A DNA stretch of 64,000 nucleotides from Planctomycetota bacterium. GTDB lineage: Bacteria > Planctomycetota > Phycisphaerae > Phycisphaerales > Phycisphaeraceae. The notes under the pieces are model-generated. The model did not search any database, had not been told where the DNA came from, and was given only the letters and a program-made list of their open reading frames with translations. The stretch lies in the NCBI GenBank assembly GCA_038749735.1, contig JBCDHS010000008.1, forward strand, positions 5,797 through 69,796. The letters run 5' to 3'. Below, in pieces: positions 1-64,000 of the stretch; within the stretch, counting starts at the first letter, position 1, and each line of letters begins with the position of its first letter. The translations under genes and the position numbers were made by a program.

Positions 1-303
1 GAAGTTCAGTTGGGAGATGTCTGCAGTACCAATCGAGTAGATGTCCAAGTAAATCGAGGTTGCGGCTGACACGTTAGTGCCTTTGGCAAACTCGATTGAT
101 TCGAGTTCCAGAGGCCCGCTGAAAATAGAAGAATCCAACTCAAAGTATTGGCCAAAGTTAAGGCTGCCAGAATTCCCTTGCTGGAACGTCTGTTCGATAA
201 CTTCCGCTTCCGTGTTGCCCGCCACACAACCCATGGCTGCGGCGACGAGACCCATCGCAACGGACTTGTTCCAGGCCATTGTTTTCTTTACACAACGTTT
301 CAT
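1..303 (-). CDS. Secreted protein (possibly PEP-CTERM-type); C-terminus runs off the window start
   Basis: Missed by the ORF track because no stop lies in the window. Manual translation from ATG at 303: MKRCVKKTMAWNKSVAMGLVAAAMGCVAGNTEA-EVIEQTFQQGNSGSLNFGQYFELDSS..., with a signal-peptide-like N-terminus. GGAG SD lies upstream. Confidence 0.7.
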   Translation of the reverse strand, partial: MKRCVKKTMAWNKSVAMGLVAAAMGCVAGNTEAEVIEQTFQQGNSGSLNFGQYFELDSSIFSGPLELESIEFAKGTNVSAATSIYLDIYSIGTADISQLNF

Positions 304-709
304 AATCTATCTCCAAAAAAGGTTTCAAAAGCTGCGAAATGTTGAGGGGGCACCTCTTCAATTTCCTTAAAAAAATCTTCTTCCTAAGCATTGCCTGCAT
401 GCACAGGCGGTTTGATCATTTTTTAAGTACTCCTGTGTACTTGCCAATCATTCTTTAAACAGGCCGATGTCGCCCGGTGTAGTAAGCAACGATCGGGTGG
501 ATGGGGGCTACCGTTTCAGGGGTGTCGCTTTAGAGCAACTGCGAGCAACTCAAGAGGCTGTAACAAAAGCCTGTCCGGCCCCGACCAGACGATGGTGGAT
601 CGGTTGCCGAAGGCTTGGGCATCGTGTTTCGTTTTCAATTCCATGCTTTAAAATTTCTCCTTCCAAAAGGTCACTGCTGCTTACAGGCCAGAGCAGGCTC
701 CGGGTAAGA

Positions 710-2314
710 CTAGGGTTGGGGTGTGTCCTCCCCGGATTGGATCAGGACACGGAACTGATCGATGCTTTTCGCCGCCAATTCAAACTCGATTGTGAGGCGA
801 TCCTCGCTGAGACGGATGGTGTCTTTGTCATTGAGCTGGTTTGTCTTGTGCTGATCCAGGTAGGGCTCAAGGCCGTCTCCCCGGTGGGTGCCCAGATCCG
901 AATCGGGTAAAGCGAACTGGGGGTCGCTGGCCATCCGATGGTCGGTGCCCACCATGATGCCCACGACCGGGCGGGGAAACGTCACCCGCCCCTTGATGGA
1001 AGTGAGCTCACCACTGGCCGTGTTGAACCGCACCAGGTAGCTGTCGACGGCGGCCTGAAGGTCGATGGATTCTTCCAACGCAATAAAGTCCCGGTAGACC
1101 CCGGGATCGGTGATGGCAACCTCGAGTGGACCCGATGGGCTCACCCCTACCCGCTCAAGCAGCACATGGCATCGCTGATCGCTCGCAAGCGACTCCGAGG
1201 TTTGGTCATTGATGGCAAGTTGGCCGACATACCGGGCCTGCCCCTGCGTCAGCACCGTGTAGCGTGCGTCTTCGGTGTCGGTCACAAAACTGAAACGATC
1301 CAATCCGCCAAGCTGTAGATCCGGCCCACGTTCGATCGAGACGGACTGCTGCTCTCTGAGCATGACCGCCTGGCCGATCGGCATGCCCAATCCGTCCACG
1401 GGCACTGCTTGGACAAGACCCGAGTACACGTAGGATGCGTTTTGCCCGGTTTCCGGGTCAACTAAAACACCAAACGCGGTACCCAAGTCGGTCAAGCGTA
1501 GTTTCGGGGTGTGTACTTCGAAGATGGCATCTGAATGCTCGGTGGTCGCAAAAATACGCCCCTTATGGATGCGGATACTGGTTGAAGAAACCGCTTCGAT
1601 TTGTGCGGGCGCTTGCACCAGGACACGGGCACCCTGGGTAAAGGACAACTCGGCAAAGCCTTTGTTGAGCTGAATCGATTGCCCCGCATATAGCCCTTCA
1701 ACGGGCTGGCGGTCCCATTGGGCCTGGTAGCCGTCCAGTACCGTGGCGATCAAAACCGGCTCTTCTGGGCGTGGCGGCTCGTCCAAGGGCGTTTGGTCAG
1801 CCGAGGGCGGCTCAACAGCCCAGGACGGGACCGATGTTTGGCCCGTTGCTGGCTCGGTTGTCTCGACGAGCTCATTCGGTGCAGGGGCTGTTTCTTTCGA
1901 AGGCATCAACAAGATGAAGGCAACGATGAGGGTTGCCGCGATCGCGGTGACGAGCGTGACCCTGGTGCGCAAACCCCTGCCGAGCAGGTAGCCGACGAGT
2001 GATGACAACTCACCCAGCGAGATCGGCTCATCGTTGGGCTTGCCAACGGGGGGCTCGGGAGAAGGCGGTTGCAGGAGCGAGAAATCCGGTTCGGCGTTTT
2101 CTTCCGCCTCGCGCAGGATCGCGAGGATCGCGGCGGCGTCCTGCTTTTCGTGCTCGCAGAGCATGTGCCATTCGAGCAGGCCATGCTCGGCGAATAGCCT
2201 GATATTCGCCAGGTCTTGGCGGAACCACTGCTCCAGGGCGGCGAGTTGCTCGTCGGTCGCGCGCTCGGCGTAGTAGGCCTGGATGGCTTGCTGGATTGGG
2301 TCGGGGATCGTCAC
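710..2314 (-). CDS. FecR-domain transmembrane anti-sigma/sensor protein
   Basis: N-terminal anti-sigma-like helices, one TM (VTLVTAIAATLIVAFILL), FecR core (GFAELSFTQGARVLVQAPA...DLGTAFGV) and a C-terminal extracytoplasmic domain. Starts 1 nt after the ECF stop. Confidence 0.85.
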   Translation of the reverse strand: MTIPDPIQQAIQAYYAERATDEQLAALEQWFRQDLANIRLFAEHGLLEWHMLCEHEKQDAAAILAILREAEENAEPDFSLLQPPSPEPPVGKPNDEPISLGELSSLVGYLLGRGLRTRVTLVTAIAATLIVAFILLMPSKETAPAPNELVETTEPATGQTSVPSWAVEPPSADQTPLDEPPRPEEPVLIATVLDGYQAQWDRQPVEGLYAGQSIQLNKGFAELSFTQGARVLVQAPAQIEAVSSTSIRIHKGRIFATTEHSDAIFEVHTPKLRLTDLGTAFGVLVDPETGQNASYVYSGLVQAVPVDGLGMPIGQAVMLREQQSVSIERGPDLQLGGLDRFSFVTDTEDARYTVLTQGQARYVGQLAINDQTSESLASDQRCHVLLERVGVSPSGPLEVAITDPGVYRDFIALEESIDLQAAVDSYLVRFNTASGELTSIKGRVTFPRPVVGIMVGTDHRMASDPQFALPDSDLGTHRGDGLEPYLDQHKTNQLNDKDTIRLSEDRLTIEFELAAKSIDQFRVLIQSGEDTPQP

Positions 2315-2315
2315 G

Positions 2316-2840
2316 CTAGTGTGTTTCCAGGTACTGATTAATGCAGAGGCGTAGGGCCTCGCGGACGCGATAAATCATGGTGTCGATCGAGCCGACGCTG
2401 CCTCCGACCTGGTTGGCGATGTCTTGGGAAGACTGCCGCCTGGCGTACTTCAGGTCGAGGACCCTGCGGTGGCGTTCGCTGAGCCTTTTCATGCAGTGGC
2501 GTAGGGCCTCGGCCCGGGCGTCTTCTTCGGTCTCGATTTGTTCGTAGACCTGGGTCATTTGGTCGACGATTTCGCTGGAAAAGACGATGGGCCGGCGGTT
2601 TTTGGCGCGGTAGGCGTCGGCGATGCGTTGGCGGGCGATACCGATGAGCCAGCCGAGGAACGGCCGGGCCTGGTCGTATTGCTCGAAATTCTTGGTGGCC
2701 AGCCGGGCGACTTCCTGCATGATGTCCTCGGCCAAAGCATGGTCGGGGACATGGGCACAGACGTATCCGCCCAGCGTGTTTTGGGACTTAAGCCAGAGTT
2801 CGGCAAAGCTCTTTTCAGTTTTCAAAGCTGGATCGGACAA
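2316..2840 (-). CDS. ECF sigma-70 factor
   Basis: Region 2 (AEDIMQEVA...FLGWLIGIARQRI) and region 4 (LSERHRRVLDLKY...SSQDIANQVG...YRVREALRLC); TTG start. Confidence 0.9.
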   Translation of the reverse strand: MSDPALKTEKSFAELWLKSQNTLGGYVCAHVPDHALAEDIMQEVARLATKNFEQYDQARPFLGWLIGIARQRIADAYRAKNRRPIVFSSEIVDQMTQVYEQIETEEDARAEALRHCMKRLSERHRRVLDLKYARRQSSQDIANQVGGSVGSIDTMIYRVREALRLCINQYLETH

Positions 2841-3042
2841 AATGGTGCTGCAGGCATGGCTTTGGGAGGGCTTTTCAGTGGCATTAGCGCCTCACTCACC
2901 CTAGATAACGCGAGAATGAACGGCATCTCACATGCGATCCAAGAAATCTATGGTTTCGATCTTGATGCGCGTGGAAATACCTGGTGCTTCAGGGTCCGGA
3001 TGTGGGATAGCCATGCTAACCCGCGTCGCTCACTTAAGTTGA

Positions 3043-3048
3043 TAGAAT
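3043..3048 (+). promoter_or_regulatory. -10 box (extended TG-A-TAGAAT), leaderless-type
   Basis: TAGAAT followed by 6 nt, then GTG 3055; no SD. Confidence 0.6.
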
Positions 3049-3054
3049 CCGGCC

Positions 3055-4977
3055 GTGAGCAAGAAGACCCCGACAGCATCCAAGCCTGGCCGCGCGTCCG
3101 ATCGCCCCGAGCGGCGGGTTAAACCCCGGACCAAGGCCCCCGCCCCGTGCTACGACATGGGCATCGTGGGCAACGGTCGGACCGCGGCACTCATCGACAA
3201 GGATGGCTCGGTCGTCTTTATGTGCTTCCCCGACTTCGACTCCGGAGCGGTGTTCTGCGACCTGCTCTCGAAGGATAAGGGGGGTAAGTTCGGCATCGAG
3301 ATCGTCGGTGGTAAAACGGCCTGGCAGCGCTACGAGGACCATACCAATGTGCTGGCGACGCGGTTTGAGTCGAAGGACGGCGGGTTTGACGTGATCGATT
3401 TCATGCCACGCTACCGGTTGGACGGCGCGGAGGAGCCCTGCCACCCGCCTGACCTGGTGCGGGTGGTGCGTCGGGTCTGGGGCAAGCCGAAGCTCCGGGT
3501 GCGTTACAACCCCCAACTCGAGTTCGCCAAGGGCGAGACGGATACTCAGATCATTGGCCCGGGTCGGATCAAGAGTACGGTCGAGCGGCAGGAGAAGGGC
3601 ACGGGCGAGACCTACGAGTCGGTGTACCTGCACACGGACCTGGATGTCGAGAAGGTGCTCAAAGGTCGGCCGATTGAGTTGGCGGGTGAGAAGTTCCTGC
3701 TGCTGAGCTACAACGACAAGCTGCGGGAGCCGACAAACACGCTGATCCGGCTGATGCTGGCCAAGACCCATGCGTACTGGTTCAACTGGGCGTCTCATAC
3801 AACCCACCCGCCGCTGTACCGTGACGCGGTGGTGCGCTCGGCGCTAACACTCAAGCTGCTTCAGTTCGGGCCGAGCGGCGCCCTGCTCGCGGCCGCGACG
3901 ACGTCATTACCCGAGTCGATCGGCGAGGTGCGGAACTGGGACTACCGGTTCTGCTGGATCCGAGACGCCTCGATGACCGTCTCGGTCCTGCGACGCATCG
4001 GCAACACCGGGATGGCCTACCGATTTGTCGACTGGGTGATGGATACCGTCCCGACCAAGGACGACAACCTGCAGATCATGTACGGCATCCGCGGGGAGAA
4101 GAACCTGACCGAGAAGACCCTGGACCACCTCGACGGTTACATGGGTTCTAAGCCCGTGCGGGTTGGCAACGCCGCGTACAAGCAGAAGCAGCACGACATC
4201 TATGGCGCCGTGCTCGATGTGATCTGGCAGACCCTGCCGCACTTCGCCGACCGCTTCGACCGGATCGAGGAGGTCTGGACGCGGGTCCGCTCGGTGGTGC
4301 GGACGGTGGAGCGGCTCTGGCACCTGCCGGACCGAGGCATCTGGGAGATGCGGGGGATCAAGCGGCACTTTGTGTTTTCGAAGGTGCTGTGCTGGGTGGC
4401 GGTAGACCGTGCGGCGAAGATCGGCCGGGCGTTGGGCCGGGCGGAGTGGGCGGCTGAGCATGAAAGGCTCGCCGAGGAAATCCGGGCGGATGTGCAGCGC
4501 AAGGGCTGGAATGAAAAGGTCGGGGCTTACACCCAGTCCTATGGCAGCGAGGAATTGGACGCGTCCAACCTATTGATGCTGGACTACGGCTTCTGTTCAT
4601 CCCACGACCCGCGTTTTATCTCGACCGTCGAGCAGACCCAGAAGCACCTGGGTAGGGACGGGCTTCTCTACCGCTACAAGGGCAAGGACGACTTCGGCGA
4701 GCCGACCAGCGCGTTTACGATCTGCTCGTTCTGGATGGCCAAGGCCTTGGTGCGTATCGGTCGGCTGCAGGAGGGCCGGGACCTGTTTGAAGAGCTACTT
4801 GCCTGTACGAATCACGTCGGGCTGATGGCCGAGGACCTGGAGTTTAAGACCCGCCGGCAGCTGGGCAACTTCCCGCAAGCCTACTCTCACCTCGCGTTGA
4901 TCGACACGGCCCTTGCGATCAACGCCCAGGCGGGATGGACCGAGCCCACGGACCTGTCCGAGCGGGCGCTGTACTGA
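3055..4977 (+). CDS. Glycoside hydrolase family 15 (glucoamylase/trehalase-like)
   Basis: AAATTSLPE...RNWDYRFCWIRD, GIWEMRG and LGNFPQAYSH motifs. Confidence 0.92.
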   Translation: MSKKTPTASKPGRASDRPERRVKPRTKAPAPCYDMGIVGNGRTAALIDKDGSVVFMCFPDFDSGAVFCDLLSKDKGGKFGIEIVGGKTAWQRYEDHTNVLATRFESKDGGFDVIDFMPRYRLDGAEEPCHPPDLVRVVRRVWGKPKLRVRYNPQLEFAKGETDTQIIGPGRIKSTVERQEKGTGETYESVYLHTDLDVEKVLKGRPIELAGEKFLLLSYNDKLREPTNTLIRLMLAKTHAYWFNWASHTTHPPLYRDAVVRSALTLKLLQFGPSGALLAAATTSLPESIGEVRNWDYRFCWIRDASMTVSVLRRIGNTGMAYRFVDWVMDTVPTKDDNLQIMYGIRGEKNLTEKTLDHLDGYMGSKPVRVGNAAYKQKQHDIYGAVLDVIWQTLPHFADRFDRIEEVWTRVRSVVRTVERLWHLPDRGIWEMRGIKRHFVFSKVLCWVAVDRAAKIGRALGRAEWAAEHERLAEEIRADVQRKGWNEKVGAYTQSYGSEELDASNLLMLDYGFCSSHDPRFISTVEQTQKHLGRDGLLYRYKGKDDFGEPTSAFTICSFWMAKALVRIGRLQEGRDLFEELLACTNHVGLMAEDLEFKTRRQLGNFPQAYSHLALIDTALAINAQAGWTEPTDLSERALY

Positions 4978-4983
4978 CCCGCC

Positions 4984-5835
4984 CTACCATCCCCAGACCT
5001 TCCTGATGTCGTCGGTGTATTCGCCGGGCATCGATCCCTGGCGGAGGGTGTAGACCGGGACGTGTGGCGGGCAGAAGATGCGAAACTTGATAGGCGATTG
5101 AGCAAGTGGTGTGCTCCCTACGCCACGCGTGATCAGGCAGAGGGTGTCGCGGTGGCGCAGCAGCCCGGACGACATGGTCAGTGGCAGATCGCTGGAGTTG
5201 TGCAGCGGGGGGCCGAAGGGCAGTCGCACCTGCCCGCCGTGGGTATGGCCTGCCAAGACAAGGTCGGCCCCGAGGTCGCTACAGGCCGTCAGGTGGTCTG
5301 GCTTATGGGTTAGCGCGAGACGGAAGCGTTTGCCCTGATGGGTGTTCAAAATAACCTCACCCGCGTCGGTCCGATCGAGCGCCATGCCAACCGACAGGGC
5401 CGCGGCAACCGGGTCCGGTTTGCCGCCGACCGCGTCCATGTGCAGGCCCAGCAGATCAATCGGCTTGCCCTGGATCGTCACGGCTTCATCTCGCAGCCAA
5501 CGCACCGGCAAGTCGGCCGCCTGATCCGTGAACTCGGCCCAGTCATGGTTGCCGAAGACACCGTACCAGCCCAGCGCGGGGCGGACCTGGGTCACCAACT
5601 CGCGGAGGTACGGCATGGCCCGGCCCAGGCCGCGGTGCTTGATCATGTAGTCGCCGGTGAGCACGCCCAGGTCGAGCTTGATCTTAGCGAGCTGGTAGAT
5701 CATCCGGTCCAGCCGCTTGGTCCGGCGATCGGTGTGCAGGTCCGAGACGTGGGCGATACGAAATCCGTCCAGCGTCTGAGGGAAGCTGGGCAGGGCGACA
5801 TCAACCGACTCAACAATGCCATAGGCAAGCGGCAT
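4984..5835 (-). CDS. Metallophosphoesterase (calcineurin-like, YkuE-type)
   Basis: SDLH, TGD, GNHD, THKPD and GHTHGGQ motifs. Start chosen at ATG 5835; the track start is 5904. Confidence 0.88.
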   Translation of the reverse strand: MPLAYGIVESVDVALPSFPQTLDGFRIAHVSDLHTDRRTKRLDRMIYQLAKIKLDLGVLTGDYMIKHRGLGRAMPYLRELVTQVRPALGWYGVFGNHDWAEFTDQAADLPVRWLRDEAVTIQGKPIDLLGLHMDAVGGKPDPVAAALSVGMALDRTDAGEVILNTHQGKRFRLALTHKPDHLTACSDLGADLVLAGHTHGGQVRLPFGPPLHNSSDLPLTMSSGLLRHRDTLCLITRGVGSTPLAQSPIKFRIFCPPHVPVYTLRQGSMPGEYTDDIRKVWGW

Positions 5836-5934
5836 GCGGACATATTCGCCCCTTGGGGCTGCCCCTGCAAGCAGATGAAGACTGTGGTTAGATTTGTACG
5901 GCAATCGCCGTTCAGCAGCCGATCAATAGGAATT

Positions 5935-6567
5935 GTGACGCATCAAAAATCTCCCCGCAATGCTCGTCGTTTACCGTCCAAGGCCGACTCGGTTGTGGGC
6001 GGTTTGTTGAGTTGGATTTTTGTCGCGGTCGGTATCGCGGCGATCGCGGCGGGCTCGCTGATCCCGGCGTACTTGGACACGCTCGAGACCCGCGAACAGC
6101 GTAAGCTGATCCAGCTCAAGGCTGATCAGTTGCGTGAAGAGCGTGACCGCTACCGCGATTTCTACCTCGCGTTGCAGGCCGACGAGCCGATCCTGCTGGA
6201 GCGACTGGCCTTTACCCAGCTTCGCCTCAAGCCGGTGGGTACGGACACCGCCGACTTCGGCCCGATCGATCCGGCCGCCGTGATCGACAGCCCCGACCCG
6301 GACACGATCCGCCAGGTCGCCATGCAGTGGCGATCCAGCCAGTCGGTCGAGTACTGGCTGAGCCGGCCCGACCTCAAGCAGCAGGCCCGGGTCGCGGTCG
6401 AGTTGGAACGGCCGCGGGATACCCGCCTGATCCGCACCGTCACCGGCGAGTATCGGCCGTTCGTCTCGGGCTTTGGCGCGTTTGTCCTGCTCGTGGGCCT
6501 CTGGCCTCGGCGCGGCCCCGCGACACCTCGGCCTACGCCAGGCCCAGGTCTTCATACAGCGCCGTAA
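5935..6567 (+). CDS. Membrane protein with TM + coiled coil + DivIC/FtsB-like motif and a second C-terminal TM
   Basis: 3' part of the 5338-6567 ORF. TM LLSWIFVAVGIAAIAAGSLIP; coiled coil ETREQRKLIQLKADQLREERDRY; DEPILLERLAFTQLRLKPVG. GTG start with AGGA upstream. Confidence 0.65.
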   Translation: MTHQKSPRNARRLPSKADSVVGGLLSWIFVAVGIAAIAAGSLIPAYLDTLETREQRKLIQLKADQLREERDRYRDFYLALQADEPILLERLAFTQLRLKPVGTDTADFGPIDPAAVIDSPDPDTIRQVAMQWRSSQSVEYWLSRPDLKQQARVAVELERPRDTRLIRTVTGEYRPFVSGFGAFVLLVGLWPRRGPATPRPTPGPGLHTAP

Positions 6568-7636
6568 GCAGCGCGTGCATGCGGCGCTGGTGCCCGATCT
6601 CGCCGGGCATCCCATTGAACACAACCCCCACCGCCAGGCCATGATCCGGATCGGCAAAGCCGACGGATGACTGGGCACCGCCGTGGCCGAAGGTCTCCCG
6701 GCTCGCGTGGTCACCGTAACCGTAGGGCACGAGCCCCGCATCACCGCCCGGGGCATGGTGCGCCGAGTTGATCACAAACCCAAGCCCCCAGTCCACGACC
6801 GACTTGAAAGTCTGGTCCAGCATCTCTGTACGCCTTCGGCCGGTCATCAGCTCGACCGTCTCCGCCTGCAATAAACGCTCACCCTCGCCCGACACGCCAC
6901 CGGCCAGCAGCATCTCGTAGAAGCGCACCAACTCCGAGATCGGGCCCATGCAGTTGCCGCCGGGGCGTGGGCGGGTCGACCAGTCCGGCCCGGTCAGGCC
7001 CGAGGCCCTTATCTCGCTGGTTGCCGTGCTCGGCATGGCGAGCAACCGGCCGGCCGCCTCGTACCGCTCATAGACGTCCGTCGGCATGCCGAGCCACGAA
7101 TCCAGCATGCCCAAAGGGAGAAAAACCTCTTCACGGACATAGGTGTCGATCGTCCGCCCATCGACCAGGCGGACCAGTTCGCCAAGGATGAACCAGCTGG
7201 TCTGCACGTGGTAGCCCGCGCCCTGCCCCGCGGCCCACTCGGGCTGGGTATCACAGATCGCAGCGATGATCGTGTCCCAATCATCACGAGGAAACTTGAA
7301 GCGGGCCGTGCGGATGCCCGCCGTGTGTGTGAGCAGGTGACGGACCGTAATGTCACCCTTGCCGTGCGCCGCGAAGCCCGGCAGGAAGGCGGCCACGGGG
7401 TCGTCCCACTCGATCTCGCCTTGCTCGACAAGCTGGGTGATCGCCACCGCCGTCACCGGCTTGCCGCTGCTCATCCACAGCGCGATCGACTGATCCGTCA
7501 TCGCATGCCCGGGCGACGCCTCACCAACCGCCAGCGCCGCGACCGTTTGCCCCTCCCGCGAAACGCAGAGCTGCGCCCCGGTATGCAGGCCCTGTTCAAT
7601 CCCCTCCCCGATCCATGCCTCAACGCGACTGAGCAT
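6533..7636 (-). CDS. Serine hydrolase, beta-lactamase class C/PBP family
   Basis: SxxK (MSSGK), LLTHTAG, YH and FGHGG motifs. Confidence 0.9.
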   Translation of the reverse strand: MLSRVEAWIGEGIEQGLHTGAQLCVSREGQTVAALAVGEASPGHAMTDQSIALWMSSGKPVTAVAITQLVEQGEIEWDDPVAAFLPGFAAHGKGDITVRHLLTHTAGIRTARFKFPRDDWDTIIAAICDTQPEWAAGQGAGYHVQTSWFILGELVRLVDGRTIDTYVREEVFLPLGMLDSWLGMPTDVYERYEAAGRLLAMPSTATSEIRASGLTGPDWSTRPRPGGNCMGPISELVRFYEMLLAGGVSGEGERLLQAETVELMTGRRRTEMLDQTFKSVVDWGLGFVINSAHHAPGGDAGLVPYGYGDHASRETFGHGGAQSSVGFADPDHGLAVGVVFNGMPGEIGHQRRMHALLTALYEDLGLA

Positions 7637-7642
7637 AAGGCC

Positions 7643-7648
7643 ATGATA
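7643..7648 (-). promoter_or_regulatory. -10 box TATCAT, leaderless-type
   Basis: 6 nt before ATG 7636; no SD. Confidence 0.55.
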
Positions 7649-7682
7649 GAGCTTGCTCGCCCCGGTGCCGCATGGCCCCAGC

Positions 7683-8831
7683 TCAAGTGCCGAAGAGCTC
7701 CATCTGCCCTTTCGTGGATGGGGGCCGGAAGTGCTTACCGCTCAGTGGGGTGATGTGCCGGTTCAGGCCGTACCGCCGCGTGAAGACGTCGAACATCTCG
7801 GCGATCTGGCTGGCGATTACGCCCCTGCCGCGCATGCGCTGGCCTTGCTTGGCGTGGTAGAGCTTGCCGCCGTGGGCCTGGCGGATCAGCGACTCGACGT
7901 GGGCCGAACGCTCCGGCACGTGCCGGTCCAGCCAGTCCAGGAACAACTCCTTGAGCTGGTACGGCAGACGCAGCATCACCCAGGCCACCCGCTTGGCCCC
8001 CGCCGCGGCGACCGCGTCCAGGATCGCCGGCACCTCCTGGTCGGTCAGGCCCGGGATCACCGGCGCGATGTTCACCGAGACCGCCACCCCCGCCTTGCTC
8101 AACTCGCGGATCATGCGCACCCGGCCGACCGGGCTGCTCGCCCTCGGCTCCAGCTTGCTCGCCAGGACATCGTCCAGCGTCACCAGCGTCACCGTCACCC
8201 GCCCGGCGTTACGGCGGGACAGTTCCGCCCACAACTCGGTATCACGCAACGCGAGCGTGTTCTTGGTCATGGTTGCGACCGGCTGGCTGCATGCCGTCAT
8301 GACCTCCAGGCACCGCCGAGCGATCTGGTGCTCCTTCTCCAAGGGCTGATAGATGTCTGTAATCGCCGACATCACGATCGGCTCGGGCTTCCAACGGGGG
8401 CTGGCCAACTCGCGCTCCAGCATCTGCGGCGCATCAAACTTCGCCACCAGCTTCGTCTCAAAGTCCAGCCCCATCGAGAAGCCCAGGTACTCATGGTATG
8501 GCCGAGCAAAGCAGTAGATACACCCGTGCTCGCAGCCACGGTAGGGGTTAACGGTCCAGTCGAACGGGACGTCTGCCGTGGACGCGACGCGGTTGATCAG
8601 TTTGCGTGTCTGGTCCGCGTAGACCCGCAATGGGACGGTCACCGGCCGACCATCCTCGCCCGCCCACTGCCGCTCCAGCCGTTGGTAGTCGATGGCGTCG
8701 CCCAGTACGTGCAGGCGGCTGTCCTCAAAGCGGTTCCCGGGGTTCAGCCCTGCACCACGCCGGTGGACTTGTTGCCCGTCCGGCAAGGCATCGCGATACA
8801 TTGGTTCCGGCGTCTGATCCGATTCTGCCAT
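7683..8831 (-). CDS. Radical SAM protein, PA0069/Rv2578c (SPL-like) family
   Basis: NPYRGCEHGCIYCFAR (CxxxCxxC), TDIYQPLE and KLEPRAS motifs. Confidence 0.9.
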   Translation of the reverse strand: MAESDQTPEPMYRDALPDGQQVHRRGAGLNPGNRFEDSRLHVLGDAIDYQRLERQWAGEDGRPVTVPLRVYADQTRKLINRVASTADVPFDWTVNPYRGCEHGCIYCFARPYHEYLGFSMGLDFETKLVAKFDAPQMLERELASPRWKPEPIVMSAITDIYQPLEKEHQIARRCLEVMTACSQPVATMTKNTLALRDTELWAELSRRNAGRVTVTLVTLDDVLASKLEPRASSPVGRVRMIRELSKAGVAVSVNIAPVIPGLTDQEVPAILDAVAAAGAKRVAWVMLRLPYQLKELFLDWLDRHVPERSAHVESLIRQAHGGKLYHAKQGQRMRGRGVIASQIAEMFDVFTRRYGLNRHITPLSGKHFRPPSTKGQMELFGT

Positions 8832-8837
8832 GCACAA

Positions 8838-8843
8838 ACAATA
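8838..8843 (-). promoter_or_regulatory. -10 box TATTGT, leaderless-type
   Basis: 6 nt before ATG 8831; no SD. Confidence 0.5.
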
Positions 8844-9058
8844 ACCGTACATGCGAGGCGGTCAACGGATAAAGATATTTGAACCCCGCCCACGACGTGC
8901 GTGACCCACCCAACCCACTTGAAGGCACGTCCATGCCAGAGCCGTGTCATCGGAATAGGGCCAGGCTTACCGCAATGAGGCCGAGATGCTTTGTGTCAAT
9001 CGCATGAAGGGACACGCGCAACCAAACCCTCACCGCTTTTGGCTCGACATCGATCTGA

Positions 9059-10057
9059 TCAGCCGCGCTCTTGCACCAAAGCCACAATCGCCTGGCCCAT
9101 GCCCGTGCCGATCAGGTAGTAGGTCTCCCAGTTGTGCCTCCAGTGGTAGTTCTGCCCGGAGGGTGACTCTTCGCGTGATCGCTGGAAACCGCGGGTCTCG
9201 ACCCCCGCGACACTGCCGGCAAACTCCGGGTGCCGCTCCGCGTCGGCCAGGGCGAGTTGGGCCTCCATCAGCTTCTCGACCCGCGTCTTATGACTCGCGG
9301 TGTCCGGGATGTCCCAGCCCCCCATGCCGGTGTTGGCGATCACAAACAGCAGGTCCTCGACGCCCAGGTCCCGCCTCATGTCGCGGATGAAGTGGGCCAT
9401 GTTCTGCTCGTAGACGTTGACGGCGGCCATGTTGATCCGGTCGTTCCAACCCTGGTGCCACCCAAAACCAACGAGTTCATAGCCCTCGCCGTCGTAGTCG
9501 GGGTAGTAGCGTTTGAGGTTGCCCGTGATCTCTTTGACGTGCCGCACGACCTCGGCGTAGTGGAAGCCGGCGTCGCCGTCTTTCTGCGGCTCGGCGTAGT
9601 CGCCCGCGCTGGGGGGCAGGAAGTTATGCACCAGGGATCGGCCTCCCCAAGCCGACTTGATGATCAGCACCGGGTCCTCGTAGTAATCGCCGACGGCAAA
9701 GCCGAACCCGTACTCCGGGCCGATGCTGTTCGCGTTGACGCCGTAGCCCGTGGTCAGCCAGCCCCGCCGCTCCTTGCCGGCCTGGGACAGGTCCACGATC
9801 CACACATCATCGCGCACCACCGGATCGCCACGGCGGACGAGGTGGCCGTAGGCGTCGGGGTTGTCCTTGACGTATGTCTGCATCGTGCCCGGCCCGTCGC
9901 CGACGACCCGCCCAAAGCCCTGCATATTCGACTGGCCGGCGAGCACAAAGACCTTCAGCTTCCCGTTGGCCGGCTGTCGCTCAGCCTGAGCCAAGGCCGT
10001 TGTCGGCAACAATACGGCAATCAACCATGCGATCAACAAGCATATCAATTTAGTCAT
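9059..10057 (-). CDS. Sialate O-acetylesterase/SASA (SGNH-type) carbohydrate esterase, secreted
   Basis: Signal peptide; VFVLAGQSNMQG, GPEYGFG, AWGGRSL and WHQGWND motifs. Confidence 0.85.
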   Translation of the reverse strand: MTKLICLLIAWLIAVLLPTTALAQAERQPANGKLKVFVLAGQSNMQGFGRVVGDGPGTMQTYVKDNPDAYGHLVRRGDPVVRDDVWIVDLSQAGKERRGWLTTGYGVNANSIGPEYGFGFAVGDYYEDPVLIIKSAWGGRSLVHNFLPPSAGDYAEPQKDGDAGFHYAEVVRHVKEITGNLKRYYPDYDGEGYELVGFGWHQGWNDRINMAAVNVYEQNMAHFIRDMRRDLGVEDLLFVIANTGMGGWDIPDTASHKTRVEKLMEAQLALADAERHPEFAGSVAGVETRGFQRSREESPSGQNYHWRHNWETYYLIGTGMGQAIVALVQERG

Positions 10058-11021
10058 GACGGACCCTTGTTCTCGATTCAAATAGGAAATTCAGCAACAC
10101 ATCAGAATAACACTCCAGCAAAGTCCTGTCAGACGCGTATGGTGTTGATGGTGCCGCTAAGGCATGCGCACCGACCTGGCGGATCAACTGACCCGAGCGC
10201 CACCGCATGATCTGCTTCGCGTTCGAGTGATTCACGGCATTGCTCCCCCGGTGGGTTGTCGGCAAACAGGTTGTCTGGCAGAATATTTTGATCTCGCCGT
10301 AGGCGGTATCGGGCACTTCGGGCGTAGTAAAAAACTCGCAGTGGTTGTCGTTAAACGCGATCGCCCCCTCCCAGCCGCCGGGCGTGGCATTCCAGATGCT
10401 CGAGTGTGTCGCCAGGTCGTGGTTATCCCCCGAGTGCATCCGGTCGCTGACCGTCACCGCGCGCGAGCCCGCCGAATCCGACCACTCCCGCAGTCGGCCC
10501 TCGGCGGTCAGCGTACCGGGCAGGTCCACGATGAGTTGGGGCAGCGCAAAGGAGGTGAGGTAGTTGTCGCGCGTGTAGGTTCCCGGGGCGGCGTTAGGGT
10601 CGAAGCGGGTGAGGCGCTCCGGCTCTATCTCACCGGGGCTGAACCCGTAGTCGGGCGTAAAGTACTCGCCTTCATACCGCAGGCACCATCGGGCCGAGAC
10701 ATGAGAGCCGGCCAGGGCCCCGCCGCCGGAGTACTTCTCGATCTGCGATTCATCGACAAAAGACTCACTGCTCAAGGTCGCAACCGCGTACGCGCCGGGG
10801 TAGAAGCCCTTGTTGTCCTGCGACGCGATGAGGAGCCCCTGCTGGATGCCGCGCATCTGGGTCGTCCCCTGCTGCTTTTGCGCAGAGACTCGTGCCGAGG
10901 CCGGCGCGGGCAACAGGATCGCGATCAGCAGCGCGATGATCGAGATCACCACCAGCAATTCGATCAGGGTGAAAGCCCCTGCTTTGCGGACGCGACAGAT
11001 TGGCTCGTAAAGAGGCATCAT
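10050..11021 (-). CDS. Prepilin-type N-terminal cleavage/methylation protein (planctomycete type); C-terminus probably frameshifted
   Basis: AFTLIELLVVISIIALLIAILLP and AIAFNDNH. A family-like DNLF ending appears in another frame near 10250-10290. Confidence 0.8.
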   Translation of the reverse strand: MMPLYEPICRVRKAGAFTLIELLVVISIIALLIAILLPAPASARVSAQKQQGTTQMRGIQQGLLIASQDNKGFYPGAYAVATLSSESFVDESQIEKYSGGGALAGSHVSARWCLRYEGEYFTPDYGFSPGEIEPERLTRFDPNAAPGTYTRDNYLTSFALPQLIVDLPGTLTAEGRLREWSDSAGSRAVTVSDRMHSGDNHDLATHSSIWNATPGGWEGAIAFNDNHCEFFTTPEVPDTAYGEIKIFCQTTCLPTTHRGSNAVNHSNAKQIMRWRSGQLIRQVGAHALAAPSTPYASDRTLLECYSDVLLNFLFESRTRVRHD

Positions 11022-11123
11022 GGGTACCCGACGTGAGAGGACTTACCATTAAGACATGCCATGTATAAAGTACACGAACCGATCGGCCGCGAATAGTCCG
11101 AATCAGCAAAGATTCAAACCGAT

Positions 11124-12602
11124 CTACTCCCCTAACACGTCCAGGGCCGCCGCGAAGAACGCCGGCGGCTGAGCGGGCAGACGGTTGTTCTCGTGGCGTT
11201 GGACCCCGTTCTCATCAAATAAACCTCCCCTGCCGTTGCCATCGCCGGGCACGACGTGCTGGCCGCTGATGACGATGCCTCCGGCCGGGCCGAAGCCGAT
11301 AGCGTCCAGCTCATCGTAGTGGCGTTGCTTGGACAACACCTGAAGGCCAAGCACCTGACCCGCCGGGTCGAGCCGGATGATGCCTGGGTAGCCGATATTG
11401 CTGTCGATGATGCATGGGATATGCACGTGGCCGTCCGGGCCGACACGGTGCCGGCCCTGCCGGATGCCGCTGCCAAACGGCTCGAATTGCCGGGGGATCA
11501 GCGTCGTCCACTCGACCCGGCCGCGGCTGGAAACCCGCGCGATGAACCGGCCCGTCTGCTCAACATCGGGCCGACGCACCCCGCGTCGGGGCGTGTCGGC
11601 CTCGTTCTGGCCAAAGACGTACACTTCATCGCTTCGGCCGGCGGCCAGGTAGAAAGCCAAACTGGTTATTTGCCCCGCCGCGACGCCGGCCGGGGGGTTG
11701 CCCTTGCCGACCTGGATCGACCAGTCCGCTTCGCCGTTGGCCTTCAGCCCCATCACAAAGCCCGCCCGGTCCTTGGGGAAGTTATCCGAGGGCAGCGGGT
11801 CGGCGTCGTACAGCCCGCTGATGCAGACCCGGCCACGCGAAGTCACCGCCACCCCGATCCCATTGGTCGATTCACGGCTCTGGCCCTGATACTGCTGCGA
11901 CCAGACCTCTCGGCCGTTGCGCGCGTTGACACAGACCGCCAGGGCCGAGCGGCTCGAAACCTCGGGCCGGGATCGACGCGTCACCTGACCGTAGGCCGAG
12001 CCGACCGCGTACACCCGATCCCCGCGGACATCGATCCCGATCAGCCGCGAACCAGCCCGGAGATCCAGGTGCTCGACCTCATACGACCACCGGCTCTCGC
12101 CGTCGGCCGCGTACGAAGCGATGTAGCCGTACTGCCTCACCTGCCCGCCCTCGTCACGCTGGTACCAGCCAGCGAGGTAGGCGTTGCCCGCCCGATCGGC
12201 CGCGATGCCAAAGGCGATAATCATCCCACCCTCCGGCGGTGGAACCTGACGAGACCACTCCCGCTCGCCGCCGGCGCTGTACTTGACCAGCACCACGTGG
12301 TTCTTCAACTGGCCGTCCCGCATCGGCATCACGTTGCACAACAGGTACACCGAACCGTCCGGCCCGACCGCCAAGTCCGTCATCGGGATCTCAAAGCCCC
12401 CCAACGTCGGCAGCACCGTCTGCTCCAGCGTCGCCCGATCCCGCGGGATCCCGTCCGGGAAAGAAGACACCGTCTGTACCCACGCCGCCGGCAGGTCCAT
12501 ACCCGCCGCCCCGCCTTCGCCGTCGGCCAACACGATGCGCGAAGGCAGAGCCATCAAGAGCATCATCATCATTAGGTTCAAAATGTGAAATCCCGATCTC
12601 AT
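11124..12602 (-). CDS. Secreted beta-propeller protein (SBBP-like repeats)
   Basis: Signal peptide; repeats GIAADRAGNAYLAG, GIDVRGDRVYAVG and GVAVTSRGRVCISG; GGAG SD. Confidence 0.7.
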   Translation of the reverse strand: MRSGFHILNLMMMMLLMALPSRIVLADGEGGAAGMDLPAAWVQTVSSFPDGIPRDRATLEQTVLPTLGGFEIPMTDLAVGPDGSVYLLCNVMPMRDGQLKNHVVLVKYSAGGEREWSRQVPPPEGGMIIAFGIAADRAGNAYLAGWYQRDEGGQVRQYGYIASYAADGESRWSYEVEHLDLRAGSRLIGIDVRGDRVYAVGSAYGQVTRRSRPEVSSRSALAVCVNARNGREVWSQQYQGQSRESTNGIGVAVTSRGRVCISGLYDADPLPSDNFPKDRAGFVMGLKANGEADWSIQVGKGNPPAGVAAGQITSLAFYLAAGRSDEVYVFGQNEADTPRRGVRRPDVEQTGRFIARVSSRGRVEWTTLIPRQFEPFGSGIRQGRHRVGPDGHVHIPCIIDSNIGYPGIIRLDPAGQVLGLQVLSKQRHYDELDAIGFGPAGGIVISGQHVVPGDGNGRGGLFDENGVQRHENNRLPAQPPAFFAAALDVLGE

Positions 12603-12670
12603 ATAAGCATGCTCCCGTCAGTTGATGATCGGCCCTAGAATACCAAGCCCGATGATTGATTAGATTGCAA

Positions 12671-14401
12671 TTACTTCTTGGCCTGCTTCGCCCAGGAATC
12701 ACGAAGCGTTGACGTCCGGTTGAAGATGAATTGATCATCCGCCGAATCGGCATCCTTGACGAAATACCCAACACGCTCAAACTGGATCGGCTGGCCGACC
12801 TCGGCGTCCGCCAGGGCCGGCTCGATCTTGGCCGTGGCAACCCGAAGTGATTGGGGATTGAGGTTCTCGCGCCAGTCCCGGCCGTCGTCCTTGCCGTCGT
12901 TCGGGTCGTCGGTTGCGAACAACCGGTCGTACAGGCGGACCTCGGCGTCGATGGCATGCCGGGCGCTGACCCAGTGGATCGTGCCCTTGACCTTGCGGAC
13001 CTTGCCCTCGGCGTCGGGGGGCGGGTTCTCGCCGCCGCGCGTCTGGGGGTCGTAGGTACAGCGAAGCTCGACCACCTCGCCCGCCTCGTCCTTGATCACG
13101 TACGTGCAGGTGATCCAGTAGCCGTAGCGCAGCCGGACCTCTCGGCCGACCGACAGGCGGAAAAACTTGCGGGGGGCGTCTTCCATGAAGTCTTCACGCT
13201 GGATGTAGAGCTCTTTGCAGAACGGCACCTGCCGCGTGCCCGCCGACTCGTCCTCGGGGTTGTTCACCGCTTCCATCATCTCGACCCGGTCGTCGGGGTA
13301 GTTGGTAATGACCACCTTGATCGGGTCGAGCACCGCGCTGCGCCGCAGTGCGGCCTTGTTCAGATCTTCGCGGACACAGTTCTCCAGCAGCGCGATCTCG
13401 ATCATCTTGTGCCGCCGGGACATCCCGACCGTGTCGACCAGGCTGCGCAGCGCGGCGGCGGTATACCCCCGGCGTCGCATCCCCGAGATCGTCGGCATGC
13501 GCGGGTCGTCCCACCCGTTGACTTTGCCTTCCTCGACCAGCGCCAGCAGGTTGCGCTTGGACATCATCGTGCCCGAGAGATTGAATCGGCCGAACTCGAT
13601 CTGCCGGGGGTGGTGGCCGACGCCCGCCGGGGCCGCGCCCAGTTCGTCGATCTTCTCGATGAACCAGTTGTAGAGCGGGCGGTGGGCTTCAAACTCCAGC
13701 GAGCAGAGCGAGTGGGTCACACCCTCGATCCAGTCCGACTGGCCGTGGGCAAAGTCGTACATCGGGTAGATGCACCAGTCCCGGCCCGTGCGCGGGTGCT
13801 CGGCGTGGAGGATCCGGTACATCACCGGGTCACGCAGCAGCATGTTCGGGCTGGCCATATCGATCTTCGCCCGCAGGACCTTCGCCCCGTCGGGAAACTC
13901 GCCGGCCTTCATCCGCGCGAACAGATCCAGGCTCTCTTGAGCGGTCCGGTCACGATAAGGCGAGGCCGAGCCAGGGGAGGTCACCGTGCCCCGGGTGGCG
14001 CGCATCTCTTCGAGGGTCTGGTCATCGACGTAGGCATAGCCGTGCTCGATCAGCAACTGGGCCCAGGCGTAGAGCCGATCGAAGTAGTCCGAGGCATGGT
14101 ATTCGTGCTCACCCCAGTCAAAGCCCAGCCAGCGGATGTCCGCCTTGATCGCGTCGATGTACCGCTGTTCTTCCTTGGCCGGGTTCGTGTCATCGAAGCG
14201 CAGGTGGCACCGTCCGCCGAAGTCTCGGGCGATGCCGAAGTTCAGCAGGATCGTCGTCGCGTGGCCGATGTGCAGAAAGCCGTTGGGCTCGGGCGGGAAG
14301 CGCGTGACCGGGGCCGGGTGCTTGCCGGCCTGCTGGTCCTCGGCCACGATCTGGCGGAGGAAGTTTTCGGGCGCAGTGGTCTGTTCGTCGGCTTTGCTCA
14401 T
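12671..14401 (-). CDS. glnS: Glutaminyl-tRNA synthetase
   Basis: [43 protein letters not shown] and QFERVGYF motifs. Confidence 0.97.
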
Positions 14402-14410
14402 AACAATGGC

Positions 14411-14447
14411 ATTCTACTGAAATCGAGTTGGACTGAGCCGCTACAAT
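14411..14447. promoter_or_regulatory. Back-to-back -10 boxes: TAGAAT (minus, glnS) and TACAAT (plus, gltX)
   Basis: TAGAAT at 14416-14411 is 9 nt before the glnS ATG; TACAAT at 14442-14447 is 7 nt before the gltX ATG. No SD on either side. Confidence 0.6.
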
Positions 14448-14454
14448 CCCGGCC

Positions 14455-16134
14455 ATGTCCGCTGTCACCGACCCACAACCCGTCGTCACCCGCTTTGCCC
14501 CCAGCCCGACCGGGGCGCTGCACATCGGCGGCGCGCGGACGGCCCTCTTCGCCTGGGCCTACGCCCGCAAGCACCGCGACATCCCCGGCAGCAAGTTCAT
14601 CCTCCGCTTCGAAGACACCGACCAGAAGCGGTCTAGCAAAGCGTCGGCCCGGGGCATTGTCCGCGACATGAAGTGGCTGGGCCTGGACTGGGACGAGGGC
14701 CCGAGCTTGGATGAAGACGCCGACCCCTACACGGACCAGATCGGCGACGCCGGGCCATACACCCAGAGTCAGCGGGCCGAGCAGGGTATCTACGACCAAT
14801 ACATCGATCTGCTGCTCGAGGCAGGCGAGGCCTACGAAGACGCCGGCGCAGTCCGGCTGAAGATGGGCGAACACCGCGGCGATATCGCTTTCGATGATGC
14901 CGTATTCGGCCACATCGAAGTCAAAGCCGCAGACCTGGAAGACTTCGTCATCCGCAAGAGCGAAGACGGGGGCAGGCTGCCAACCTTTCACTTCGCCGTG
15001 GTGATCGACGACGCCCTGATGGGCGTGACCCACGTGATCCGAGGCCAGGAGCACCTAAGCAACACGACCAAGCACGCAGCGCTCTACGATGCCCTGGCGA
15101 AGCTGACGGATGACCCCATGGCCTGGGCCAGGCCGGTGTGGGTCCACACGCCGAGCATCATGAACCCCGGCGGGTCGAAGATGAGTAAGCGGGATAAGGC
15201 GAAGGCTGCGAGATCGGCAATGAAGAACAGCCTCAATGAAGCGAGCGATTGGGTTAGTGCCGCAGTCGATCAGATCAGCGAATCCTTCTCAACTCGCGGA
15301 GATGGAATAGATAGCTTTGAACTTGGAAGTTTTCTCGAAGCCAAGCAAGACACCGCTTGGATAGCTCAAGTGATCGCCGACCATTTAGGCCTACGACTCC
15401 CCGAGATAGATGTTGACGACTTCAAAAATTCCGGCTATCTCCCCGAGGTCTGCCTGAACTACATCGCCCTGCTCGGCTGGAACCCCGGCGACGACATCGA
15501 ACGCTTTGACCTCGCCTTCCTGACCGAGAAATTTTTGCTGGACCGCATCGGCAAGGCCAACTCGACGTTTGACCGCGACAAGCTGCGCTCGTTCAACGGC
15601 GACACCATCCGCGCGATGCCCGCAGACGACTTCACCTGCCTGCTGGCTGACTACGTCAAGGCCTACCGCCCCGACTGGCATAACGCTGGCATCTTCAACG
15701 GCGGTGACTGGGGCGCGTTCTGCTCGGCCGTGCAGGAGCGAACCGAGACGCTGCCGATGCCGCTGGACGCGAACGCGTACCTGATCGCCGAGGACGACGC
15801 GATCGACTACGACTTTTCGCCCAAGCCGATCCGCAAGGCGATGACCAACAGCAACGGCGCGGGGGTCAAACTGCTCGAAGAGCTACGGGCGGCGTTTGAC
15901 GGCCTGCCTGAAGCGAACTTCGGCCACGCGGCACACGAGAAGATAAACGAACTGGCCGAGACCTCCGGTACCAACATGGGCAAGTACGCCCAGCCCGTGC
16001 GCATTGCGGTGTCCGGATCGACGGTGACCCCGCCGCTGGACGTGACGCTGGACCTGCTGGGCAAGTTGGCGGTGCTCAAGCGCATCGGCCGATGCCTGGC
16101 TGCGGCGAATAAACACATGGAAGCAAACGCATGA
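14455..16134 (+). CDS. gltX: Glutamyl-tRNA synthetase
   Basis: TRFAPSPTGALHIGGARTAL, RFEDTD, THVIRGQEHLSNT, KMSKR, and a C-terminal P-R-A-SG...TPPL anticodon-binding domain. Confidence 0.95.
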   Translation: MSAVTDPQPVVTRFAPSPTGALHIGGARTALFAWAYARKHRDIPGSKFILRFEDTDQKRSSKASARGIVRDMKWLGLDWDEGPSLDEDADPYTDQIGDAGPYTQSQRAEQGIYDQYIDLLLEAGEAYEDAGAVRLKMGEHRGDIAFDDAVFGHIEVKAADLEDFVIRKSEDGGRLPTFHFAVVIDDALMGVTHVIRGQEHLSNTTKHAALYDALAKLTDDPMAWARPVWVHTPSIMNPGGSKMSKRDKAKAARSAMKNSLNEASDWVSAAVDQISESFSTRGDGIDSFELGSFLEAKQDTAWIAQVIADHLGLRLPEIDVDDFKNSGYLPEVCLNYIALLGWNPGDDIERFDLAFLTEKFLLDRIGKANSTFDRDKLRSFNGDTIRAMPADDFTCLLADYVKAYRPDWHNAGIFNGGDWGAFCSAVQERTETLPMPLDANAYLIAEDDAIDYDFSPKPIRKAMTNSNGAGVKLLEELRAAFDGLPEANFGHAAHEKINELAETSGTNMGKYAQPVRIAVSGSTVTPPLDVTLDLLGKLAVLKRIGRCLAAANKHMEANA

Positions 16135-16544
16135 AGTATTGGCTGATCAAAACCGAGCCCGGCACTTGGTCGTGGGACGACCAGATGCAGTCACCGCGCA
16201 AGACAACAGAGTGGGACGGCGTCAAAAACCACCAGGCAAACAATAATCTCAAAGCGATGAAGAAAGGCGACCGCTGCTTCTTCTACCACTCGGTTAAAGA
16301 AAAAACGATCGTCGGCGTCGTCGAAGTGGCCAAAGAATGGAAGCCCGATCCGAACCAACCCGACGAGCCCTGGGGATACCCGACCGTCAAGGCAGTGGCC
16401 GCGGTAAAAAAAACGGTCACCCTCACGGACATCAAAGCCAAGGCCTCGCTTAAAGACATGGTGCTGGTCAACAACTCGCGTCTGAGCGTGCAGCCGGTCA
16501 AAGCAAGCGAATGGAAGACCATCTGCAAGATGGCGGGACTTTAA
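16131..16544 (+). CDS. EVE-domain protein
   Basis: YWLIKTEP, WDGVKNHQANNNLKAMKKGD.CFFYHS and SRLSVQPV motifs; ATGA overlap with gltX. Confidence 0.92.
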   Translation: MKYWLIKTEPGTWSWDDQMQSPRKTTEWDGVKNHQANNNLKAMKKGDRCFFYHSVKEKTIVGVVEVAKEWKPDPNQPDEPWGYPTVKAVAAVKKTVTLTDIKAKASLKDMVLVNNSRLSVQPVKASEWKTICKMAGL

Positions 16545-16577
16545 CTCAACACACCACCCAATGGACTGGAACCCAAT

Positions 16578-17483
16578 ATGTCACTAATTGTCACCGGCAG
16601 CGTCGGCATCGACACAATCGAAACCCCCGACGGGAAGAGGGCCAGCGAAGTGCTGGGCGGGTCGTCGATCTATTTTGCAGCCGGCGCTTCTTTCTTTACG
16701 CCCGTCCGCCTGGTCGCCGCGGTCGGCGAGGACTTCCCCGATTCTTTTACCCAGACATTCCAGCAGTTCGATGTCTGTACCGAGGGCCTGGAAAAGCGGG
16801 TGGGGAGCAAGACGTTCCGCTGGCACGGGCGGTACCACGAGAACATGAACGACCGCGACACGCTGGAGGTCCACCTCAACGTGCTGGGCGAGGCCCTGCC
16901 GCCGGTGCCCGAGGCGTACCGCGACTCGAAGTACATCTTCCTGGCCAACACGCACCCGGCCGGACAGCTCGCTCTGCTCGAACAGTTCCCCGACCGCCGG
17001 CTGGTCGTCGCGGACACGATGGACCTGTGGATCGAGACCGAGCGTGACCTGCTCAAGCGGCTGCTGACAAAGGTTGACGGTTTTGTGCTCAACGACTCGG
17101 AAGCAAAGATGCTGACCGAGGAGAGCAACGTGATCCGCGCAGCGGACAAGGTGTTGGCGATGGGGCCGAGCTTTGTCGTCGTCAAGAAGGGCGAGCACGG
17201 CGCGATCCTGCGGCACAAGGACGGTACTGGAGCACTGCCCGCTTTCCCGGCACGTGACGTGATCGATCCGACCGGCGCGGGCGACTCGTTTGCCAGCGGG
17301 ATGATGGGCTACCTCGCGGCACAGGACGACACCTCATTGAGCGCGATCAAGCGGGCGATGGCCTACGGCACCATCGTCGCGAGCTTTACGATCGAGACGT
17401 TCTCCGTTGGCCGGCTCTCGGAGATCCGCCGTGATGAGATCGATGCCCGTCTGGCACAGTTCACCGAGCACTTGACAATCTAA
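16578..17483 (+). CDS. PfkB/ribokinase-family carbohydrate or nucleoside kinase
   Basis: GSVGID, VVKKGEHGA and DPTGAGDSFASG motifs. Confidence 0.9.
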   Translation: MSLIVTGSVGIDTIETPDGKRASEVLGGSSIYFAAGASFFTPVRLVAAVGEDFPDSFTQTFQQFDVCTEGLEKRVGSKTFRWHGRYHENMNDRDTLEVHLNVLGEALPPVPEAYRDSKYIFLANTHPAGQLALLEQFPDRRLVVADTMDLWIETERDLLKRLLTKVDGFVLNDSEAKMLTEESNVIRAADKVLAMGPSFVVVKKGEHGAILRHKDGTGALPAFPARDVIDPTGAGDSFASGMMGYLAAQDDTSLSAIKRAMAYGTIVASFTIETFSVGRLSEIRRDEIDARLAQFTEHLTI

Positions 17484-17766
17484 CCTGTCATCTCAAAGGG
17501 TCCGATTGTTGGATGGCCCGTATCCCTGGATTTGTTTCGAAGCTGTCGTATCGTCAAACTATTTCAGTCTGGCTCGATGTGCCTGCGGAAAGATTATCTC
17601 AAAATTTCCTTGCAGAGCAGGCAAAAAGCGCTTGGTTTTGCAACCGCGATGCGTAAGATGAAGTAATACAACCTGAAGACGGGTCGATGCGGAGTACGAT
17701 CATCAACCGTCATTTTCTTTTCGCTTCCATTCCCTCCTCCGCTTCCGCCCCCTGACAACCTGAAAC

Positions 17767-17965
17767 GCCCTGGCGGTCGTGACCGGCAGGACCTCGCCGA
17801 CGATGGCGTCGCGCGGCGGCTGTGCCGATGAGTTGTAGAGGCAGCGCCGGGTGACCGCCCCACGGGGCGTGACGCACACCAGGCCAGGCGGTGCGTACGC
17901 CAGGAACGTCGTCGGAGAGGAACCGTGTGTGCGTGGCTGCCGGCACCCGCCAGGGCTTTCTCTTT
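17767..17965 (+). ncRNA. Putative structured ncRNA (~190 nt; 6S-like or unknown class)
   Basis: The 5' and 3' ends are complementary (GCCCTGGCGG 17767-76 / CCGCCAGGGC 17947-56). Further nested stems: CCGGCAG/CTGCCGG, CCTC/GAGG, CCGACGAT/GTCGTCGG and GGCGT/ACGCC, plus two inner hairpins. TTTCTCTTT follows. No credible CDS here. Confidence 0.6.
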
Positions 17966-18040
17966 GCGATCCCCCCACCGGGTCGTTCTGCACGGCAGGT
18001 CTGCTCGTGCCGGGCGATCCCTGCGGAAAGGAAGGCTGGT

Positions 18041-19333
18041 ATGTCGGACTCGCCCGCATCACACTTGTCACTGCCCATGTCCGAGCGTCCCACGGTCGAT
18101 ATCTCCGTGGAGACCAGGCCCTCTTGGCGGCAATGGCTGATCGATCGCAACCCATGCTTTCTGTTGAGCGGGGTCTGCATGCTGCTGGGCTGCTTCCTGA
18201 TCAGCCGTGAGATCCATCAGGCCGACCCAGGCAGCGCCGGGTTTGTCTTGATGCTCGTGGGCCTGATCGTCGTGATGAACATCTACGAGGCCGCGGTGAT
18301 CGGGATGGGCCTTTGGCTTTCACGGAGCCAGGCACTCGTGCGTGACAGCCGGCACCTGTTGGGGCTGGCGCTGCTGCTCTTGATTGACGCGGCGTTTGTC
18401 TACCAGGAGACCGCGACGGCCGACCCCTGGCTCGGCGGCACGATCGCGGGGCTCGCCGGTGTTCTCGGGATCATCAAACTCCTGATCATCATGCGCGGCG
18501 TCGGTGTGAGTCTACCACTCACATCGTGCGTTGCGGTATCGCTGGCTTTGATTGGGCTATACGCCTTGCCGGTCCTTATGCGTTTGTTGGCTGGCGATGG
18601 TTTTGTTTCAATGCCGGCGATGATGGGGGTATGGGCCGCAGTCGGCCTGGTCATAGCGGGTTATGCGTTGCCGATCTCATGGGCGACACGGCAGCCGGCG
18701 AGAGACCGGGACCACCAGCAACTCCAATGTTTGATCATGACGGGAGGCATGACCCTCCCGCTGTTGGCGTTGTGCGCCCACGGCTGGGTGGGGATGTGGG
18801 TCTATGGCAACGGCTTCACCCCGGCTTTCCTGTCGCCGATCATCCTTGGCGTGGCGGCGATCATGCTCCGTCAACATGCAAGGCTGGGGGGCACTCGGCC
18901 CACGGCGAGGGCGGTTGCGGTGATGGTTGGTTTGGCGCTGGGCACCGCGATGTCAGCGCCCGCAGAATTGGTTCTTGTGTTTGATGGGCCGTGGCCGAGT
19001 ATCTCGCCGCTGCGTGGATCGCTGCTGGTCTCGGCGGTCTTGCTGGCCTGGGCCTGGGCATTAACCGGCGGCATACTGACGGCGTTCTCCGCGGCGAGTT
19101 TATTGTTCGCCGCGCTGCTCGGGCACACCCACTCGGCCATTTGGCACAACGCCGGGCGTCTGGTGGACTGGCTGGCCGGGCTGCTGCCTGACGATCGGTT
19201 GGGTTGGGGGGTGCTCGCCGTGGCGGTGGCGTTTGTGCTGCTGGCACTGGGGGGCGGGCTGGGTTGGAAGCGTGAGCGGGCCACGCGTGAGCGGGCCGGC
19301 GCGTCGGATCAGCTCATCACCGCCGAAGAATAG
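18041..19333 (+). CDS. Multi-pass membrane protein of unknown function
   Basis: More than ten hydrophobic segments; RNPCFLLSGVCML N-terminal motif; AAGGAAGG SD before ATG 18041. Confidence 0.75.
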   Translation: MSDSPASHLSLPMSERPTVDISVETRPSWRQWLIDRNPCFLLSGVCMLLGCFLISREIHQADPGSAGFVLMLVGLIVVMNIYEAAVIGMGLWLSRSQALVRDSRHLLGLALLLLIDAAFVYQETATADPWLGGTIAGLAGVLGIIKLLIIMRGVGVSLPLTSCVAVSLALIGLYALPVLMRLLAGDGFVSMPAMMGVWAAVGLVIAGYALPISWATRQPARDRDHQQLQCLIMTGGMTLPLLALCAHGWVGMWVYGNGFTPAFLSPIILGVAAIMLRQHARLGGTRPTARAVAVMVGLALGTAMSAPAELVLVFDGPWPSISPLRGSLLVSAVLLAWAWALTGGILTAFSAASLLFAALLGHTHSAIWHNAGRLVDWLAGLLPDDRLGWGVLAVAVAFVLLALGGGLGWKRERATRERAGASDQLITAEE

Positions 19334-19348
19334 CCTCCTGCCGTGACA

Positions 19349-19415
19349 CGGGCGGGTTTTCAACGGCCCCGCCCGAAGAAAACGGGGTCCGGTCTTGTGC
19401 GTGGCCGGGCCCCGT
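19349..19415. terminator. Twin GC-rich hairpins between convergent genes
   Basis: CGGGCGGG/CCCGCCCG (19349-19375) and ACGGGGTCCGGTC/GGCCGGGCCCCGT (19382-19415). Confidence 0.5.
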
Positions 19416-19510
19416 AATTGATTCGTCAAGGTGTGAGTTGGGGCACGCTCATCGGAAAAACCATGAACCGCCGGATCGTGGGAATACCCAGGCCCGGTCT
19501 GCACGGTAAG

Positions 19511-20887
19511 TCAGGAAACCGTGGCCTGTTCGGGCATGACGATCTCACGGCCAACCGAGTAATAGACAAAACCTTCGTCCCGCATCTCGGCCGGCTGGTA
19601 AAGGTTGCGGCCATCAAAGATCACCGGCGAGGCCATTCGGCTCTTGATCTGCGCGAAGTCGGGCTGCTTAAACTCGGGCCAGTCGGTACAGATGATCAAC
19701 GCATCGACGCCATCCAACATGGTGTAGACGTCGTTGCTGTAGTCGATGCGGTCCTTCATGCCGTGGTCCTGGCAGGTCTCATGGGCGACCGGGTCGTGCG
19801 CGATCACGCTGGCGCCGCGGTCGATCAGTGCGTTCATCACGGTGATGGATGGGGCCTCGCGGATATCGTCCGTGCCGGGCTTGAAGGCGATCCCCCAGAC
19901 CGCGACCTTCTTTCCGGACAAGCCGCCCTCCCCAAAGTGCTTGTCGATCTTGGTGATGAAGTGGCCTCGTTGTCTTTGGTTGACCTCATGAACCGAGTCG
20001 AGCAGCTTGGTGGGTAGGCCGACTTCTTCACCCATGGACATGCAGGCGAGCACGTCCTTGGGGAAGCACGAGCCGCCGTAGCCCAGACCGGGGTACAGGA
20101 ACTTGTTGCCGATCCGGCTGTCGCTGGTCATGCCGCGCCAGACCTCGTCGACGTTGGAGCCGTAGGCTTCGCAGAGCGTCGCGATCTCGTTGATGAAAGA
20201 GATCTTGGTGGCGAGCATTGCGTTGGCGGCATACTTCACCATCTCCGCGGAGGGGATATCCATGACGAAGATGGGGTTGCCGTTGCGGGTAAACGGGTCG
20301 TAGAGCTTGCGGAGCCGGTCGCCGGTGCCCTCGTCCTGGGCGCCGATGACGACGCGGTCGGGCTTGTTAAAGTCGTTGATCGCGGCGCCTTCTTTGAGGA
20401 ACTCGGGGTTCGAGCCCATCTTGAAGGGTTTGTTGGTGTGCTTGGCGATCTCGGCCTGGACCTTGGCGTTGGTACCGACGGGCACGGTCGACTTGACGAT
20501 GATGATCTTGGCCCGGCGTTCCTCGGGGCCACCGCCGGTTGCGCCGGGGGCCGCCTCGATGGCTTTACCGATATCGGCGGCGGCGGCGAGAACATACTTC
20601 AGGTCGGCCCGGCCCTTCTCATCGCTGGGTGTGCCTACACAGATAAAGACGACCTCGGCGGACTGGTAGGCCGAGGCGGCCTCGGTGGTGAATGCCAAGC
20701 GTCCCGCCTTGTGGTTCCGCTGGATCATCTCGTCCAGGCCGGGCTCGTAGATCGGCGAGATGCCGTTGTTGAGCTTGTCGATCTTGCGTTGATCGATGTC
20801 CAGGCAGGTGACGTCGTTGCCGACATTGGCAAAGCATGTGCCGGTCACCAGGCCGACGTAACCGGTACCAACCATTGTTAAACGCAT
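19511..20887 (-). CDS. ugd: UDP-glucose 6-dehydrogenase
   Basis: GTGYVGL, KSTVPVGT, SNPEFLKEG, GYGGSCFPKD and AFKPGTDDIRE motifs; GGGAGA SD before ATG 20887. Confidence 0.95.
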   Translation of the reverse strand: MRLTMVGTGYVGLVTGTCFANVGNDVTCLDIDQRKIDKLNNGISPIYEPGLDEMIQRNHKAGRLAFTTEAASAYQSAEVVFICVGTPSDEKGRADLKYVLAAAADIGKAIEAAPGATGGGPEERRAKIIIVKSTVPVGTNAKVQAEIAKHTNKPFKMGSNPEFLKEGAAINDFNKPDRVVIGAQDEGTGDRLRKLYDPFTRNGNPIFVMDIPSAEMVKYAANAMLATKISFINEIATLCEAYGSNVDEVWRGMTSDSRIGNKFLYPGLGYGGSCFPKDVLACMSMGEEVGLPTKLLDSVHEVNQRQRGHFITKIDKHFGEGGLSGKKVAVWGIAFKPGTDDIREAPSITVMNALIDRGASVIAHDPVAHETCQDHGMKDRIDYSNDVYTMLDGVDALIICTDWPEFKQPDFAQIKSRMASPVIFDGRNLYQPAEMRDEGFVYYSVGREIVMPEQATVS

Positions 20888-21108
20888 GACTTGCAGTCTC
20901 CCTGATCGTTCTGCAGGTGTGGCGGACGTGCCGCGCGCCCCAGGTTCCGGGCAGTCTACGCTAAATTCGGCAATCTGCGCAGCCCGCTGCAGTACTGAAG
21001 CGGTGGTTTTTGTTCGACTTCGACCCATAAGCCGCCTTGCCGACCATCCGCCGCGGCCTACAATAATAGGTTTGCCCTGACCAAGACTTCGACAGCGAGA
21101 CCGGTCCC

Positions 21109-22989
21109 ATGGCCCGAACCAAGGCCCCCGAACCCATTTTTCAGACCCCCGAGGCCGATCTCAACAAGGTCGAGGTCTTCAAACGTGACTCGCAGGGCGT
21201 CGTCGGCCCACTGCCCGAGACCGTCCGCGATCTTTCGGACCTATCCATCGGTGAAGAGTCTGAGCAGTTGGCCAAGAGCCACGGCATCTACCTCGAGTAC
21301 AACCGCGCCCAGACCGGTCGGGAAAAAGACTGGCTCTATATGGTCCGTATCACCTGCCCGGGCGGGGGATCGTTCAACGCCGAGCAGTGGCGCACACTCG
21401 ACGAGATCTCGGATAGGTACTGCACGCACGAGCCCAACGGACGGACTTCTATCCGTCTCACGACGCGTCAAAACATCCAGTACCACTGGCTCAAGAAGCC
21501 GGACCTGATCAACCTTGTCCAGGACGTTGCGTCCACCGGGTATTACACGCTCAACGGATGCGGCGACAACGTCCGCAACGTGATGGGCTGCCCGCTGTCC
21601 AAGTTCAGCCCGGTCTGCGATGCGAATAAGCTTGCGCATGAGTACGGGGCGTATTTCCGGCTACCCGCCGCGCCACACATCCAGGTCTTCGCGGTTGACC
21701 CGGCGCATATCGAAGACCCCGAGCAGCAGTACAGCTACGGCAGGCAGCTGCTCAACCGTAAGTTCAAGATCGCATTCGCATCGGTTACGCGTCACGCCGA
21801 CGGGAGGCTTATCGGTGACAACTGTGTCGAGGCACGTTCCTGCGAGATCGGGGTAGCACCCGTCCTTGCCCACGGCATCGAAGAGGTTGAGGCCTACGAG
21901 ATTTTTATCGGTGGCGGCCAGGGCGAGAAGAACGGCAAGCCCACCTTCGCCGGCATCGCCCTGCCGTTTGCCCGTGTCGCCCCCGAGGACCTGTTCCCCG
22001 CGATGAAGGCCATCGTCGACGTGCACAAGCAGTGGGGTGACCGCAAGAACCGGGTCTGGGCCCGCATGAAGTATGTCGTGCAGAAGCAGGGCATCCCGTG
22101 GTTCCAGAACGAGGTCAAGGCGCTGGGTGTCGATTTCGAGCAGCCCGACCCGGACTTCGACATCGGCCCGCGCATGATGCATCACGGCTGGCACCACCTC
22201 GAAACCACCGGCAAGCTCGCCTACGGCGCGTATATCGAGAACGGGCGACTGATCGACACCGACCCCGCGTCGGGCAACGGCCACCAGAAATCGATGGTCT
22301 TGCCGCTGCTAGAGAAGTTCGGTGCCGAAGTCTTGATCACCGCGAATCAGGACCTGCTGTTCACCGGCATCGACCCCGAGGCAAAGCAAGACTTTGAGGC
22401 CACGCTCGCCGAGCACGGCTACGGCAAGCGCAAGGGCAAGGCCTTTAGCCAACTGCGGGTCCTCTCGGGCGCTTGTGTCGGCCTGCCGACCTGCCGGCTG
22501 GCCTATACCGACTCGGAGCAGTGGGAGCCGGAATTGATTGATGCGCTGGATGAGCTTGGCTACGGGGATGTGCATGAATCGATTGGCATCACCGGCTGCG
22601 AAAGGCAGTGCTTCCGCCCGGGCCTAAAGACGATCGGGTGGGTCGGCCAAGGGCCGGACCAGTACGCGCTCAAGCTCGGCGGCAGCGAGGACGGCCGATA
22701 CCAGGGCCAGTGGATCACCGGCATTGACCCGGCCAAGCCCGACAAGGGCGAGCAGTGGCTGCTGCGACGGGTGAGCAAAGCGGACGCCGTCATCGTCACC
22801 GCCGCCTTGTTCGATTACTGCAAAGCGAACCGACAAGACGGCGAGGACATGGGAGCCACGATCCGCCGCCTCGGACAGGCGGTCATCGTTGAGCACTTGC
22901 GCTCCATCGAAGCGATCGCCCCGCTGCTGAAAAAGACCTTCCCCCAGCCCTTCCAACCCTACGACGAGTCCGGCCAGCCAAGAGCGTAG
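21109..22989 (+). CDS. Sulfite/nitrite reductase siroheme-[4Fe-4S] hemoprotein
   Basis: RLTTRQNIQ, GCGDNVRNVMGCP, RKFKIAF; cluster ligands CVGLPTC and TGCERQC. Confidence 0.88.
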   Translation: MARTKAPEPIFQTPEADLNKVEVFKRDSQGVVGPLPETVRDLSDLSIGEESEQLAKSHGIYLEYNRAQTGREKDWLYMVRITCPGGGSFNAEQWRTLDEISDRYCTHEPNGRTSIRLTTRQNIQYHWLKKPDLINLVQDVASTGYYTLNGCGDNVRNVMGCPLSKFSPVCDANKLAHEYGAYFRLPAAPHIQVFAVDPAHIEDPEQQYSYGRQLLNRKFKIAFASVTRHADGRLIGDNCVEARSCEIGVAPVLAHGIEEVEAYEIFIGGGQGEKNGKPTFAGIALPFARVAPEDLFPAMKAIVDVHKQWGDRKNRVWARMKYVVQKQGIPWFQNEVKALGVDFEQPDPDFDIGPRMMHHGWHHLETTGKLAYGAYIENGRLIDTDPASGNGHQKSMVLPLLEKFGAEVLITANQDLLFTGIDPEAKQDFEATLAEHGYGKRKGKAFSQLRVLSGACVGLPTCRLAYTDSEQWEPELIDALDELGYGDVHESIGITGCERQCFRPGLKTIGWVGQGPDQYALKLGGSEDGRYQGQWITGIDPAKPDKGEQWLLRRVSKADAVIVTAALFDYCKANRQDGEDMGATIRRLGQAVIVEHLRSIEAIAPLLKKTFPQPFQPYDESGQPRA

Positions 22990-23010
22990 ACAACCAGGCC
23001 TATTAACGCG

Positions 23011-24453
23011 CTATCGGGGCTTGCGGTCCCAGGCCTGAGCGGGGGTCGGGTCGTATCGCGGTGCGGCGTCCTGGTCGGGGAACGACTCGGCGACCGCGGC
23101 GAGGCGCTGCTTTGCTTCGAGCACCTGCGGATCGGTTGAATCGATCAGGTTGCGGGTCTCTGCCGGGTCTTGCTGCAGGTCGTAGAGCCGGGCCGGCTGG
23201 CGATCCACCACCCAGAGTTTGTAGCGGCGGTCACGGATCACCCGGTCGGCGAAGGGCCTGGCGGGTACGACGCGGTTGTCCTGCGTCAGCCGGGCGACCC
23301 CGCCGCCCATCGCCATGATCCATTGCCTGGGACCGCGTTCGGCCTGGCCCACCAAGACGGGGGCGATGGATCGGCCATCCAGCACCAAGCCGTCGGGCAG
23401 GTCGGCCCCGGCCAACTCCGCGAAGGTCGGCAGCACGTCGGTAAAGTCGGTCAGGGTGTCATTAACCCGGCCGACCGGCACCAGCCCCGGCCCCCAAGCA
23501 ATAAACGGGGCGCGGCAACCGTTCTCGGAGATCTTCCCCTTGCCGCCCGTCACCTGCCGCCCGTGCATACGGTTCATCAAGCCGCCAGTGCTGCCGTTGT
23601 CCGTCGTAAAGATCACCAGCGTCTTGCGCCCGCTCTCAAGCGACGCGACGCTATCCAGCAGCCGGCCGACGAGATGGTCGATGTACCGCGTCATGGCCAT
23701 GTGCTTTGCAAGGCGTCCGGTTGCGCCCTGGTCATGAGGCGTGGTGACAAAAGGTGTGTGGGGCAGCGCCATCGGGAAGTAGAGGCAGGCCGGCCGATCA
23801 TCCTCTCGTTGAAGAAACTCAATCAGGAAGTCGGTGTAGACGTCCGGGCCGAAGCGTCCCGGGTAGGTCTTGCTGCCGTCGCGGGTGTGGATATACGGGT
23901 CCCAGTAGCGTTCGGCGCTGGGCGGGTTGCCGGTTTCGTAGCCGGTCCAGACGCACCAGTCGTCGAAGCCGTGCTTATCCAGGACGTTTGGCTGGACACG
24001 GAAATCATTGATCTGCCACTTGCCCGCGATCGCGGTCCGGTACCCCGCTGCGCGGAGCAGTTCGGCGAACGTGGTGTAGTGCCCCGGGTCGAAGTGGCAA
24101 CGCGCCCCCCAGCGCGGGACATCCCAGTGGTTGACCCAGCCGTTGCGGTACGGGTACGTCCCGGTCAGCAGCGCGACCCTTGTCGGCGTGCACTTGGGCA
24201 TCGAGTAGGCATGAGTAAAGCGCATGCCCTCCGCCGCCATGCGGTCAAGGTTGGGCGTCTGGATCCCCTCCGCGCCGTAGCAGCCGATCCACTCCGGGCC
24301 GAGGTCGTCGGCCATGATGAAGATGATGTTGGGTCGGCTCGGTTGACCGGTCGCCACCGAGCAGAAGGCCATCACAATCAGCAAGCTACAGATCGGCCTG
24401 AACAAGTACGCGACGTTCCTGAAATTACCAGACATATCGGATCGACTCAGCAT
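23011..24453 (-). CDS. Sulfatase (formylglycine-dependent, S1)
   Basis: PNIIFIMADDLG, CTPTRVALLTG, GKWQ, FTTDNG and YDLQQDPAE motifs. Confidence 0.92.
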   Translation of the reverse strand: MLSRSDMSGNFRNVAYLFRPICSLLIVMAFCSVATGQPSRPNIIFIMADDLGPEWIGCYGAEGIQTPNLDRMAAEGMRFTHAYSMPKCTPTRVALLTGTYPYRNGWVNHWDVPRWGARCHFDPGHYTTFAELLRAAGYRTAIAGKWQINDFRVQPNVLDKHGFDDWCVWTGYETGNPPSAERYWDPYIHTRDGSKTYPGRFGPDVYTDFLIEFLQREDDRPACLYFPMALPHTPFVTTPHDQGATGRLAKHMAMTRYIDHLVGRLLDSVASLESGRKTLVIFTTDNGSTGGLMNRMHGRQVTGGKGKISENGCRAPFIAWGPGLVPVGRVNDTLTDFTDVLPTFAELAGADLPDGLVLDGRSIAPVLVGQAERGPRQWIMAMGGGVARLTQDNRVVPARPFADRVIRDRRYKLWVVDRQPARLYDLQQDPAETRNLIDSTDPQVLEAKQRLAAVAESFPDQDAAPRYDPTPAQAWDRKPR

Positions 24454-24504
24454 CTATATCAACCTTGGCTGATCCGCATCAGAGACGTGGGTGCCCGGGC
24501 ACCA

Positions 24505-24909
24505 TTAAACACCATGAACCAAAAGCAGGGTCAATGACCAGCAGACCGGGAACGCCGCGATCAACACGCCGAGCTGCGATAGCCTCTGCCCGGTCCGGTC
24601 ACGCTGCTTACCGATGAACTCGCACATGAGGATGAAGAACAGCACCAGGATAAATTTATAGAGGATCATCCCGTCCAGCCCCCAGCGGAAAATGACCTGC
24701 TCGGCGATCGGGTTCACCTCCCTGCCGCCGTTGGTGAAGATGACCCAGGTGAGCATGATATCCATGGCCGAAAAGAACAAAAGCCAGACGTAGGCGTTGG
24801 GGTAGCGCATCGGCGTGGAGCCAAGCCGTCTTGCCTCGGGCGGTTGACCCGCGGGCTGCTCCGCCTGCGTGGCGGTCGGGTTTTCGGTCTGGTCGGAGTC
24901 GCCGGGCAT
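24505..24909 (-). CDS. Small membrane protein, DUF5658-like
   Basis: MDIMLTWVIF..GGREVNPIA motif followed by TM helices; start chosen at ATG 24909. Confidence 0.65.
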   Translation of the reverse strand: MPGDSDQTENPTATQAEQPAGQPPEARRLGSTPMRYPNAYVWLLFFSAMDIMLTWVIFTNGGREVNPIAEQVIFRWGLDGMILYKFILVLFFILMCEFIGKQRDRTGQRLSQLGVLIAAFPVCWSLTLLLVHGV

Positions 24910-24955
24910 GGGTTTACCTGATGAAGTGTAGAACGCTGGGTTGCGGGCATCCGCT

Positions 24956-25855
24956 TCAACCGGTGTAGCTGAATCGGCCCAGCGATTCGAGCACCTTACA
25001 GATCGCTTGGGTGCCCAGCCGGCCGCCGCCGTTGTCCGCAACGATCTTGAAGTAGTCCGCGGCAAGGGCGGTCGTCGTGAGCGGCAGTTCGGCTCGCTCG
25101 GCGGTGTCCAGCACGATCGCGAGGTCCTTGAGTACCAGGTCGATCATGAACCCGGGGTCCAGGTCGCCTTCGCTGATCTTCGGGCCCAGGTTGGACAGCT
25201 GCCACGAGCCGCCCGCCCCGCCGCCGACAACCTCGACCATCTTCCGTGGGTCCAGCCCGGTCTTGTTGGCCAACGCCAACGACTCGCACACCCCGAGCAG
25301 GGCGCAGACCACCGCGACCTGGTTGCAGGCCTTGCACGCCTGGCCCAGCCCCGGTCCGCCGAGGTGGACGATACGCTTACCCACGGCCTTCAGCATCGGC
25401 ATCACCTTCGCAACGGCTTCGTCAGCGCCGCCCACCATGATGCTTAGGCTGCCGTTCTGGGCCCCGATGTCACCGCCGGAGACCGGGGCGTCCACGAGGG
25501 AGATATCCTGTCCGGCTAGCCGGGCGGCAAACGCGCGGGTGGCATCGGGAGAGATCGTCGAATGGTCCACGACGAGGGTGCCCGGCCTGGCCCGCGAGGC
25601 AACGCCGAGATCGCCGAAGAGCACGGCCTCAACATCCGGCGTATCGGTCACGTTGAGAAAAATAACCTCTGCCCCGCTGGCCGCGACATCCGCCGGACTA
25701 TCCACGACCGCGGCCCCCGCCTCCCGCAAAGAGTCCGCCTTGCTTGCGGTGCGGTTCCAGACCGTCATCGCGTAGCCGGCCTTGATCAGGTTCATCGCCA
25801 TCGGCCGGCCCATGATGCCCAGGCCGATGTAGCCGATTTTAGATTTTTGATTCAT
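24956..25855 (-). CDS. NAD(P)-dependent beta-hydroxyacid dehydrogenase (3-hydroxyisobutyrate/tartronate-semialdehyde reductase family)
   Basis: IGYIGLGIMGRPMA, DAPVSGG, GSLSIMVGG and GQACKACNQ motifs. Confidence 0.92.
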   Translation of the reverse strand: MNQKSKIGYIGLGIMGRPMAMNLIKAGYAMTVWNRTASKADSLREAGAAVVDSPADVAASGAEVIFLNVTDTPDVEAVLFGDLGVASRARPGTLVVDHSTISPDATRAFAARLAGQDISLVDAPVSGGDIGAQNGSLSIMVGGADEAVAKVMPMLKAVGKRIVHLGGPGLGQACKACNQVAVVCALLGVCESLALANKTGLDPRKMVEVVGGGAGGSWQLSNLGPKISEGDLDPGFMIDLVLKDLAIVLDTAERAELPLTTTALAADYFKIVADNGGGRLGTQAICKVLESLGRFSYTG

Positions 25856-27132
25856 GATCTATTTCCCCAAACAACGCGGTTATTGGAACGCGACAACCAT
25901 AGCGGCTCGGCCGGGCTGGTGCCGCCCATCGCCTGGGCCAAAGGGTCGATCAGGCTTGACGGGTCAATGCGGATGCAAACAAAACGCGCATCGGCCCCCG
26001 GCTGCAGCGTTGCACTTTCAGGCTCCAGACGCAGCGCCTTCGCACCATTGATTGTGGCCAAGGCCAATAGCTTGGCAGCATCGACATGATCGCGCTGAAA
26101 GAGGCGGCGGATCGGAGCAAGCAGGCCAAGCGGCTGGGGCTCATCAGGCGGCTGACAAAGAATCGAGTCTGTACCAAGGCATACATTGACCCCTGCCGCA
26201 ATCATGTCGCGGTAGCGGTGATTCTCGTGGCCGAAGTACTCGCTGGCGATTGGGCAATATGCGACCGAGGTATTTGTGTCCGCAAGGATCGAGATGTCTG
26301 GATCGCTGACGTAGTTGCAGTGAGCAACCAGCCAGCCGCCTGCTTCGGCGGCAGATTCGAGGTGGGGCTTCATCCACTCGACCGGCGATAAGCCAGCGCT
26401 GTAGTTCGCCTCGAAGGATGGGTCCCACCTGCCGATCCCCTCGAGGTAGTCTCGCATCGGCCCGCTTGCCCCTTTGACGAACTGCGTTTCCTCCTGCGTC
26501 TCCGCCAGGTGCGTTGAGACCGGCCGACTCGACCGTGCCGCGGCGTCATAGATACGGCGGCCGGCCGAATAGGGGGCATGGGGTTGGAGCCCCATCCGAG
26601 CGGTCTCGACCTTTTTCATCGCGGCTTCGTCAAAAGGTGGGCCTAGACCAAACAACTCGATATAGGACTGGCCTCCAAACCGTTCACCTTCAGGTAACAG
26701 CGGCCGTTGATGCGACTGGCAGATATCACCCGCGGCAACGACACCGGCATCGAGAAAACCCCAGATGCAACTCCCCTGTATCCCCGAGGCATACCAGTCC
26801 GGGGCCGTCTTACCACTTTTGTAGATCGCGTCTGCGATCAGCCCACGCAGCCCCGAGACCCACCCCATAAAGCCGGCCTCGGTGTCGTAGGGTTGTGGCC
26901 CAATCGGAGTCAGTTCGAGATGCGTGTGCGCATTGACGAACCCCGGCAGCAGCAGATGCTCCTTGCGATCCATCCCCTCCGCCCGCTCGACCAGTTCCCG
27001 CGGCAGCGACTCGGGTTCCCCGGCCGCGATCACCTGCCCATCCTCGACCAACACCGCCCCCGGGCGGGCGTTGATCCCGGTGGCGTCGCGGATGGCGGCG
27101 GCGTGGATAACCTTGAGTGGACGTTGTTTCAT
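25852..27132 (-). CDS. Amidohydrolase-family metal-dependent deaminase
   Basis: PGFVNAHTHLE, HAPYS, HLAET, HCNY and GTDS motifs; overlaps the downstream gene by 4 nt. Confidence 0.85.
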   Translation of the reverse strand: MKQRPLKVIHAAAIRDATGINARPGAVLVEDGQVIAAGEPESLPRELVERAEGMDRKEHLLLPGFVNAHTHLELTPIGPQPYDTEAGFMGWVSGLRGLIADAIYKSGKTAPDWYASGIQGSCIWGFLDAGVVAAGDICQSHQRPLLPEGERFGGQSYIELFGLGPPFDEAAMKKVETARMGLQPHAPYSAGRRIYDAAARSSRPVSTHLAETQEETQFVKGASGPMRDYLEGIGRWDPSFEANYSAGLSPVEWMKPHLESAAEAGGWLVAHCNYVSDPDISILADTNTSVAYCPIASEYFGHENHRYRDMIAAGVNVCLGTDSILCQPPDEPQPLGLLAPIRRLFQRDHVDAAKLLALATINGAKALRLEPESATLQPGADARFVCIRIDPSSLIDPLAQAMGGTSPAEPLWLSRSNNRVVWGNRS

Positions 27133-27306
27133 GGCGATCGGGCCGGTCTTCCGATACAGCATAAGCCGGGATTGGGGGTGGGTGCAGCCTTCCCGTGCGG
27201 CGGCCGTTCTTAAGCCAATGCCCGCCAAGGATTTCCACAGCCTACCGCCCAACGCTACACTAATTGGTTACTCGAACAGGGAACCGCATACCAAAGGACT
27301 TGCCCG

Positions 27307-28248
27307 ATGACCCGTACCCGCCTCTGGACCACCGCCCTGCTGCTGACCGCCTCGACCGGCCTGTTCACCGGCTGTGTGTCCCAGGAAAGCCAGGACAACC
27401 TCCGCACGATCAACCGCTCGCTCCAGGAGCAGATCATCGACCTGCAGGACCAGATCGAGGGCCTGAAAGTCGCCCTCGCTCAGCGCGATCGTGACCTCGC
27501 CGCGATGCGGGCACGCGAGGCGGCGGGCGAGGATGTCATGAGCGAAAACTCCCGCCTTCGGACACAGGTCGCGACCCTCCAGACCCAGCTCGCGTCGCTG
27601 GAGCAGCAGCTTGCCGAGGCGATCAGCCAGCAGGGCCAGATCACGATCGTTGATGGGCCGCTGCCGCAGGAGCTGCGCGATGCGTTGGGCGACCTCGCGG
27701 CGGCGAACCCCGACCTGATGGTCTTTGATGAGCAGCGGGGCATGATCCGCCTGCGTAGCGACCTGACCTTCTCGCTGGGCTCGGCAACGGTCAACGACAA
27801 CGCCAAGGCCGCCCTGACCCGGCTGGCCGGCGTGCTCAACAGCGCCGATGCCAAGCCGTTCGACATCATGGTCGTCGGCCACACCGACTCGGTACCCGTG
27901 ACCTCGGCGGCGGGTCGGCAGCAACACATCGACAACCGCGGACTCTCCAGCAACCGTGGCGACGCGGTGGCCCGTGTGCTGACGGGTAGCGGGGTGTCCG
28001 CCTCACGGATCATGTCCGGCGGACGCGGCGCGACCCAGCCGATCGCCCAGAACGATGCCCGCCGAGGCAACCAGGCCAACCGCCGGGTGGAGATCTTCAT
28101 CGTCAAGGCCGCTAACCCCGGCGGGGTTGGTCCCGCACCGGCGCCCGAAGGTGATGGCGACGAGACCACCACCGGACGTACCACCGCGCCCCGGCCCGGC
28201 GTGGTCGAAGATCGCCCGGTCGTTGAAGACCCCGGCGCTTTCAAGTAA
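27307..28248 (+). CDS. OmpA/MotB-domain lipoprotein with coiled coil
   Basis: Lipobox LFTGC; long coiled coil; VGHTDS, LSSNRGDAV and NRRVEI motifs; AAGGA SD. Confidence 0.88.
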   Translation: MTRTRLWTTALLLTASTGLFTGCVSQESQDNLRTINRSLQEQIIDLQDQIEGLKVALAQRDRDLAAMRAREAAGEDVMSENSRLRTQVATLQTQLASLEQQLAEAISQQGQITIVDGPLPQELRDALGDLAAANPDLMVFDEQRGMIRLRSDLTFSLGSATVNDNAKAALTRLAGVLNSADAKPFDIMVVGHTDSVPVTSAAGRQQHIDNRGLSSNRGDAVARVLTGSGVSASRIMSGGRGATQPIAQNDARRGNQANRRVEIFIVKAANPGGVGPAPAPEGDGDETTTGRTTAPRPGVVEDRPVVEDPGAFK

Positions 28249-28280
28249 GCCCTCTCGAACATTCTTAACGTCTATGCAAA

Positions 28281-28315
28281 GCGACCCCGCCACCCTGCGG
28301 GGTCGCTCCTTTCTT
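28281..28315 (+). terminator. Intrinsic terminator
   Basis: GCGACCCCGC-cacct-type loop-GCGGGGTCGC (28281-28306) followed by TCCTTTCTT. Confidence 0.7.
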
Positions 28316-28337
28316 GCTCGTGAGGTTTAGGAATCGG

Positions 28338-29597
28338 CTACCAAGACGCGTTGATCTGTTGCTTCAGCTTCGCGACGATGTCGGGGTGCTCTTGAGCCAG
28401 GTCGTTCTGCTCGGCCGGGTCTTCGAGGATGTTGAAGAGCTGCGGCTGCTCGTCGGGCAGGCGGGCGGCATTCGGCTCGATCAGCTTCCAAGGCCCATCG
28501 AGACGCCAGCGGTAAAGCAGGTTGGCCGCGGGGTCAAGGATATCGACGGCATCGTGTGAGTAGACCCCGCCGGTGAAAGACGAGCGGTCCTGAATCTTCA
28601 GCAGGCTGATGCCATCGATGTTGTCCGGGATGTCGATCCCGCAGGCATCAAGTATCGTGGGAAGCAGGTCGATATTCGCGGCGATACCTTCCGCCTCGCC
28701 CGGCTCGACGTGTCCGGGCCATTTGATCATGATCGGCGTACGCAGCCCGCCGTCGTATGGCGACCGCTTGGACCGCGGGGCGTAGCGTTGGCGGTCGGGC
28801 TGATTGATCCAGCCATTGTCACAGATGTAGAGCACGATCGTGTTGTCGGCGACACCCTTTTGCTCCAGCAGGTCCAGCAGCTCACCGCAGGACTCGTCGA
28901 ACCACTCGCACATCGCCCAGTAGCGGGCGATGTGGGGGGAATCGACCCGGGCCTTGTACTTGTCGAACAGCCGTTGCGGCGGCGTGTGCGGGGTGTGGGG
29001 CAGGAACGGGGCGTACCAGATGAAGAAGGGCTTGTCCTCGGCTTTGGCCTGATCGATAAAGCCGGGGATCGGGTCCATGCCCTCGCGGCCGATGACCAGG
29101 CCCTCATCGCCGTGTCGTCCGCCGCGGGCGACGTCACCATGGCTCATGCCGTGGGTAAACCCGCCGTTGGCCCAGTTCCCGTGCCACCACTTGCCGGTCT
29201 GCAACGACAGGTAGCCGTGCTCGCCGAGGATGCGTGGGATCGTCGGGGCCTTGAGCATGAGATCGACATAGACCGCCTGCTGCTCGCGGAGCGGGTTGAT
29301 GAGGTTGCCGGTGACGCCGTTGGTCCGCGGGTACTGGCCGGTGATCATGCTGGCCAGCGACGGACAGCAGAGGCTGGTCGAGACGTAGCCGCGCCGGAAG
29401 ACCAGAGACTCGGAGGCCAGCCGATCGATGCGCGGCGTATCAATCACGGGGTGGCCCATAAACCCGTAGTCGCCGAAGTGCTGGTCGTCGGAGATGATCA
29501 GCAGGACATTGAGCTTGTCGGTGGGCTGGGCCAGGCTGGGATGGGAAATGCCAAAACACAAAATCGCGCAAAGCAGCAGCGGCAGGATATAGCGCAT
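28338..29597 (-). CDS. Sulfatase with a variant signature (CCPSL)
   Basis: NVLLIISDD, LCCPSLASMITG, GKWW, PHTPH and DNG motifs; AGGAGG SD before ATG 29597. Confidence 0.85.
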   Translation of the reverse strand: MRYILPLLLCAILCFGISHPSLAQPTDKLNVLLIISDDQHFGDYGFMGHPVIDTPRIDRLASESLVFRRGYVSTSLCCPSLASMITGQYPRTNGVTGNLINPLREQQAVYVDLMLKAPTIPRILGEHGYLSLQTGKWWHGNWANGGFTHGMSHGDVARGGRHGDEGLVIGREGMDPIPGFIDQAKAEDKPFFIWYAPFLPHTPHTPPQRLFDKYKARVDSPHIARYWAMCEWFDESCGELLDLLEQKGVADNTIVLYICDNGWINQPDRQRYAPRSKRSPYDGGLRTPIMIKWPGHVEPGEAEGIAANIDLLPTILDACGIDIPDNIDGISLLKIQDRSSFTGGVYSHDAVDILDPAANLLYRWRLDGPWKLIEPNAARLPDEQPQLFNILEDPAEQNDLAQEHPDIVAKLKQQINASW

Positions 29598-29668
29598 CGG
29601 TAAGCCTCCTAGAGAGATACGGTGCATTTAGCCATGTCTTCAGGATAGACGGTGTTGGAGCGGTCGTA

Positions 29669-30487
29669 TTAAAAGTGGCTCGGCAGGTTGGCCGCCGCCT
29701 TACGGATATCGCCGATCCGGTCGTCCCCCGCCTCGCGCTCGATCACCAAGTCGCCCTCGAACCCAGCACCGCTAAGCAGGCCGAAGAACGCGGGCCAGTC
29801 GACCGCCCCCTCGCCGCCGGCCATCTCCGTGCCCCACACGCCGGGCTCGGGCTGGGGCGTCGCGTCCTTGAGGTGGACCTGCCTGACGTGGGGCAGCAGC
29901 TTATCCAGCGATTCGATCGGGTCTCCCATGCCGTAGAGCAGCATGTTGGCCGGGTCGAAATTAACCCCGACGCTTTCACGCTCGACGTGATCTAGGAAGG
30001 CATTGAGCGAGTCGGCGGTCTCCTGGCCGGTCTCCAGCAGCAGATCGGCCCGGGCGGCATCCCAGAGCACGTCGGCAAAGGTGCCCAAACGCTCGACCAT
30101 CTTCCCCTCGGCCTCCGGGTCGATAAAGCCGACGTGGAAGGTGACCTGCTCGAGCTCCATGTCCCCGGCGATCTCGCAGCACTTGCGGAAGTTGGCGAGG
30201 TTGGCCTCCCAGGTCGCGTCGGGCAGCAGCCCGCCGGTCTGCTTGATCGTCTGGGGCGTGGTGTAGTCCTCGCCCAGCGGGGTGAACATACCCGAGACGA
30301 TCTCGATGCCCTCGTCGGCGAGCAACTGCTTCGTGCCGCCCCACCTCTCAGGATCAAGGTGGATCGGGTCTAGGTGAAGCTGCAGGCGCTTGAGCCCGAT
30401 CTCGTGACAAGCATTGATCAGGCACTTGGGGCAGTTGGGCTGCACCGACCAGGAGCAGAAAGCGAGTTGGTCTTTGGACAGGGGCAT
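29669..30487 (-). CDS. Sugar phosphate isomerase/epimerase (xylose-isomerase-like TIM barrel)
   Basis: LLETGQE, NFDPAN, VHLKDA and VIERE metal-binding pattern. Confidence 0.85.
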   Translation of the reverse strand: MPLSKDQLAFCSWSVQPNCPKCLINACHEIGLKRLQLHLDPIHLDPERWGGTKQLLADEGIEIVSGMFTPLGEDYTTPQTIKQTGGLLPDATWEANLANFRKCCEIAGDMELEQVTFHVGFIDPEAEGKMVERLGTFADVLWDAARADLLLETGQETADSLNAFLDHVERESVGVNFDPANMLLYGMGDPIESLDKLLPHVRQVHLKDATPQPEPGVWGTEMAGGEGAVDWPAFFGLLSGAGFEGDLVIEREAGDDRIGDIRKAAANLPSHF

Positions 30488-30526
30488 GGATCTCTTCTTT
30501 GGGTTAAAGAAACAGGACGGCATACA

Positions 30527-31534
30527 TCAGAGCGAGACCGGCCGGCCGGTGTTCACACTTTCGACCTCGGCCTCGACGATACGTACCGCGTTGGCGGCGT
30601 CCAGCATCGTCACCGTTTCCGGCTGGCGCCCGGACTTGACGCACTCAATGAAGTAGCCGATCTCATAGTCGTACCCCATGCCCGGCTCGATCTCAACCGG
30701 CTCGGCTTTGCCGTCGCGATACAGCGTCAAAGGCTTCTCGCCGGCGCCGAACTCAGCGGTCGCGTGCTCGAAATTGACCGTGAACGCCATGCTGAACGAA
30801 AACCCGTCCGCCATGGCCCAGGACCCCTCGGCCACCACCAGGGGGATGTCGTCGTACTCATAGCGCGTCACGATATGGTCCACCGCATCCGTTGGCCGGG
30901 AATACCCGACACTCTGCACACCCTTGGGCTGGCCGAAGAGGAACTGGATGAAGTCGGTGTCGTGGATATGCAGGTCCAACGCCGCCCCGCCGCTGGCTTG
31001 CCCGCTGGCATAAAAAGCAGCTTTGGGGTGCGAGGCGACACGACGGAAGGTGGCTCCGAGCACCTTGCCGTAGGTTTGCTGGTCACAGGCTTTCTTCAGC
31101 CAGGTCCAACCGGGCCAGAACCGCATACACATCGCGGGCATGACGATCTTGCCGCTGGCCGTGGCCGCCTGGACCAGCTTCATCGCGTCGGACGAGGTCC
31201 GGGCGATCGGTTTCTCGAGCAGCAGGTGCTTGCCCGCCTCGAGGGCCATCATCCCAAACGGCAGGTGCGCGGGCGTGGGCAAGCAGATATCGACCGCCTC
31301 CACGTCTGGGTCCTGGATCAACTCCGCCGCGTCGGTGTACCGCTTTGCGGACGGCAGGTCGAGCCCGCCGCGTGCCTGGCCCTCGATATTCCCCTTGGCT
31401 TTTTCCTTGCCGGCCAAACGGCTCGGGTCGCGGTCGGCCAAGGCCACCACCTCGACATCGCCCCGCTGGGCATATGCATCCAGGTGGGTGATCCCCATCA
31501 TCCCCAGGCCCACAACACCAACTTTCACCGCCAT
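30527..31534 (-). CDS. Gfo/Idh/MocA-family oxidoreductase
   Basis: VGVVGLGMMG, LPTPAH, LLEKP, MRFWP and LDLHIHD motifs; GAAAGGA SD. Confidence 0.92.
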   Translation of the reverse strand: MAVKVGVVGLGMMGITHLDAYAQRGDVEVVALADRDPSRLAGKEKAKGNIEGQARGGLDLPSAKRYTDAAELIQDPDVEAVDICLPTPAHLPFGMMALEAGKHLLLEKPIARTSSDAMKLVQAATASGKIVMPAMCMRFWPGWTWLKKACDQQTYGKVLGATFRRVASHPKAAFYASGQASGGAALDLHIHDTDFIQFLFGQPKGVQSVGYSRPTDAVDHIVTRYEYDDIPLVVAEGSWAMADGFSFSMAFTVNFEHATAEFGAGEKPLTLYRDGKAEPVEIEPGMGYDYEIGYFIECVKSGRQPETVTMLDAANAVRIVEAEVESVNTGRPVSL

Positions 31535-31935
31535 GCCGGATCATCCTTTCACGGTCTTTGGTGACGTGACGCGTGCCACGCCCTCTCGGGGTCAAAGAGT
31601 CTAACCCAATGACGGGCGGGGTGATGATGCGGGTTGGTATGGCTCGGCGGATCTCGCCGCCAAGGCTGCCTGTAGCACGGTCTCACAGACTCCCGCCATT
31701 GGTCCAGTAAAATCTCGGCCGCTGGGGCGTCATGCTCTGCAACGAAAAGTCACTGAAAGGATAAGTCGATGCATCTACCCCCGCTTGCCCGCAACACCCC
31801 CCTTCTTTTCTTCGCCACCGCCATGATCCCAGGAGAATACGCCCCGCGACGACGCCCGCTGATCGGCCTCCAGAACCAAAGCGAATCATAAAGATTAGGC
31901 ATCCGAAACACTAACCTCCAGTTTGCGAGCCACGC

Positions 31936-33273
31936 ATGAAACGCTCTTTTCCCCGACCCATCCCCGGCATGGCTGCGCTGTTCGCAGTCGTCTTGATGAC
32001 CACGGCAACTGCCCAGGAAAACAACCAGCCACCCGAGGGGTTTGCCTCACTGTTTAACGGCGAGAACCTCGATGGCTGGACCGGCGGGACCACGCGGGAC
32101 CCCCGGCAGATCGCGGCCATGCCCGCGGATGAGCGTGAGGCCCACGGGGCGAAACTACAGGAAGCCATTGGGGAACACTGGCGTGTGGAGGGCGGCGCAT
32201 TGATCAGCGACGGACAAGGGCCGCACCTGGTGACGACACGCGGCTACGGCAACTTCGAGCTTTGGGTTGATTATATGCTCAAAGCCAATGGCGACAGCGG
32301 GGTCTACCTCCGCGATACGCCTCAGGTTCAGATCTGGGACCCATCCAATGTCCAAGCCCACCGACACGGCTCGGACAAAGGCTCAGGCGGTCTTTGGAAC
32401 AATAAAACCCACGCCCGGTTCCCAACTGAAGTTGCGGACAGACCCATCGGCGAGTGGAACCGGATGTACATCCAAATGGTCGGCCAGTACGTCACGGTCA
32501 AGCTTAACGGCATGACCGTCGTGGAAAACGTCGTTATGGAGAACTTCTTCGAACGCAGCCTACCTGTTTTCAAGGCCGGGACCATCCACCTCCAAACCCA
32601 CGGCAGCGAGACCCGCTTCCGCAACGTGTTTATTCGTGAGATCCCGGACCCAGAGGCGGACCAACTCCTTGCCGATGCCCGCGGCGGCGAGGACGGCTTT
32701 GAATCGCTTTTCAACGGCGAAGACCTGACCGGCTGGATCGGGGCGACCGAGAACTACGAGGTCGTCAACGGAGCCGTTCGCTGCAAGGCCGGCCACGGCG
32801 GGAATCTTCTGACCAAAGACATGTACGGGGATTTCATAGTCCGCCTTGAGTTTAAGCTCCCGCCCGGGGGCAACAACGGGTTAGCCATTCGAACACCAGG
32901 CCCAGATGTTGATGCGGCCTACGCGGGGATCGAATTGCAGGTCCTTGACGATACCGCGGAAAAATTCGCCGAACTTGCCGAGTACCAGTACCACGGCAGC
33001 GCCTACGGCCTTGCCCCCGCCGCGCGCGGCTACCTCCGCCCCGTTGGGCAGTGGAACTTTCAAGAAGTACGCGTGCAGGGCGATCAGGTCCAGGTCGTCC
33101 TCAACGGCTTTACCATCCTCGACACCAACCTGACCGAGGCCTTGAACAAGCGGATTGACGGCAGAGACCACCCCGGCGCCTCGCGCACCGAGGGCCACTT
33201 CGGGTTCTGCGGCCACAACGACCCGGTCGAGTTCCGCACTATCCGGATCAAGTCACTGGGCCCGGGCGAATAA
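31936..33273 (+). CDS. Secreted tandem DUF1080 (3-keto-disaccharide hydrolase) protein
   Basis: Two repeats: LFNGENLDGW...DSGVYLR...GEWNR...QTHGSETRFRN and LFNGEDLTGW...NNGLAIR...GQWN...GHNDPVEFR. Confidence 0.9.
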   Translation: MKRSFPRPIPGMAALFAVVLMTTATAQENNQPPEGFASLFNGENLDGWTGGTTRDPRQIAAMPADEREAHGAKLQEAIGEHWRVEGGALISDGQGPHLVTTRGYGNFELWVDYMLKANGDSGVYLRDTPQVQIWDPSNVQAHRHGSDKGSGGLWNNKTHARFPTEVADRPIGEWNRMYIQMVGQYVTVKLNGMTVVENVVMENFFERSLPVFKAGTIHLQTHGSETRFRNVFIREIPDPEADQLLADARGGEDGFESLFNGEDLTGWIGATENYEVVNGAVRCKAGHGGNLLTKDMYGDFIVRLEFKLPPGGNNGLAIRTPGPDVDAAYAGIELQVLDDTAEKFAELAEYQYHGSAYGLAPAARGYLRPVGQWNFQEVRVQGDQVQVVLNGFTILDTNLTEALNKRIDGRDHPGASRTEGHFGFCGHNDPVEFRTIRIKSLGPGE

Positions 33274-33298
33274 TTTGCATCCCAAGCATAGCGCGGAA

Positions 33299-33563
33299 TC
33301 AATCGACGTGTAGCGGGTAGTAGGCGGTGAGTTTGGCGTAGCCGCTACCCAGCATGGCGAAGTCATTGGCCTGTCCCTGCCTCTGCCGGTTCCGGCCTGC
33401 GTCGGTGATCGAGTCGCCTTGCAGGAGGATGGTCGCGCCCTGATTGAGGGCGATTTGCTTCGACTCATGTCCATTCGCTTGAATCTGATCAGGCGCTGTC
33501 GCAGCGGCAAAGCCGGGTACTCACGACCGAGCCAGCAATGAACTCTCTGCGTGTCGTACCCAT
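33299..33563 (-). pseudogene. Frameshifted, truncated Tat-exported SGNH/GDSL hydrolase remnant
   Basis: MGTTRREFIAGSVVST; after one extra C near 33515 it continues GFAAATAPD...TILLQGDSITDAGRNR...LGSGYAK..., then stops at 33299. Confidence 0.75.
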
Positions 33564-33590
33564 TTCGCGTTCTTTCCAAAGGCGAAGCTT

Positions 33591-34880
33591 TCAGCCGGAT
33601 TGGCGAATCGTCAAGTCCGTCTTACCCGGTATCGCGTTGACCTTTCCGTCTGCGATCTTGTCGAAGCCGCTGCCGAGTTCGCCGATCGGGTCGGGCGGAG
33701 CGATCTCGACGACCTTCTCGCCGAGTTTGGCTTCGCCGGCCATGACCTTTTTCTCGAAGCCCTGGCACTCCTGCATCAGGCGGTCGAGGATCTCGGCCTC
33801 GGGGACGTTGGCGACCTTCTGGCCCTGGACGTAGATGATGCCACGCTGGTTGCCGGCGAAGATCGCGACGTCCGCGCCCTCCGCCTCGCCCGGGCCGTTG
33901 ACGATGCAGCCCATGACCGCGACCTTGATCGGCAGGGTGAGGGTTTTAAGTTTTTCCCGCACCTCCTGGATCAGCGTGAATAAGTCGACCTGGATGCGAC
34001 CACAGGTCGGGCAGCCGATCAGGTCGACGCCGACGCGCTCTCGCAGCCCTAGGCAGTAGAGCAGTTCCAAGCCATCTTCGACTTCATAGACCGGGTCGTT
34101 GGCGTAGCTGATGCGGATCGTGTCGCCGATCCCCGAAGCCAGGAGATGACCCAGCGGCACGGCGCTACGGATGGTACCGGTCTCTTTAGGCCCGGCGTGG
34201 GTCACCCCGAGATGAAGCGGGTGGTCGAAGCGCTTGCTGATCTCGGTGTACGCGTCGATGACCAGCGTCGGGTCCGGTGACTTGGCGCTGATGGTGATGT
34301 CGTAGAAATCGTTGTTGTAGAAGATGTCGAGGTATTCTTCGAGCTTGGTCAGCATGATGGCCAGGAAGTGGCCGTGGCGGTGATCCGAAAAGACCCCGCC
34401 CAGTTCCTTGAGGCGTTTCTGCTTGTCCCGGCGTTCAACGATCGAGCCCTCATTGACGCCGATGCGGATCGGCAGGCCCTTATCTTTGCAGGCCGCGATG
34501 ACCTCTTCGACCTGCTTGCGGTCGCTGATGTTGCCCGGGTTCAGGCGGATCTTGTGGACGCCGGCCTCGACGGCCTCGAGCGCCCGGCCGAAATGGAAAT
34601 GCACGTCCGCGACGATCGGCACGCCGACCTGCGGGAGGATGTCTTTGAGCGCCTCGGTGTCGTTCTTGCCGGGCACAGCCACGCGGACAATGTCGGCCCC
34701 GGCGGCGGCGAGTTTGTTAATGTCCGCGACGCAGGTGCCCACCTCATGGGTATAGCCGGCCGTCATCGTCTGGACCGACACCGGTGCGGGCGAGGTGCCG
34801 TTCTTGCCGCCGCCGACGAGCACGCGGCCAACGCGGTCATCTCCGACGACGACTTGTCGCGTGGGTCTTCGCTGGATCAT
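33591..34880 (-). CDS. ispG: (E)-4-hydroxy-3-methylbut-2-enyl-diphosphate synthase
   Basis: SVQTMT, VADVHF, RLNPGN, HLGVTHAG, CPTCGR and GCIVNGPGE motifs; start revised to 34880. Confidence 0.96.
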   Translation of the reverse strand: MIQRRPTRQVVVGDDRVGRVLVGGGKNGTSPAPVSVQTMTAGYTHEVGTCVADINKLAAAGADIVRVAVPGKNDTEALKDILPQVGVPIVADVHFHFGRALEAVEAGVHKIRLNPGNISDRKQVEEVIAACKDKGLPIRIGVNEGSIVERRDKQKRLKELGGVFSDHRHGHFLAIMLTKLEEYLDIFYNNDFYDITISAKSPDPTLVIDAYTEISKRFDHPLHLGVTHAGPKETGTIRSAVPLGHLLASGIGDTIRISYANDPVYEVEDGLELLYCLGLRERVGVDLIGCPTCGRIQVDLFTLIQEVREKLKTLTLPIKVAVMGCIVNGPGEAEGADVAIFAGNQRGIIYVQGQKVANVPEAEILDRLMQECQGFEKKVMAGEAKLGEKVVEIAPPDPIGELGSGFDKIADGKVNAIPGKTDLTIRQSG

Positions 34881-34886
34881 GAGGGG

Positions 34887-34892
34887 ATTATA
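34887..34892 (-). promoter_or_regulatory. Perfect -10 box TATAAT, leaderless-type
   Basis: 6 nt (CCCCTC) before ATG 34880; no SD. Confidence 0.7.
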
Positions 34893-34945
34893 GGTCAACG
34901 CGGCACCGGTCCACCCTCACGAAACGCTGCGCGTTAAAGCTCGCT

Positions 34946-35554
34946 CTATCGGATCTCGATCACCGTGCCATCCGAACGGGTCAGGACGGCGGTCCCCGGC
35001 TCGGTGACCGGCGACGGCTTGTCGCGGTGTACACGGATCACCGCTTGGGCGGGCGGGTTCTGTTCCAGGTGTTCGGTATCGGCCGCTTCAGCCGCGCCCC
35101 GCCGCTGGTCAATGATGACGACCCGCATCGGCGGATGATAGATCAGTTGTTCAGCCTCTGGTGATTCAGCGGGCTGGGTGAAGGCCCTAGGCCGGGCCGA
35201 AGTGGCATTGGCGGTGGTTGTCACACCGGTCGCGGGCTTGCGGAACAAACGGGTGTAGGGATCGGCCCGGATGATGCCGAACCTGTCCCGATAGGCGGTA
35301 CGGTAGGCCGGGTAGCAGCCAGCGCGATCATACGGCCTCAGCCCCCGCCGAGCGTCGATCAGGCGCGTGCTCGCGGTACTCAGCCGATCCGAAGTCAACG
35401 GCTGGCGACCGTCGGCATCAGGATACAAGACCGTCTGCCGCTCGATCGAGCCTTGGATCAGGGCTCGGGGCCGATAAGTTTCATCAGCCGACTGGGGCAA
35501 GGCAATCAGGGTCATCGACAGCAGCACAAACAAGGCCGGTATCAAGCGGATCAT
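34946..35554 (-). CDS. Hypothetical secreted protein
   Basis: Signal-peptide-like N-terminus and GGAGA SD; no recognisable domain. Confidence 0.6.
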   Translation of the reverse strand: MIRLIPALFVLLSMTLIALPQSADETYRPRALIQGSIERQTVLYPDADGRQPLTSDRLSTASTRLIDARRGLRPYDRAGCYPAYRTAYRDRFGIIRADPYTRLFRKPATGVTTTANATSARPRAFTQPAESPEAEQLIYHPPMRVVIIDQRRGAAEAADTEHLEQNPPAQAVIRVHRDKPSPVTEPGTAVLTRSDGTVIEIR

Positions 35555-35691
35555 GGCGTCTCCATTTCTGCCCCATGGATCAATACTCTTTACTCATTAT
35601 TAGCGGAACGAAATTCAAAAACAAGGGTTTTCCTTAGCTGTTAAGCTGGGCAGTCAGGTGTATCACATGCAATTCGCCATGAGATCAGGCC

Positions 35692-36735
35692 ATGAGACAA
35701 CCACCGCTCTACCCGCTGGCGTTCAACCCGATCTATAAGGACAAGGTATGGGGCGGCCGAAAGCTTGAATCGATCGGCCGCACACTGCCCGGTGATTCCA
35801 ATGTCGGTATCGGTGAGTCGTGGGAATTGGTCGATCTAGCTACGACCAGCGCGTCGGGTGGCGGCGGCAGCGCCGAGCATTCGGTCGTCCGCAATGGGCC
35901 TTTGGCAGGCCGATCCATCAACCAACTGATCACCGACTACGGCAGCGCGTTGATCGGTGACCTTCCGCTCTCACCCGAGGGCGGCTTCCCGCTGCTGCTG
36001 AAGTACCTCGACGCGAGCCAGAACCTGTCCGTGCAGGTCCACCCCTCGCCCGCCTACGCCGCGGCAAACCCAGACGCGTTTCTCAAGAGCGAGGCCTGGT
36101 ACATCGTAGACTGCGAGCCCGGCGCGGTGATCTACAAGGGTGTCCAGCCGGGCGTGACCGCCGAACAGTTCCGCGCCGCGCTCGAGCAGAACACCGACGA
36201 GGCGGTCGTCCCGCTGATGATCAGCGTGCCGGTGCGGCCCGGGGACTGCCACTACCTGCCCAGCGGGACCTGCCACGCGCTGGGCGGTGGGATTCTGGTG
36301 GCGGAGGTGCAGACACCCAGCGACACCACCTTCCGGGTGTACGACTGGGGCCGGACCGGCCGCGAACTACATGTCGAAGCCGCGCTGGCGTGTATCCACT
36401 TCGGCCCGGCGGGGACGGCCGAGTTTGAACACCGCGTCGTGACGCGTCAGGGCGAGACCAAGGTCGAGCAACTGGTCCGGTGCGAGTTCTTCCAGATCGA
36501 GCGTATATGGGCGGACGCTGATTCGACGTTCTGCTACGACATCAGCCAGCCCGAACTGGCCATGGTCCTGGGTGGCTCTTTATCAATCAGCCGGCCGGAT
36601 GAGCCACCTCAGGCTTTTGGCCGGGGCGACACCGTCCTGTTGCCCGCCTCACTGGGACTGACTGAACTGCAGGCCCACGCCCAGGCCCAATGGCTGCGTG
36701 TCCGCTTCCCCCAGGTCGCGGCCGATAACGATTAA
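35692..36735 (+). CDS. manA: Type I phosphomannose isomerase (cupin)
   Basis: VWGG, IGESWE, FPLLLKYLDA..NLSVQVHP, KSEAWY and EVQTPSDTTFRVYDW motifs. Confidence 0.88.
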   Translation: MRQPPLYPLAFNPIYKDKVWGGRKLESIGRTLPGDSNVGIGESWELVDLATTSASGGGGSAEHSVVRNGPLAGRSINQLITDYGSALIGDLPLSPEGGFPLLLKYLDASQNLSVQVHPSPAYAAANPDAFLKSEAWYIVDCEPGAVIYKGVQPGVTAEQFRAALEQNTDEAVVPLMISVPVRPGDCHYLPSGTCHALGGGILVAEVQTPSDTTFRVYDWGRTGRELHVEAALACIHFGPAGTAEFEHRVVTRQGETKVEQLVRCEFFQIERIWADADSTFCYDISQPELAMVLGGSLSISRPDEPPQAFGRGDTVLLPASLGLTELQAHAQAQWLRVRFPQVAADND

Positions 36736-36863
36736 AAGCCCGTCATCACGCCTCGCGTCACGCGCTTCGGGCCCGTCGTGGGCGCGGACCGGTTAAATTG
36801 CGTGGGGCCTGTACCGATAGTAGCGATAGCACGACCTGTCACTGCAATGAAATTTGATCCACT

Positions 36864-38318
36864 ATGAAACACTACGACTGCATCATCATCGGCACCGGGC
36901 CGGCGGGCCAGAAGGCCGCCATCCAAGCGGCCAAGCTCGGTAAATCCGTCGCCATCATCGAGAAGTCCAAGGTCGTTGGCGGCGCGCAGGTCAACACGGG
37001 TACGATCCCGTCCAAGGCCCTGCGCGAAGCGGCGCTGCACCTCACCGGCGCTTCGCGTCGCGGGTGGTACGGGCGCAGCTACCGGGTCAAAAAAGACATC
37101 ACCATCGCCGACCTGGTCTCGGTCTCAGACCGCGTGGTGCGTCACGAGTGGGAGGTCATCCGCGACCAGTTTGACCGCAATAGTGTTGACTTGATCTGGG
37201 GTACGGCGCACTTCGAGGGGCCGAACCTGATCCAGGTGCAGCGTGAAGACGACAACGAGATGCTCACCGCCGACAAGTTCCTCGTCGCGGTGGGCACGCG
37301 TCCGGCACTGCCCGCCCATGTGCCGTTCAATGAGACAGACGTTCTCAGCTCGGACTCTCTGCTGAACCTCAAGAAGCTGCCCAAAACCATGATCGTGGTC
37401 GGCGGCGGGGTCATCGGCGTGGAGTACGCCTGCATCATGGCGACCATCGGTGTGCGTGTCACCCTGATCGAGGGGCGCAGCCAGGTGCTTGGCTTTATCG
37501 ACGATGAGCTCCAGGGCGCCTTCCAGTACCACATGCGCCAGGAGGGGATCACGCTTCGTCTGGGCGAGAAGGTCACCGCGATCCATGCGCCCAAAGCTCA
37601 AGCGGGCGAGCCAGGCCGAACGGTCAACGGCTCGTTGGTCGAGGCGGTCCTTGAGTCGGGCAAACACATCCGAGCCGAGGCGCTGCTCTACGCGGTGGGC
37701 CGACAGGGGGTCTGTGGCAAGCTCGCGCTCGAGAACGTAGGGATCACCTATGACGACCGCGAACGGCTCAAGGTCAACGAGCACTACCAATGCATGAACA
37801 TGGAAGACCCCGAGAACCCGCGTGCGGTTGAGCATGTCTACGCGGCCGGTGATGTCATCGGCTTCCCCGCCTTGGCATCTACCTCGTTCGAGCAGGGCCG
37901 CCGCGCGATCTGCCACGCATTCGGCGTTGAGGTCGAAGGCTGGAACCAGGACCTGTTCCCCTACGGCATCTACGCGGTGCCGGAGATCTCCATGGTCGGC
38001 AAGACCGAGAAGCAGCTCACCGACGAGGGCATCCCCTACGAAGCAGGCATCGCCCACTACCGCGAGATCGCCCGCGGGCAGATCATCGGTGACGACCAGG
38101 GCATGCTCAAGCTGCTCATCCACCAGGAGACCCACGAGATCCTCGGCGTCCACGCGATCGGCACCGGCGCGACCGAGCTGATCCACATCGGGCAGACCTG
38201 CATGGCGATGGGCGGCAAGGCGGAGTTCTTCATCAACAACGTCTTTAACTTCCCGACGCTGGCCGAGGCGTACAAGATCGCCGCGTACAACGGGCTAAAC
38301 AAGCTGGCGCACGTCTAA
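36864..38318 (+). CDS. sthA: Soluble pyridine nucleotide transhydrogenase (flavoprotein)
   Basis: GTGPAGQKAA, NTGTIPSK, GDVIGFPALA and NVFNFPTLAEAYK motifs. Confidence 0.88.
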   Translation: MKHYDCIIIGTGPAGQKAAIQAAKLGKSVAIIEKSKVVGGAQVNTGTIPSKALREAALHLTGASRRGWYGRSYRVKKDITIADLVSVSDRVVRHEWEVIRDQFDRNSVDLIWGTAHFEGPNLIQVQREDDNEMLTADKFLVAVGTRPALPAHVPFNETDVLSSDSLLNLKKLPKTMIVVGGGVIGVEYACIMATIGVRVTLIEGRSQVLGFIDDELQGAFQYHMRQEGITLRLGEKVTAIHAPKAQAGEPGRTVNGSLVEAVLESGKHIRAEALLYAVGRQGVCGKLALENVGITYDDRERLKVNEHYQCMNMEDPENPRAVEHVYAAGDVIGFPALASTSFEQGRRAICHAFGVEVEGWNQDLFPYGIYAVPEISMVGKTEKQLTDEGIPYEAGIAHYREIARGQIIGDDQGMLKLLIHQETHEILGVHAIGTGATELIHIGQTCMAMGGKAEFFINNVFNFPTLAEAYKIAAYNGLNKLAHV

Positions 38319-38367
38319 ACGTTCTCGCGATGATGGCGACATATCACCCGACACCTTGCGCCGCTCG

Positions 38368-39336
38368 CTATAGGCCGTGTAAAGGTTTTTTACGCACCGT
38401 GCCCGGCGGTTCACCAAACTGCCGCTTGTATGCTCGGCAGAACGAGGCCTCGGACTCGTAGCCCACGTCGATCGCGATCTTTCCGACCGGGTCGGGGGTG
38501 TCACGCAGACGATGGCGCGCAACCTGCATGCGCCAACGCGTGACGTAGCGCATCGCTGGCTCTCCGACCAGTTCGGTGAAGCGAGCGGCAAAGCCCGAAC
38601 GCGACATGCACGCCACTTCTGCCATCGATTCGACATTCCATGGGTCCTGCGGCCGGCCGTGCACGGCACTCATCGCCTTGCCGATCAGCGGATCGCGCAG
38701 CGCCACCAGCCAGCCTTGTGATTCGCCCCCGCCCTGCTCGATCCATCGGCGGATCATCTGGATCACCAAGATGTCTGACAACCGGGTCACCACCGCCTCG
38801 CTGCCCGGACGCATCGCCTGAACCTCACGCACCATGAAACGCAACGTGCTGTGTAGCCAACCGTCCGCGTCGTCCGCCCAAGCGTCTAGCGTCATCACCG
38901 GCGGGAGCAGTGGCAGCAAGTGATCGGCCGCGACGTCTTCCAACTGGACCAGCACGCAGAGCATACGCGCCGACTCGCCACCGCCTCCGTGGCGCATCAC
39001 TTCATAGCGCTCGCTGTATCGCTGCACGGGGATATCAAATAGCGGGGTGGCTGGCGACGGCTGGGTTCCCCGGAGGATGTGCCCCTCACCGTGTGGAACC
39101 AGGGCCATCCCGCCCTGGCTAAGTGACACCGGCTCGCCACCCTCCCGCTCGATCACACATGACCCGGCCGTCACGATGTGAAAAATCATCGAACCCGGGA
39201 ACGGGGGGAGATCCACACCCCAGGGGGCCGAATATTCACCCCGGCAGTAGAAGCTGCCGGTCAACCGCAGCAGATGCAGGGTCTGAGCAAGCGGGTCGCC
39301 GGATTCAGCGAAGGGGGAGGGGGTTGGACTATCCAT
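38368..39336 (-). CDS. AraC-family regulator (cupin_6 + HTH)
   Basis: APWG cupin domain; MSRSGFAARF...GYESEASFCRAYKR. Confidence 0.92.
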   Translation of the reverse strand: MDSPTPSPFAESGDPLAQTLHLLRLTGSFYCRGEYSAPWGVDLPPFPGSMIFHIVTAGSCVIEREGGEPVSLSQGGMALVPHGEGHILRGTQPSPATPLFDIPVQRYSERYEVMRHGGGGESARMLCVLVQLEDVAADHLLPLLPPVMTLDAWADDADGWLHSTLRFMVREVQAMRPGSEAVVTRLSDILVIQMIRRWIEQGGGESQGWLVALRDPLIGKAMSAVHGRPQDPWNVESMAEVACMSRSGFAARFTELVGEPAMRYVTRWRMQVARHRLRDTPDPVGKIAIDVGYESEASFCRAYKRQFGEPPGTVRKKPLHGL

Positions 39337-39342
39337 GCAATC

Positions 39343-39370
39343 ATTATGTCAAAAATATTCATTAATGCAA
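39343..39370 (-). promoter_or_regulatory. Sigma70 promoter TTGCAT-16-CATAAT, leaderless-type, in an AT-rich divergent spacer
   Basis: CATAAT (39348-39343) lies 6 nt before the araC ATG; TTGCAT at 39370-39365. Confidence 0.55.
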
Positions 39371-39498
39371 TATGTTATGGACGAACTGCATATTTTTCTA
39401 GACTTTATGCCATAGTTTTTATTCCAAGACTGAGTTTAATGGTCATCGTTGTTTCAACGCGGATCACTAAACGCTCTCGCTTACGAAAGGACAGCTCC

Positions 39499-40341
39499 AT
39501 GCAAAAGACCCTCCCCATCACCCTCGTCATCGGCTCTTCCGGGAAAACCGGCCGACGTGTTACCGAACGCCTCAAAGCCGCGGGGCATCCTGTTCGGCTG
39601 GGTTCCCGCTCGGCTCAACCCCCCTTTGATTGGGGCGACCCTTCGGGCTGGGCCGCCGCGCTGGAAGGCGTACATGCTGTCTATATCGCCTACTACCCAG
39701 ACCTGGCCGTGGCTGAAGCTCCGGGGCAAATCACGCAGTTGATGGAGGCGTGCAGGAGCTCGGGTGTGGAGAAAGTGGTCCTGCTCTCGGGCCGAGGCGA
39801 AGCGAATGCCCAGATCTGCGAACAGATCGTCGCGGACAGTGGCTTTGCCTATACCCTGTTGCGTGCGGGCTGGTTCAACCAGAACTTTGATGAGGGCCAC
39901 TTCCTCAGCAGCGTTCTCGAAGGCGTCGTTGCCCTGCCGATTGGCGATTCAGTCGAGCCTTTCGTTGACTGCGACGATATCGCGGACGTCGCCTTTGCCG
40001 CGCTGACCGACGACCGGCACCATGGCGAGCTGTACGAACTCACCGGTCCGGAACTGTTGAGCATGAACCAGGTCGCCCAGACCCTCTCCGATGCTACGGG
40101 GCACCAAGTCCGCTATCGACCCATCAGTTTTGAGGAGCACCAGGCCGAGCTGACCAAGCACATGGGTCCGGCGTTCGCACAGTTCCTGACGGACCTCATG
40201 CGTGAAGTGATGGACGGCCGCAACGAATGGCTGGGCGACGGTGTAAAGCGTGCATTGGGCCGCGAACCCGCTAGCTTCATCGACTACGCGACCCGGGTTG
40301 CCGCCACTGGGACATGGGAGGTGGTTGATGTACGCGGTTGA
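39499..40341 (+). CDS. NmrA-like NAD(P)H-binding protein
   Basis: VIGSSGKTG and FVDCDDIAD motifs; AAAGGA SD before ATG 39499. Confidence 0.88.
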   Translation: MQKTLPITLVIGSSGKTGRRVTERLKAAGHPVRLGSRSAQPPFDWGDPSGWAAALEGVHAVYIAYYPDLAVAEAPGQITQLMEACRSSGVEKVVLLSGRGEANAQICEQIVADSGFAYTLLRAGWFNQNFDEGHFLSSVLEGVVALPIGDSVEPFVDCDDIADVAFAALTDDRHHGELYELTGPELLSMNQVAQTLSDATGHQVRYRPISFEEHQAELTKHMGPAFAQFLTDLMREVMDGRNEWLGDGVKRALGREPASFIDYATRVAATGTWEVVDVRG

Positions 40342-40807
40342 TGTCGTCACGATTGTGGCGGGTCTGGGCAGCGGCCTGGTCGCAGGGATCTTCTTTACTT
40401 TTTCCAACTTCGTGATGCCCGCGCTCGCCAGGCTGCCAAAGCCTCAAGGCATCCGGGCCATGCAGGCGATCAACCTCACCGTGATCAATCCCGGCGCGAT
40501 GCTCGCGATGTTTGGGACCGGGCTGGTCTGCCTGATCATGGGAGTTCTGGGCCTGGTCCTGACTGACGGGCCGGAGCAGTGGCTATACCTTGCGGGCGCC
40601 TTGCTTTATGTCTTGGGGTGTGTCGGGGTAACCATCGCGGGCAACGTACCGCTCAACGAGAAGCTGGCCCAAGCGGATGCCGCCAGCGAGGAAGCCGCCG
40701 AGCTCTGGGTGCATTACCTGAAGCGGTGGACACACTGGAACACCACCCGGACGATCGCCTCTGCCATGGCCAGCCTCGCCTGCATGGCCGCACTGGTGCT
40801 GTCCTGA
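40328..40807 (+). CDS. DUF1772/anthrone-oxygenase-family membrane protein
   Basis: GLVAGIFFTFS..VMPAL, AMQAIN, NVPLNE and WTHWNTTR motifs. Confidence 0.88.
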   Translation: MYAVDVVTIVAGLGSGLVAGIFFTFSNFVMPALARLPKPQGIRAMQAINLTVINPGAMLAMFGTGLVCLIMGVLGLVLTDGPEQWLYLAGALLYVLGCVGVTIAGNVPLNEKLAQADAASEEAAELWVHYLKRWTHWNTTRTIASAMASLACMAALVLS

Positions 40808-40875
40808 ACAGGTAACCGGCGGCGCTCTCGAAAGGGGACGCGGCCGATTCATGAGACCGCAACAAGAAACAGGTC

Positions 40876-41295
40876 TCAATGGAGGTCTTTGATGAAATAC
40901 AGTTCGTCGTCGGCCTGGGCGAGTCCAAGCCCCAGCCGGCCTGCAGGACGATAGCCATTCGCTTGGTGCCACTTCTGCGCAAGGGCGGCATGTTCCTCGG
41001 CCGAGGTGACCAGTGTCAACGCGCCATCTGCCTTCATCCAATCTTCCCAAAATCCGACCATCGTCCTACCCGCTCCCTCGCCGCGAGAATCAGGCTCCAC
41101 CCAGACCTCTTCCATGAACGGGATGTGACCCCAGAGCAAGCTGAAACGCAGGTACCCGACGGCTTGTCCATCGATTTGTGCGATGACATAACGCTGATGC
41201 GCCACACCCATCGCGACCCAGTTCTGCTTATGTTGCTCGGTGTGATTAAGCAGCCACGCCTCGTCACTGGGTTCACCGATCCGGGCCAACACCAT
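40876..41295 (-). CDS. GNAT-family N-acetyltransferase
   Basis: VWVEPDSRGEGAG acetyl-CoA-binding motif. Confidence 0.8.
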   Translation of the reverse strand: MVLARIGEPSDEAWLLNHTEQHKQNWVAMGVAHQRYVIAQIDGQAVGYLRFSLLWGHIPFMEEVWVEPDSRGEGAGRTMVGFWEDWMKADGALTLVTSAEEHAALAQKWHQANGYRPAGRLGLGLAQADDELYFIKDLH

Positions 41296-41333
41296 CGCAA
41301 GAACCCCCTATCAACAGTTGGCAAACGATACGT

Positions 41334-42401
41334 TCAAACCGGGAGACAGGCGTCCAGCAAGTCCTGAACCCCGAAGCCGCAAACGGCCAGGTTCTCATCG
41401 GCCGCGCCATAGTAGACGAAAAGCATCCCGTCGCGTCGCAGCATGGCGGTTGGGAAGACCACGTTGTCGACGAACCCCTGACGCTCAAACATCTCCTCGG
41501 GCTGCATCACCGGGCCACGGCTTCGCGCCACGATTTTGGCGGGGTGATCCTCATCAAGAATCATGGCGCTAGCGGTATAGACCCCCACGCCCTGTTCGCC
41601 GTGCTTCTTGTCTGAAGCGTGGTACAGCGTGAGCCAACCGCGGTCGGTTCGGATCGGCGGTGTGCCGCCGCCGACGCGGTCGATGGCGTCGGCGGCGCCG
41701 TCTCCGCCCAAGAGCGGCTGGTGGTTACCCCAGTGCAGCAGGTCCGGGCTGCGGGCGAGCCAGACCTGTGGCGGCGAAAACCGCATCGAAGGCATCGGCC
41801 GGTGCAAAGCCACATACTCGCCCAGAACTTTCTCGGGAAACAGCACGACATCTTTGTTGTCGGGACAGAAGATCGTGCCGTGGCGATGGAACTGGACGAA
41901 ATCCGTGGTCGACATCATCCGTGTACAGACACCATGGGGCGAGACGCCGACGTAGGTGATGTAGTAGGTCGCGCCGATCTTCGTGATGCGTGGGTCTTCA
42001 ATGCCGAATGATTCGTAGGGGCCTTGAGGTATCAGCATCGCTGCCGGCGTCGCCTCGTCGATTGCCGTGCCATCTTCGCTGAGAAAAACACGCAGGTGGG
42101 AAACGAAGCGCAAGCGCACGACCCCGCTCCGTCGGCCGACATACAGCCGCGGATCGGAACTATCACAGTCCTCGGCATCGAGCCAATCCGTGACGAGCGA
42201 GCCGTCCGCATACCGCGGCGAAGGGAACTGCCCCGGCCGCTGCTCGACGGGCTGCTCCACCACGCGCGCGACGAGGGCAACGCCGTCGCCGAACGTCTGG
42301 GCCGCGGGGTTACAGACGCCAACGACGCGCATCGCCTGGTCCGAAGGTGGCAGGTCGCCGGGCTTTAGGAGGCGGGTGGTAAACAGTCGCTGGAGCATCA
42401 C
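41334..42401 (-). CDS. Glycoside hydrolase family 130 (beta-mannoside phosphorylase/hydrolase-like)
   Basis: CNPAA, EDPRIT, NKDVVLFPEK, HRP, VVFPT and YYGAAD motifs. Confidence 0.88.
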   Translation of the reverse strand: MMLQRLFTTRLLKPGDLPPSDQAMRVVGVCNPAAQTFGDGVALVARVVEQPVEQRPGQFPSPRYADGSLVTDWLDAEDCDSSDPRLYVGRRSGVVRLRFVSHLRVFLSEDGTAIDEATPAAMLIPQGPYESFGIEDPRITKIGATYYITYVGVSPHGVCTRMMSTTDFVQFHRHGTIFCPDNKDVVLFPEKVLGEYVALHRPMPSMRFSPPQVWLARSPDLLHWGNHQPLLGGDGAADAIDRVGGGTPPIRTDRGWLTLYHASDKKHGEQGVGVYTASAMILDEDHPAKIVARSRGPVMQPEEMFERQGFVDNVVFPTAMLRRDGMLFVYYGAADENLAVCGFGVQDLLDACLPV

Positions 42402-42427
42402 AGTCCTTCGGGAGCGTCGATCAAGAC

Positions 42428-43528
42428 CTACGGGAGCACCTCGGCGAAGAACCGTTCCCAGTTCCCGCCGAGGATCAAGGCGGTATCGTCGGCCGAGTAT
42501 CCACGCCCTGCCAAGGTATCGGCCAGCTTGCTTAGGTCGCGGTGCGAGTCGATCTCGGCCGGCATGTGCTCGCGGCCGAAGCCACCGTCGGCATCACTCC
42601 CGATCGCCACATGCCGGGTGTCCCCGGCGATCTGGCAGATGTGGTCGATATGGTCGGCGACATCTGAGAACCTGACGCTGTCCTTAGGCGAGTCTTCGGC
42701 ATAACCGGACTTCAAGAAGAAATTAAACAGCGGAAGGCCGATCACGCCTCCCCGCTCGATGATCTGCTTCAGCTGTTCGTCGCTGTGGTTACGCGGGATA
42801 TCCCGCAGCGCCCGGCAGGCGGTATGGCTGGAGTAGATCCGGCCCCCGAACAGGTCGGCCGCCTCGGCAAAAGACTGGTCGGACGTATGCGTGAGGTCCA
42901 GGGGCATGCCGAGCTCGTGCATGATGGGTAACAGCTTCTGCCCGTTGACTGAGAGTGGGCCGTCGCCCTCGAGTTGGTTGTGCGGATCGCTGGGGGGGGT
43001 GCCTTGCGCATAGTGCGACTTGCCGAAGTGCGCGAGCATCAGCGTGCGCAGGCCCAGATCATGCCAGTGATGCAGTTGCTCGGGCTCCACAATCGGGTCG
43101 GCACCCTCCATCGTGAGGATCATGCCGATCGGCGTTGTTGTTTCATCCGCGTCCCACTGCGTGACATGTTGCTTGAGCTGTTCTGCCGTGGTCAGGATAC
43201 GTAAGTGTCCCTGTGATTGCAGCAGGCGGTAGTAGGCGAGCTGGCCCATCGCCGAGGCGTAGGCCATGGACGGGTACGGGTAGTCCAGGTCGTGCCGATG
43301 GATCACACGCGCCGCATCAATCCAGGGCTTACTCCTCGCGATCAATGTGCTAAGCACAACGCCGCAGCCTCCCTGCCTCAGCTCGTCAAGGCTGACCGTT
43401 GCCGTGCCCCGGTCGTCGGCGACGCCACCGGCCTCGCGGGTCCGGATCGGCCCGATGGGCCAGGTCTGGTCGCGCTCGTGATCCAGCGCGTTCATCGCCA
43501 AATCCAGATGCCCATCAAATAGAAGCAT
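42428..43528 (-). CDS. Membrane dipeptidase (peptidase M19)
   Basis: DGHLD, LTMEGAD, DLTH, SSH, RNHSDEQ and IGSDADG motifs. Confidence 0.9.
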   Translation of the reverse strand: MLLFDGHLDLAMNALDHERDQTWPIGPIRTREAGGVADDRGTATVSLDELRQGGCGVVLSTLIARSKPWIDAARVIHRHDLDYPYPSMAYASAMGQLAYYRLLQSQGHLRILTTAEQLKQHVTQWDADETTTPIGMILTMEGADPIVEPEQLHHWHDLGLRTLMLAHFGKSHYAQGTPPSDPHNQLEGDGPLSVNGQKLLPIMHELGMPLDLTHTSDQSFAEAADLFGGRIYSSHTACRALRDIPRNHSDEQLKQIIERGGVIGLPLFNFFLKSGYAEDSPKDSVRFSDVADHIDHICQIAGDTRHVAIGSDADGGFGREHMPAEIDSHRDLSKLADTLAGRGYSADDTALILGGNWERFFAEVLP

Positions 43529-43610
43529 ATCCGTTACTCCACGAGGTCATGTCGATTCTACCCGCCATGCCTGTCCCCGCTCGGCTTGAGGCATCTATAC
43601 TGTTGCGTCA

Positions 43611-44120
43611 ATGAGCTCAGCCCCACCGCCCAACACAAATGTCCATCGTGCTAAACGCCCACTCGGCCGGGCCTCGACCGAACCCGCCACCGGCCAGCCC
43701 GAACCGGCCAAGCGAAAGCCACGACGCAGCCGGGTGCGCACCCGCAACTGCTCAAAGTGCTTTACCCCCTGCACCACACTAACACGCTACAAGCTCGGCC
43801 CATCCGGGGCGTCTCAGTACATCTGCGATATCTGCTGGCCGACCTACTGCGCCGACAACAAAGACTACATCTACCTGGGCACCTGGCAGAACGGGCGGAT
43901 CATCGACCGCAAGCGTGTGGACAACGCCAAAACACCCAGGCGTCCCGAAACGTCCGGGGCCGGTCCGGTAGCACCTGAGAAGGCATCCCAACCGCAAGCC
44001 TCCCCCGCACCAAGCCATAGCGCAACACCCGCCAAGCAGACCTTCCGCAAACGCGGCCGGCGTACACTCAGCCGGCTGGTCCGCCGCGAGGGTGGCGCGG
44101 GTTCGCGGCGCCGGGAATAG
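43611..44120 (+). CDS. Small basic protein with a CxxC...CxxC zinc-ribbon-like core
   Basis: CSKC...YICDICWP...YIYLGTW flanked by R/K/P-rich tails; TATACT 9 nt upstream. Confidence 0.6.
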   Translation: MSSAPPPNTNVHRAKRPLGRASTEPATGQPEPAKRKPRRSRVRTRNCSKCFTPCTTLTRYKLGPSGASQYICDICWPTYCADNKDYIYLGTWQNGRIIDRKRVDNAKTPRRPETSGAGPVAPEKASQPQASPAPSHSATPAKQTFRKRGRRTLSRLVRREGGAGSRRRE

Positions 44121-44191
44121 AACGGATGACCTCTTGCGTTAGACCCTTGGTCACTTCGCCTTTGAACACGCCAGACGGTCCCGAGGCCCCC

Positions 44192-45058
44192 ATGTCCGCA
44201 CCCGCCGAACTTGACTCGACCGTCACCATGCAGTGCCTGCAGGTCTGGGGCGGCAACGAGCCGACCGAGAGCACGCTGAAGATGACCGGCCTGGACGGCT
44301 ACCTCTACGCCCAGCCCCAGGCCGGGGCCAAGAGCGGCGGCGACGTGTACTACGCCTCGTCCTGCGCCTCGGGGCGGGTGACGCGCGTCCTGCTCGCCGA
44401 CGTCTCGGGCCACGGCGACGTGGTCAGCAAGATGGCCCAGGGCCTCCGCGACCTGATGCAGCGCTACGTGAACTTCACCAGCCAGAAGCGGTTTATGAAA
44501 GAACTCAACCGCCGCTTCGGCGGGATCAGCGAGGTCGGCCGATTCGCGACAACCCTCGCGCTCTCCTTCTATGCCCCCACGCGCAAACTCTCACTCAGCA
44601 ACGCCGGCCACCCCGCCCCGCTCTGGTACCACCGGCAGACCGGCGAGTGGGAAGTGCTCGGCGTCAACCCCGACGCACCCGGCGAGTACCAAGCCGACCT
44701 GCCCCTGGGCGTCGACGATAGCACCGGGTATCAGCAACACGAGATCGACCTTCTGCCCGGCGATATGCTGCTGCTCTATACCGACGCCTTTATTGAGTCG
44801 GTCAAGCCCGATGGCAAGCAGCTGGGCATCTCGGGCTTCCGTGAGCTGCTCTCAGAGATCGACGTCGCGGACCCGACCCAGATCGTCCCCAAGCTCTCTG
44901 GGATGCTGTCCGTCGGTGACCCGGCCCGCCTGGCCGACGACGACGCGACGATCCTGCTGCTCTACGCAACGGGGCAGAAGGCCGAGGTCAAGAAAATGAT
45001 CATGAGCCCGTTCAACTTTGTCCGCGGCATGGCGAAAGGCAGCCTACCCTCGGTTTGA
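44192..45058 (+). CDS. Stand-alone PP2C/SpoIIE (RsbU-like) Ser/Thr phosphatase
   Basis: GGDVY, ADVSGHG, NAGHP, LYTDA and DDATI motifs. Confidence 0.88.
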   Translation: MSAPAELDSTVTMQCLQVWGGNEPTESTLKMTGLDGYLYAQPQAGAKSGGDVYYASSCASGRVTRVLLADVSGHGDVVSKMAQGLRDLMQRYVNFTSQKRFMKELNRRFGGISEVGRFATTLALSFYAPTRKLSLSNAGHPAPLWYHRQTGEWEVLGVNPDAPGEYQADLPLGVDDSTGYQQHEIDLLPGDMLLLYTDAFIESVKPDGKQLGISGFRELLSEIDVADPTQIVPKLSGMLSVGDPARLADDDATILLLYATGQKAEVKKMIMSPFNFVRGMAKGSLPSV

Positions 45059-45071
45059 ACGGCACCGCGAT

Positions 45072-46058
45072 TCAGGCCTCGGCCTCCAACACCGGGTCCT
45101 GAAACAACTCGGTCGAAAAATAGCGTTCCATGCGGTCGCACAGCACCGTGACCACCGTCGGCTCCTCGATCCCCCGCTCGCGCAGGCGTTGGTAGGCGAC
45201 CACCGCGGCCTCGTAGTTCAACCCCGAGCTGGGCCCACAGGGCAGGCCCAGCCGGATCAGGCGTCGCGTCGTGCGCAGCGCGATCTCATCGCGGATATCG
45301 ATCGTTTCGAGGCCTTCGAGCTCGCCCGGCTGATACAGGCACGACAGGTTGTCGACCACGCCCGGGATGCGGGCCGAGTAGGAACTGCACTCGGCGTGGT
45401 CAAAGCAGCCGGGCGCGACCGGCTCGCCGGGCGCGGAGATCGGCCGGGCATGGAAGGGCCGAGCGTGGCAGCCGTGGTCGCGCATCCCGTGGTACAGCCC
45501 AACGAGCGTGCCGCCCGTGCCAACCCCGGCGACGACCGCATCGACGTGCTGGGTCGGCAGCTGCCTGACAATCTCCCGCGCGGTGCCGAAGCGGTGGGCC
45601 TCGGCGTTGTCGGGGTTCTCGAACTGCCGGGGCAGGAAGGCGCCACGCTCGCGCGCCAGCCGGCGGGCCTCGGTGATGCAGTCCGCCATGGCTGCATCGG
45701 GATCGGTGTGGTGGACCTGCCCGCCGTAGGCCTTGATGATCAGCGACCGCTCGTTCGACACCCCGGCCGGCATCACAGCGATAAATTTTAAGCCGAGCTG
45801 GGCACAGACCATCGCCATCGCGATCGAGGTCGACCCGCTTGACGATTCGACGACGGTCCCGCCGGGCTCGACCGCCCCGCTGCGGTAGGCCTTGGTCAGG
45901 ATGTGGTTGGCGATGCGGTCCTTGGTCGAACCACCAGGATTCATGAACTCAAGCTTCGCCCAGATGCCAGGCGCGCCGGGTTCGAGCGACACGCGTGTCA
46001 ACGGCGTCGGCGGCCAGGTGCCCAGGTGGAGGTTCGTGTCAGGGAGGTGGCAGGCCAT
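45072..46058 (-). CDS. PLP-dependent cysteine synthase-family protein (divergent)
   Basis: KLEFMNPGGSTKDR, ESSSGST, QFENP, GVGTGGT and GPSSG motifs. Confidence 0.85.
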   Translation of the reverse strand: MACHLPDTNLHLGTWPPTPLTRVSLEPGAPGIWAKLEFMNPGGSTKDRIANHILTKAYRSGAVEPGGTVVESSSGSTSIAMAMVCAQLGLKFIAVMPAGVSNERSLIIKAYGGQVHHTDPDAAMADCITEARRLARERGAFLPRQFENPDNAEAHRFGTAREIVRQLPTQHVDAVVAGVGTGGTLVGLYHGMRDHGCHARPFHARPISAPGEPVAPGCFDHAECSSYSARIPGVVDNLSCLYQPGELEGLETIDIRDEIALRTTRRLIRLGLPCGPSSGLNYEAAVVAYQRLRERGIEEPTVVTVLCDRMERYFSTELFQDPVLEAEA

Positions 46059-46060
46059 GG

Positions 46061-47761
46061 CTAGATCAAGGACCCCTTGAGCGCCAAAGGGAGCGCAGAC
46101 TCGACCTGCACCTTCATGATCTGCCCGACCAGCGATGGGTCGCCACCGAAGAAGGTGATGAGGTCACCGTCGGTTCGGCCGGAGAGCTGGGTGGCTGCAT
46201 CATCGGGCTGCCAACCGAGGCTGACGTTGCTGGCCGCGGCGTTCGAGGTCTTGCGGGTTTTCTGGCTGACGCCCTCGACAAAGACCTTGACGGTCTTGCC
46301 GATGTAGCCCGCGTGGATCTCGGCGCTGATCTCGCTTTGCAGCGCGAGCAGGTCGTTGTTGCGTTGGCGTTTGACCACATCGGGGACATCGTCGGGCAGG
46401 CGGTCGTAGGCCGTGGTCCCGGGTCGGGGCGAGTACTTGAAGATGAAGCTGTTCTTGTAGCGGGCGAATTGAAGCAGCTCTCGGGTCCGCTGGTAGTCGG
46501 CGTCTGTCTCGCCGGGGAAGCCGACGATGATATCGGTGGCCAGGGTGACCCCGGGGAGCATCGCCTTGGCCCGGTCGATCAGTTCCATGTACTGCTCGAC
46601 GCGGTAGCCGCGGTTCATTTTGGCCAAGACGCGATTGCTTCCGGACTGAACGGGCAGGTGCAGGTACCGGCAGATGCGCGGGCTGTCGGCGATGACCTGC
46701 AGGATGTCGTCTCCGAAGTCGCGGGGCAGCGAGGTGACGAACCGCAGCCTTTGGATCGCCGGGACTTCTTCGTGGATGCGGAACAAGAGGTCGGCAAAGC
46801 TTGTGGTCGAGTCGTTGAACTCTGGCGAAGGCCCCCCCGTGCCCTTGTTCGGGCTGATGACGGTACCGACCTGTGGCTGCCAGACGCCATCGATCTTTTG
46901 CGCGGCGCTGTGGTCGTAGTGGTAGTGGTTGACGGTCTGGCCCAGCAGCGTGACCTCGATCACGCCGTGGTCGGCCAGCTTCTTGACCTCATCGACGATG
47001 TGGTCGGGGTGGCGGTGGACCTCGGCACCGCGGGTGTTGGGCACGACGCAGTAGGTGCAGAGCTTGTTGCAGCCGCGCGTGATGCGGACGTAGGCGGACC
47101 TGCCCGCACCGGGCGTGTGCTCGCCGGGCAGCTCGGCGTCCACGGGCGAGAAGCTGCGGGACAGGTCGACCAGCTCGAGCTTGTCGCTGGCCGCCGATAG
47201 CGTTGAGCTGCGGCGGTGGGTGTTGCCCTGCAGCGCGATGTTGTCCAAGCCCCTCGCGACCGACTCCTCTGGCTCGAACCTCGTCTTAAACACGTTGTCG
47301 ATGAGCATCGGGACCTTGTCCAACTCACCGGGGCCACAGAGCAGGTCGATCTGCGGGTAGCGATTGATCATGTCCGTGCCGTCGCGCTCGGCCATGCATC
47401 CGATGACCCCGAGCACGGTGCCGGGCTTCTCCACCTTGTGCTTGCCGACCAGCCCGACCCGGGACCAGACCTTGTTCTCCGCCTGTTCACGCACCGAGCA
47501 GGTGTTGTAGAGCACGACGTCGGCCGAACGCCAGTCGTCGGTGAACCGGTAGCCCAAGCCGCGCAGCTGGCTGGTGACGAGTTGGCTGTCCAGGACGTTC
47601 ATCTGGCAGCCGAAGGTCTCGAGGTAGACGCTGGGGCCGACGGACTGCCCCCGGTCCGGCTCATCGGCCGCGTGGACCGCGCTGCCCGCCTGCGAAGAGC
47701 AGGCCGGCGTGCCATCCCCGTGGGATGAGCAGACGAGTTGGGTCAGGGAAAGGTCCGGCAT
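46061..47761 (-). CDS. miaB: tRNA-2-methylthio-N6-dimethylallyladenosine synthase
   Basis: TFGCQMN, GCMAE, CNKLCTYC, HLPVQSGS, IVGFPGET, FKYSPRPGT motifs and a TRAM domain. Confidence 0.95.
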   Translation of the reverse strand: MPDLSLTQLVCSSHGDGTPACSSQAGSAVHAADEPDRGQSVGPSVYLETFGCQMNVLDSQLVTSQLRGLGYRFTDDWRSADVVLYNTCSVREQAENKVWSRVGLVGKHKVEKPGTVLGVIGCMAERDGTDMINRYPQIDLLCGPGELDKVPMLIDNVFKTRFEPEESVARGLDNIALQGNTHRRSSTLSAASDKLELVDLSRSFSPVDAELPGEHTPGAGRSAYVRITRGCNKLCTYCVVPNTRGAEVHRHPDHIVDEVKKLADHGVIEVTLLGQTVNHYHYDHSAAQKIDGVWQPQVGTVISPNKGTGGPSPEFNDSTTSFADLLFRIHEEVPAIQRLRFVTSLPRDFGDDILQVIADSPRICRYLHLPVQSGSNRVLAKMNRGYRVEQYMELIDRAKAMLPGVTLATDIIVGFPGETDADYQRTRELLQFARYKNSFIFKYSPRPGTTAYDRLPDDVPDVVKRQRNNDLLALQSEISAEIHAGYIGKTVKVFVEGVSQKTRKTSNAAASNVSLGWQPDDAATQLSGRTDGDLITFFGGDPSLVGQIMKVQVESALPLALKGSLI

Positions 47762-47971
47762 CGCAAACACGGGATCATAACCCAATCCAGCGCAGACCCC
47801 TACCGTCTTTGCCTAATTCCCCGCCGGGCGTGTTCCAAAGCCTCAAGCCGGAATCACCGTTCAATGACCCTTGTCAGATCGGCCCGTAGGGCTTATCCTA
47901 GAAGGGCTTACAGGTACCTCGCGCGTGCGTGGGCGGGACCTGTCTGGCGATTTCCCCCCTTGGAGCCCGAC

Positions 47972-48886
47972 ATGGCGAAGATGTTTTATACGCTCGACGA
48001 AGCCGCGGAAAAGCTCGGCGTCGATGCCCAGTCCATCAAAGACATGGCCGCCCGCAATGAACTTCAGCAGTTCCGTGACGGCGACAAGCTGATGTTCAAG
48101 CGTGACCAGATCGATGCCAAAGCCAGCAGCGGTATGTCCGACGGCCCGATCCCGCTGGCTGATTCGGGGATCAGCGACGCGATCGACATCAAGGCCGACA
48201 CCGCCATCCCACCCAAGGAAGAAAACCCCAACGAAGCCACCGGCGTGAGCGTGTTCGATGCCGGCGAGGTCGATATGGTCGACCCGATGGCCCAGACCAT
48301 GGTCACCTCCGCGTCCATCGACGACGAGGACCTCGCCTTGGAATCGGTCGGCTCGGGCTCGGGCCTGCTGGACCTGACCCGCGAGTCGGACGATACCTCG
48401 CTCGGTGCCGAACTGCTCGACGAGATCTACCCCGGCTCGGGCGACACCGGCGCGGGCGGGAGCGTGGCGATGGACTCGGCCGTGGGTTCCTCCGGCGTCT
48501 TCGACGGCGCGATCTCGATGGAGACCGGCGTGTCAGGCCCCTCGGGCCTGGAAAACCTCTCCGGCCCGGCCGCGACGACGGGCACCAGCGCTTCGGCACC
48601 GACCAGCACGCCACGGTACGAGTCCGAGGAATTCGACCCGGCCGGCAGCGGATTCGGGGCGGGCATGATGTTTGGCGTGATGGTCGCCATGGTCATCGGC
48701 CTGCTGGTCGTCATCCCCTACCTCGCGGGGGTCGACGGGATCATCGTCGAGAAGTTCCCGCCGCTTGATAAGAACGAGATGCTCCCGCTGAACAACGCGT
48801 ACCTCCTGGCCATCATCCCGCTGGTGATCAGTATCATCTTCGGCGGGATCGGCGCCCTGGTCGGCAAGTCCATGGGCAGCAAGTAA
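47972..48886 (+). CDS. HTH (excisionase/HTH_17-like) + acidic linker + two C-terminal TM helices
   Basis: FYTLDEAAEKLG...FRDGDKLMFKRDQI; D/E/S/G-rich middle; two hydrophobic C-terminal segments; GGAG SD. Confidence 0.78.
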   Translation: MAKMFYTLDEAAEKLGVDAQSIKDMAARNELQQFRDGDKLMFKRDQIDAKASSGMSDGPIPLADSGISDAIDIKADTAIPPKEENPNEATGVSVFDAGEVDMVDPMAQTMVTSASIDDEDLALESVGSGSGLLDLTRESDDTSLGAELLDEIYPGSGDTGAGGSVAMDSAVGSSGVFDGAISMETGVSGPSGLENLSGPAATTGTSASAPTSTPRYESEEFDPAGSGFGAGMMFGVMVAMVIGLLVVIPYLAGVDGIIVEKFPPLDKNEMLPLNNAYLLAIIPLVISIIFGGIGALVGKSMGSK

Positions 48887-48910
48887 CCGACCCAAACTCA
48901 TCCAACTTCA

Positions 48911-48947
48911 AAGCCGCCCCGGTTCAAGACGGGGCGGCTTTTCTTTC
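48911..48947 (+). terminator. Intrinsic terminator
   Basis: AAGCCGCCCCG...CGGGGCGGCTT followed by TTCTTTC. Confidence 0.75.
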
Positions 48948-49010
48948 ACCACGGCAATGCGATTCTTGGGCGCAGCGTCGTGGCCCTGCCGATACCATGC
49001 CGGGACCCGT

Positions 49011-49799
49011 ATGCTCAGCAAGTACGCCAAGCAAGAATGCATCACCATCGCCGCAGTCGGCTTCATGCTGACCCTCGCGGTGATCGTCATCAATCTAGGG
49101 TGGCTGGCGCTCTTGATCGTCCCGCTGACCCTCGCGCTGTTGCTTTTCTTCCGTGACCCCGAACGCCGCACGCCGACCCAGCGCGGGGTCATGGTGGCCC
49201 CGGCCGACGGTCGGGTCAGCTCGATCCACGAGGTCGAACACTTCGAGCCGCTCGGGGGACCGGCCACGTGTGTCCGCATCTTCCTGAGCGTCTTTGACGT
49301 CCACATGAACTACAGCCCGTACCACACGGCGGTGGAGTCGGTGACGCACAAGCCCGGCGAGCACCTCAACGCGCTCAACCCCCAGTCGGCCGAGGACAAC
49401 GAATCCAACCTTCTGGTCCTGGTCCACCCCAACCGCAAGTACAAGATGTGTGCCGTGCGGCAGGTCGCGGGCCTGATCGCCCGCACGATCGTCTGCGTTG
49501 TCCAGTCCGAGCAGGTCCTGCAGCGTGGCCAGCGGATCGGGCTGATCAAGCTCGGCTCCACCACCGAGCTCTACATCGCCGCGGACCTGCAGCCCAAGGT
49601 CCACGTCCGCGAGGGCCAGAAGGTCACCGGCGGCGTGACGGTGCTTGCCGGCATCACCCCGAAGGAGGGCGCCGCGATCATCGCCCGGCCGGAAGACGGT
49701 GAGCCCGTCGAACAGGACACCGAGGACCAAGCCTCATCGGCAGATGAGCAGATATCAGAAACCCCAGATGAGGATGGGGTGGAAACCGGTGTCGCATAG
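49011..49799 (+). CDS. psd: Phosphatidylserine decarboxylase proenzyme (short type)
   Basis: FFRDPER, APADG, IFLSVFDVH, RQVAGLIAR and IKLGS self-cleavage motif. Confidence 0.9.
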   Translation: MLSKYAKQECITIAAVGFMLTLAVIVINLGWLALLIVPLTLALLLFFRDPERRTPTQRGVMVAPADGRVSSIHEVEHFEPLGGPATCVRIFLSVFDVHMNYSPYHTAVESVTHKPGEHLNALNPQSAEDNESNLLVLVHPNRKYKMCAVRQVAGLIARTIVCVVQSEQVLQRGQRIGLIKLGSTTELYIAADLQPKVHVREGQKVTGGVTVLAGITPKEGAAIIARPEDGEPVEQDTEDQASSADEQISETPDEDGVETGVA

Positions 49800-49835
49800 C
49801 AACGCGGTGATAGCTCGTGGCTCATCCCACGGCCC

Positions 49836-51512
49836 TCACTCCTTGCCCAGCCGGACAATCGCTCGGTAGTTGTCTTGGAAGAAGCTCCGCCAGCGGATGC
49901 GGTTGATTTCCATCTGCTCGCTGTCCTTGCTCATCTTGTCGAGCTTATCTCCCCAGGCGTTAAGCGTCTCAACAACTTGAGCATGGTCGGGGTGGCTCGG
50001 GTCGGCCTGGATTGCTTCCCAGTTCTGCGCGATCTCCTGGCTCGGCCAGGTCAGCGTCAGAGGCTCGGGCATCGCGTCAAACAGGTCCAGCATCTTCGAC
50101 AGATTAGGGTGGCCGCTTTTTTTTGCCTCAATGACTGCTTTCCACGCCGCGATCAGGTCGTCGTGGGTGTCGATGGCCATGGCCTGGGTTGTGACCGCGA
50201 TGATGCCATAATAATCGGGCGTGCCGTCGGGGAATGGGAAGGCCGTCGGATACGGATTAATTTCCGGGTCGGTCCATGTCACCCGCTGCTCATCGGTATA
50301 GATGTCCTGCCGGATCGGCTGGCGGCGGAGCTCGTACTTGTCCGGCGGGTCCATGCCGGCCGCGGTCGAGTCGAGTCGACGCTGCCAGACCCCCTGGGCC
50401 TCGATCGACAAGAGCCAGTGGATAAAGTGCTGCGCGAGTTCCTTGTGCGGGGCGCCGCGCAGCAGCGTGACCGGGTCGGCCGTGGTCGCGGTCATGCTCT
50501 TGCCGTCGATGATCGGATCGACGTAGCCGAGGCGGTCGCCGCCGATCATCCCCGACTGGTACCGGCCGTAGAAATCGATGCACATCCCCACTGCCGCGTC
50601 GCCTTTAGAGACATCGACAGGGATCTTGTCCGAGCTGGTCGCGAAGTACCGGGCGTTGGCAAAGACCCGGCGGAGCGTGTGCCACCCTTCGTCCCAGCCC
50701 TCGCGTCGGAGCACGGCGTTGAAAGTCGCGGTGATCGAGCCGGAGTGGCTTGGGTCGGCCAACGCCACCCAGCCGAGATACCTTGCATCCGTAAGATCAG
50801 CCCAGGTCGTGGGAGCCACCACAATGAACTCGGGGAGGGCGCTCTCTTGCTCATCGGCAGGCAAGGTGGGATCAAAACCCCCCACCCAATTACCGATTTT
50901 TAGTAATCGCAAAACATCCCGGTTGTACACGATGCCGAAGCTGGACAGCGTCACGCCGGTCCAGCCGAGGTACGTCTTGTCCTGCCCCTCCTCGACAAAG
51001 GTGTATCGCCGATAGAGGCGTTCGCCACCGATCCGCTCGGCGGGGAAGACGCTGGCCATCAACTCAGCGGGGATCTCCGGGTCATCGACGATCCGGAGGT
51101 CGATCTCTTGACCATCTCGCTCCACCTCAACGCCCGAGGCGACCTTGCCATGGTCATAGTCGCCGCCACCGAAGAACAGGTCGGCCCCGATGCCGTCGTC
51201 AAGGCTGTCGCCGCGGCTGACGATAGCTTCGTACTGGCTGAGGATCGATTTGCGGATGTCGCCGGTGCCGCCGGGGGAGCGCCAATCGAACTGCACCGGT
51301 GCCAGGCCGCTGGAGAGGCGGTGCTTGTTGTAGGCGATGGCGATCTCGTGGCGGATCTGCTCGTTGTGCGGCGTGAAGACGACCAGGCGGTGCTGCTCGT
51401 CGGCCTCGACGCGGCTGGCATCAGCGCCGCCCGCGGGCTTGAGCACGATCGGCACGCCCACAATCAGGACGAGCAGGCCGACGATGACGATCTTGGGAAG
51501 GGCATCTCGCAT
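49836..51512 (-). CDS. ABC transporter substrate-binding protein (Fe3+/thiamine-like cluster)
   Basis: ADLFFGGG, GIVYN, LADPSHSGS, GWDEGW, GDAAVGMCIDFYG and KELAQHFIHWLLS motifs. Confidence 0.82.
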   Translation of the reverse strand: MRDALPKIVIVGLLVLIVGVPIVLKPAGGADASRVEADEQHRLVVFTPHNEQIRHEIAIAYNKHRLSSGLAPVQFDWRSPGGTGDIRKSILSQYEAIVSRGDSLDDGIGADLFFGGGDYDHGKVASGVEVERDGQEIDLRIVDDPEIPAELMASVFPAERIGGERLYRRYTFVEEGQDKTYLGWTGVTLSSFGIVYNRDVLRLLKIGNWVGGFDPTLPADEQESALPEFIVVAPTTWADLTDARYLGWVALADPSHSGSITATFNAVLRREGWDEGWHTLRRVFANARYFATSSDKIPVDVSKGDAAVGMCIDFYGRYQSGMIGGDRLGYVDPIIDGKSMTATTADPVTLLRGAPHKELAQHFIHWLLSIEAQGVWQRRLDSTAAGMDPPDKYELRRQPIRQDIYTDEQRVTWTDPEINPYPTAFPFPDGTPDYYGIIAVTTQAMAIDTHDDLIAAWKAVIEAKKSGHPNLSKMLDLFDAMPEPLTLTWPSQEIAQNWEAIQADPSHPDHAQVVETLNAWGDKLDKMSKDSEQMEINRIRWRSFFQDNYRAIVRLGKE

Positions 51513-51518
51513 CGCCCA

Positions 51519-51524
51519 AGGATA
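51519..51524 (-). promoter_or_regulatory. -10 box TATCCT, leaderless-type
   Basis: 6 nt before ATG 51512; no SD. Confidence 0.55.
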
Positions 51525-51535
51525 GCGGCCAAGAA

Positions 51536-52693
51536 CTAATTCAGCAGCCTGTCTTGCGCAAGTTTTACGGCGGCCTGTTCAAGCAGCTCGCCCGATCGGC
51601 GGATCGATTCCTCGGCCGGCAAGCCCGCGCCGATGACGTGGTAGGCGGACAGGCCGTGCCTGAGCGCGTGGTCGGCCCCCTCGCCAGCGCTGCCGACGAG
51701 CGCATGGCACGGCACGCCCGCCGCTTGGCAACGCCTCGCGACCGCAATCACCGCCTTGCCGTTCAACGATTGGTGATCGAGTCGGCCCTCCCCGGTGATG
51801 ACCAGGTCCGCGCCGCTGATCCGCTCATCAAAGCCGATCGTTTCCAGGATCAGTTCGGCTCCGGGCACCAGTTCCGCCCCAAGCATTGCCACCAGTCCCC
51901 CGGCCACGCCGCCCGCCGCGCCCGCGCCCGGCAGGTGCTCGACATCAACCCCCAGCTGATCACGCCAGAGACCGGCGATATGCCGCAGGCCCGCGTCAAG
52001 CTGCTCGACCTGCGGCGGGGTCGCGCCCTTCTGCGGGCCGTAGACATGCGCGGCCCCCGCAGCCCCGGTGAGCGGATTATCCACATCACAGGCCAGGACG
52101 AGCCTTGCGCCAACGTCTTCAAAGACGCTGCGCTCGGGCAGCTTGATCCGGCTGATGCGCGTCAGGGCTTGGCCTCCAGCGTATGGCTTGATCGGCTGCC
52201 CATCACGGTCGGTCAGCTTGACGCCCAGATGCATCGCGATCCCGATCCCGGCATCAACCGTCGCGCTGCCCCCCAGCCCCAGGATGTACCGCGTAGCGGC
52301 GCAGCTGGCCACCGCTTTGGACAACAGCATGCCGCTGCCCAGGGTTGAGGTCTTGAAAGGGTCACGTTCATGCGGCTTGAGCCGTTCGATCCCTGACGCA
52401 CCGGCCAGGTCCATGATGACCGCGGTGCTTGGCGCATGGGCGCTATGCCCGATCTCGATCCACTCGGCCAGGGTCGGGCGGCCCAATGCATCAACGGTGG
52501 GCTCGCGGGTCGTCATGGCGTCGGGCTCGTTCTGCGCGTAGGCCCGAGCAAATCCCTCGCCTCCGTCTGACATCACCAAGCGTTGAACGCGAGCCTCGGG
52601 CACGGCCTTGTGCACGCCGGCCATGATGCGCCTGCCGGCTTGCTCTGAGCCCAGAGCGTCTTTGAAGCTGTCCGGGGCGACGACGATCTGCAT
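51536..52693 (-). CDS. glxK: Glycerate kinase
   Basis: IVVAPDSFKDAL, SDGGEG, GLGGSATVDAG, YGPQKGA and TGEGRLDHQS motifs. Confidence 0.93.
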   Translation of the reverse strand: MQIVVAPDSFKDALGSEQAGRRIMAGVHKAVPEARVQRLVMSDGGEGFARAYAQNEPDAMTTREPTVDALGRPTLAEWIEIGHSAHAPSTAVIMDLAGASGIERLKPHERDPFKTSTLGSGMLLSKAVASCAATRYILGLGGSATVDAGIGIAMHLGVKLTDRDGQPIKPYAGGQALTRISRIKLPERSVFEDVGARLVLACDVDNPLTGAAGAAHVYGPQKGATPPQVEQLDAGLRHIAGLWRDQLGVDVEHLPGAGAAGGVAGGLVAMLGAELVPGAELILETIGFDERISGADLVITGEGRLDHQSLNGKAVIAVARRCQAAGVPCHALVGSAGEGADHALRHGLSAYHVIGAGLPAEESIRRSGELLEQAAVKLAQDRLLN

Positions 52694-52699
52694 GCGGGC

Positions 52700-52724
52700 A
52701 TCCTAGCCGGCTCAGGCGTAGACT
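52700..52724. promoter_or_regulatory. Back-to-back -10 boxes TAGGAT (minus) and TAGACT (plus)
   Basis: Each lies exactly 6 nt before its ATG (52693 and 52731); the spacer is 37 bp. Confidence 0.65.
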
Positions 52725-52730
52725 GGGACG

Positions 52731-53240
52731 ATGGATGCGACCGTCACCGAGGTTGATACGGCGATGATGCGGCTTGCCCTCCAACAAGCCGAGCGAGCGG
52801 CCGAGATCGGTGAAGTCCCCGTCGGCGCGGTGGTCTACCGTGACCAGGCGGTGATCGCCAAAGCGCACAACCGGCGAGAGACCTGGGCAGACCCCACCGC
52901 TCATGCCGAGCTGATCGCGATGCGTGAGGCGGCGAAGAAGCTAGGCACCTGGCGGCTCGACGGCTGCCGGGTCGCGGTCACGCTCGAGCCTTGTCCGATG
53001 TGCGCCGGGGCCATGGTCAACGCCCGGGTCCAGGCCGCCGTCTTCGGGATCACCGACCCAAAGATGGGCTGTGTCCAGACCCTTCACCGGTTGCTGGACA
53101 CCCCGGCATTCAACCACCGCGTGCAGTGGGTCGGCGGCGTGCTGGCGGAGGAGAGCCTGAGGCTGCTGCAGGACTTCTTCCGGGCCAGGCGTCGGACCGA
53201 TCGGCCTCCCAAGCCCGGCCCGCCTCAAACAAAACGCTGA
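52731..53240 (+). CDS. tadA: tRNA-specific adenosine deaminase
   Basis: GEVPVGAV, DPTAHAE and TLEPCPMCAGA motifs. Confidence 0.93.
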   Translation: MDATVTEVDTAMMRLALQQAERAAEIGEVPVGAVVYRDQAVIAKAHNRRETWADPTAHAELIAMREAAKKLGTWRLDGCRVAVTLEPCPMCAGAMVNARVQAAVFGITDPKMGCVQTLHRLLDTPAFNHRVQWVGGVLAEESLRLLQDFFRARRRTDRPPKPGPPQTKR

Positions 53241-53878
53241 TGCAACCCAAACCAGACAAGCCGGTAATCCAACCCGTGACCGCGATCCATGCCAGCCAGG
53301 TGCCGCTGGACGGGGCCGACGACGGGATGCTGGCGTCCCTCGTGGCCAACGGGGATCGCTCGGCCGCGGCGGAACTGGTCCGTCGGCACCAGGCCGCGGT
53401 CCGTGGGTTCTTGCGGGTGGTTTGTTACGACCGCTCGGCGACAGATGACCTGGCCCAGGAGACCTTCCTCCGCGCCATCCGATACGCCGAACGGTACGAC
53501 CCGAAGTACCCCATGCGGGGCTGGCTGTTGACGATCGCCCGTCGGTTATCAATCAACCACGGCAACAAGACGCGCCGACGTCGGCCGGCCGCCGGGGTTG
53601 AGTTGGAACGGGTCGTATCGGATACGGCGCAGCCCGATGCGGGCCTGGACGAGGCCGAACAACAAGCCCTGACCAAACGCATGGTCGCAGACGCCATGCA
53701 AAAACTCAGTGAGCCTCAGCGGATAGCCATCGCCCTGCACTACCAACAGGGCCTGCCCCTCGAAGAGATCGCCCATCGATTGGCAATGCCCATAGGCACG
53801 GTCAAGAGCCACCTGCACCGCGGCCGCAAGAGGATGAAACAGCTATTGCAACCGGGGATCGAGGAGGTCTTGTCATGA
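53240..53878 (+). CDS. ECF sigma-70 factor
   Basis: DDLAQETFLRA...GWLLTIARR and LSEPQR...GTVKSHLHRGR motifs; TGATG overlap with tadA. Confidence 0.9.
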   Translation: MQPKPDKPVIQPVTAIHASQVPLDGADDGMLASLVANGDRSAAAELVRRHQAAVRGFLRVVCYDRSATDDLAQETFLRAIRYAERYDPKYPMRGWLLTIARRLSINHGNKTRRRRPAAGVELERVVSDTAQPDAGLDEAEQQALTKRMVADAMQKLSEPQRIAIALHYQQGLPLEEIAHRLAMPIGTVKSHLHRGRKRMKQLLQPGIEEVLS

Positions 53879-54444
53879 ACGACAGCACGAACAATCAAAG
53901 CGACGATGCAACCACCCCGCTCGCCCCGCTCAACGAACACGAGCAGGCATGGGCCGGCTTGTTGAAGCACACTGACGCCGACCTGCTCTCGGATAGCGAC
54001 GCCTTTGTGGACGGTGTCATGGATCGGCTGGAGCGTGAGCGCGGTGTTTTCGTCTTGGCCCGCGTCGGCCGGCGCCTGGGCGATTGGAAGCCTTTGGCGG
54101 CTGCGGCCGCCGTCGCCATGGCCGCGCTGCTGGGCTGGTTTGTCTGGACAGGAGATCCGGATCACACGGGCCCAAACCTTGCCGAGCAAACGCCCCCGAC
54201 GACAACCAAACTGCCCGGCACGCTGAAAGACAACCAGCACGCGGACGCCCGGCCTCGGCCCGAGGATATCAACGTCGGCCAGCTGATCGGCGACTTCTCA
54301 CGCTCGGTCACCCGGCCTCAGGTCACCGTCCTGCCCCCGGAGCAGACGCCTAACCGGCTACAAAAAGTCCTCTCGCTTTTCGAGAACCCGGTCCAAGATG
54401 CCGGCCGCTTTATCCCGCAACGTGCCAACCCAGAGCGCGGCTAA
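53875..54444 (+). CDS. Single-TM protein, putative anti-sigma factor
   Basis: ATGA overlap with the ECF gene; FVDGVMDRL helix and TM LAAAAAVAMAALLGWFVW. Confidence 0.7.
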   Translation: MNDSTNNQSDDATTPLAPLNEHEQAWAGLLKHTDADLLSDSDAFVDGVMDRLERERGVFVLARVGRRLGDWKPLAAAAAVAMAALLGWFVWTGDPDHTGPNLAEQTPPTTTKLPGTLKDNQHADARPRPEDINVGQLIGDFSRSVTRPQVTVLPPEQTPNRLQKVLSLFENPVQDAGRFIPQRANPERG

Positions 54445-54501
54445 GCCAACTGTACACCATCATCCCAACGCCATCCCTCGCTCCTCTTTCGGGAATCGCA
54501 T

Positions 54502-56049
54502 ATGACCCTACACACACCACGCCTGCTGCTGCTCACCCTCGCCCTGACGGTCGGCCTACCCGCCGCGGGACAATCGGCGGCCCGGATGGCCCCGGCCGAC
54601 ACGCAGGTCTTCATCCACATCGAAGAACCCGCCGACTGGTTCGCCGCCCTGGCCGACGGTGCCATCGGTGACGCCGTCCGTCAGCAGATCGAAGAGGAAT
54701 CAGACCTCGGATTCCTCCTGGCCCTGCTGGGCATGGACTTTGACGAGTTCCTCGAGGCCTATTTCGGTGAAGAGGTGGTCGTCCTTGGGGCGTCGGCCGG
54801 CGAAGACGAAGGGCCGGGCATCATCCTGACCAAGGTCAGCCAGGACAACCGCGACCACCTGATCGACTCGTTTGATCTCAAACGGGCCGGGGCAATCGGT
54901 GACGCGCCGATGTGGGCCTCTCAGGACGGCAACGGCTACTTCGTCATGCTGGAGGACTGGGTCGCGTTCTGCGATATGGAATCGCTCGATTACATGCAGA
55001 CGGTGCTGGAGAACAAGCCGGCCGACGGCACCCTGGCCGACACCGACGCCTACGCCTACTGGACGGGCATGCTCGACATCGACCGCAACGCGACCGTGCT
55101 GTTCCTCGACGGCGAAGACAACCGCCACGCGATGAGCATCATCCGCAGCGGCAAGCTGATGGACATGACCTACGCCGGCCGCTCGCCCGACTTCGACGAC
55201 ATGATGCTCATGCTCGGCGACACCGAACTGGCCGACTTCGGCCCCCTGCCGATCCAAACCATCGCGGCGGTGTCGTTCAACCTCAAGGCCGACCCTGATC
55301 AGACAAACCCGTTGTTGGGCGGGCTTGACTTACTCACCTCGCCGACTTCATTCCGCGACGATATCCTGCCCAAGCTCGACACCCCGAGCCTGTTGTTCCT
55401 CGGCTCGGCTGGGGGTGAACAGACCGGGCTGGACGTGGACCTGCCGGTCGCGGGCTTCGCGGTGAAGATGAAGGACAGCTCGGCGGCGGCTGACTTACAG
55501 GCGATGATGGACCGCCTGGTACTGCTGGGCAATATGGCCACCGCAGAGACCGATGCCGGGCCGATCCCATTCAAGACCGTTGAGTACGGCGGTTCGACGC
55601 TTCGGATCGCCGAGGTGGGCAAGGTTATCGCGCCGTTTGCCGAGTGGCCGGAGCTCGAGCCGGTGCAACTGGTCTACGGCCAGGTCGGCGACTACTACGT
55701 GGTCTGCACCCAAGAAGCCTTCTTCAAGCAGGTTGTTGATGCGCACGCCGGTGGCCTTCCCGCCCGGATGCGTCAGGAAGGGGCCGGCCACCCGATGGCG
55801 GTCGCGCCGATCATGGCGATGACCGCTCGCCCCGACAGCCTCGGTCGCCTGCTGCGGACCTGGCTGCCGCTGATCGAGCAGGGCGAACTGCCCGAAGACA
55901 TCCAACTCGGGTTCGAAGCGCCGGGCGCGATGGGGCAGTTTCAGGACTTCATCCAACTGCTCGAACAGTACAGCGAGTTCAAGCTGCAGCTCTGGCGCGG
56001 TAAGGACGGCCTCTTGATCGGTCGGGGCCAGCTGGTTCCCCCGCTGTGA
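54502..56049 (+). CDS. Secreted acidic protein (DUF3352-like)
   Basis: Signal peptide; APADTQVFIHI start; LVYGQVGDYYVVCT; strong codon bias. Confidence 0.6.
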   Translation: MTLHTPRLLLLTLALTVGLPAAGQSAARMAPADTQVFIHIEEPADWFAALADGAIGDAVRQQIEEESDLGFLLALLGMDFDEFLEAYFGEEVVVLGASAGEDEGPGIILTKVSQDNRDHLIDSFDLKRAGAIGDAPMWASQDGNGYFVMLEDWVAFCDMESLDYMQTVLENKPADGTLADTDAYAYWTGMLDIDRNATVLFLDGEDNRHAMSIIRSGKLMDMTYAGRSPDFDDMMLMLGDTELADFGPLPIQTIAAVSFNLKADPDQTNPLLGGLDLLTSPTSFRDDILPKLDTPSLLFLGSAGGEQTGLDVDLPVAGFAVKMKDSSAAADLQAMMDRLVLLGNMATAETDAGPIPFKTVEYGGSTLRIAEVGKVIAPFAEWPELEPVQLVYGQVGDYYVVCTQEAFFKQVVDAHAGGLPARMRQEGAGHPMAVAPIMAMTARPDSLGRLLRTWLPLIEQGELPEDIQLGFEAPGAMGQFQDFIQLLEQYSEFKLQLWRGKDGLLIGRGQLVPPL

Positions 56050-56105
56050 TGCGTCTCATCCGATATGCCAAGCTCGGCAGGACGGCCGCAACCCCGAGGG
56101 ACGCC

Positions 56106-56129
56106 GCTCGTACGGAGCCTCGCCTTCGC
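56106..56129. repeat. Degenerate REP-like unit GCTCGTACGGAGCCTCGCCTTCGC
   Basis: Shares the GCGAGGCTC core with the intergenic element at 60652-60721. Confidence 0.35.
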
Positions 56130-56188
56130 TTTTGAATTGGAACAATTGGCTTCGTTTCTGGCCGTGCCTTGGCTCCCCCTCCCTCTTA

Positions 56189-56320
56189 GAACGTGTACGA
56201 GAAGGTGGGGCGGGCATCTTGCCCGCCGTTTGAGCACCGCTCGAAACAGGCCTTTTCACGACGCCGTCGTGACGGCAGGCTGGAAGCCTACCCCACCTAA
56301 GGCACTTCTCGTACACGTTC
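56189..56320. mobile_element. MITE (132 bp) with 16-bp perfect TIRs and TTA target duplication
   Basis: GAACGTGTACGAGAAG (56189-56204) / CTTCTCGTACACGTTC (56305-56320); TTA at 56186-88 and 56321-23. Confidence 0.75.
56205..56296. repeat. Inverted REP doublet (REPIN-like) inside the MITE
   Basis: GTGGGGCGGGCATCTTGCCCGCC (56205-56227) and GGCAGGCTGGAAGCCTACCCCAC (56274-56296). Each is a GTGG foot plus a short hairpin. Confidence 0.7.
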
Positions 56321-56510
56321 TTAGGGAGGGGGCGAGGGGAGGGGTAAGGCGTGGGATCAACCGCGGTATACGGTTAGCAAATTGGCAAGCAGCGCAAGCA
56401 TTCTGTTCGCAAGCTTCGACTCGATTCCGGACACCCGACCCTCCCCCCGGCCCCCTCCCTAAGGGGGAGGGATAGCAAGGCGGCAACGGCCACTATTGAC
56501 ACATAGCGCG

Positions 56511-58691
56511 CTAGCCGACGTCAATCAGGCCCAGCGACTCGCCATAGCTCTGCAACAGGACCTTGCGGAGCGCGGCGTGTTCGGGGGCGCTTAGCCGCCA
56601 GTCCCGCTCGATCATGGCCTGGGCGTCCTGTCGGGCGAGGGCCAAGAGGTCCATATCGTCGGGGATGACGGCCGTCCGCAGCGGCGGCATCCCCGACTGC
56701 CGGGTGCCGAAGAAGTCGCCCATGCCACGGATAGCCAGGTCCTGCTCGGCGATTTTGAACCCGTCGCTGGTCGCGGCGATCGCCTTCATACGGGCCTCCG
56801 CGTCCTCGGTCGTCGGGTCGGCGATGAACACGCAGAGCGGGCGTCGGGTCGAAGCGCCCCGCCCGATCCGGCCGCGCAGCTGGTGGAGCTGGGACAAGCC
56901 AAAGCGTTCGGCGTGCTCGACAATCATGACGCTGGCGTTGGGCACATCCACGCCGACCTCGATCACCGTCGTTGCCACCAGCAACTGGGCCTGCCCGGTA
57001 CGGAAGCGCTGCATGACCCGTTCCCGCTCCTCACGCGGCAATCGCCCGTGCACCTCGACCACCTCGTAGGGGGGGCCAAGCTTCTGCCTCAGGGTGGTCG
57101 CGGTGTCGGCCACGTTCTTGAGCATCGCGCCCGAGTCCTCGGACTGCCCAGGCCCGTCGATGACCGGGACGACGACGTAGGCCTGCTCCCCACGCGCGAG
57201 ACGGGCCTTGAGGTACGCGTACACCTCGTCAATCTTCTCCGGCCCGACCACGCGGCTCTGGATCGGGACCCGGCCCGGGGGTTTGCCGGTAATCGTCGAG
57301 ATATCCAGGTCGCCAAAGATCGTCAGGGACAGGGTCCGCGGGATCGGTGTTGCGGTCATAACTAACTGGTGGGGCACGCGCAATCTGCCCTGCTCATCGG
57401 TCTCGCCGGCCGAACGCAGCCGGGCCCGCTGCATCACGCCGAACCGGTGCTGTTCGTCGACTACCGCCACCGCCAGCTCTTTGAACCTGACCGCCTGGGT
57501 CACCAGCGCCTGCGTCCCCACCACGATGTCCGCCTCGCCCGAAACGATTTCTTCAAGCAATGCATTGCGTGCCGCACTGCCCGACGCCCCCTGCCCCGCG
57601 GTCAGCAGCCGGACACGGATCGACGAGCCTTTCAACATGCTGGAGATCGAGCGGTGGTGCTGCTCGGCGAGCAACTCGGTCGGCGCCATCATGGCCGCCT
57701 GCTTGCGCTGGGCGACCGCGGCAAGCATGGCATAGAGGGCGACAACCGTCTTGCCCGATCCGACATCGCCCTGGACCAGCCGGTTCATGGGTTGGGACTG
57801 GGACAAGTCGTCACGCAGTGTTTGGATGACCTTGTCCTGGCTGGGCGTCAGGACAAACGCGAAGCGCTCCCGGATGTGTCGATCAACGGCGTCGCTGACC
57901 AGGATTGCCGGGGCGGCCTGCCGCTGATGGACATAGGCCCGCTTCATCGCGATCCCGAGTTGAAGCAGCAGCAATTCGTTGTAAGCCAGCCGCCGCCGGG
58001 CCGCCAGATGATCCTCCGGCTCGGTCGGCCGATGGGCCTGGCGAAAAGCGGTCGCCAGGTCAGGCATGTTGTGCGCCGCCAGCAACTCGGCGGGCAACGG
58101 GTCTTCGAGCTTGGGCGTCACCCGCTCGATCGCGGTTGCGATCAGCTTCTCGATCGCTGATGAAGGCAGGCCCTGGGTCGCGGGGTAGACCGGCCGTAGA
58201 CGGCCGGCCTTGCCCGGCTGCTCCTGGGCCTCGTCTTCGCTCATCAGCTCCCACTTCGGGTTGACCATCTGCGGATAGCCGCTAAAGAGCTTCGCCTTGC
58301 CGTGTACGCGCAGCGGCTGGCCGGGCCTGATCCGATCACGCAGGTAGGCGGCGTTGAACCATGTCAACAACAGCCCGCCCGAGTCGTCCTGGAGCGTGGC
58401 TTCGTAGCGCCCCTTCTTGCCGAACTGCCCGCCGACCCAGCGGGAGGCGGCGATGACGCCACGGGCGGACCCGACGGATTGGCCGTCCGCCGGCAGGTCT
58501 GCGATCAGGCCCTCGGCCGCCTCCGGTTCGTAACGCACCGGCAGGTGGCGTAGGAGATCCGTAACCGTATGGATCTCCAACCGTGCTAATAGCCCGGCCT
58601 TGGCCGGGCCGACGCCCGGCAGCTTCTTGACGCTCGCGCCGGGTCTCAGCGGTTCAGCATTACCTGCAGATGACTCGGTCAACTCAGACAT
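56511..58691 (-). CDS. recG: ATP-dependent DNA helicase RecG
   Basis: Wedge domain, GDVGSGKT, DEQH, MTATPIPR and QLRGRIGRG motifs; start revised to 58691. Confidence 0.96.
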   Translation of the reverse strand: MSELTESSAGNAEPLRPGASVKKLPGVGPAKAGLLARLEIHTVTDLLRHLPVRYEPEAAEGLIADLPADGQSVGSARGVIAASRWVGGQFGKKGRYEATLQDDSGGLLLTWFNAAYLRDRIRPGQPLRVHGKAKLFSGYPQMVNPKWELMSEDEAQEQPGKAGRLRPVYPATQGLPSSAIEKLIATAIERVTPKLEDPLPAELLAAHNMPDLATAFRQAHRPTEPEDHLAARRRLAYNELLLLQLGIAMKRAYVHQRQAAPAILVSDAVDRHIRERFAFVLTPSQDKVIQTLRDDLSQSQPMNRLVQGDVGSGKTVVALYAMLAAVAQRKQAAMMAPTELLAEQHHRSISSMLKGSSIRVRLLTAGQGASGSAARNALLEEIVSGEADIVVGTQALVTQAVRFKELAVAVVDEQHRFGVMQRARLRSAGETDEQGRLRVPHQLVMTATPIPRTLSLTIFGDLDISTITGKPPGRVPIQSRVVGPEKIDEVYAYLKARLARGEQAYVVVPVIDGPGQSEDSGAMLKNVADTATTLRQKLGPPYEVVEVHGRLPREERERVMQRFRTGQAQLLVATTVIEVGVDVPNASVMIVEHAERFGLSQLHQLRGRIGRGASTRRPLCVFIADPTTEDAEARMKAIAATSDGFKIAEQDLAIRGMGDFFGTRQSGMPPLRTAVIPDDMDLLALARQDAQAMIERDWRLSAPEHAALRKVLLQSYGESLGLIDVG

Positions 58692-58697
58692 CAACAG

Positions 58698-58763
58698 ATC
58701 GTAACCGTCCGGCCTGATCCACGCGGGCAGGCTGGGCCCGGACACGCTGCACTAGAATACAAT
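58698..58763. promoter_or_regulatory. Divergent -10 boxes: TACGAT (minus, recG) and TACAAT/TAGAAT (plus, gntR)
   Basis: TACGAT at 58703-58698 is 6 nt before the recG ATG; TACAAT at 58758-63 is 8 nt before ATG 58772. Confidence 0.55.
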
Positions 58764-58771
58764 CGTTAAAA

Positions 58772-59650
58772 ATGACCCTCTCCGACCGAATACAGCACGA
58801 ACTGATCGCTTTCTTCTCTTCACGAGAGCCGCTGCCCTTTCGGTTGACCCTGGCCGGCATCTCCGAGCACTTCACGGTCAGCCCGATGCCGGTGCGGGCC
58901 GCGGTCCAGTCCTTGGTCGATCAGGGGGTGTTGCGGAAGCAGGAGAACGGCCGGTTGGAGATCAATCCCGGCGCCCTGCCCAGCGAAGAGCAGGTTGCCC
59001 GGCGTGCCGAGCAGTTCACCGCCACAAACCTTGACCAGCAGATCACCAGCTACGTGGTGATGCAGGGCCTGACCCGCGACGAACACTACCTGCGTGAGGC
59101 GGCCACGGCCGAGCGTTTCGACGTCGGTCGCACCGTGGTCCGCCGTGTGTTTAGCCGGCTCTCGGGGCAGGGCCTGATCGAGCACGTCCCGCGCTGTGGC
59201 TGGCTGGTTCGGCCCTACCGCGAAGCGGACACGATCGACTACCTCACCGTCCGGGAGACCCTTGAACTTAAGGCGCTGCAGCTTGCACACGGCCGGCTCG
59301 ACCCAAGGACCCTCCAGACCATGCGGGACGCGAATCAGCCCGGCGATTCGACCGACGAGATCAAGCTGGATAATCGGCTGCACGACTACATCATCAATTG
59401 CTCGGGCAGCCGGTATATCCGCCATTTTTTTGATCGCAACGGTGCGTACTATGCGGCGATCTTCGACTACGCCGCACTCGAGCCCGAAGCCCGGCGTGAG
59501 ATGGCGCGCCAGCACCGGGATATCCTCGATGCCCTGATCGCTGAGGACGAACCGCAGGCCCGCCTTGCATTGTCGCAACACATCCTAGGTCAACGGTCTA
59601 ACGTCACGCGATTGATCGCTCACCTGGCCGAGCGAGCCGAGGTGGATTGA
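58772..59650 (+). CDS. GntR-family regulator with two winged-helix domains + FCD
   Basis: HTH1 LAGISEHFTVSPMPVRAAVQSL; HTH2 EAATAERFDVGRTVVRRVFSRL; FCD RETLELKAL...LHDYI...QHRDIL. Confidence 0.85.
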   Translation: MTLSDRIQHELIAFFSSREPLPFRLTLAGISEHFTVSPMPVRAAVQSLVDQGVLRKQENGRLEINPGALPSEEQVARRAEQFTATNLDQQITSYVVMQGLTRDEHYLREAATAERFDVGRTVVRRVFSRLSGQGLIEHVPRCGWLVRPYREADTIDYLTVRETLELKALQLAHGRLDPRTLQTMRDANQPGDSTDEIKLDNRLHDYIINCSGSRYIRHFFDRNGAYYAAIFDYAALEPEARREMARQHRDILDALIAEDEPQARLALSQHILGQRSNVTRLIAHLAERAEVD

Positions 59651-59722
59651 AGGCTACGCTTGAAATAGACATTGGACGCAAAATCAATTACGCTCGATCT
59701 AACCCACAGATGGAGGCCCACG

Positions 59723-60631
59723 ATGAAGGTCCAATGGAAAGGTGTCTTCCCCGCCGCGTGTACCCAGTTCAACGACGACGAATCGCTGCAAATCGAAGAA
59801 ACACTCAAACACCTCGACGCCATGATCGACAGCGGCGTGCACGGGATGGTCATGCTCGGCACCGTCGGCGAGAACTGCTCGTTGCTCTACGACGAGAAGG
59901 TCCAACTTCTCAAGGCAACGGTCGAGCATATCAACGGGCGGGTCCCGGTCTTGACCGGTGTGGCGGAATACTCGACCGCTTTGGCCTGCAAGTTTGCCAA
60001 GGACGCAGAGGCCGCGGGGGTCGATGGGCTCATGGTGCTGCCGGCGATGGTTTACAAGTCCGATCCGCCCGAAACGATCTATCACTTCAAAACGGTCGCG
60101 GCGGCTACCTCGCTGCCCATCATGATCTACAACAACCCGGTTTCGTATGGCATCGACATCAAGCCGGAAACCTTTAAACAACTTGTCGACGTTGACAATA
60201 TCGTCGCGATCAAGGAGTCCAGCGAAGACCCCCGTCGGATCACCGACCTGCGCAACGAGGTCGGCGACCGATTCACGCTTTTCTGTGGCGTGGATGACGT
60301 GTTCCTTGAGTCCTACGTGCTCGGGGCCGAAGGATGGATCAGCGGGCTGGTGAATGCGTTCCCGGCGGAGAACGCCTTGATCTGGGACCTGTGCGAGGCG
60401 GGCCAGTGGGAAGAGGCCCGTAAGGTCTATCAGTGGTACACACCGCTGTTGCATCTGGACACGTTGCCAAAGCTCGTGCAATACATCAAGCTCGCCTCAC
60501 AGGAATGTGGCTACGGCTCCGAGCGCTGCCGGGCCCCGCGGCTCAACGTCGAGGGCGAGGAGCGCGCGTGGGTGCTGGGGATCATCCGCAAGGCGATCGA
60601 GACGCGCCCGGCGATCCCGGCAGAGGCGTAA
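59723..60631 (+). CDS. DHDPS-family protein, probable 1-pyrroline-4-hydroxy-2-carboxylate deaminase
   Basis: LGTVGE, IMIYNNP and AIKESS motifs; lies in a hydroxyproline cluster; GGAGG SD. Confidence 0.85.
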   Translation: MKVQWKGVFPAACTQFNDDESLQIEETLKHLDAMIDSGVHGMVMLGTVGENCSLLYDEKVQLLKATVEHINGRVPVLTGVAEYSTALACKFAKDAEAAGVDGLMVLPAMVYKSDPPETIYHFKTVAAATSLPIMIYNNPVSYGIDIKPETFKQLVDVDNIVAIKESSEDPRRITDLRNEVGDRFTLFCGVDDVFLESYVLGAEGWISGLVNAFPAENALIWDLCEAGQWEEARKVYQWYTPLLHLDTLPKLVQYIKLASQECGYGSERCRAPRLNVEGEERAWVLGIIRKAIETRPAIPAEA

Positions 60632-60651
60632 ACTAAAACGAAGCGTTTTTT

Positions 60652-60721
60652 GGGAGTGCGAGGCTCAGGCCAAAGCGCATTGCCTCTGCGACGCGTGTCT
60701 CGGCGGGTGGCTCACCCCCCC
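60652..60721. repeat. Degenerate REP-like inverted element within the operon
   Basis: GGGAGTGCGAGGCTC ... CTCGGCGGGTGGCTCACCCCCCC form imperfect inverted arms. Confidence 0.35.
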
Positions 60722-60755
60722 GAACCCAATGACCCCACAAGATCAGGATGCCCCT

Positions 60756-62348
60756 ATGGCTGGCCCCGTATTGATTGCAGGCGAATGGCGCGAAGCAGAC
60801 GCTTCGAGCACATTCAAAGCGGTGAACCCTCGCACCACCGAAGCGATCCCCGGCGACTACCCGGTGAGCTCGTGGTCGGACCTGGACGCGATGCTCCAAG
60901 CCGCGGTCGAGTCGTACCGCGTGATGCGTTTGCTCCCGGCCGAGACGCTCGCGGCATACCTCGACCTGTACGCCTCGAAGATCGAGGCCCACATCGAAAA
61001 GCTGGCCGAAGTCGCGGACGAGGAGACGGCGCTGGGCAAGAGCCCGCGTTTTATGAACGGCGAGATCCCGCGCACCATCAATCAGCTCCAGCAGGCCGCC
61101 GCCGCCGCGCGGGACGGCTCGTGGTCCAGCCCAACCATCGACACCGGCACGAACCTGCGAAGCATCATGCGCCCGCTGGGGGTTGTGTGTGTCTTCGGGC
61201 CCAACAACTTCCCGTTCGCCTACAACGGCGTCGCGGGCGGCGACTTTGCCTCCGCCATCGCCGCGGGCAACCCGGTCATCGCCAAAGGCCACCCCAGCCA
61301 CCCCAGGACCTCACAGATGCTGGCCGAGTTGGCCTTTGAAGCGGTGCAGGAAACCGGCGGCATGCCGAGCGCAGCGGTGCAGTTTTTCCAGCACACCAGC
61401 CGGGACGACGGCATCAAGCTGATGGCCGACCCGCGCCATGCAGCGCTGGGTTTTACCGGCTCTCGGCCGGCGGGCATGGCGCTCAAGAAGGCCTGCGAAG
61501 ACCACGGCAAGCTCGCCTACCTCGAAATGTCCTCGATCAACCCGGTCGTGCTGCTGCCCGGTGCCCTGAGCGAAAACCTCGACTCGATCGTCGAGCAGTT
61601 CCTCGGCTCGGTGCTGCTCGGCTGCGGACAGTTCTGCACCAACCCGGGCCTGGTCTTGGGCCTTAAGGGTCAAGGCATCGATGCGTTTATCGCCAAGGTC
61701 ACCGAACAGTTCAACGCCAAGCCCGGCGGCACGCTGCTCAATGAGGCGGGCCAGAAGGGCCTGGCCGGGGGGATCGAGACGATCAAGTCTGCTGGCGCAA
61801 CCTGCGTCACCGAGGGGTCGGCGGGTGATGGGTTTAGCGTGCCCAACACACTACTGACGATCGACGGCGGCTCGTTCCTGGAGAGCCCCAAAGCCCTGCA
61901 GACCGAGGCATTCGGCAACAGTTCACTCGTCGTCATCGCCGACGACATCGACCAACTGCTGGCAATCGTCCGCACGCTCGAGGGCAACCTGACCGGCGGT
62001 GTCTACAGCGCCGAAGATGGCTCTGATGATGAGGCCTACGCCATGATCGAGCCAGACCTCTCCGATCGTGTCGGCCGGCTTCTCAACGACAAGATGCCGA
62101 CCGGCGTCGCGGTGGTCGCCTCGCAGAACCACGGCGGCCCCTACCCGGCGAGCGGGCACCCCGGGTTTACCGCCGTCGGCTTCCCTGCGTCGCTGAGGCG
62201 TTTTGCCAAGCTCACAAGCTACGACAACGTACGCCAGCACCGCCTGCCCGCCCTGCTGCAAGACGAGAACCCCGGCAACGCCTGGCGGCTGATCGACGGG
62301 CAGCCCACCCAACAGGACGTGCCAACCCCGGCAGCGGCCCCGGCCTGA
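60756..62348 (+). CDS. Aldehyde dehydrogenase, alpha-ketoglutaric semialdehyde dehydrogenase type
   Basis: FGPNNFPFAY, KGHPSHP, FTGS, EMSSINP, GQFCTNPG and NHGGPYPA motifs. Confidence 0.9.
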   Translation: MAGPVLIAGEWREADASSTFKAVNPRTTEAIPGDYPVSSWSDLDAMLQAAVESYRVMRLLPAETLAAYLDLYASKIEAHIEKLAEVADEETALGKSPRFMNGEIPRTINQLQQAAAAARDGSWSSPTIDTGTNLRSIMRPLGVVCVFGPNNFPFAYNGVAGGDFASAIAAGNPVIAKGHPSHPRTSQMLAELAFEAVQETGGMPSAAVQFFQHTSRDDGIKLMADPRHAALGFTGSRPAGMALKKACEDHGKLAYLEMSSINPVVLLPGALSENLDSIVEQFLGSVLLGCGQFCTNPGLVLGLKGQGIDAFIAKVTEQFNAKPGGTLLNEAGQKGLAGGIETIKSAGATCVTEGSAGDGFSVPNTLLTIDGGSFLESPKALQTEAFGNSSLVVIADDIDQLLAIVRTLEGNLTGGVYSAEDGSDDEAYAMIEPDLSDRVGRLLNDKMPTGVAVVASQNHGGPYPASGHPGFTAVGFPASLRRFAKLTSYDNVRQHRLPALLQDENPGNAWRLIDGQPTQQDVPTPAAAPA

Positions 62349-62357
62349 GGCGGCGCC

Positions 62358-63311
62358 ATGGGTAAGCAGATCGCGCGACTTGATGTGATTGACTCACACA
62401 CCGGGGGCGAACCGACCCGCCTGGTGATCAATGGCGGACCGGACCTTGGCCAGGGATCAGTTGCTGCGAAGCTGGAGGTGTTACGGCGTCATCACGACGG
62501 GATCCGCCGGGCTTGTGTCAACGAGCCGCGCGGCAGCGAGGCCATCGTCGGGGGGCTTCTCTGCGAGCCGCAAACTCCAGACGCCGCCGCGGGTGTCATC
62601 TACTTCAACAACGTCGGCTACCTGCACATGTGCGGGCACGGCACGATCGGCCTGGCGGTGACGCTCGCGCATCTCGGAAGGATCCAGCCGGGAGATCACA
62701 CGATCGACACTGCGGTCGGCCCAGTCGGGATACGGCTGCATGAAGACGGCCACACCGTCGGCATCCAGAACGTGCCCAGCTACCGGTACCGAAAGCAGGT
62801 CCCCCTCGACGTGCCGGGCCTGGGCACGATCCACGGCGACATTGCCTGGGGCGGCAACTGGTTCTTTCTTGTTTCGGACCATCGCCAATCACTAAGCGCC
62901 GAAAACATCAAACCGTTGACCGATGTCGGTTGGCGCATCCGTCGCGCACTGGAACAAGAGGGCATTACCGGTGAAGACGGCGGCGAGATCGATCATATCG
63001 AGCTCTTTGGCCCGCCAATCGACCCCAACCTCGCCGACGCGCAGAACTTTGTGCTGTGCCCGGGCGGGGCTTACGACCGCTCACCCTGCGGCACCGGCAC
63101 CAGCGCGAAGATCGCCTGCCTCGCCGCCGACGGCCAACTCGCCCCCGGGGAAACCTGGCGGCAGCAGAGCATCATCGGCAGCGTCTTTGAAGCGGCCTAC
63201 AGCCGGCTCGATCACGACCGAATCCAGCCGACCATTACCGGCTCGGCCTACATCAACGCCCAGTCCACCTTCCTGATCGATCCGGACGACCCCTTCGCTT
63301 GGGGTATCTGA
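62358..63311 (+). CDS. Proline racemase family, probable 4-hydroxyproline 2-epimerase
   Basis: [10 protein letters not shown]; both catalytic Cys motifs (MCGH and DRSPCGTG); [10 protein letters not shown] with an aliphatic residue typical of epimerases. Confidence 0.9.
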
Positions 63312-63353
63312 CCGGCCCAAGAGCCATGAGCCGTGCCACGGGCCTGCCTTATC

Positions 63354-63998
63354 TCACCGAGACATCGCACGTATTTCTTTTGCGATCCGTTCGACCGACG
63401 GCAGGTACTGCGCGCCAAACATCCGGCAGTGCTGGAGCATGGTGATCAGCCAATACACTCGGCAGCGCCGCTCGAAGCCCGGGCGGACGCGATGTGTCTT
63501 GCCATAGACGTTGAAGAAAGGGTCACCGGCGGTCTTGAACAGCCGGAGATAGGCCAGCTCGTACTCCGGGTCCGCGAAACTGGCATGGCCATCAATGTAG
63601 GCCTGGATACGCGGCTGATCGGGGTGTGCGTCCGAGATCAGGATGTTGTTGGCCCAGAGATCGCCGTGGATCAGGGTCGGCCTTGCGGGCGAGTCCGATG
63701 AAAGCCAGTAGGCCAGGTGGTCACACACATGGTCCACAACCTCACGCAGAGACGAGGGCAGCATCGAACGGGTCTGCCCGACCTCCCGTTCCACGCTCGG
63801 CCGATAGTAGTCCAGCCAGGTCTCATGTCGGTCTTCATCGTTCACGGCTGACCCAAAGCTCTCGGCGGTGTGGCTGTGCAGCTCGATCAGGTGACTGGCC
63901 AGCTCGGTCTGAAAAAAGGCGTTGCCACGCCGGCTGATATGGGCCGCCTCCAGGGTCGTCCCCGGGATCTTCTGCATGAAGAGGACCGCCCCGTCGAA
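63354..63998 (-). CDS. Fructosamine kinase-family protein (5' end outside the window)
   Basis: LIHGDLWANN and SFADPEYELAYLRLF motifs; the frame stays open to the window edge. Confidence 0.82.
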   Translation of the reverse strand, partial: FDGAVLFMQKIPGTTLEAAHISRRGNAFFQTELASHLIELHSHTAESFGSAVNDEDRHETWLDYYRPSVEREVGQTRSMLPSSLREVVDHVCDHLAYWLSSDSPARPTLIHGDLWANNILISDAHPDQPRIQAYIDGHASFADPEYELAYLRLFKTAGDPFFNVYGKTHRVRPGFERRCRVYWLITMLQHCRMFGAQYLPSVERIAKEIRAMSR

Positions 63999-64000
63999 GG

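Follow-up and report, generated by a model that had tools for sequence, protein, structure and literature searches.

Hexamers resembling −10 elements six nucleotides before ATG suggest leaderless transcripts in a Phycisphaeraceae genome segment and its relatives

Does a −10-like hexamer placed just before a start codon mark genes that are transcribed without a leader? The question is raised by a 64 kb window, the whole stretch of DNA analyzed here, from the genome of a marine planctomycete of the family Phycisphaeraceae. A preliminary description had listed ten genes with such a box 6 or 7 nt before the start, three near cases with spacers of 8 or 9 nt, and three starts preceded by a Shine-Dalgarno (SD) sequence. 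All of these combinations of box, spacer, and start are literally present (Table 1), and Pfam matches confirm the gene names.

Table 1. Boxes, spacers, and start codons in the window, including near cases and SD-led starts for contrast; positions are counted from the first nucleotide of the window
Gene or start	Positions	Strand	Elements
GH15 / trehalase-like	3043..3057	+	TAGAAT 3043-3048, 6 nt, GTG 3055
Beta-lactamase-family serine hydrolase	7634..7648	-	TATCAT 7643-7648, 6 nt, ATG 7636
Radical SAM	8829..8865	-	TTGACC 8860-8865, 16 nt, TATTGT 8838-8843, 6 nt, ATG 8831
glnS (near-leaderless)	14399..14416	-	TAGAAT, 9 nt, ATG 14401
gltX	14442..14457	+	TACAAT 14442-14447, 7 nt, ATG 14455
SD-led contrast start	29597..29613	-	TAGGAGG, 7 nt, ATG 29597
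SD-led contrast start	31534		AAAGGA
ispG	34878..34892	-	TATAAT 34887-34892, 6 nt, ATG 34880
AraC-family regulator	39334..39351	-	TGA-CATAAT, hexamer 39343-39348, 6 nt, ATG 39336
ORF 43611 (near case; doubtful gene)	43596..43613	+	TATACT, 9 nt, ATG 43611
ABC solute-binding protein (SBP)	51510..51524	-	TATCCT 51519-51524, 6 nt, ATG 51512
Glycerate kinase glxK	52691..52705	-	TAGGAT 52700-52705, 6 nt, ATG 52693
tadA	52719..52733	+	TAGACT 52719-52724, 6 nt, ATG 52731
recG	58689..58703	-	TACGAT 58698-58703, 6 nt, ATG 58691 (not GTG 58745)
GntR/FCD regulator gntR (near case)	58758..58774	+	TACAAT, 8 nt, ATG 58772
SD-led contrast start	59707..59725	+	GGAGG, 6 nt, ATG 59723

Conservation of boxes and starts

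At nine of the ten listed sites, the hexamer is kept in orthologues (loci compared are given as L numbers), whereas flanks, spacer sequence, and intergenic length diverge. The 6-nt spacing is kept as well at eight. For ispG, TA[TC]A[AC]T followed by exactly 6 nt and ATG recurs in Algisphaera agarilytica (L161), Mucisphaera calidilacus (L162), L163, L167, and L168, within unrelated flanks. The radical SAM site has identical geometry in L001 and L002, including the −35 at 16 nt, and the coding sequence past the ATG diverges with indels. The serine hydrolase orthologue in L173 carries TACTAT+6+ATG and a conserved N-terminus. Back-to-back glxK and tadA are separated by only 37 nt of intergenic DNA. 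The tadA orthologues have TAAGAT+6 in L170 and TAGACT+6 in L171, and glxK has TACGAT+6+ATG in L170, L171, and L172; the TAGGAT of the window also contains AGGA, which the orthologues lack. Behind co-directional glxK, the candidate SBP promoter lies within a 23-nt gap, where read-through transcripts are possible too. Its CGCTATCCTT+6+ATG is kept in L170 and L171, and the spacer is 9 in L172.

The tenth site, that of the AraC-family regulator, is a weak member of the set. Its box falls outside TANNNT, being an extended −10 of the TGN type whose hexamer opens with C, and the loci compared yielded no orthologue. Among the near cases, the box and spacer of ORF 43611 stand, but its status as a gene is doubtful, as a Pfam search gave no match and its coding statistics (codon-position GC signal) are weak. 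The divergent pair glnS and gltX is separated by only 53 nt. In L001 and L002, glnS keeps TAGAAT, there at 8 nt, and gltX keeps CCGCTACAATCCC with a spacer of 9 nt instead of 7; the predicted glnS leader is 2-3 nt. The gntR gene, divergent from recG and 80 nt away from it, is not conserved as leaderless, its L081 orthologue having TATAAT 18 nt upstream together with AAGGA.

Several start codons had been reassigned in the preliminary description, and these corrections hold at 8831, 34880, and 58691 relative to the longest ORF and at GTG 3055 relative to the public GH15 call, which begins at 3157. GTG 3055 is the sole in-frame start upstream of a conserved YDMG block, and TAGAAT+6+GTG is kept in the 89% identical L174 orthologue. 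For recG, whose L081 orthologue has TACCAT+6+ATG, indels upstream of the proposed start are not multiples of 3, so that the upstream stretch is non-coding.

Spacing, anatomy, and gene context of the hexamers

We scanned the window for TANNNT, six nucleotides, and an [AG]TG that opens an ORF of 150 codons or more, a procedure that picks no starts. TANNNT occurred 8 times at spacer 6, whereas the other spacers averaged 1.08 (Poisson P = 1.7e-5). When the 40-nt regions preceding 229 candidate starts were dinucleotide-shuffled 1000 times, the mean was 1.22 and the maximum 7. Samples per genome are small (the 64 kb window; 2.7-22 kb per related locus), and the 13 related Phycisphaerales loci together comprise 248 kb; they gave 39 occurrences at spacer 6 against 4.15 elsewhere (P ~1e-24). 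The peak in the relatives is a single nucleotide wide, with 1 occurrence at spacer 5 and 6 at spacer 7. The excess is entirely due to ATG (45 sites, with 4 for GTG), and TTG and CTG show none. The SD motifs GGAG and AGGA peak separately, at spacers 6-8 and at other genes. One of the SD-led genes, that starting at ATG 59723, has an L081 orthologue with a full TTGACA/TATGAT promoter and an AAGGAG leader.

The anatomy of the sites was measured at positions that the search had left unselected, with other TANNNT hexamers in the same DNA as the control. The third hexamer base is T in 43% (27% in the control), the fourth is A in 43% (17.5%), and the fifth is A in 51% (17%). G occupies −14 in 59% of sites versus 31%, C occupies −1 in 55% versus 27%, and 45 of 49 sites have A at +1. 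The six spacer nucleotides are rich in GC rather than in A/U. No conserved −35 emerged, since matches of at least 4/6 to TTGACA at 16-18 nt were found in 4 of 35 sites, compared with 2.7 in shuffles; a search for two-hexamer promoters in 49-60 kb found none. Most of the listed sites had been described as lacking a recognizable −35, and only radical SAM, with TTGACC at 16 nt, has a good one. These features give the spacer-6 sites the appearance of genuine −10 elements of the sigma-70/SigA type.

As to gene context, the signal precedes 8 of 22 divergently transcribed genes versus 1 of 15 tightly co-directional ones. Overall, among genes of this organism and its relatives that are clearly independent, about one in three has a −10 box exactly 6 nt before ATG; the leaderless-type share comes to ~20% of genes and ~36% of divergent units, both rough figures because start positions are approximate for genes that lack the signal.

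Initiation on the start codon and alternative readings

We consider it probable, from sequence evidence, that −10-only promoters place the transcription start on the A of the ATG, yielding leaderless mRNAs in a dual-mode genome, and that this trait is common across Phycisphaerales. A large minority of transcription units would be driven by housekeeping sigma-70/SigA-type promoters that are essentially −10 only, the element being TAnnnT with a T-A-A bias inside, often with G at −14 and without a −35. Because the hexamer lies at −12 to −7 from the first base of the ATG, RNA polymerase would begin transcription at this base, and the resulting mRNA would have neither a 5′ UTR nor an SD sequence. 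Its translation may proceed, as in mycobacteria, Deinococcus, and Streptomyces, by direct binding of the ribosome and fMet-tRNA to the 5′-terminal AUG. The remaining genes, many of them operon-internal, would use conventional AAGGAG-type SD sequences at 6-9 nt. Every test available here favors the earlier proposal that this geometry puts the start site on the start codon. That proposal had stressed housekeeping genes served by −10-dominated promoters; the promoter reading is supported, whereas the emphasis on housekeeping is not, as the gene set is mixed (GH15, hydrolase, SBP, and glycerate kinase as well as gltX, ispG, tadA, and recG). The finding would be of use for start-codon annotation and for genetic tools.

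Alternatively, the promoters could be real with start sites 1-6 nt upstream of the ATG, giving transcripts that have very short leaders and so are not leaderless in the strict sense. Spacers of 7-9 nt at gltX, glnS, gntR, and the SBP gene in L172 are in line with this and imply 1-3 nt leaders or flexible start-site choice, and a conserved +12 spacer class exists at a miaB-like gene. As a general account it is nonetheless unlikely, given that the dominant class lies at exactly 6 nt, the canonical −10-to-start distance, and shows C at −1 followed by A at +1; moreover, leaders of ≤5 nt are conventionally classed as leaderless (PMC3898074).

A second alternative accepts the −10 boxes but takes a downstream in-frame codon as the start, so that the proposed N-terminal codons would be untranslated leader. 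Public gene calls lend it some support at GH15, where the window's call lies downstream of GTG 3055 and the L174 call uses an ATG that lies 21 nt past the conserved TAGAAT+6+GTG. GH15 homologues, however, keep residues upstream of 3157, and the IspG N-terminus (MI.RR.TRQV) is conserved from codon 1 in six genomes. Pfam profiles begin 1-10 residues into the proposed glxK, hydrolase, tadA, and gltX proteins (at residue 3 in glxK and residue 6 in the hydrolase). An untranslated leader would also need no ATG, yet the spacer-6 excess is ATG specific. We regard this reading as very improbable.

Equally improbable is that TANNNT at −12 to −7 serves as a non-SD translation signal on leadered mRNA, in the style of group B genomes or as an S1-binding A/U element. 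The motif does occupy the position of a ribosome-binding site, the SBP site lies close behind a co-directional gene, and, for the one planctomycete surveyed there, Nakagawa 2017 was unable to tell leaderless and S1 signals apart. Against such a signal stand the spike at exactly 6 nt and the polymerase-type features of the sites (the bias inside the hexamer, the G at −14, and the C and A at positions −1 and +1), as do the rarity of the motif at tightly coupled internal genes, the GC-rich spacer, the presence of a normal SD class in the same DNA, and the radical SAM site with its conserved −35.

An artefact of chance or composition (AT-richer intergenic DNA, in-frame TAA/TAG at −12, or fitted starts) can be dismissed: although at 3 of ten sites an earlier start codon of the ORF was passed over and TAA/TAG hexamers are in-frame stops at spacer 6, the same peak came from the scan that chooses no starts, it was absent from the shuffles, from six control motifs of the same composition, and from ~2.2 Mb of other lineages that included sets above 62% GC, and it persisted both when the upstream-stop filter was dropped and when only TA[CT]NNT was counted (33 versus 5.1 in relatives), so that it is not a stop-codon artefact.

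Relation to known leaderless systems

The mechanism favored here, transcription starting on the ATG from −10-only promoters, is already familiar from mycobacteria and Deinococcus; its proposed occurrence in the Phycisphaeraceae group appears to be new, as we found no report of leaderless-type promoters for this group in the literature. The closest anatomical counterpart described is Mycobacterium tuberculosis (Cortes et al. 2013, PMC3898074), whose mapped promoters share the −10 bias, G at −14, and C at −1 with A at +1. There, too, TANNNT occupies −12 to −7 without a −35 consensus, pyrimidine at −1 precedes purine at +1, transcription of about a quarter of genes begins on the start codon itself, and SD-led genes coexist in a high-GC genome. 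The S-R-N that precedes the mycobacterial hexamer has its counterpart here in G at −14. M. tuberculosis is, however, a Gram-positive actinobacterium and the window organism a PVC-group planctomycete; GTG opens few of the leaderless-type genes here (4 of 49), unlike in M. tuberculosis, and the mycobacterial starts were mapped experimentally, whereas those proposed here are deduced computationally.

The in-silico signature is identical to that of GeneMarkS-2 "group C" (Lomsadze et al. 2018, PMC6028130) and of "TA-led" genes (Zheng et al. 2011, PMC3160421): a Pribnow-like TANNNT 6-8 nt before the starts of the first genes of operons and SD sites at others, with an estimated 25-50% of operons leaderless. 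The excess of the motif near starts and its concentration at first genes, with SD elsewhere, recur here, and the coexistence of TANNNT-led and SD-led genes would make this a dual-mode genome of the group C type. Actinobacteria and Deinococcus-Thermus are named in the survey main texts, as are some Proteobacteria and Firmicutes; Planctomycetes are absent from the phyla with leaderless genes in the main text of Zheng et al. and unmentioned in that of GeneMarkS-2.

Deinococcus deserti and other Deinococcus-Thermus, as cited in those two surveys, likewise combine high-GC genomes with a TAnnnT logo. They belong to a different phylum, and their leaderless fraction is higher than that found here (~40-60%, or 167 of 262 mapped genes). 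Bacteroidetes-type group B genomes also have many genes without SD and an AT-containing motif near the start, but that motif is not a promoter and precedes operon-internal genes as well. Here, the motif does not occur alike before first and operon-internal genes; it clusters at first genes and has the anatomy of a promoter, and SD sequences occur alongside it.

Spacing between a -10-like hexamer and the start codon

The preliminary description proposed ten sites in the window at which a -10-like hexamer (TANNNT or a close variant) precedes a start codon by a short spacer of k nt; at k=6, the hexamer spans -12 to -7, with the A of ATG as +1. All ten were found exactly as written, as were three near cases and three examples with a Shine-Dalgarno (SD) motif (starts 29597, 31534, and 59723), and Pfam upheld the gene names. 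The emphasis on housekeeping genes was not sustained, as the gene set mixes these with catabolic or regulatory genes. Because, at 7 of the 10 sites, no start codon precedes the proposed one within its ORF, the pattern was not made by fitting starts to hexamers.

We counted TANNNT-N(k)-[AG]TG for each k from 0 to 30 without picking starts, accepting only those that open ORFs of ≥150 codons and lie at most 60 codons from the upstream in-frame stop. Matches in the window numbered 8 for k=6 and 3 for k=7, compared with a mean of 1.08 and a maximum of 3 at other spacers (Poisson P = 1.7e-5). The anticipated enrichment over shuffled controls was borne out in the window, where 1,000 dinucleotide-shuffled versions of the 40-nt regions preceding 229 candidate starts averaged 1.22 matches and never exceeded 7, against the 8 observed. 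Six motifs of the same composition produced no peak, and across the window plus related loci the excess at k=6 was confined to ATG, with none for TTG or CTG. An artefact of in-frame TAA/TAG stops at -12 was rejected, as the peak persists without the stop filter and with TA[CT]NNT only.

Candidate start sites and neighboring features in the window. Signals are given as hexamer + spacer (nt); L-numbers denote comparison loci with orthologues; Pfam identities are in parentheses.
Feature	Position	Signal in window	Orthologues
Trehalase-like gene (GH15/TREH_N)	3055-4977	TAGAAT+6+GTG	Identical in L174; AGGAG + GTG in more distant L173
Serine hydrolase (beta-lactamase-family hydrolase)	7636	TATCAT+6	L173 TACTAT+6
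Radical SAM gene (radical SAM)	8831	TTGACC-16-TATTGT-6-ATG	L001, L002 identical geometry; coding diverges with indels directly after ATG
Protein with prepilin-type motif	10050-11021 (-)
gltX (GltX)	14455	TACAAT+7	L001, L002 at +9
gltX stop/EVE-domain start overlap (ATGA)	16131-16134
glnS (GlnS)		TAGAAT+9	L001, L002 at +8
ispG (GcpE/IspG)	34880	TATAAT+6	TA[TC]A[AC]T+6+ATG in five further genomes, the 6 nt invariant; flanks and spacer unrelated
TTGACC at a k=6 site	34893-34898
araC (Cupin_6-AraC)	39336	CATAAT+6	None found among comparison loci
Cys-rich ORF	43611-44120	+9
miaB-like gene (UPF0004/Radical_SAM)	47759-47779 (-)	TATGAT+12	L163 (~3270-3304) TATTAT; L161, Algisphaera (~235-268), TACAAT
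ABC solute-binding protein gene (SBP)	51512	TATCCT+6	Two genomes +6, one +9
glxK (glycerate kinase)	52693	TAGGAT+6	TACGAT+6 in three genomes
tadA (TadA-type deaminase)	52731	TAGACT+6	+6 in two genomes
tadA gene cluster	52731-56049
ECF sigma factor gene	53240-53878
recG (RecG)	58691	TACGAT+6	L081 TACCAT+6; upstream indels not multiples of 3
gntR (GntR/FCD)		+8	Not conserved (L081: TATAAT+18, with AAGGA)

Conservation and start-codon assignment

The intergenic region between glxK and tadA varies from 37 to 172 nt among the compared genomes, and the geometry of the two sites is nonetheless kept. The AGGA contained in the glxK hexamer was rejected as an SD motif, since orthologues keep TACGAT.

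The corrections to annotated starts suggested at the outset drew support from the evidence, which favors 8831 over 8852 for the radical SAM gene, 34880 over TTG 34898 for ispG, 58691 over GTG 58745 for recG, and GTG 3055 over ATG 3157 for the trehalase-like gene. The public protein call for the last (P0241, 606 aa) begins at ATG 3157, thereby losing a conserved N-terminal Y-D/H-M-G block, and GTG 3055 is the sole in-frame alternative. For the radical SAM gene, the upstream ATG 8852 was rejected though present in all three genomes. The 7 codons between 8852 and 8831 fit a promoter better than coding sequence because their changes are non-synonymous only, they surround an invariant GGTTATTGT block, and TTGACC lies 16 nt upstream of TATTGT. 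These four genes exemplify a start-fixing rule for Phycisphaerales genomes and MAGs: TAnnnT, 6 nt, ATG.

Several other observations concern individual genes. The ORF at 43611 encodes a very basic, Cys-rich protein of 169 aa with a weak codon-position GC signal and no Pfam match; it may not be a gene, and its site is doubtful. The miaB-like radical SAM gene carries a -10-like hexamer exactly 12 nt from its ATG, without an SD motif, and the equivalent sites in two comparison loci suggest that genes with leaders of ~5-6 nt form a conserved class. A minus-strand protein bears an N-terminal motif of prepilin type, GFTLIELLVVISIIALL, as is usual in the large DUF1559/N-methyl family of planctomycetes.

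Element architecture and modes of initiation

Base frequencies at 49 k=6 sites, drawn from the window plus related loci, were measured against those at the 1676 remaining TANNNT instances of that DNA. The k=6 hexamers were richer in T at the third base (43% vs 27%) and in A at the fourth (43% vs 17.5%) and fifth (51% vs 17%), and the sites were also enriched for G at -14 (59% vs 31%) and C at -1 (55% vs 27%); +1 was A in 45 and G in 4. The preliminary statement that -35 elements are mostly missing agrees with a -35 search at 16-18 nt, which gave no enrichment over chance, and canonical two-hexamer promoters numbered 0 in 49-60 kb, with 1.5 expected. TTG occupied -18 to -16, separated from the hexamer by three bases, in 6/49 k=6 sites vs 2.1% of other TANNNT (e.g., within TTGACC in the window; further examples in L166 and L167) and may represent a proximal upstream element. 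Mapped start sites in M. tuberculosis, where 22-26% of genes are leaderless, show TANNNT at -12 to -7, no -35, S-R-N before the hexamer, a purine at +1, and a pyrimidine at -1 (PMC3898074), an architecture shared by the k=6 sites, whose transcription starts are predicted here from sequence.

The likeliest reading, and one we hold with considerable confidence, is that RNA polymerase holoenzyme would recognize the -10 element and begin transcription on the A of the ATG, and that the resulting leaderless mRNA would be translated from its 5'-terminal AUG. A true translation start lying downstream is disfavored; in most genes, the Pfam domain begins no more than a few residues from the proposed start. 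Also disfavored are a non-SD signal acting at the RNA level, very short leaders, and chance, the last in light of the spacing counts. Rfam and tRNA scans of the window gave no match, so no riboswitch or leader RNA accounts for the upstream regions.

Leaderless initiation would be one of two modes. Among 55 window genes, with starts approximate for those lacking the signal, TANNNT lies at 6-7 nt in 10 and at 8-9 nt in 2, ~20 carry an SD-like motif, and the remainder have neither. The signal precedes 8/22 divergently transcribed genes vs 1/15 genes positioned <40 nt behind a co-directional gene. Three divergent gene pairs have gaps of just 37, 53, and 80 nt holding two -10 boxes back to back, which leaves no space for SD-bearing leaders. 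SD motifs have positional peaks of their own (GGAG at spacers 6-8, AGGA at 7-8, AAGG at 9), indicating that the genome uses two initiation modes. An EVE-domain gene follows gltX with a stop/start overlap, and 33 nt beyond comes a PfkB kinase gene. Neither has a -10 or clear SD, consistent with translational coupling in a gltX operon; the gene order is kept in L001 and L002. Downstream of tadA, an ECF sigma factor gene (stop/start overlap) and two unknown genes follow; tadA-ECF sigma synteny is maintained in L169-L171.

Distribution within Phycisphaerales

The closest relatives of the window are Phycisphaeraceae/Planctomycetota MAGs, and its sequencing-run matches were confined to DNA from two marine metagenome runs, with no RNA-seq or metatranscriptome run matching. 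Every close IspG and GlxK homologue belongs to Phycisphaerales, with Algisphaera agarilytica, Mucisphaera calidilacus, and strain D3-23 as cultured representatives. From 15 related loci fetched, 13 (248 kb) were scanned as relatives and gave 39 matches at k=6 vs a mean of 4.15 at other spacers (P ~1e-24), with 1 at k=5 and 6 at k=7. No k=6 peak appeared in ~2.2 Mb of other-lineage loci from the same queries (264 kb at >62% GC), only two of which reached 3 matches at k=6. Two more distant Phycisphaerae MAGs (L004 and L005, ~50% GC) place GGAGG or AAGGAG 5-7 nt before gltX, without a -10 box. This distribution hints that the leaderless regime is restricted to Phycisphaerales, rather than class-wide.

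The TANNNT signature is the criterion for leaderless genes in Zheng et al. 2011 (PMC3160421) and GeneMarkS-2 (PMC6028130), and Planctomycetes are absent from the phyla that the former lists as having them. A full-text literature search for work connecting "leaderless" with Phycisphaerae or named planctomycete genera yielded nothing more specific than the phylum-level hint of Nakagawa 2017, drawn from one genome. We consider the finding solid and useful, and mechanistically unsurprising; with it, a planctomycete clade joins the bacteria for which heavy dependence on leaderless mRNAs is predicted. More tentatively, Phycisphaerales, as Gram-negative PVC bacteria, might have converged independently on the actinobacterial/Deinococcus regime, with rigid 6-nt, -10-only promoters and leaderless mRNAs for ~1/3 of transcription units. 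If so, the clade would offer a natural system for studying the sigma factor, RNA polymerase, or ribosome changes that accompany a leaderless switch, and its many MAGs would carry systematic errors in their Prodigal-style start calls. Minimal native promoters, such as that of ispG, could furnish expression tools for a group with few genetic tools.

One comparison MAG contig (L169, JBCDAC010000039.1, GCA_039186405.1) is identical to the window over the compared 100-nt stretches at the glxK/tadA intergenic region; its GlxK (partial call) is 94% identical overall, and it probably comes from the window's own species or from one very close to it.

Follow-up and report, generated by a model that had tools for sequence, protein, structure and literature searches.

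A conserved and transcribed ~190-nt structured RNA upstream of a membrane-protein gene in marine Phycisphaerae

Locus and predicted fold

The stretch of DNA analysed here (64,000 nucleotides of a planctomycete contig, hereafter the window) carries, between pfkB and a membrane-protein gene called here MEM, an element of ~190 nt with a G+C content of 70-73% compared to 46-50% in the adjoining stretch of the same intergenic region. The helix strings, the bulge, the inner hairpins, the tail and the downstream ATG that the initial annotation had read from this sequence were all found in place. The features of the element and of the gene that follows it are listed below, type A denoting the form of the element found in the window.

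17767-17956, + strand: structured element, ~190 nt, between pfkB and MEM
17767-17789, + strand: 5' strand of closing helix P1, GCCCTGGCGGTCGTGACCGGCAG (P1a GCCCTGGCGG, P1b GTG, P1c CCGGCAG), pairing with 17937-17956
17792-17804, + strand: 5' strand of helix P2, CCTCGCCGACGAT (CCTC-G-CCGACGAT), pairing with 17908-17920
17805-17809, + strand: first GGCGU ('a'), 5' strand of the junction helix, its partner being ACGCC (17897-17901) or the inner CCGCC (17855-17859)
17815-17848, + strand: hairpin P3, GGCGGCTGTGCC ... GGCAGCGCC, its apex varying in length
17856-17869, + strand: small hairpin P4 (b-c pairing), CGCCC-CACG-GGGCG, mutually exclusive with the c-d pairing
17872-17896, + strand: hairpin P5, ACGCA/UGCGU, with the 14-nt loop ACCAGGCCAGGCGG at 17878-17891
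17897-17901, + strand: second ACGCC ('d'), 3' strand of the junction helix, with 96-97% of cells paired with either partner
17908-17920, + strand: 3' strand of P2, GTCGTCGGAGAGG (GTCGTCGG-A-GAGG)
17921-17936, + strand: one-sided 16-nt internal loop (3' bulge), AACCGTGTGTGCGTGG, with its 3' half GTGCGTGG at 17929-17936
17937-17956, + strand: 3' strand of P1, CTGCCGGCACCCGCCAGGGC (CTGCCGG-CAC-CCGCCAGGGC)
17957-17965, + strand: pyrimidine run (tail), TTTCTCTTT, conserved in position and TTTTT in most other type A copies
18041-19333, + strand: MEM, a 430-aa all-helical polytopic membrane protein, with its ATG 84 nt downstream of the element

The minimum free energy of the fold is -114 kcal/mol compared to -101 ± 4.3 kcal/mol for dinucleotide shuffles (z = -3.0; 1 of 200 shuffles as low), and the P1 closing helix, of ~20 bp, is highly stable. 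GGCGU and ACGCC each occur twice (the inner ACGCC being CCGCC in the window and ACGCC in most other copies), so that a three-way junction and two side-by-side hairpins are both possible at the apex; the two models have the same proportion of paired cells (92.2%) and covariation scores of 0.165 and 0.167, respectively. The helix GGCGT-C-GCGC / GTGC-GT-ACGCC proposed in the initial annotation holds as one of these two competing pairings, but its inner half (GCGC/GTGC) clashes with hairpin P5, for which compensatory changes were found.

Compensatory changes among homologous copies

In Phycisphaerae-type assemblies, 14 further distinct loci contain a homologous copy, each time in the order PfkB, RNA, MEM. 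With the window, 15 copies were compared, 13 of which entered the pairing statistics. Over these 13 sequences, 92.2% of the cells of the 56 modelled pairs are paired, compared to 33-49% in controls with the partners displaced by 1-3 columns; two-sided changes occur in 6-7 pairs, and none of 500 shuffles reached the observed paired fraction or covariation score. The fold first drawn from the window alone is thus matched by homologues carrying compensatory changes.

Four helices are kept across the copies, with compensatory changes in P1, P2 and P5. In P1, 93.6% of cells are paired and three pairs change on both sides, including a flip from G-C to C-G in P1b; in P2 the paired fraction is 87.6%, with two two-sided pairs (A-U/G-C and C-G/U-A). 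P3 is paired in 97-100% of cells and one of its basal pairs steps through C-G, U-G and U-A across copies, its apex bearing an additional hairpin in five loci (L002, L024, L026, L076 and L078). P4 reaches 80%, and its two-sided change from A-U to G-C in L063 suits the rival pairing equally. Hairpin P5, ACGCA/UGCGU in the window, is AUGCA/UGCAU in most other copies, with compensatory changes from U-A to C-G in three sequences and from A-U to G-C in L004.

The unpaired nucleotides are conserved in sequence. The P5 loop ACCAGGCCAGGCGG is identical in 14 of the 15 copies; the 3' half of the bulge, GTGCGTGG, is identical in all 15 and unpaired in every model, and GUGCGUGG within the bulge is invariant across copies. 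The element therefore has an aptamer-like core, in which covarying helices surround invariant unpaired nucleotides (P5 loop and bulge), and the bulge block GTGCGTGG might serve in recognition or in a tertiary contact; a contact between loop and bulge (GGCCA/UGGCU) can be proposed. Among the cells, 69 are G·U and 23 A·C, an excess that identifies the + strand as the RNA. Scores of a covariance model ranged from 136 to 222 bits on the + strand and did not exceed 15 bits on the - strand, an asymmetry that is partly by construction because the model was built from the + strand. Between loci, identity amounts to 69-87% in the element, 60-69% in the MEM coding sequence and 51-64% in the spacer that separates them.

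Sequences flanking the element

By alignment of the loci, the 190-nt element is the middle part of a longer conserved module. This module opens with a σ70-like promoter and a leader of ~100 nt that folds into a hairpin with a C/U-rich loop, and after the element come a U-rich run, a spacer and MEM. The initial annotation had delimited the element itself but missed this longer unit (promoter, ~100-nt leader, spacer and ribosome-binding site) as well as the type B lineage described below. The flanking features are the following.

17623-17659, + strand: promoter-like block, with A-tract AAAAAG (17623-17628), -35-like TTGGTT (17632-17637), a 16-nt spacer and -10-like TAAGAT (17654-17659)
17668-17676, + strand: first ACAACCTGA motif, predicted transcript start
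17681-17752, + strand: leader hairpin L1, purine-rich GCGGAG (17689-17694) pairing with C/U-rich CUCCGC (17737-17742)
17755-17766, + strand: second ACAACCTGA motif (ACAACCTGAAAC), conserved, directly 5' of P1
17966-18040, + strand: spacer forming local hairpins, ribosome-binding site GGAAAGGAAGG at 18025-18035

The promoter-like block is present in the alignments of all type A and type B loci in the form AAAA.GCTT(T/G)GT, 16-17 nt, TA..(A/G)T, and scored under the threshold of a consensus promoter scanner at 17623-17659 in the window; its conservation and position point to a promoter. The motif at the predicted transcript start, ACAA(C/T)(C/T)(T/C)G, is kept in all 15 alignable leaders and is repeated at 17755, where it may mark a processed 5' end. 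Contigs of two unrelated metatranscriptomes (X12 and X20) start at CAACAACYTGAG, directly preceded in X20 by the Illumina adapter end CGATCT; these starts are weak evidence for such a processed end because short-insert duplicates could mimic them.

The L1 loop is ~40 nt long (35-45 nt), pyrimidine-rich, and contains the conserved AACCGTCATTTTCT (17705-17718). The same L1 architecture was obtained for all 15 leaders folded in isolation, and the arms, read by eye, are complementary lineage by lineage (GCGGAG/CUCCGC, CGAGGA/UCCUCG, AGGGA/UCCCU and GAAGAAGA/UCUUCUUC, with GCGAGAGA/UCUCUCGU in type B). The folding z-scores of the leaders are weak (-0.5 to -2.9), and RNAalifold gave no consensus for the type A leader because the register is ambiguous in C/U-rich sequence. 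Two other roles for the leader were considered and dropped. Sequestration of the MEM ribosome-binding site was rejected, since RNAduplex pairing of the C/U-rich leader with this site was no better than that of shuffled leaders in the 15 loci. A small leader peptide was rejected as well, the 22-codon frame of the window being broken by 1-nt indels in other copies.

Downstream of the element, the spacer is poorly conserved except for an AAAGGAG-type ribosome-binding site. In most type A copies the 3' strand of P1a, CCGCCAGGG(U), is followed by UUUU(U), the run being interrupted in the window, and the stem encloses ~165 nt. The consensus terminator scanner did not call the pyrimidine run after P1. 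This run (17957-17965) may be a leaky terminator tail, or else be looped out between GGG(U) and (A)CCC in a small hairpin, a form that also occurs in type B.

Phylogenetic distribution and association with MEM

The start codon of MEM (18041; MSD/MTD) is conserved in 11 homologues, and the 468-aa gene call P0001 was accordingly discarded as an over-extension of MEM into the element. No Pfam or NCBIfam match was obtained for MEM. Its AlphaFold model (mean pLDDT 80.5) gave no fold match in the PDB (TM ≤ 0.26), where only spurious helical-repeat matches appeared.

The element is found in one clade of marine Phycisphaerae and in one genomic context. MEM lies directly downstream in every RNA-bearing locus, including L076, where a different gene stands beyond MEM, and both MEM and the RNA are absent from a locus with a PfkB 82% identical (L079) and from Poriferisphaera corsica, in which the GltX-EVE-PfkB order is kept. 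On these comparisons, the RNA and MEM co-occur or are jointly absent and are physically and evolutionarily tied, a linkage that could partly reflect common descent because all loci share one synteny. The distant MEM homologues (~30% identity) have neither element nor leader, nor a consistent long upstream gap. A sister lineage, type B, retains the promoter, the leader, the P1 closing helix and the ribosome-binding site around an interior that is different and variable, and lacks both the near-invariant P5 loop and the U-run directly after P1. Strain D3-23, with a complete genome, is of this type. Since type B keeps the frame of the module without the P5 loop, the type A core is not needed for the role of the leader in that lineage.

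These observations bear on the idea of a new-class riboswitch, in which the type A core would bind a metabolite, stabilise P1 and control read-through or translation of a transporter-like membrane protein. The invariant unpaired nucleotides in the loop and at the junction, flanked by covarying helices, would suit such a function, as would the fixed position in the 5' leader of one gene family, the U-run after P1 and the polytopic membrane protein encoded downstream. However, P1 with its ~20 bp is very stable and unlike the short ligand-dependent P1 of known riboswitches, no anti-terminator or anti-sequestor pairing with covariation support was found, regulation of the same gene dispenses with the type A core in close relatives (type B), more distant MEM homologues lack the element, and the RNA is confined to a single gene context of one inherited synteny. 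MEM gives no hint of a ligand because it has no recognisable family or fold. We consider a riboswitch improbable.

The initial annotation had noted that many near-identical genomic copies would make the element a MITE. The ~20-nt inverted repeats at its 5' and 3' ends could indeed be the terminal repeats of a MITE, or of another selfish or structural repeat, mimicking a closing helix. The element is single copy in the 64-kb window, where the 5' strand of P1 is unique even at 3 mismatches, and among the 79 fetched loci the covariance model matched at the syntenic site only. No target-site duplication was seen around the element, and the copies found are diverged, differing by compensatory changes rather than being near-identical, so that we give this possibility almost no credence. 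Five matches to a 17-mer of the P5 loop in viral contigs were all negative with the covariance model and are attributed to chance.

Detection in metatranscriptomes

The 31-mers of the leader and element of a homologous copy were found in 25 RNA runs, and the expressing metatranscriptomes came from marine, coral, biofilm and sediment sources. No runs were listed for the window's own sequence, and expression is therefore deduced from the homologous copies. Transcripts, whose absence would have counted against the RNA proposed by the initial annotation, do exist for these copies. In contigs from near-identical organisms, the depth of the element was 11.8 in X12 compared to 2.8 for PfkB and 2.6 for MEM, 81.7 in X8 compared to 18.5 and 18.9 for the flanking PfkB and MEM, and 24.6 in X15, at least 10 times deeper than flanks that were not assembled. 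In random-primed libraries the element exceeded PfkB, UGDH or MEM in depth at least 4-fold, contig depth being a poor measure of expression, whereas in oligo-dT libraries it was about equal to its neighbours in abundance.

Most contigs end within or just after the 3' strand of P1, and the X9 assembly breaks exactly at the U-run to resume in the spacer and MEM. Other contigs read through, reaching 18 to 149 nt past P1, and the X15 contig of highest depth runs ~20 nt beyond the U-run. It should be noted that strain variation and coverage also influence where contigs end in de Bruijn assemblies, and that DNA carry-over is possible.

The excess depth in random-primed metatranscriptomes and the contig ends at the P1 3' strand or the U-run could indicate an independent trans-acting small RNA, the promoter mainly making a stable RNA of ~200-300 nt and MEM being expressed by read-through. 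In this case, the single-stranded L1 and P5 loops and the bulge would base-pair with other mRNAs at purine-rich ribosome-binding sites, or would sequester a protein. The better conservation of promoter, leader and element than of the MEM coding sequence speaks for such a role, as do the conserved, unpaired C/U-rich loop of 35-45 nt, which resembles a seed region, and the ~20-bp closing helix, closer to those of stable non-coding RNAs than to the P1 of a ligand-gated riboswitch. On the other hand, no copy of the RNA lacks MEM immediately after it, and the losses of the two coincide; the excess abundance, which is modest, disappears in oligo-dT libraries, read-through contigs exist, type B lacks the type A core motifs, and no target or protein partner could be proposed. 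Accumulation is no proof of an independent gene because stable structured pieces of 5' untranslated regions commonly outlast their mRNAs. We regard a trans-acting small RNA as somewhat unlikely, but as the main rival of the cis-acting leader discussed below.

Comparison with described RNA families

No described family matches the element, which agrees with the initial annotation's view of it as a candidate for an undescribed RNA. At the gathering score, Rfam 15 returned no family at all in the 64-kb window and no 6S match in seven related loci. At E ≤ 10, neither a 6S nor a riboswitch match was obtained (window 17400-18200; L025 1280-1680), and the matches found at this threshold in the window, a type A homologue and a type B homologue were chance-level and lay outside or antisense to the element. 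Our literature search on 6S or structured RNAs of Planctomycetes yielded nothing describing this element. A protein-coding origin on either strand was rejected: most frames are interrupted by stops that vary from copy to copy, 1-2 nt indels are present, and the translated frame across the element had no match among 5.8 billion proteins.

A divergent 6S RNA, which the initial annotation had also proposed, would be an open-promoter mimic restraining the RNA polymerase holoenzyme. With 6S RNA (SsrS; RF00013) the element shares a size of ~190 nt, paired 5' and 3' ends that form a long imperfect closing helix, a large internal loop, a position upstream of a protein gene in the same direction and, probably, trimming from a longer precursor. 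It is also transcribed above the neighbouring genes, and neither the 64-kb window nor the seven related loci, which are small parts of genomes, hold another 6S match. However, 6S RNA is an unbranched rod made of a closing stem, a two-stranded central bubble and a terminal stem, whereas the apex of the element is branched, with two or three hairpins, and its large internal loop opposes 2 nt to 16 nt, in the MFE fold, the RNAalifold consensus and the covariation-tested models alike. A loop so one-sided provides no two-stranded central bubble to template product RNA. Besides lacking a 6S covariance-model match, the element is restricted to a clade and lost together with the downstream gene; a global regulator would hardly be expected to be missing, along with MEM, from a genome with a PfkB 82% identical. 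The element exceeds mRNAs in abundance by a few-fold only, and the primary-sequence conservation usual for 6S is far lower than that of its strongly conserved blocks. A 6S function is, on this evidence, very improbable. Taken together, these results confirm that the ~190-nt folded RNA is real, conserved and transcribed, and speak against a 6S RNA.

Discussion

The other possibilities raised by the initial annotation, a new non-coding RNA family or a cis-regulatory leader, fit an element that is conserved, covarying, transcribed, single copy, without Rfam relative and tied to MEM. Our preferred reading, which we put forward tentatively, is that the element may be a new leader RNA, restricted to its clade, which acts in cis and of which a stable species of ~200 nt also accumulates. 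Transcription would start near 17668 from the conserved σ70-like promoter near 17623-17659, and the first ~100 nt would form hairpin L1, displaying its conserved C/U-rich loop. The next ~190 nt (17767-17956) would fold into the ~20-bp closing helix P1, helix P2 and an apex of two or three hairpins, leaving two near-invariant blocks unpaired, the P5 loop ACCAGGCCAGGCGG and the bulge GUGCGUGG, and the pyrimidine run, the ~75-nt spacer and the MEM ribosome-binding site would follow. The very stable P1 clamp and the U-rich run could then act in cis as a leaky stop or processing point, so that part of the transcripts would accumulate as a stable ~200-nt RNA and the others would read through into MEM mRNA. 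A factor setting this balance, more likely a protein than a small molecule, would recognise the surface offered by the invariant loop and bulge.

Several observations stand against a cis-acting leader of this kind. The U-run after P1 departs from a canonical terminator, considering the ~165 nt enclosed, the silence of the scanner and the interrupted run of the window; type B has no U-run directly after P1 and a variable interior; the element is no more abundant than its neighbours in oligo-dT libraries; and leader pairing with the ribosome-binding site does not exceed that of shuffled sequences. A broader proposal, which we consider unlikely, would make the type A core the first member of a new functional RNA class, with the ACCAGGCCAGGCGG loop and the GUGCGUGG bulge as binding pocket. 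It would then be either a protein-binding or RNA-polymerase-modulating RNA of marine Phycisphaeraceae, or a riboswitch, for a ligand yet to be named, controlling a new membrane-protein family.

To our knowledge, almost nothing is known of RNA-based regulation in Planctomycetota. The element is a new structured RNA with good support, and the membrane-protein family to which it is tied has neither annotation nor fold match; if the RNA binds a ligand or a protein, it would provide a first handle on the function of the MEM family and on how genes are controlled post-transcriptionally in this phylum. The reach of the finding is limited to one clade and one context, with a sister lineage that does without the conserved core, and many comparable orphan motifs are already known.

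Orphan structured leader and non-coding RNA motifs of this kind, such as the raiA-motif RNA and orphan riboswitch candidates, were found by comparative genomics in G+C-rich intergenic regions. The element resembles them in its G+C-rich multi-helix fold within a long intergenic region, in its fixed position upstream of one gene and in its covarying helices flanking invariant unpaired nucleotides. It differs in being unrelated to any of those in Rfam 15, in its much longer closing helix, in its very narrow distribution and in the upstream C/U-rich hairpin that is part of the unit.

A second comparison is offered by the E. coli pnp and rnc leaders, which are cleaved by RNase III and whose extended stem serves in processing or stability. 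MEM is not an RNA-metabolism gene, so that autoregulation as in those leaders is not to be expected, and the stem of the element, unlike theirs, encloses a conserved multi-helix core with invariant loops and is cleaved conjecturally at most. The likeness lies in a stem of at least 20 bp within a 5' leader, in the contig breaks at its 3' foot with possibly defined ends, and in a structured fragment and a downstream mRNA that seem to accumulate separately.

A structured element upstream of MEM

The candidate element (~190 nt, window 17767-17956) lies 5' of the gene for a membrane protein (MEM) in the following arrangement:

5' of the element, + strand: GltX (glutamyl-tRNA synthetase gene), an EVE-domain gene and a PfkB-family kinase gene
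17623-17659, + strand: promoter-like block (A-tract, GCTT(T/G)GT, 16-17 nt, TA..(A/G)T in the aligned loci)
17668-17676, + strand: ACAACYUGA motif, first copy, where the transcript is predicted to begin
between the two ACAACYUGA copies, + strand: leader hairpin L1, with purine-rich and C/U-rich arms
17755-17763, + strand: second copy of ACAACYUGA, directly 5' of helix P1
17767-17789, + strand: 5' strand of P1, unique in the window even at three mismatches
17792-17804 paired with 17908-17920, + strand: helix P2
17921-17936, + strand: one-sided internal loop of 16 nt
17937-17956, + strand: 3' strand of P1, pairing with the 5' strand
18041-19333, 3' of the element, + strand: MEM, 430 aa
converging on MEM, - strand: UGDH (UDP-glucose dehydrogenase gene)

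The strings and coordinates quoted in the initial annotation were all found in the window, as were its inner hairpins and the TTTCTCTTT tail, and the downstream gene that it named has its ATG 84 nt 3' of the element. Folding of the + strand RNA gave a minimum free energy of -114 kcal/mol, compared with -101 ± 4.3 kcal/mol for 200 dinucleotide-preserving shuffles (z = -3.0), a single one of which reached the folding energy of the element. The element is also a G+C island (70-73%); the 5' half of the 557-nt intergenic region that holds it has 46-50%.

The public gene call P0001 (468 aa, 17927-19333) begins MEM at a GTG within the RNA element. Since the ATG start at 18041 is conserved among homologues (MSD/MTD), comparison of the sequences shows P0001 to be an over-extension of MEM into the element, the true start being 18041; with the start so misplaced, annotation pipelines mask the 3' part of the RNA. 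A protein-coding reading of the element itself was excluded. MEM is an all-helical polytopic membrane protein (AlphaFold model, mean pLDDT 80.5). Neither Pfam nor NCBIfam has a match to it and, though the model is fairly confident, nor does the PDB have a fold match (TM ≤ 0.26). An invariant DRNP..L.S...M..GC motif is found near its N-terminus, and the family was found here in Phycisphaerae-type assemblies only.

Conservation and co-occurrence with MEM

To collect homologues, 79 loci were fetched using MEM and PfkB as anchors and searched with nhmmer and with a covariance model made from ten copies. The element with its core (type A) was found in 15 distinct copies including that of the window, all between PfkB and MEM and on the + strand, with covariance-model scores of 136-222 bits; the model detected no element elsewhere in the ~0.5 Mb of fetched sequence. 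The type A genomes are fairly close kin (protein identity of 80-88% for PfkB and UGDH, ~45% for MEM), so that the raw conservation of the element is less striking than at first. Even so, the element is clearly better conserved than the MEM coding sequence or the spacer, with nucleotide identities between loci of 69-87%, 60-69% and 51-64%, respectively, the spacer being near unalignable.

The RNA and MEM also come and go together. In locus L076 the pair is whole despite another gene past MEM, and in L079, which retains GltX-EVE-PfkB with a PfkB that is 82% identical, both are absent and UGDH lies 113 nt after PfkB (3113-3225). Likewise, Poriferisphaera corsica (L074, 3907-4241) keeps GltX-EVE-PfkB and has neither RNA nor MEM; there, a canonical terminator and an HDOD-GGDEF gene come next after PfkB. 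Neither element nor leader was detected at MEM homologues of ~30% identity from other orders.

Comparison with known RNAs

No match to Rfam 15 was obtained at gathering score in the whole 64-kb window and seven related loci, and at E ≤ 10 no own-strand match overlapped the element, whether in the window, in a homologue of type A or in one of the sister version with another interior (type B). ARAGORN detected neither tRNA nor tmRNA genes in the 64-kb window, and a limited literature search returned no description of the element. The divergent 6S RNA put forward in the initial annotation was not upheld: none of the 6S models matches the element, its loop is one-sided (2 nt vs 16 nt) and its apex is branched. 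The strongly conserved sequence blocks also argue against 6S RNA, as does the loss of the RNA with the neighbouring gene where the flanking PfkB is 82% identical. A MITE is effectively refuted, the element being single-copy, confined to the syntenic site and diverged among its copies by compensatory changes. What remains is the other part of the initial proposal, a new ncRNA or cis leader: the element is a structured RNA, new and tied to MEM. As a family it is new but of a familiar general kind, the structured bacterial leader or ncRNA motif, and Rfam 15 contains no relative. There is good evidence that the element is real; its scope is narrow, one clade and one context.

Covariation within the fold

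The proposed structure is supported by covariation. In a hand-built 56-pair model tested on a MAFFT alignment of 13 sequences, standard pairs occupied 92.2% of the cells; sliding the 3' partners by 1-3 columns lowered this to 33-49%, and none of 500 shuffles matched the paired fraction or covariation score of the real alignment. Both sides had changed at 6-7 of the 56 pairs. Compensatory variants were seen in P1b (GUG/CAC, CAUG/CAUG and CAUC/GGUG, including a G-C to C-G flip), in P2 (A-U to G-C; C-G to U-A) and in P5 (AUGCA/UGCAU, ACGCA/UGCGU and GUGCA/UGCAC), and one P3 pair forms a C-G, U-G, U-A series once L078 joins the alignment. The P3 apex varies in length and carries an additional hairpin in five copies. 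The aligned copies have 69 G·U cells against 23 A·C cells, and therefore the RNA is the + strand.

Because GGCGU and ACGCC each occur twice in the core, it can be drawn either as the three-way junction of the initial annotation or as the two adjacent hairpins of the minimum-free-energy version, with identical scores. In the helix GGCGT-C-GCGC/GTGC-GT-ACGCC originally proposed, the inner half clashes with the covariation-backed P5. Two nearly invariant segments are unpaired in all models: ACCAGGCCAGGCGG, the loop of P5, which is the same in 14 of 15 copies, and GUGCGUGG, within the one-sided loop, which is the same in all 15.

A longer unit shared with type B

In the alignments, conservation reaches ~130 nt 5' of the element. 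Two copies of the ACAACCTGA motif, 87 nt apart, flank the leader hairpin and are both kept in all related loci; partly self-complementary, they could pair with each other. The complementarity of the L1 arms is lineage-specific, and the 35-45 nt loop is pyrimidine-rich with a conserved CCGUCAUUUUC-type block. P1 is followed by a pyrimidine run, a weakly conserved spacer with local structure and the ribosome-binding site, whose AAAGGAG is conserved. Two particular mechanisms were tested and neither gained support: pairing between leader and ribosome-binding site was no better than with shuffled leaders, and the U-run, instead of being a terminator tail, may form the loop in a small hairpin, GGG(U)-loop-(A)CCC, that is conserved.

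Type B was found in five related loci (L003 3536-3915; L005 3558-3895; L019 3507-3895; L068 1117-1510; L077 3997-4385), L068 coming from Phycisphaeraceae bacterium D3-23, whose genome (CP114179) is complete. These retain the promoter-like block, L1, a closing helix (GCCCCGG/CGGGGC) and the GAAAGGAUGG ribosome-binding site, around an interior of other, more variable sequence that lacks the P5 loop ACCAGGCCAGGCGG. That type B relatives manage without the core speaks against a small-molecule riboswitch, as do the ~20 bp of P1 and the absence of an alternative pairing, and we consider this reading very improbable.

Transcription

No RNA runs were listed for the window's own sequence. However, 25 RNA runs contained 31-mers from the leader and element of a homologue. 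Almost all of these runs were metatranscriptomes, and the sources were seawater, coral, biofilm, sediment, a hypersaline lake, a salt marsh and an estuary. RNA contigs placed on L025, L026 and L006 covered leader and element: the element is transcribed.

Contig depth in individual runs
X12, random-primed, organism near-identical to L006: element 11.8, PfkB 2.8, MEM 2.6
X15, random-primed, organism near-identical to L006: element 24.6; PfkB and MEM not assembled
X8, library type unspecified, more distant relative: element 81.7, PfkB 18.5, UGDH 18.9
X13 and X9, oligo-dT: element about equal to its neighbours

Depth in run X34 was uniform at ~10, and its reads are evidently DNA. The excess abundance of the element, its conservation above that of MEM and the C/U-rich loop on display would suit a trans-acting sRNA, which we nevertheless regard as rather unlikely.

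Transcript ends were read from assembled contigs without strand information and are putative. Many 3' ends fall inside or just past the P1 3' strand, and the X9 assembly is interrupted precisely at the U-run, restarting in spacer and MEM; other contigs extend 18-149 nt past P1. Two contigs from unrelated studies share the same first nucleotide, at CAACAACYUGAG (the second motif copy), one with an adapter end immediately before it. We tentatively favour a cis-acting leader for MEM, because of the strict co-occurrence of the RNA with MEM, the promoter-to-ribosome-binding-site unit common to types A and B, and the signs of a short stable species plus read-through.

A 151-nt contig of run X17 passes from the RNA into Illumina adapter right after GCGUGCGUG, within the invariant bulge (L025 ~1547-1561, homologous to window ~17929-17936); this junction may mark a genuine end or cleavage site of the RNA, or reflect duplicates from a single short insert.

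Another structured stretch of the window

A second long structured intergenic stretch, at 56173-56463, has no Rfam match. It has many CCCTCCC/GGGAGGG runs and contains nested inverted repeats, including 32-nt arms that are 84% complementary (56173-56204 / 56305-56336) and a 33-nt arm pair (56320-56352 / 56431-56463).

Follow-up and report, generated by a model that had tools for sequence, protein, structure and literature searches.

Stepwise cleavage of glycosides by oxidation, elimination and hydration has been described for BT2156–BT2160 of Bacteroides thetaiotaomicron and AL1–AL5 of Alistipes (Liu et al. 2021; Nasseri et al. preprint), and the chemistry of the four families concerned has been established in vitro for AL1–AL4/BT2156–2159 (PMC8121099; 10.1101/2024.03.25.586180). 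Gfo/Idh/MocA oxidoreductases (GFO), TIM-barrel proteins and DUF1080 proteins are the families of this route (10.1101/2024.03.25.586180), in agreement with an initial annotation of the locus analysed here. In these pathways BT2156/AL1 is an exported TIM-barrel 3-keto-beta-glucoside 1,2-lyase with a metal site and a catalytic Glu, BT2157/AL2 an exported DUF1080 lyase/hydratase with conserved channel residues, BT2158/AL3 a Tat-exported glycoside 3-dehydrogenase of the GFO family and BT2159/AL4 a cytosolic GFO. The levoglucosan enzymes LgdA/LgdB1/LgdB2/LgdC, which perform C3 oxidation, elimination, hydration and reduction (Kuritani et al. 2020 PMC7676230; Kaur et al. 2023 PMC10066097), and the C-glycoside enzymes DgpA/DgpBC are wholly cytoplasmic systems of a GFO dehydrogenase and a xylose-isomerase-like TIM barrel.

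The window analysed is a 64,000 nt stretch of DNA from a planctomycete of the class Phycisphaerae, the host phylum proposed initially. With somewhat better than even confidence, its four-gene locus at 28338–33273 is read as one copy of a gene set for cleaving glycosides oxidatively (3-keto type) that is found throughout the PVC group; under this reading the copy has been remodelled and partly eroded, and an unrelated sulfatase gene has been inserted into it.

Gene organization

Coordinates and Pfam profile matches of the four ORFs agree with the initial description of an oxidoreductase, a TIM-barrel protein and a sulfatase on one minus-strand run, divergent from a secreted two-domain DUF1080 gene. 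The minus-strand genes encode GFO (30527–31534; PF01408, 79 bits, and PF22725, 45 bits), a xylose-isomerase-like TIM barrel (TIM; 29669–30523; PF01261, 95.2 bits) and a sulfatase-family protein (28338–29627; PF00884). The tandem-DUF1080 gene (DUF1080x2; 31936–33273; two PF06439 domains, 270.6 bits) lies on the plus strand beyond a 401 nt divergent intergenic region (31535–31935), in which no match to a sigma-70-like promoter was found. Gaps on the minus strand are short (3 nt between GFO and TIM, 41 nt between TIM and the sulfatase gene), and a terminator-like scan found no site between these three genes. A strong G+C-rich hairpin with an 11 bp stem (28280–28307), which is a terminator-like pattern match only, is placed where the sulfatase gene and an OmpA-family gene converge. 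The hairpin is likely a bidirectional terminator ending a GFO–TIM–sulfatase transcription unit; the sulfatase gene has the same orientation as GFO and TIM and is probably co-transcribed with them. The right flank of the locus consists of unrelated housekeeping genes (IspG and others).

Among the four proteins, signal peptides judged by eye are present only on the sulfatase and DUF1080x2; GFO and TIM are thus predicted to be cytoplasmic, and DUF1080x2 and the sulfatase to be exported. The initial annotation missed the division between cytoplasmic GFO and TIM and exported DUF1080x2.

The TIM–GFO pair

GFO (335 aa) is predicted to be a cytoplasmic Gfo/Idh/MocA NAD(P) oxidoreductase and the conserved partner of TIM. 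By eye it has no signal peptide and starts straight at the Rossmann motif GxGxxG (residues 6–11). Its cofactor and catalytic motifs are intact, with EKP and D-L-H-x-H-D invariant across orthologues and fusions. All NCBIfam matches are sub-threshold: UDP-GlcNAc 3-dehydrogenase (118 bits, cut-off 450), IolG (TIGR04380; 109 bits, cut-off 355), LGDH (NF052479; 70.2 bits, cut-off 650) and BT_2159_fam (30.2 bits, cut-off 650). Unlike the levoglucosan enzyme, GFO is therefore not an LGDH equivalog, nor is it an orthologue of BT2159. Over its Rossmann half, GFO is matched by DgpA (E 3e-16). A better LGDH-like cluster lies on contig C6 of this genome, where another gene reaches 331.6 bits on the LGDH model.

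TIM is predicted to be a cytoplasmic xylose-isomerase-like metalloenzyme of 284 aa as an ORF; the true start is probably M13 at 30487, giving 272 aa and widening the gap to GFO to 39 nt. A hydrophobic N-terminus is absent by eye, whereas AL1/BT2156 is exported, and TIM appears not to be an orthologue of BT2156. The TIM orthologue is single-copy in 33 of 41 relatives, and the candidate metal/catalytic residues H118, E152, D178, H205 and E250 are invariant. The predicted model (pLDDT 92.8) has PDB 3tva, 2zds and then the 2-hydroxy-3-keto-glucal hydratase AtHYD of Agrobacterium tumefaciens (8ro4) as its structural neighbours. Among solved structures, only 3tva is clearly related to TIM in sequence (180 bits by profile, TM 0.83, 27–30 % identity); this xylose-isomerase-domain protein of Planctomyces limnophilus comes from structural genomics and gives no help in assigning TIM. 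AtHYD, the third-best distinct neighbour (TM ~0.75), is a weak profile match (28.8 bits, E 7e-6) with ~19 % identity and a chain ~65 residues longer, a similarity at superfamily level that epimerases and isomerases share; UlaE, ketose 3-epimerases, IolI and AsbF are among the other neighbours. No PDB chain identifiable as AL1/BT1 was matched by the TIM profile at E ≤ 0.1, and no chain named LgdB or DgpB/C gave a significant sequence match. The only NCBIfam match of TIM is IolE (TIGR04379; 29.5 bits, cut-off 290), so that TIM, like GFO, falls below the equivalogs of myo-inositol catabolism.

In 47 of 80 loci GFO and the TIM orthologue are immediate neighbours; the loci come from Planctomycetota, Verrucomicrobiota, Acidobacteriota and other phyla. 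Additionally, ~33 protein clusters are TIM+GFO fusions of 570–730 aa, mostly ~630; one of these (P0012) has no signal peptide, and its C-terminal half is 45 % identical to GFO over the full GFO length. TIM and GFO are thus a deeply conserved pair across several phyla. The 3.75 Mb genome holds 16 GFO, 15 TIM, ~13 DUF1080 and ~50 sulfatase genes; taking ~3,300 genes (an estimate), only ~0.15 GFO–TIM adjacencies are expected by chance, and the adjacency seen here exceeds chance. Compared with BT2156–BT2160, TIM–GFO is far wider on its own, also as a single fused polypeptide.

The natural fusion partners of TIM are GFO, DUF1080x2 and PIG-L. The PIG-L::TIM and TIM::DUF1080x2 fusions bear export signals, and fusions of the Kiritimatiellota type export the TIM domain. 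TIM of other lineages is linked with a PIG-L deacetylase/NagB-like fusion and with an MFS permease; the substrate may therefore be a glycoside of an amino sugar and not a glucoside.

The tandem DUF1080 protein and its exported partner

DUF1080x2 (445 aa) carries an N-terminal Sec signal (...TATA/QE, by eye), domain 1 at about residues 30–237 and domain 2 at about residues 254–441. Its similarity to BT2157 chains (8tda, 3osd, 8rr2) is distant: the full protein gives E ~1e-8, with the best match in domain 2, and a search with domain 1 alone gives E ~5e-4. In contrast to BT2157, it has two diverged types of domain in tandem, and in each of them some positions conserved in the family deviate: N->D, E->Q and Y->W in domain 1, and Q->C in domain 2. 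The deviations in each domain are common to distant orthologues, and the deviating positions presumably correspond to the BT2157 residue numbers onto which they were mapped.

In congeners and other PVC lineages the DUF1080x2 orthologue is accompanied by a BT2158-like GFO exported by Tat. The relatives' enzyme (P0005) has the Tat signal SRRQILK and matches BT_2158_fam (glycoside 3-dehydrogenase) full-length at 287.7 bits, below the 750-bit equivalog cut-off. DUF1080x2 and Tat-GFO are divergent from (TIM2-)GFO-ROK-TIM in congeners, and a co-directional four-gene operon TIM-GFO-TatGFO-DUF1080x2 is found in Verrucomicrobiota (L063, L081) as well as in two planctomycete genomes from a different family (L172, L173). 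A lipoprotein signal, two DUF1080 domains and TIM are fused in the proteins of three clusters, of which one has 144 member sequences. Their identity to the window's proteins is 39–45 %, the range also found between the two DUF1080 domains of one such fusion (P0042) and DUF1080x2. At least four separate lineages, as well as fusions, show the linkage to DUF1080x2, and in a 150-genome sample of the phylum TIM and DUF1080x2 lie within ~4 kb in 3 of the 6 genomes holding both. DUF1080x2 orthologues mostly stand alone, and only 6 of 80 TIM loci have a generic DUF1080 gene no more than 8 kb away, which is close to background.

With its PF01261 TIM, PF06439 DUF1080, Tat-exported GFO and signal-less GFO, the relatives' operon resembles BT2156–BT2160, and in both the two GFOs are split between periplasm and cytoplasm. 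That it represents a PVC variant of the BT2156–BT2159/AL1–AL4 pathway is well supported, because the same four families are present. The congeners differ in holding a ROK kinase within the operon.

TIM and GFO could instead be a cytoplasmic sugar or cyclitol dehydrogenase with an isomerase or dehydratase (of inositol, rare-sugar or amino-sugar type) that cleaves no glycosidic bond, their closeness to DUF1080 and Tat-GFO genes being general sugar-gene clustering. The best curated matches of both proteins, the isomerases and epimerases around the TIM model, the lack of DUF1080 near most TIM–GFO loci, and the NagB-like/PIG-L and permease neighbours all fit such an account. However, the curated matches are far under their cut-offs, no other inositol-pathway family was seen among the recurrent neighbours of TIM, and the exported TIM::DUF1080x2 and PIG-L::TIM fusions and four-gene operons with a BT2158-like enzyme tie TIM to glycosides; the account is considered rather unlikely.

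Losses at the locus

The favoured reading, a remodelled copy of the glycoside-cleavage set, is accompanied by losses: the copy in this genome appears eroded, without the Tat dehydrogenase, the second TIM barrel or the ROK kinase. Most congeners have the Tat-GFO gene at the position of 31535–31935, some of them together with a second TIM-barrel gene; tblastn revealed no remnants of lost genes in this intergenic region. No Tat-exported Gfo/Idh/MocA glycoside 3-dehydrogenase of the BT2158/AL3 type was found at 27–35.5 kb of the window, a difference from BT2156–BT2160, and the closest match in this genome to the relatives' Tat-GFO (34 % identity) is on another contig. The ROK kinase, found in 11 of 11 examined congeners, is missing at this locus, and no ROK or Glk glucokinase was found anywhere in the genome.

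The sulfatase-family gene

The sulfatase-family protein (429 aa) has a signal peptide judged by eye (...SLA/QP) and matches PF00884 over profile positions 2–301 of 301 (166.7 bits). Like S1 formylglycine sulfatases such as the exo-4S-kappa-carrageenan sulfatase 6prm, it combines full-length PF00884 with SGSH_C, a signal peptide, the metal-binding Asp-Asp (‘ISDDQ’ aligned to ‘FADDA’) and Cys at the formylglycine position. It differs in the motif itself: C-C-P-S-L aligns to C-G-P-S-R of 6prm, so that C/S-x-P/A-x-R is changed by Arg->Leu. The Arg of C-x-P-x-R is a determinant of recognition by FGE and also belongs to the active site; because it is missing, ordinary sulfatase activity is not assured. 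CxPxL is kept in 11 of 11 homologues from congeners, within a clade of at least 12 homologues, and in this genome, which has an FGE gene, 42 aligned sulfatase motifs comprise 2 CxPxL, 1 CxAxK and 39 that keep Arg.

In none of 20 relatives is a sulfatase gene at the locus or next to TIM or GFO, and the homologue in a complete congener genome (G002; 66 % identical) is 1.12 Mb from the TIM locus. Only 5 of 80 TIM loci have a sulfatase gene no farther than 8 kb away, at or below a background in such genomes that is roughly estimated at ~20 %. We regard the gene as a recent insertion that is specific to this lineage and lies outside the conserved module. The glycoside-cleavage module of the initial annotation accordingly holds for GFO, TIM and tandem DUF1080, whose neighbourhood is conserved in relatives through adjacency, operons and fusions, but not for the sulfatase, which is unlinked in all 20.

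Action on sulfated glycans had also been suggested. GFO, TIM and the sulfatase would then form a working operon that with DUF1080x2 cleaves such glycans, the exported sulfatase first removing sulfate. The short gaps between co-oriented genes, the missing internal terminator and the hairpin past the sulfatase gene are consistent with an operon, and the sulfatase-rich, FGE-bearing genome with sulfated substrates; a BT2158-like Tat-GFO lies directly upstream of three sulfatases at C61 in this genome, and sulfatase genes neighbour a few of the DUF1080x2 orthologues (L033, L036, L037, L152). However, GFO and TIM are predicted to be cytoplasmic, the sulfatase is predicted to be exported and the exported oxidase is missing. 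Since the sulfatase is unlinked in relatives and not enriched near TIM, and its motif is atypical, the suggestion is left unsupported and such an operon is judged improbable.

Chance juxtaposition of four expanded, multi-copy families without functional relation, at a clearly rearranged locus with an unrelated flank, is very improbable, and for GFO, TIM and DUF1080x2 it is contradicted by the synteny and fusion data, in which GFO–TIM is kept as a linked or fused pair in several phyla and linkage to DUF1080x2 recurs; it accounts for the sulfatase only, for which a chance neighbour (~3 % per flank) is not surprising alone.

Proposed pathway

For the remodelled glycoside-cleavage set, we infer all chemistry and the substrate around the observed gene families, localization signals (by eye), synteny, fusions and losses. 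The conserved core would be a cytoplasmic two-enzyme unit of TIM and GFO, for which the Lgd and Dgp systems offer the best mechanistic analogy. [quoted passage not shown] Where a ROK glucokinase-like gene lies between GFO and TIM, as in congeners, the product is probably a hexose, which then becomes phosphorylated. In several lineages an extracytoplasmic pair would be joined to this core, in which a Tat-exported BT2158-like dehydrogenase would make 3-keto-glycosides; elimination and hydration of these would fall to the exported tandem-DUF1080 protein, in the manner of BT2157/AL2. In this genome DUF1080x2 would depend on paralogous Tat-GFOs elsewhere; given the missing exported oxidase and glucokinase, what is left of the pathway may function in another way or have no function.

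A bolder proposal, held tentatively and with more doubt than confidence, is that signal-less TIM and GFO, and their ~630-aa fusions, form a self-sufficient and uncharacterised cytoplasmic non-Koshland glycosidase that is widespread in Planctomycetota, Verrucomicrobiota, Acidobacteriota and other phyla and, in view of its PIG-L and NagB-like partners, possibly acts on GlcNAc/GlcN-type glycosides. The glycosidase would be coupled in some PVC lineages to the periplasmic Tat-GFO/tandem-DUF1080 pair, and here rewired to a C-x-P-x-L clade of the sulfatase family with non-canonical chemistry. If true, some PVC lineages would possess a two-compartment pathway, with TIM–GFO acting in the cytoplasm and Tat-GFO/tandem-DUF1080 in the periplasm.

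Gene content of the locus

Four open reading frames, read in the initial annotation as a candidate module for non-hydrolytic glycoside cleavage that might act on sulfated glycans, were verified with their families and coordinates by ORF and Pfam searches. The minus strand carries a signal-less Gfo/Idh/MocA oxidoreductase gene (GFO; 30527–31534; PF01408 and PF22725), a xylose-isomerase-like TIM-barrel gene (TIM; 29669–30523; PF01261, 95.2 bits) and a sulfatase gene (28338–29627; PF00884, 166.7 bits), separated by gaps of 3 and 41 nt. On the plus strand lies a gene for an exported tandem-DUF1080 protein (DUF1080x2; 31936–33273; tandem PF06439, 270.6 bits over two stretches). A scan for terminator-like sites returned none between GFO, TIM and the sulfatase, and a strong hairpin 3′ of the sulfatase (28280–28307); a sigma-70 promoter scan of the divergent intergenic region gave no match. 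As judged by eye from the translations, the sulfatase and DUF1080x2 have Sec-type signal peptides, GFO opens directly with the Rossmann GxGxxG motif, and the N-terminus of TIM, whose start was placed at M13 by alignment of orthologues, is not hydrophobic.

Neither NCBIfam nor PDB sequence searches placed TIM, GFO or DUF1080x2 at equivalog level. The structure nearest to a model of TIM (pLDDT 92.8) is 3tva, a protein of unknown function; this likeness is compatible with the proposed function, though not diagnostic of it. When DUF1080x2 was compared at the conserved positions of the genome's own 14 DUF1080 domains, domain 1 deviated by N to D, E to Q and Y to W, and domain 2 by Q to C. A distant fusion protein, P0042, has the same states as both domains, save that Tyr is kept in its domain-1-like domain. 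The two domains are distinct conserved subtypes (window 31936–33273; P0042; Verrucomicrobiota locus L063:97–1338), and the domain-2-like copy stands first, with the order swapped, in the Kiritimatiellota-type fusion and the verrucomicrobial orthologue.

The host assembly is of the Phycisphaeraceae type (3.75 Mb, 97.5 % complete) and contains 16 GFO, 15 TIM, about 13 DUF1080 and about 50 sulfatase genes in total. Random placement would yield about 0.15 GFO–TIM adjacencies and several are observed, so this pairing is not due to chance. A sulfatase neighbour is unremarkable, as about 3 % is expected per flank. A second cluster of the keto-sugar type, more complete than this one, lies elsewhere in the assembly (C6:51794–56889; L131:2794–7889). 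It groups a GFO resembling levoglucosan dehydrogenase (full-length match to NF052479, 331.6 bits) with two single-domain DUF1080 genes and a pair of genes for TIM barrels, of which one is psicose-epimerase-like.

Synteny among congeners

The TIM orthologue is single-copy in 33 of 41 relatives. Regions of ±8 kb around TIM were compared in 20 relatives, onto which the proteins of the window and of one congener were mapped. All 11 congeners share a GFO–ROK kinase–TIM core. Divergently upstream of this core, seven of the 11 have a second GFO of 446–458 aa, followed in most of the seven by the DUF1080x2 orthologue. This upstream protein (Tat-GFO) bears the Tat signal SRRQILK and matches the NCBIfam glycoside 3-dehydrogenase model BT_2158_fam over its full length (287.7 bits); the ROK kinase scores 240.5 bits on a ROK glucokinase model. 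Four congeners have a second TIM barrel (TIM2) ahead of GFO, and four have a MalK-like ATPase after TIM.

At this locus the window's genome is unlike every congener examined. Its 97.5 % complete assembly contains no ROK gene (PF00480) and no orthologue of Tat-GFO (best match 34 %) or TIM2 (best match 32 %), MalK has been relocated to another contig, and no pseudogene remnants of Tat-GFO, TIM2, ROK or MalK were found between positions 27 and 35.5 kb in the window. The local copy is an eroded, trimmed remnant. Likewise, no Glk-family glucokinase (PF02685) was detected in the whole assembly, and the usual phosphorylation of free glucose may be absent from this lineage.

Beyond the core, the congeners and the window alike have an OmpA-family gene and then a block of amidohydrolase, beta-hydroxyacid dehydrogenase and DUF5658 genes. 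Although syntenic within the genus, this left block was rejected as part of the module because the OmpA-family gene intervenes on the opposite strand and TIM loci beyond the genus lack the block. The intervening gene (27307–28248, plus strand) encodes a coiled-coil and OmpA-domain protein conserved in all congeners; a minus-strand ORF at 27480–28262 is its antisense shadow and was discarded. The genes of the right flank (IspG, PMI-like, Lpd-like, AraC, NmrA) bear no relation to the module.

Conservation beyond the genus

A wider scan, with one genome per species, covered 80 loci from Planctomycetota, Verrucomicrobiota, Acidobacteriota, Hydrogenedentota and others. A GFO orthologue (36–54 % identical) directly follows TIM in 47 of these. 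Any DUF1080 gene lies within 8 kb of TIM in six loci and any sulfatase in five, neither above background. The pair, alone or fused, is far commoner than the full four-gene set.

Orthologues of DUF1080x2 and Tat-GFO adjoin TIM–GFO again in separate lineages. A co-directional TIM–GFO–TatGFO–DUF1080x2 operon occurs in two genomes (L172, L173) from a different family of planctomycetes. In Verrucomicrobiota the genes run DUF1080x2–TatGFO–TIM–GFO at locus L063, and all four are present in Luteolibacter (L081). Within a 150-genome sample of the phylum, TIM and DUF1080x2 are both found in six genomes, at most about 4 kb apart in three.

Fusions were sought as longer homologues of TIM, and three kinds turned up. 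TIM+GFO fusions form about 33 clusters; one such protein, P0012, lacks a signal peptide, and the window's GFO aligns over the full length with the C-terminal half of P0012 at 45 % identity. Fusions of a lipoprotein signal, two DUF1080 domains and TIM form three clusters, of which one has 144 members, with identities to the window of 45 % (DUF1080 domain 2), 39 % (DUF1080 domain 1) and 39 % (TIM). Independently, a 758-aa cluster of Kiritimatiellota TIM/DUF1080 fusions came up among the structural neighbours in the ESM Atlas (TM 0.92). Taken with the operons, these Rosetta-stone fusions link TIM, GFO and DUF1080x2 functionally.

De novo clustering of neighbours additionally identified two recurrent partners of TIM. 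Upstream, in 11 loci, is a NagB-like/PIG-L fusion; downstream, in 8 loci, is an MFS protein of the nucleoside-H+-symporter type. The former joins NagB-like (PF01182) and PIG-L deacetylase (PF02585) domains and lies directly upstream of the TIM orthologue in 11 of the 80 genomes (e.g. L057:5762–7714, 650 aa). One exported fusion of signal, PIG-L and TIM was also found (P0037). The PIG-L/NagB partners hint that the TIM–GFO unit may act on N-acetyl-hexosamine glycosides.

The sulfatase

Two sulfatase genes of the window occur where relatives have none. The second (23011–24453, minus strand; PF00884, 155.8 bits) lies between DUF5658 and sulfite/nitrite-reductase-like genes, a position at which congeners have no gene, and in this genome sulfatases seem to have entered conserved blocks at various places. 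In the complete genome of a congener, the closest homologue of the first (28338–29627; 66 % identity) and the TIM locus are 1.12 Mb apart. Its link to the module is a local accident.

The first sulfatase is a full-length, exported S1-type protein with the motif C-C-P-S-L at residues 86–90, as against C-G-P-S-R in 6prm. All 11 congener homologues keep this Leu, and CxPxL occurs in 2 of 42 aligned motifs in a census of the genome's own sulfatases. A further protein of this type is encoded at C20:49956–51236. FGE genes are present. Given the atypical motif with its conserved Leu, the protein belongs to a maintained atypical clade whose activity is not to be assumed; this C-x-P-x-L clade, as opposed to the formylglycine-type C-x-P-x-R, may be a functionally distinct S1 subgroup.

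On another contig (C61:9260–15315; L132:2260–8648), three sulfatase genes follow immediately downstream of a gene for a BT2158-like Tat-type GFO (198.6 bits on BT_2158_fam). A coupling of oxidative chemistry to desulfation is better sought there than in the window.

Relation to the known pathway

In the known oxidise–eliminate–hydrate pathway, AL3/BT2158, a Tat-exported GFO, oxidises C3; AL1/BT2156, an exported TIM barrel, is a 3-keto-beta-glucoside 1,2-lyase; AL2/BT2157, a DUF1080 lipoprotein, is a 3-keto-alpha-glucoside lyase and glycal hydratase; and AL4/BT2159 is a cytosolic GFO (Nasseri et al. preprint 10.1101/2024.03.25.586180; Liu et al. 2021, PMC8121099). The four-gene operon of the planctomycete/verrucomicrobial (PVC) lineages draws on these same families and likewise pairs an exported with a cytoplasmic GFO. 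It differs in that TIM is cytoplasmic in Phycisphaerae, unlike the exported AL1/BT2156, and in that its DUF1080 protein is a tandem of two diverged subtypes. Moreover, BT2156 and BT2159 are not orthologous to TIM and the cytoplasmic GFO, which as a pair are far more widespread than the full set. Literature searches for an already described version in planctomycetes turned up only the 2017 Thermogutta proposal of DUF1080 proteins as xanthan glycosidases.

Synteny, operons and fusions support GFO, TIM and DUF1080x2 as a PVC variant of this pathway, and that part of the initial proposal stands; its extension to sulfated glycans is not supported, the sulfatase not being conserved at the locus. By analogy, the cytoplasmic TIM–GFO pair may work like the levoglucosan (LgdA/B) or DgpA/BC systems: GFO would oxidise the sugar, the putative TIM metalloenzyme would eliminate the aglycone and hydrate the glycal, and GFO would reduce the keto-sugar, which the ROK kinase of congeners would then phosphorylate. 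The Tat-GFO/DUF1080x2 pair would carry out equivalent reactions outside the cytoplasm. Of these components only DUF1080x2, TIM and GFO remain in the window's genome, where BT2158-like Tat-GFOs encoded elsewhere, such as that on C61, could supply keto-glycosides.

PVC bacteria play a major part in breaking down polysaccharides in the sea and in soil, and their GFO, TIM-barrel and DUF1080 families show large, unexplained expansions. To our knowledge, oxidise–eliminate–hydrate glycoside cleavage has been established recently and only for gut Bacteroidota. With its accidental sulfatase link and trimmed cluster, the window is a poor site for testing the idea, for which congeners or the four-gene operons would serve better. 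The TIM–GFO pair, conserved and often fused across phyla and recurrently joined by a BT2158-like/tandem-DUF1080 pair, offers concrete, testable candidates for this pathway beyond the gut, among them a version in a single polypeptide.
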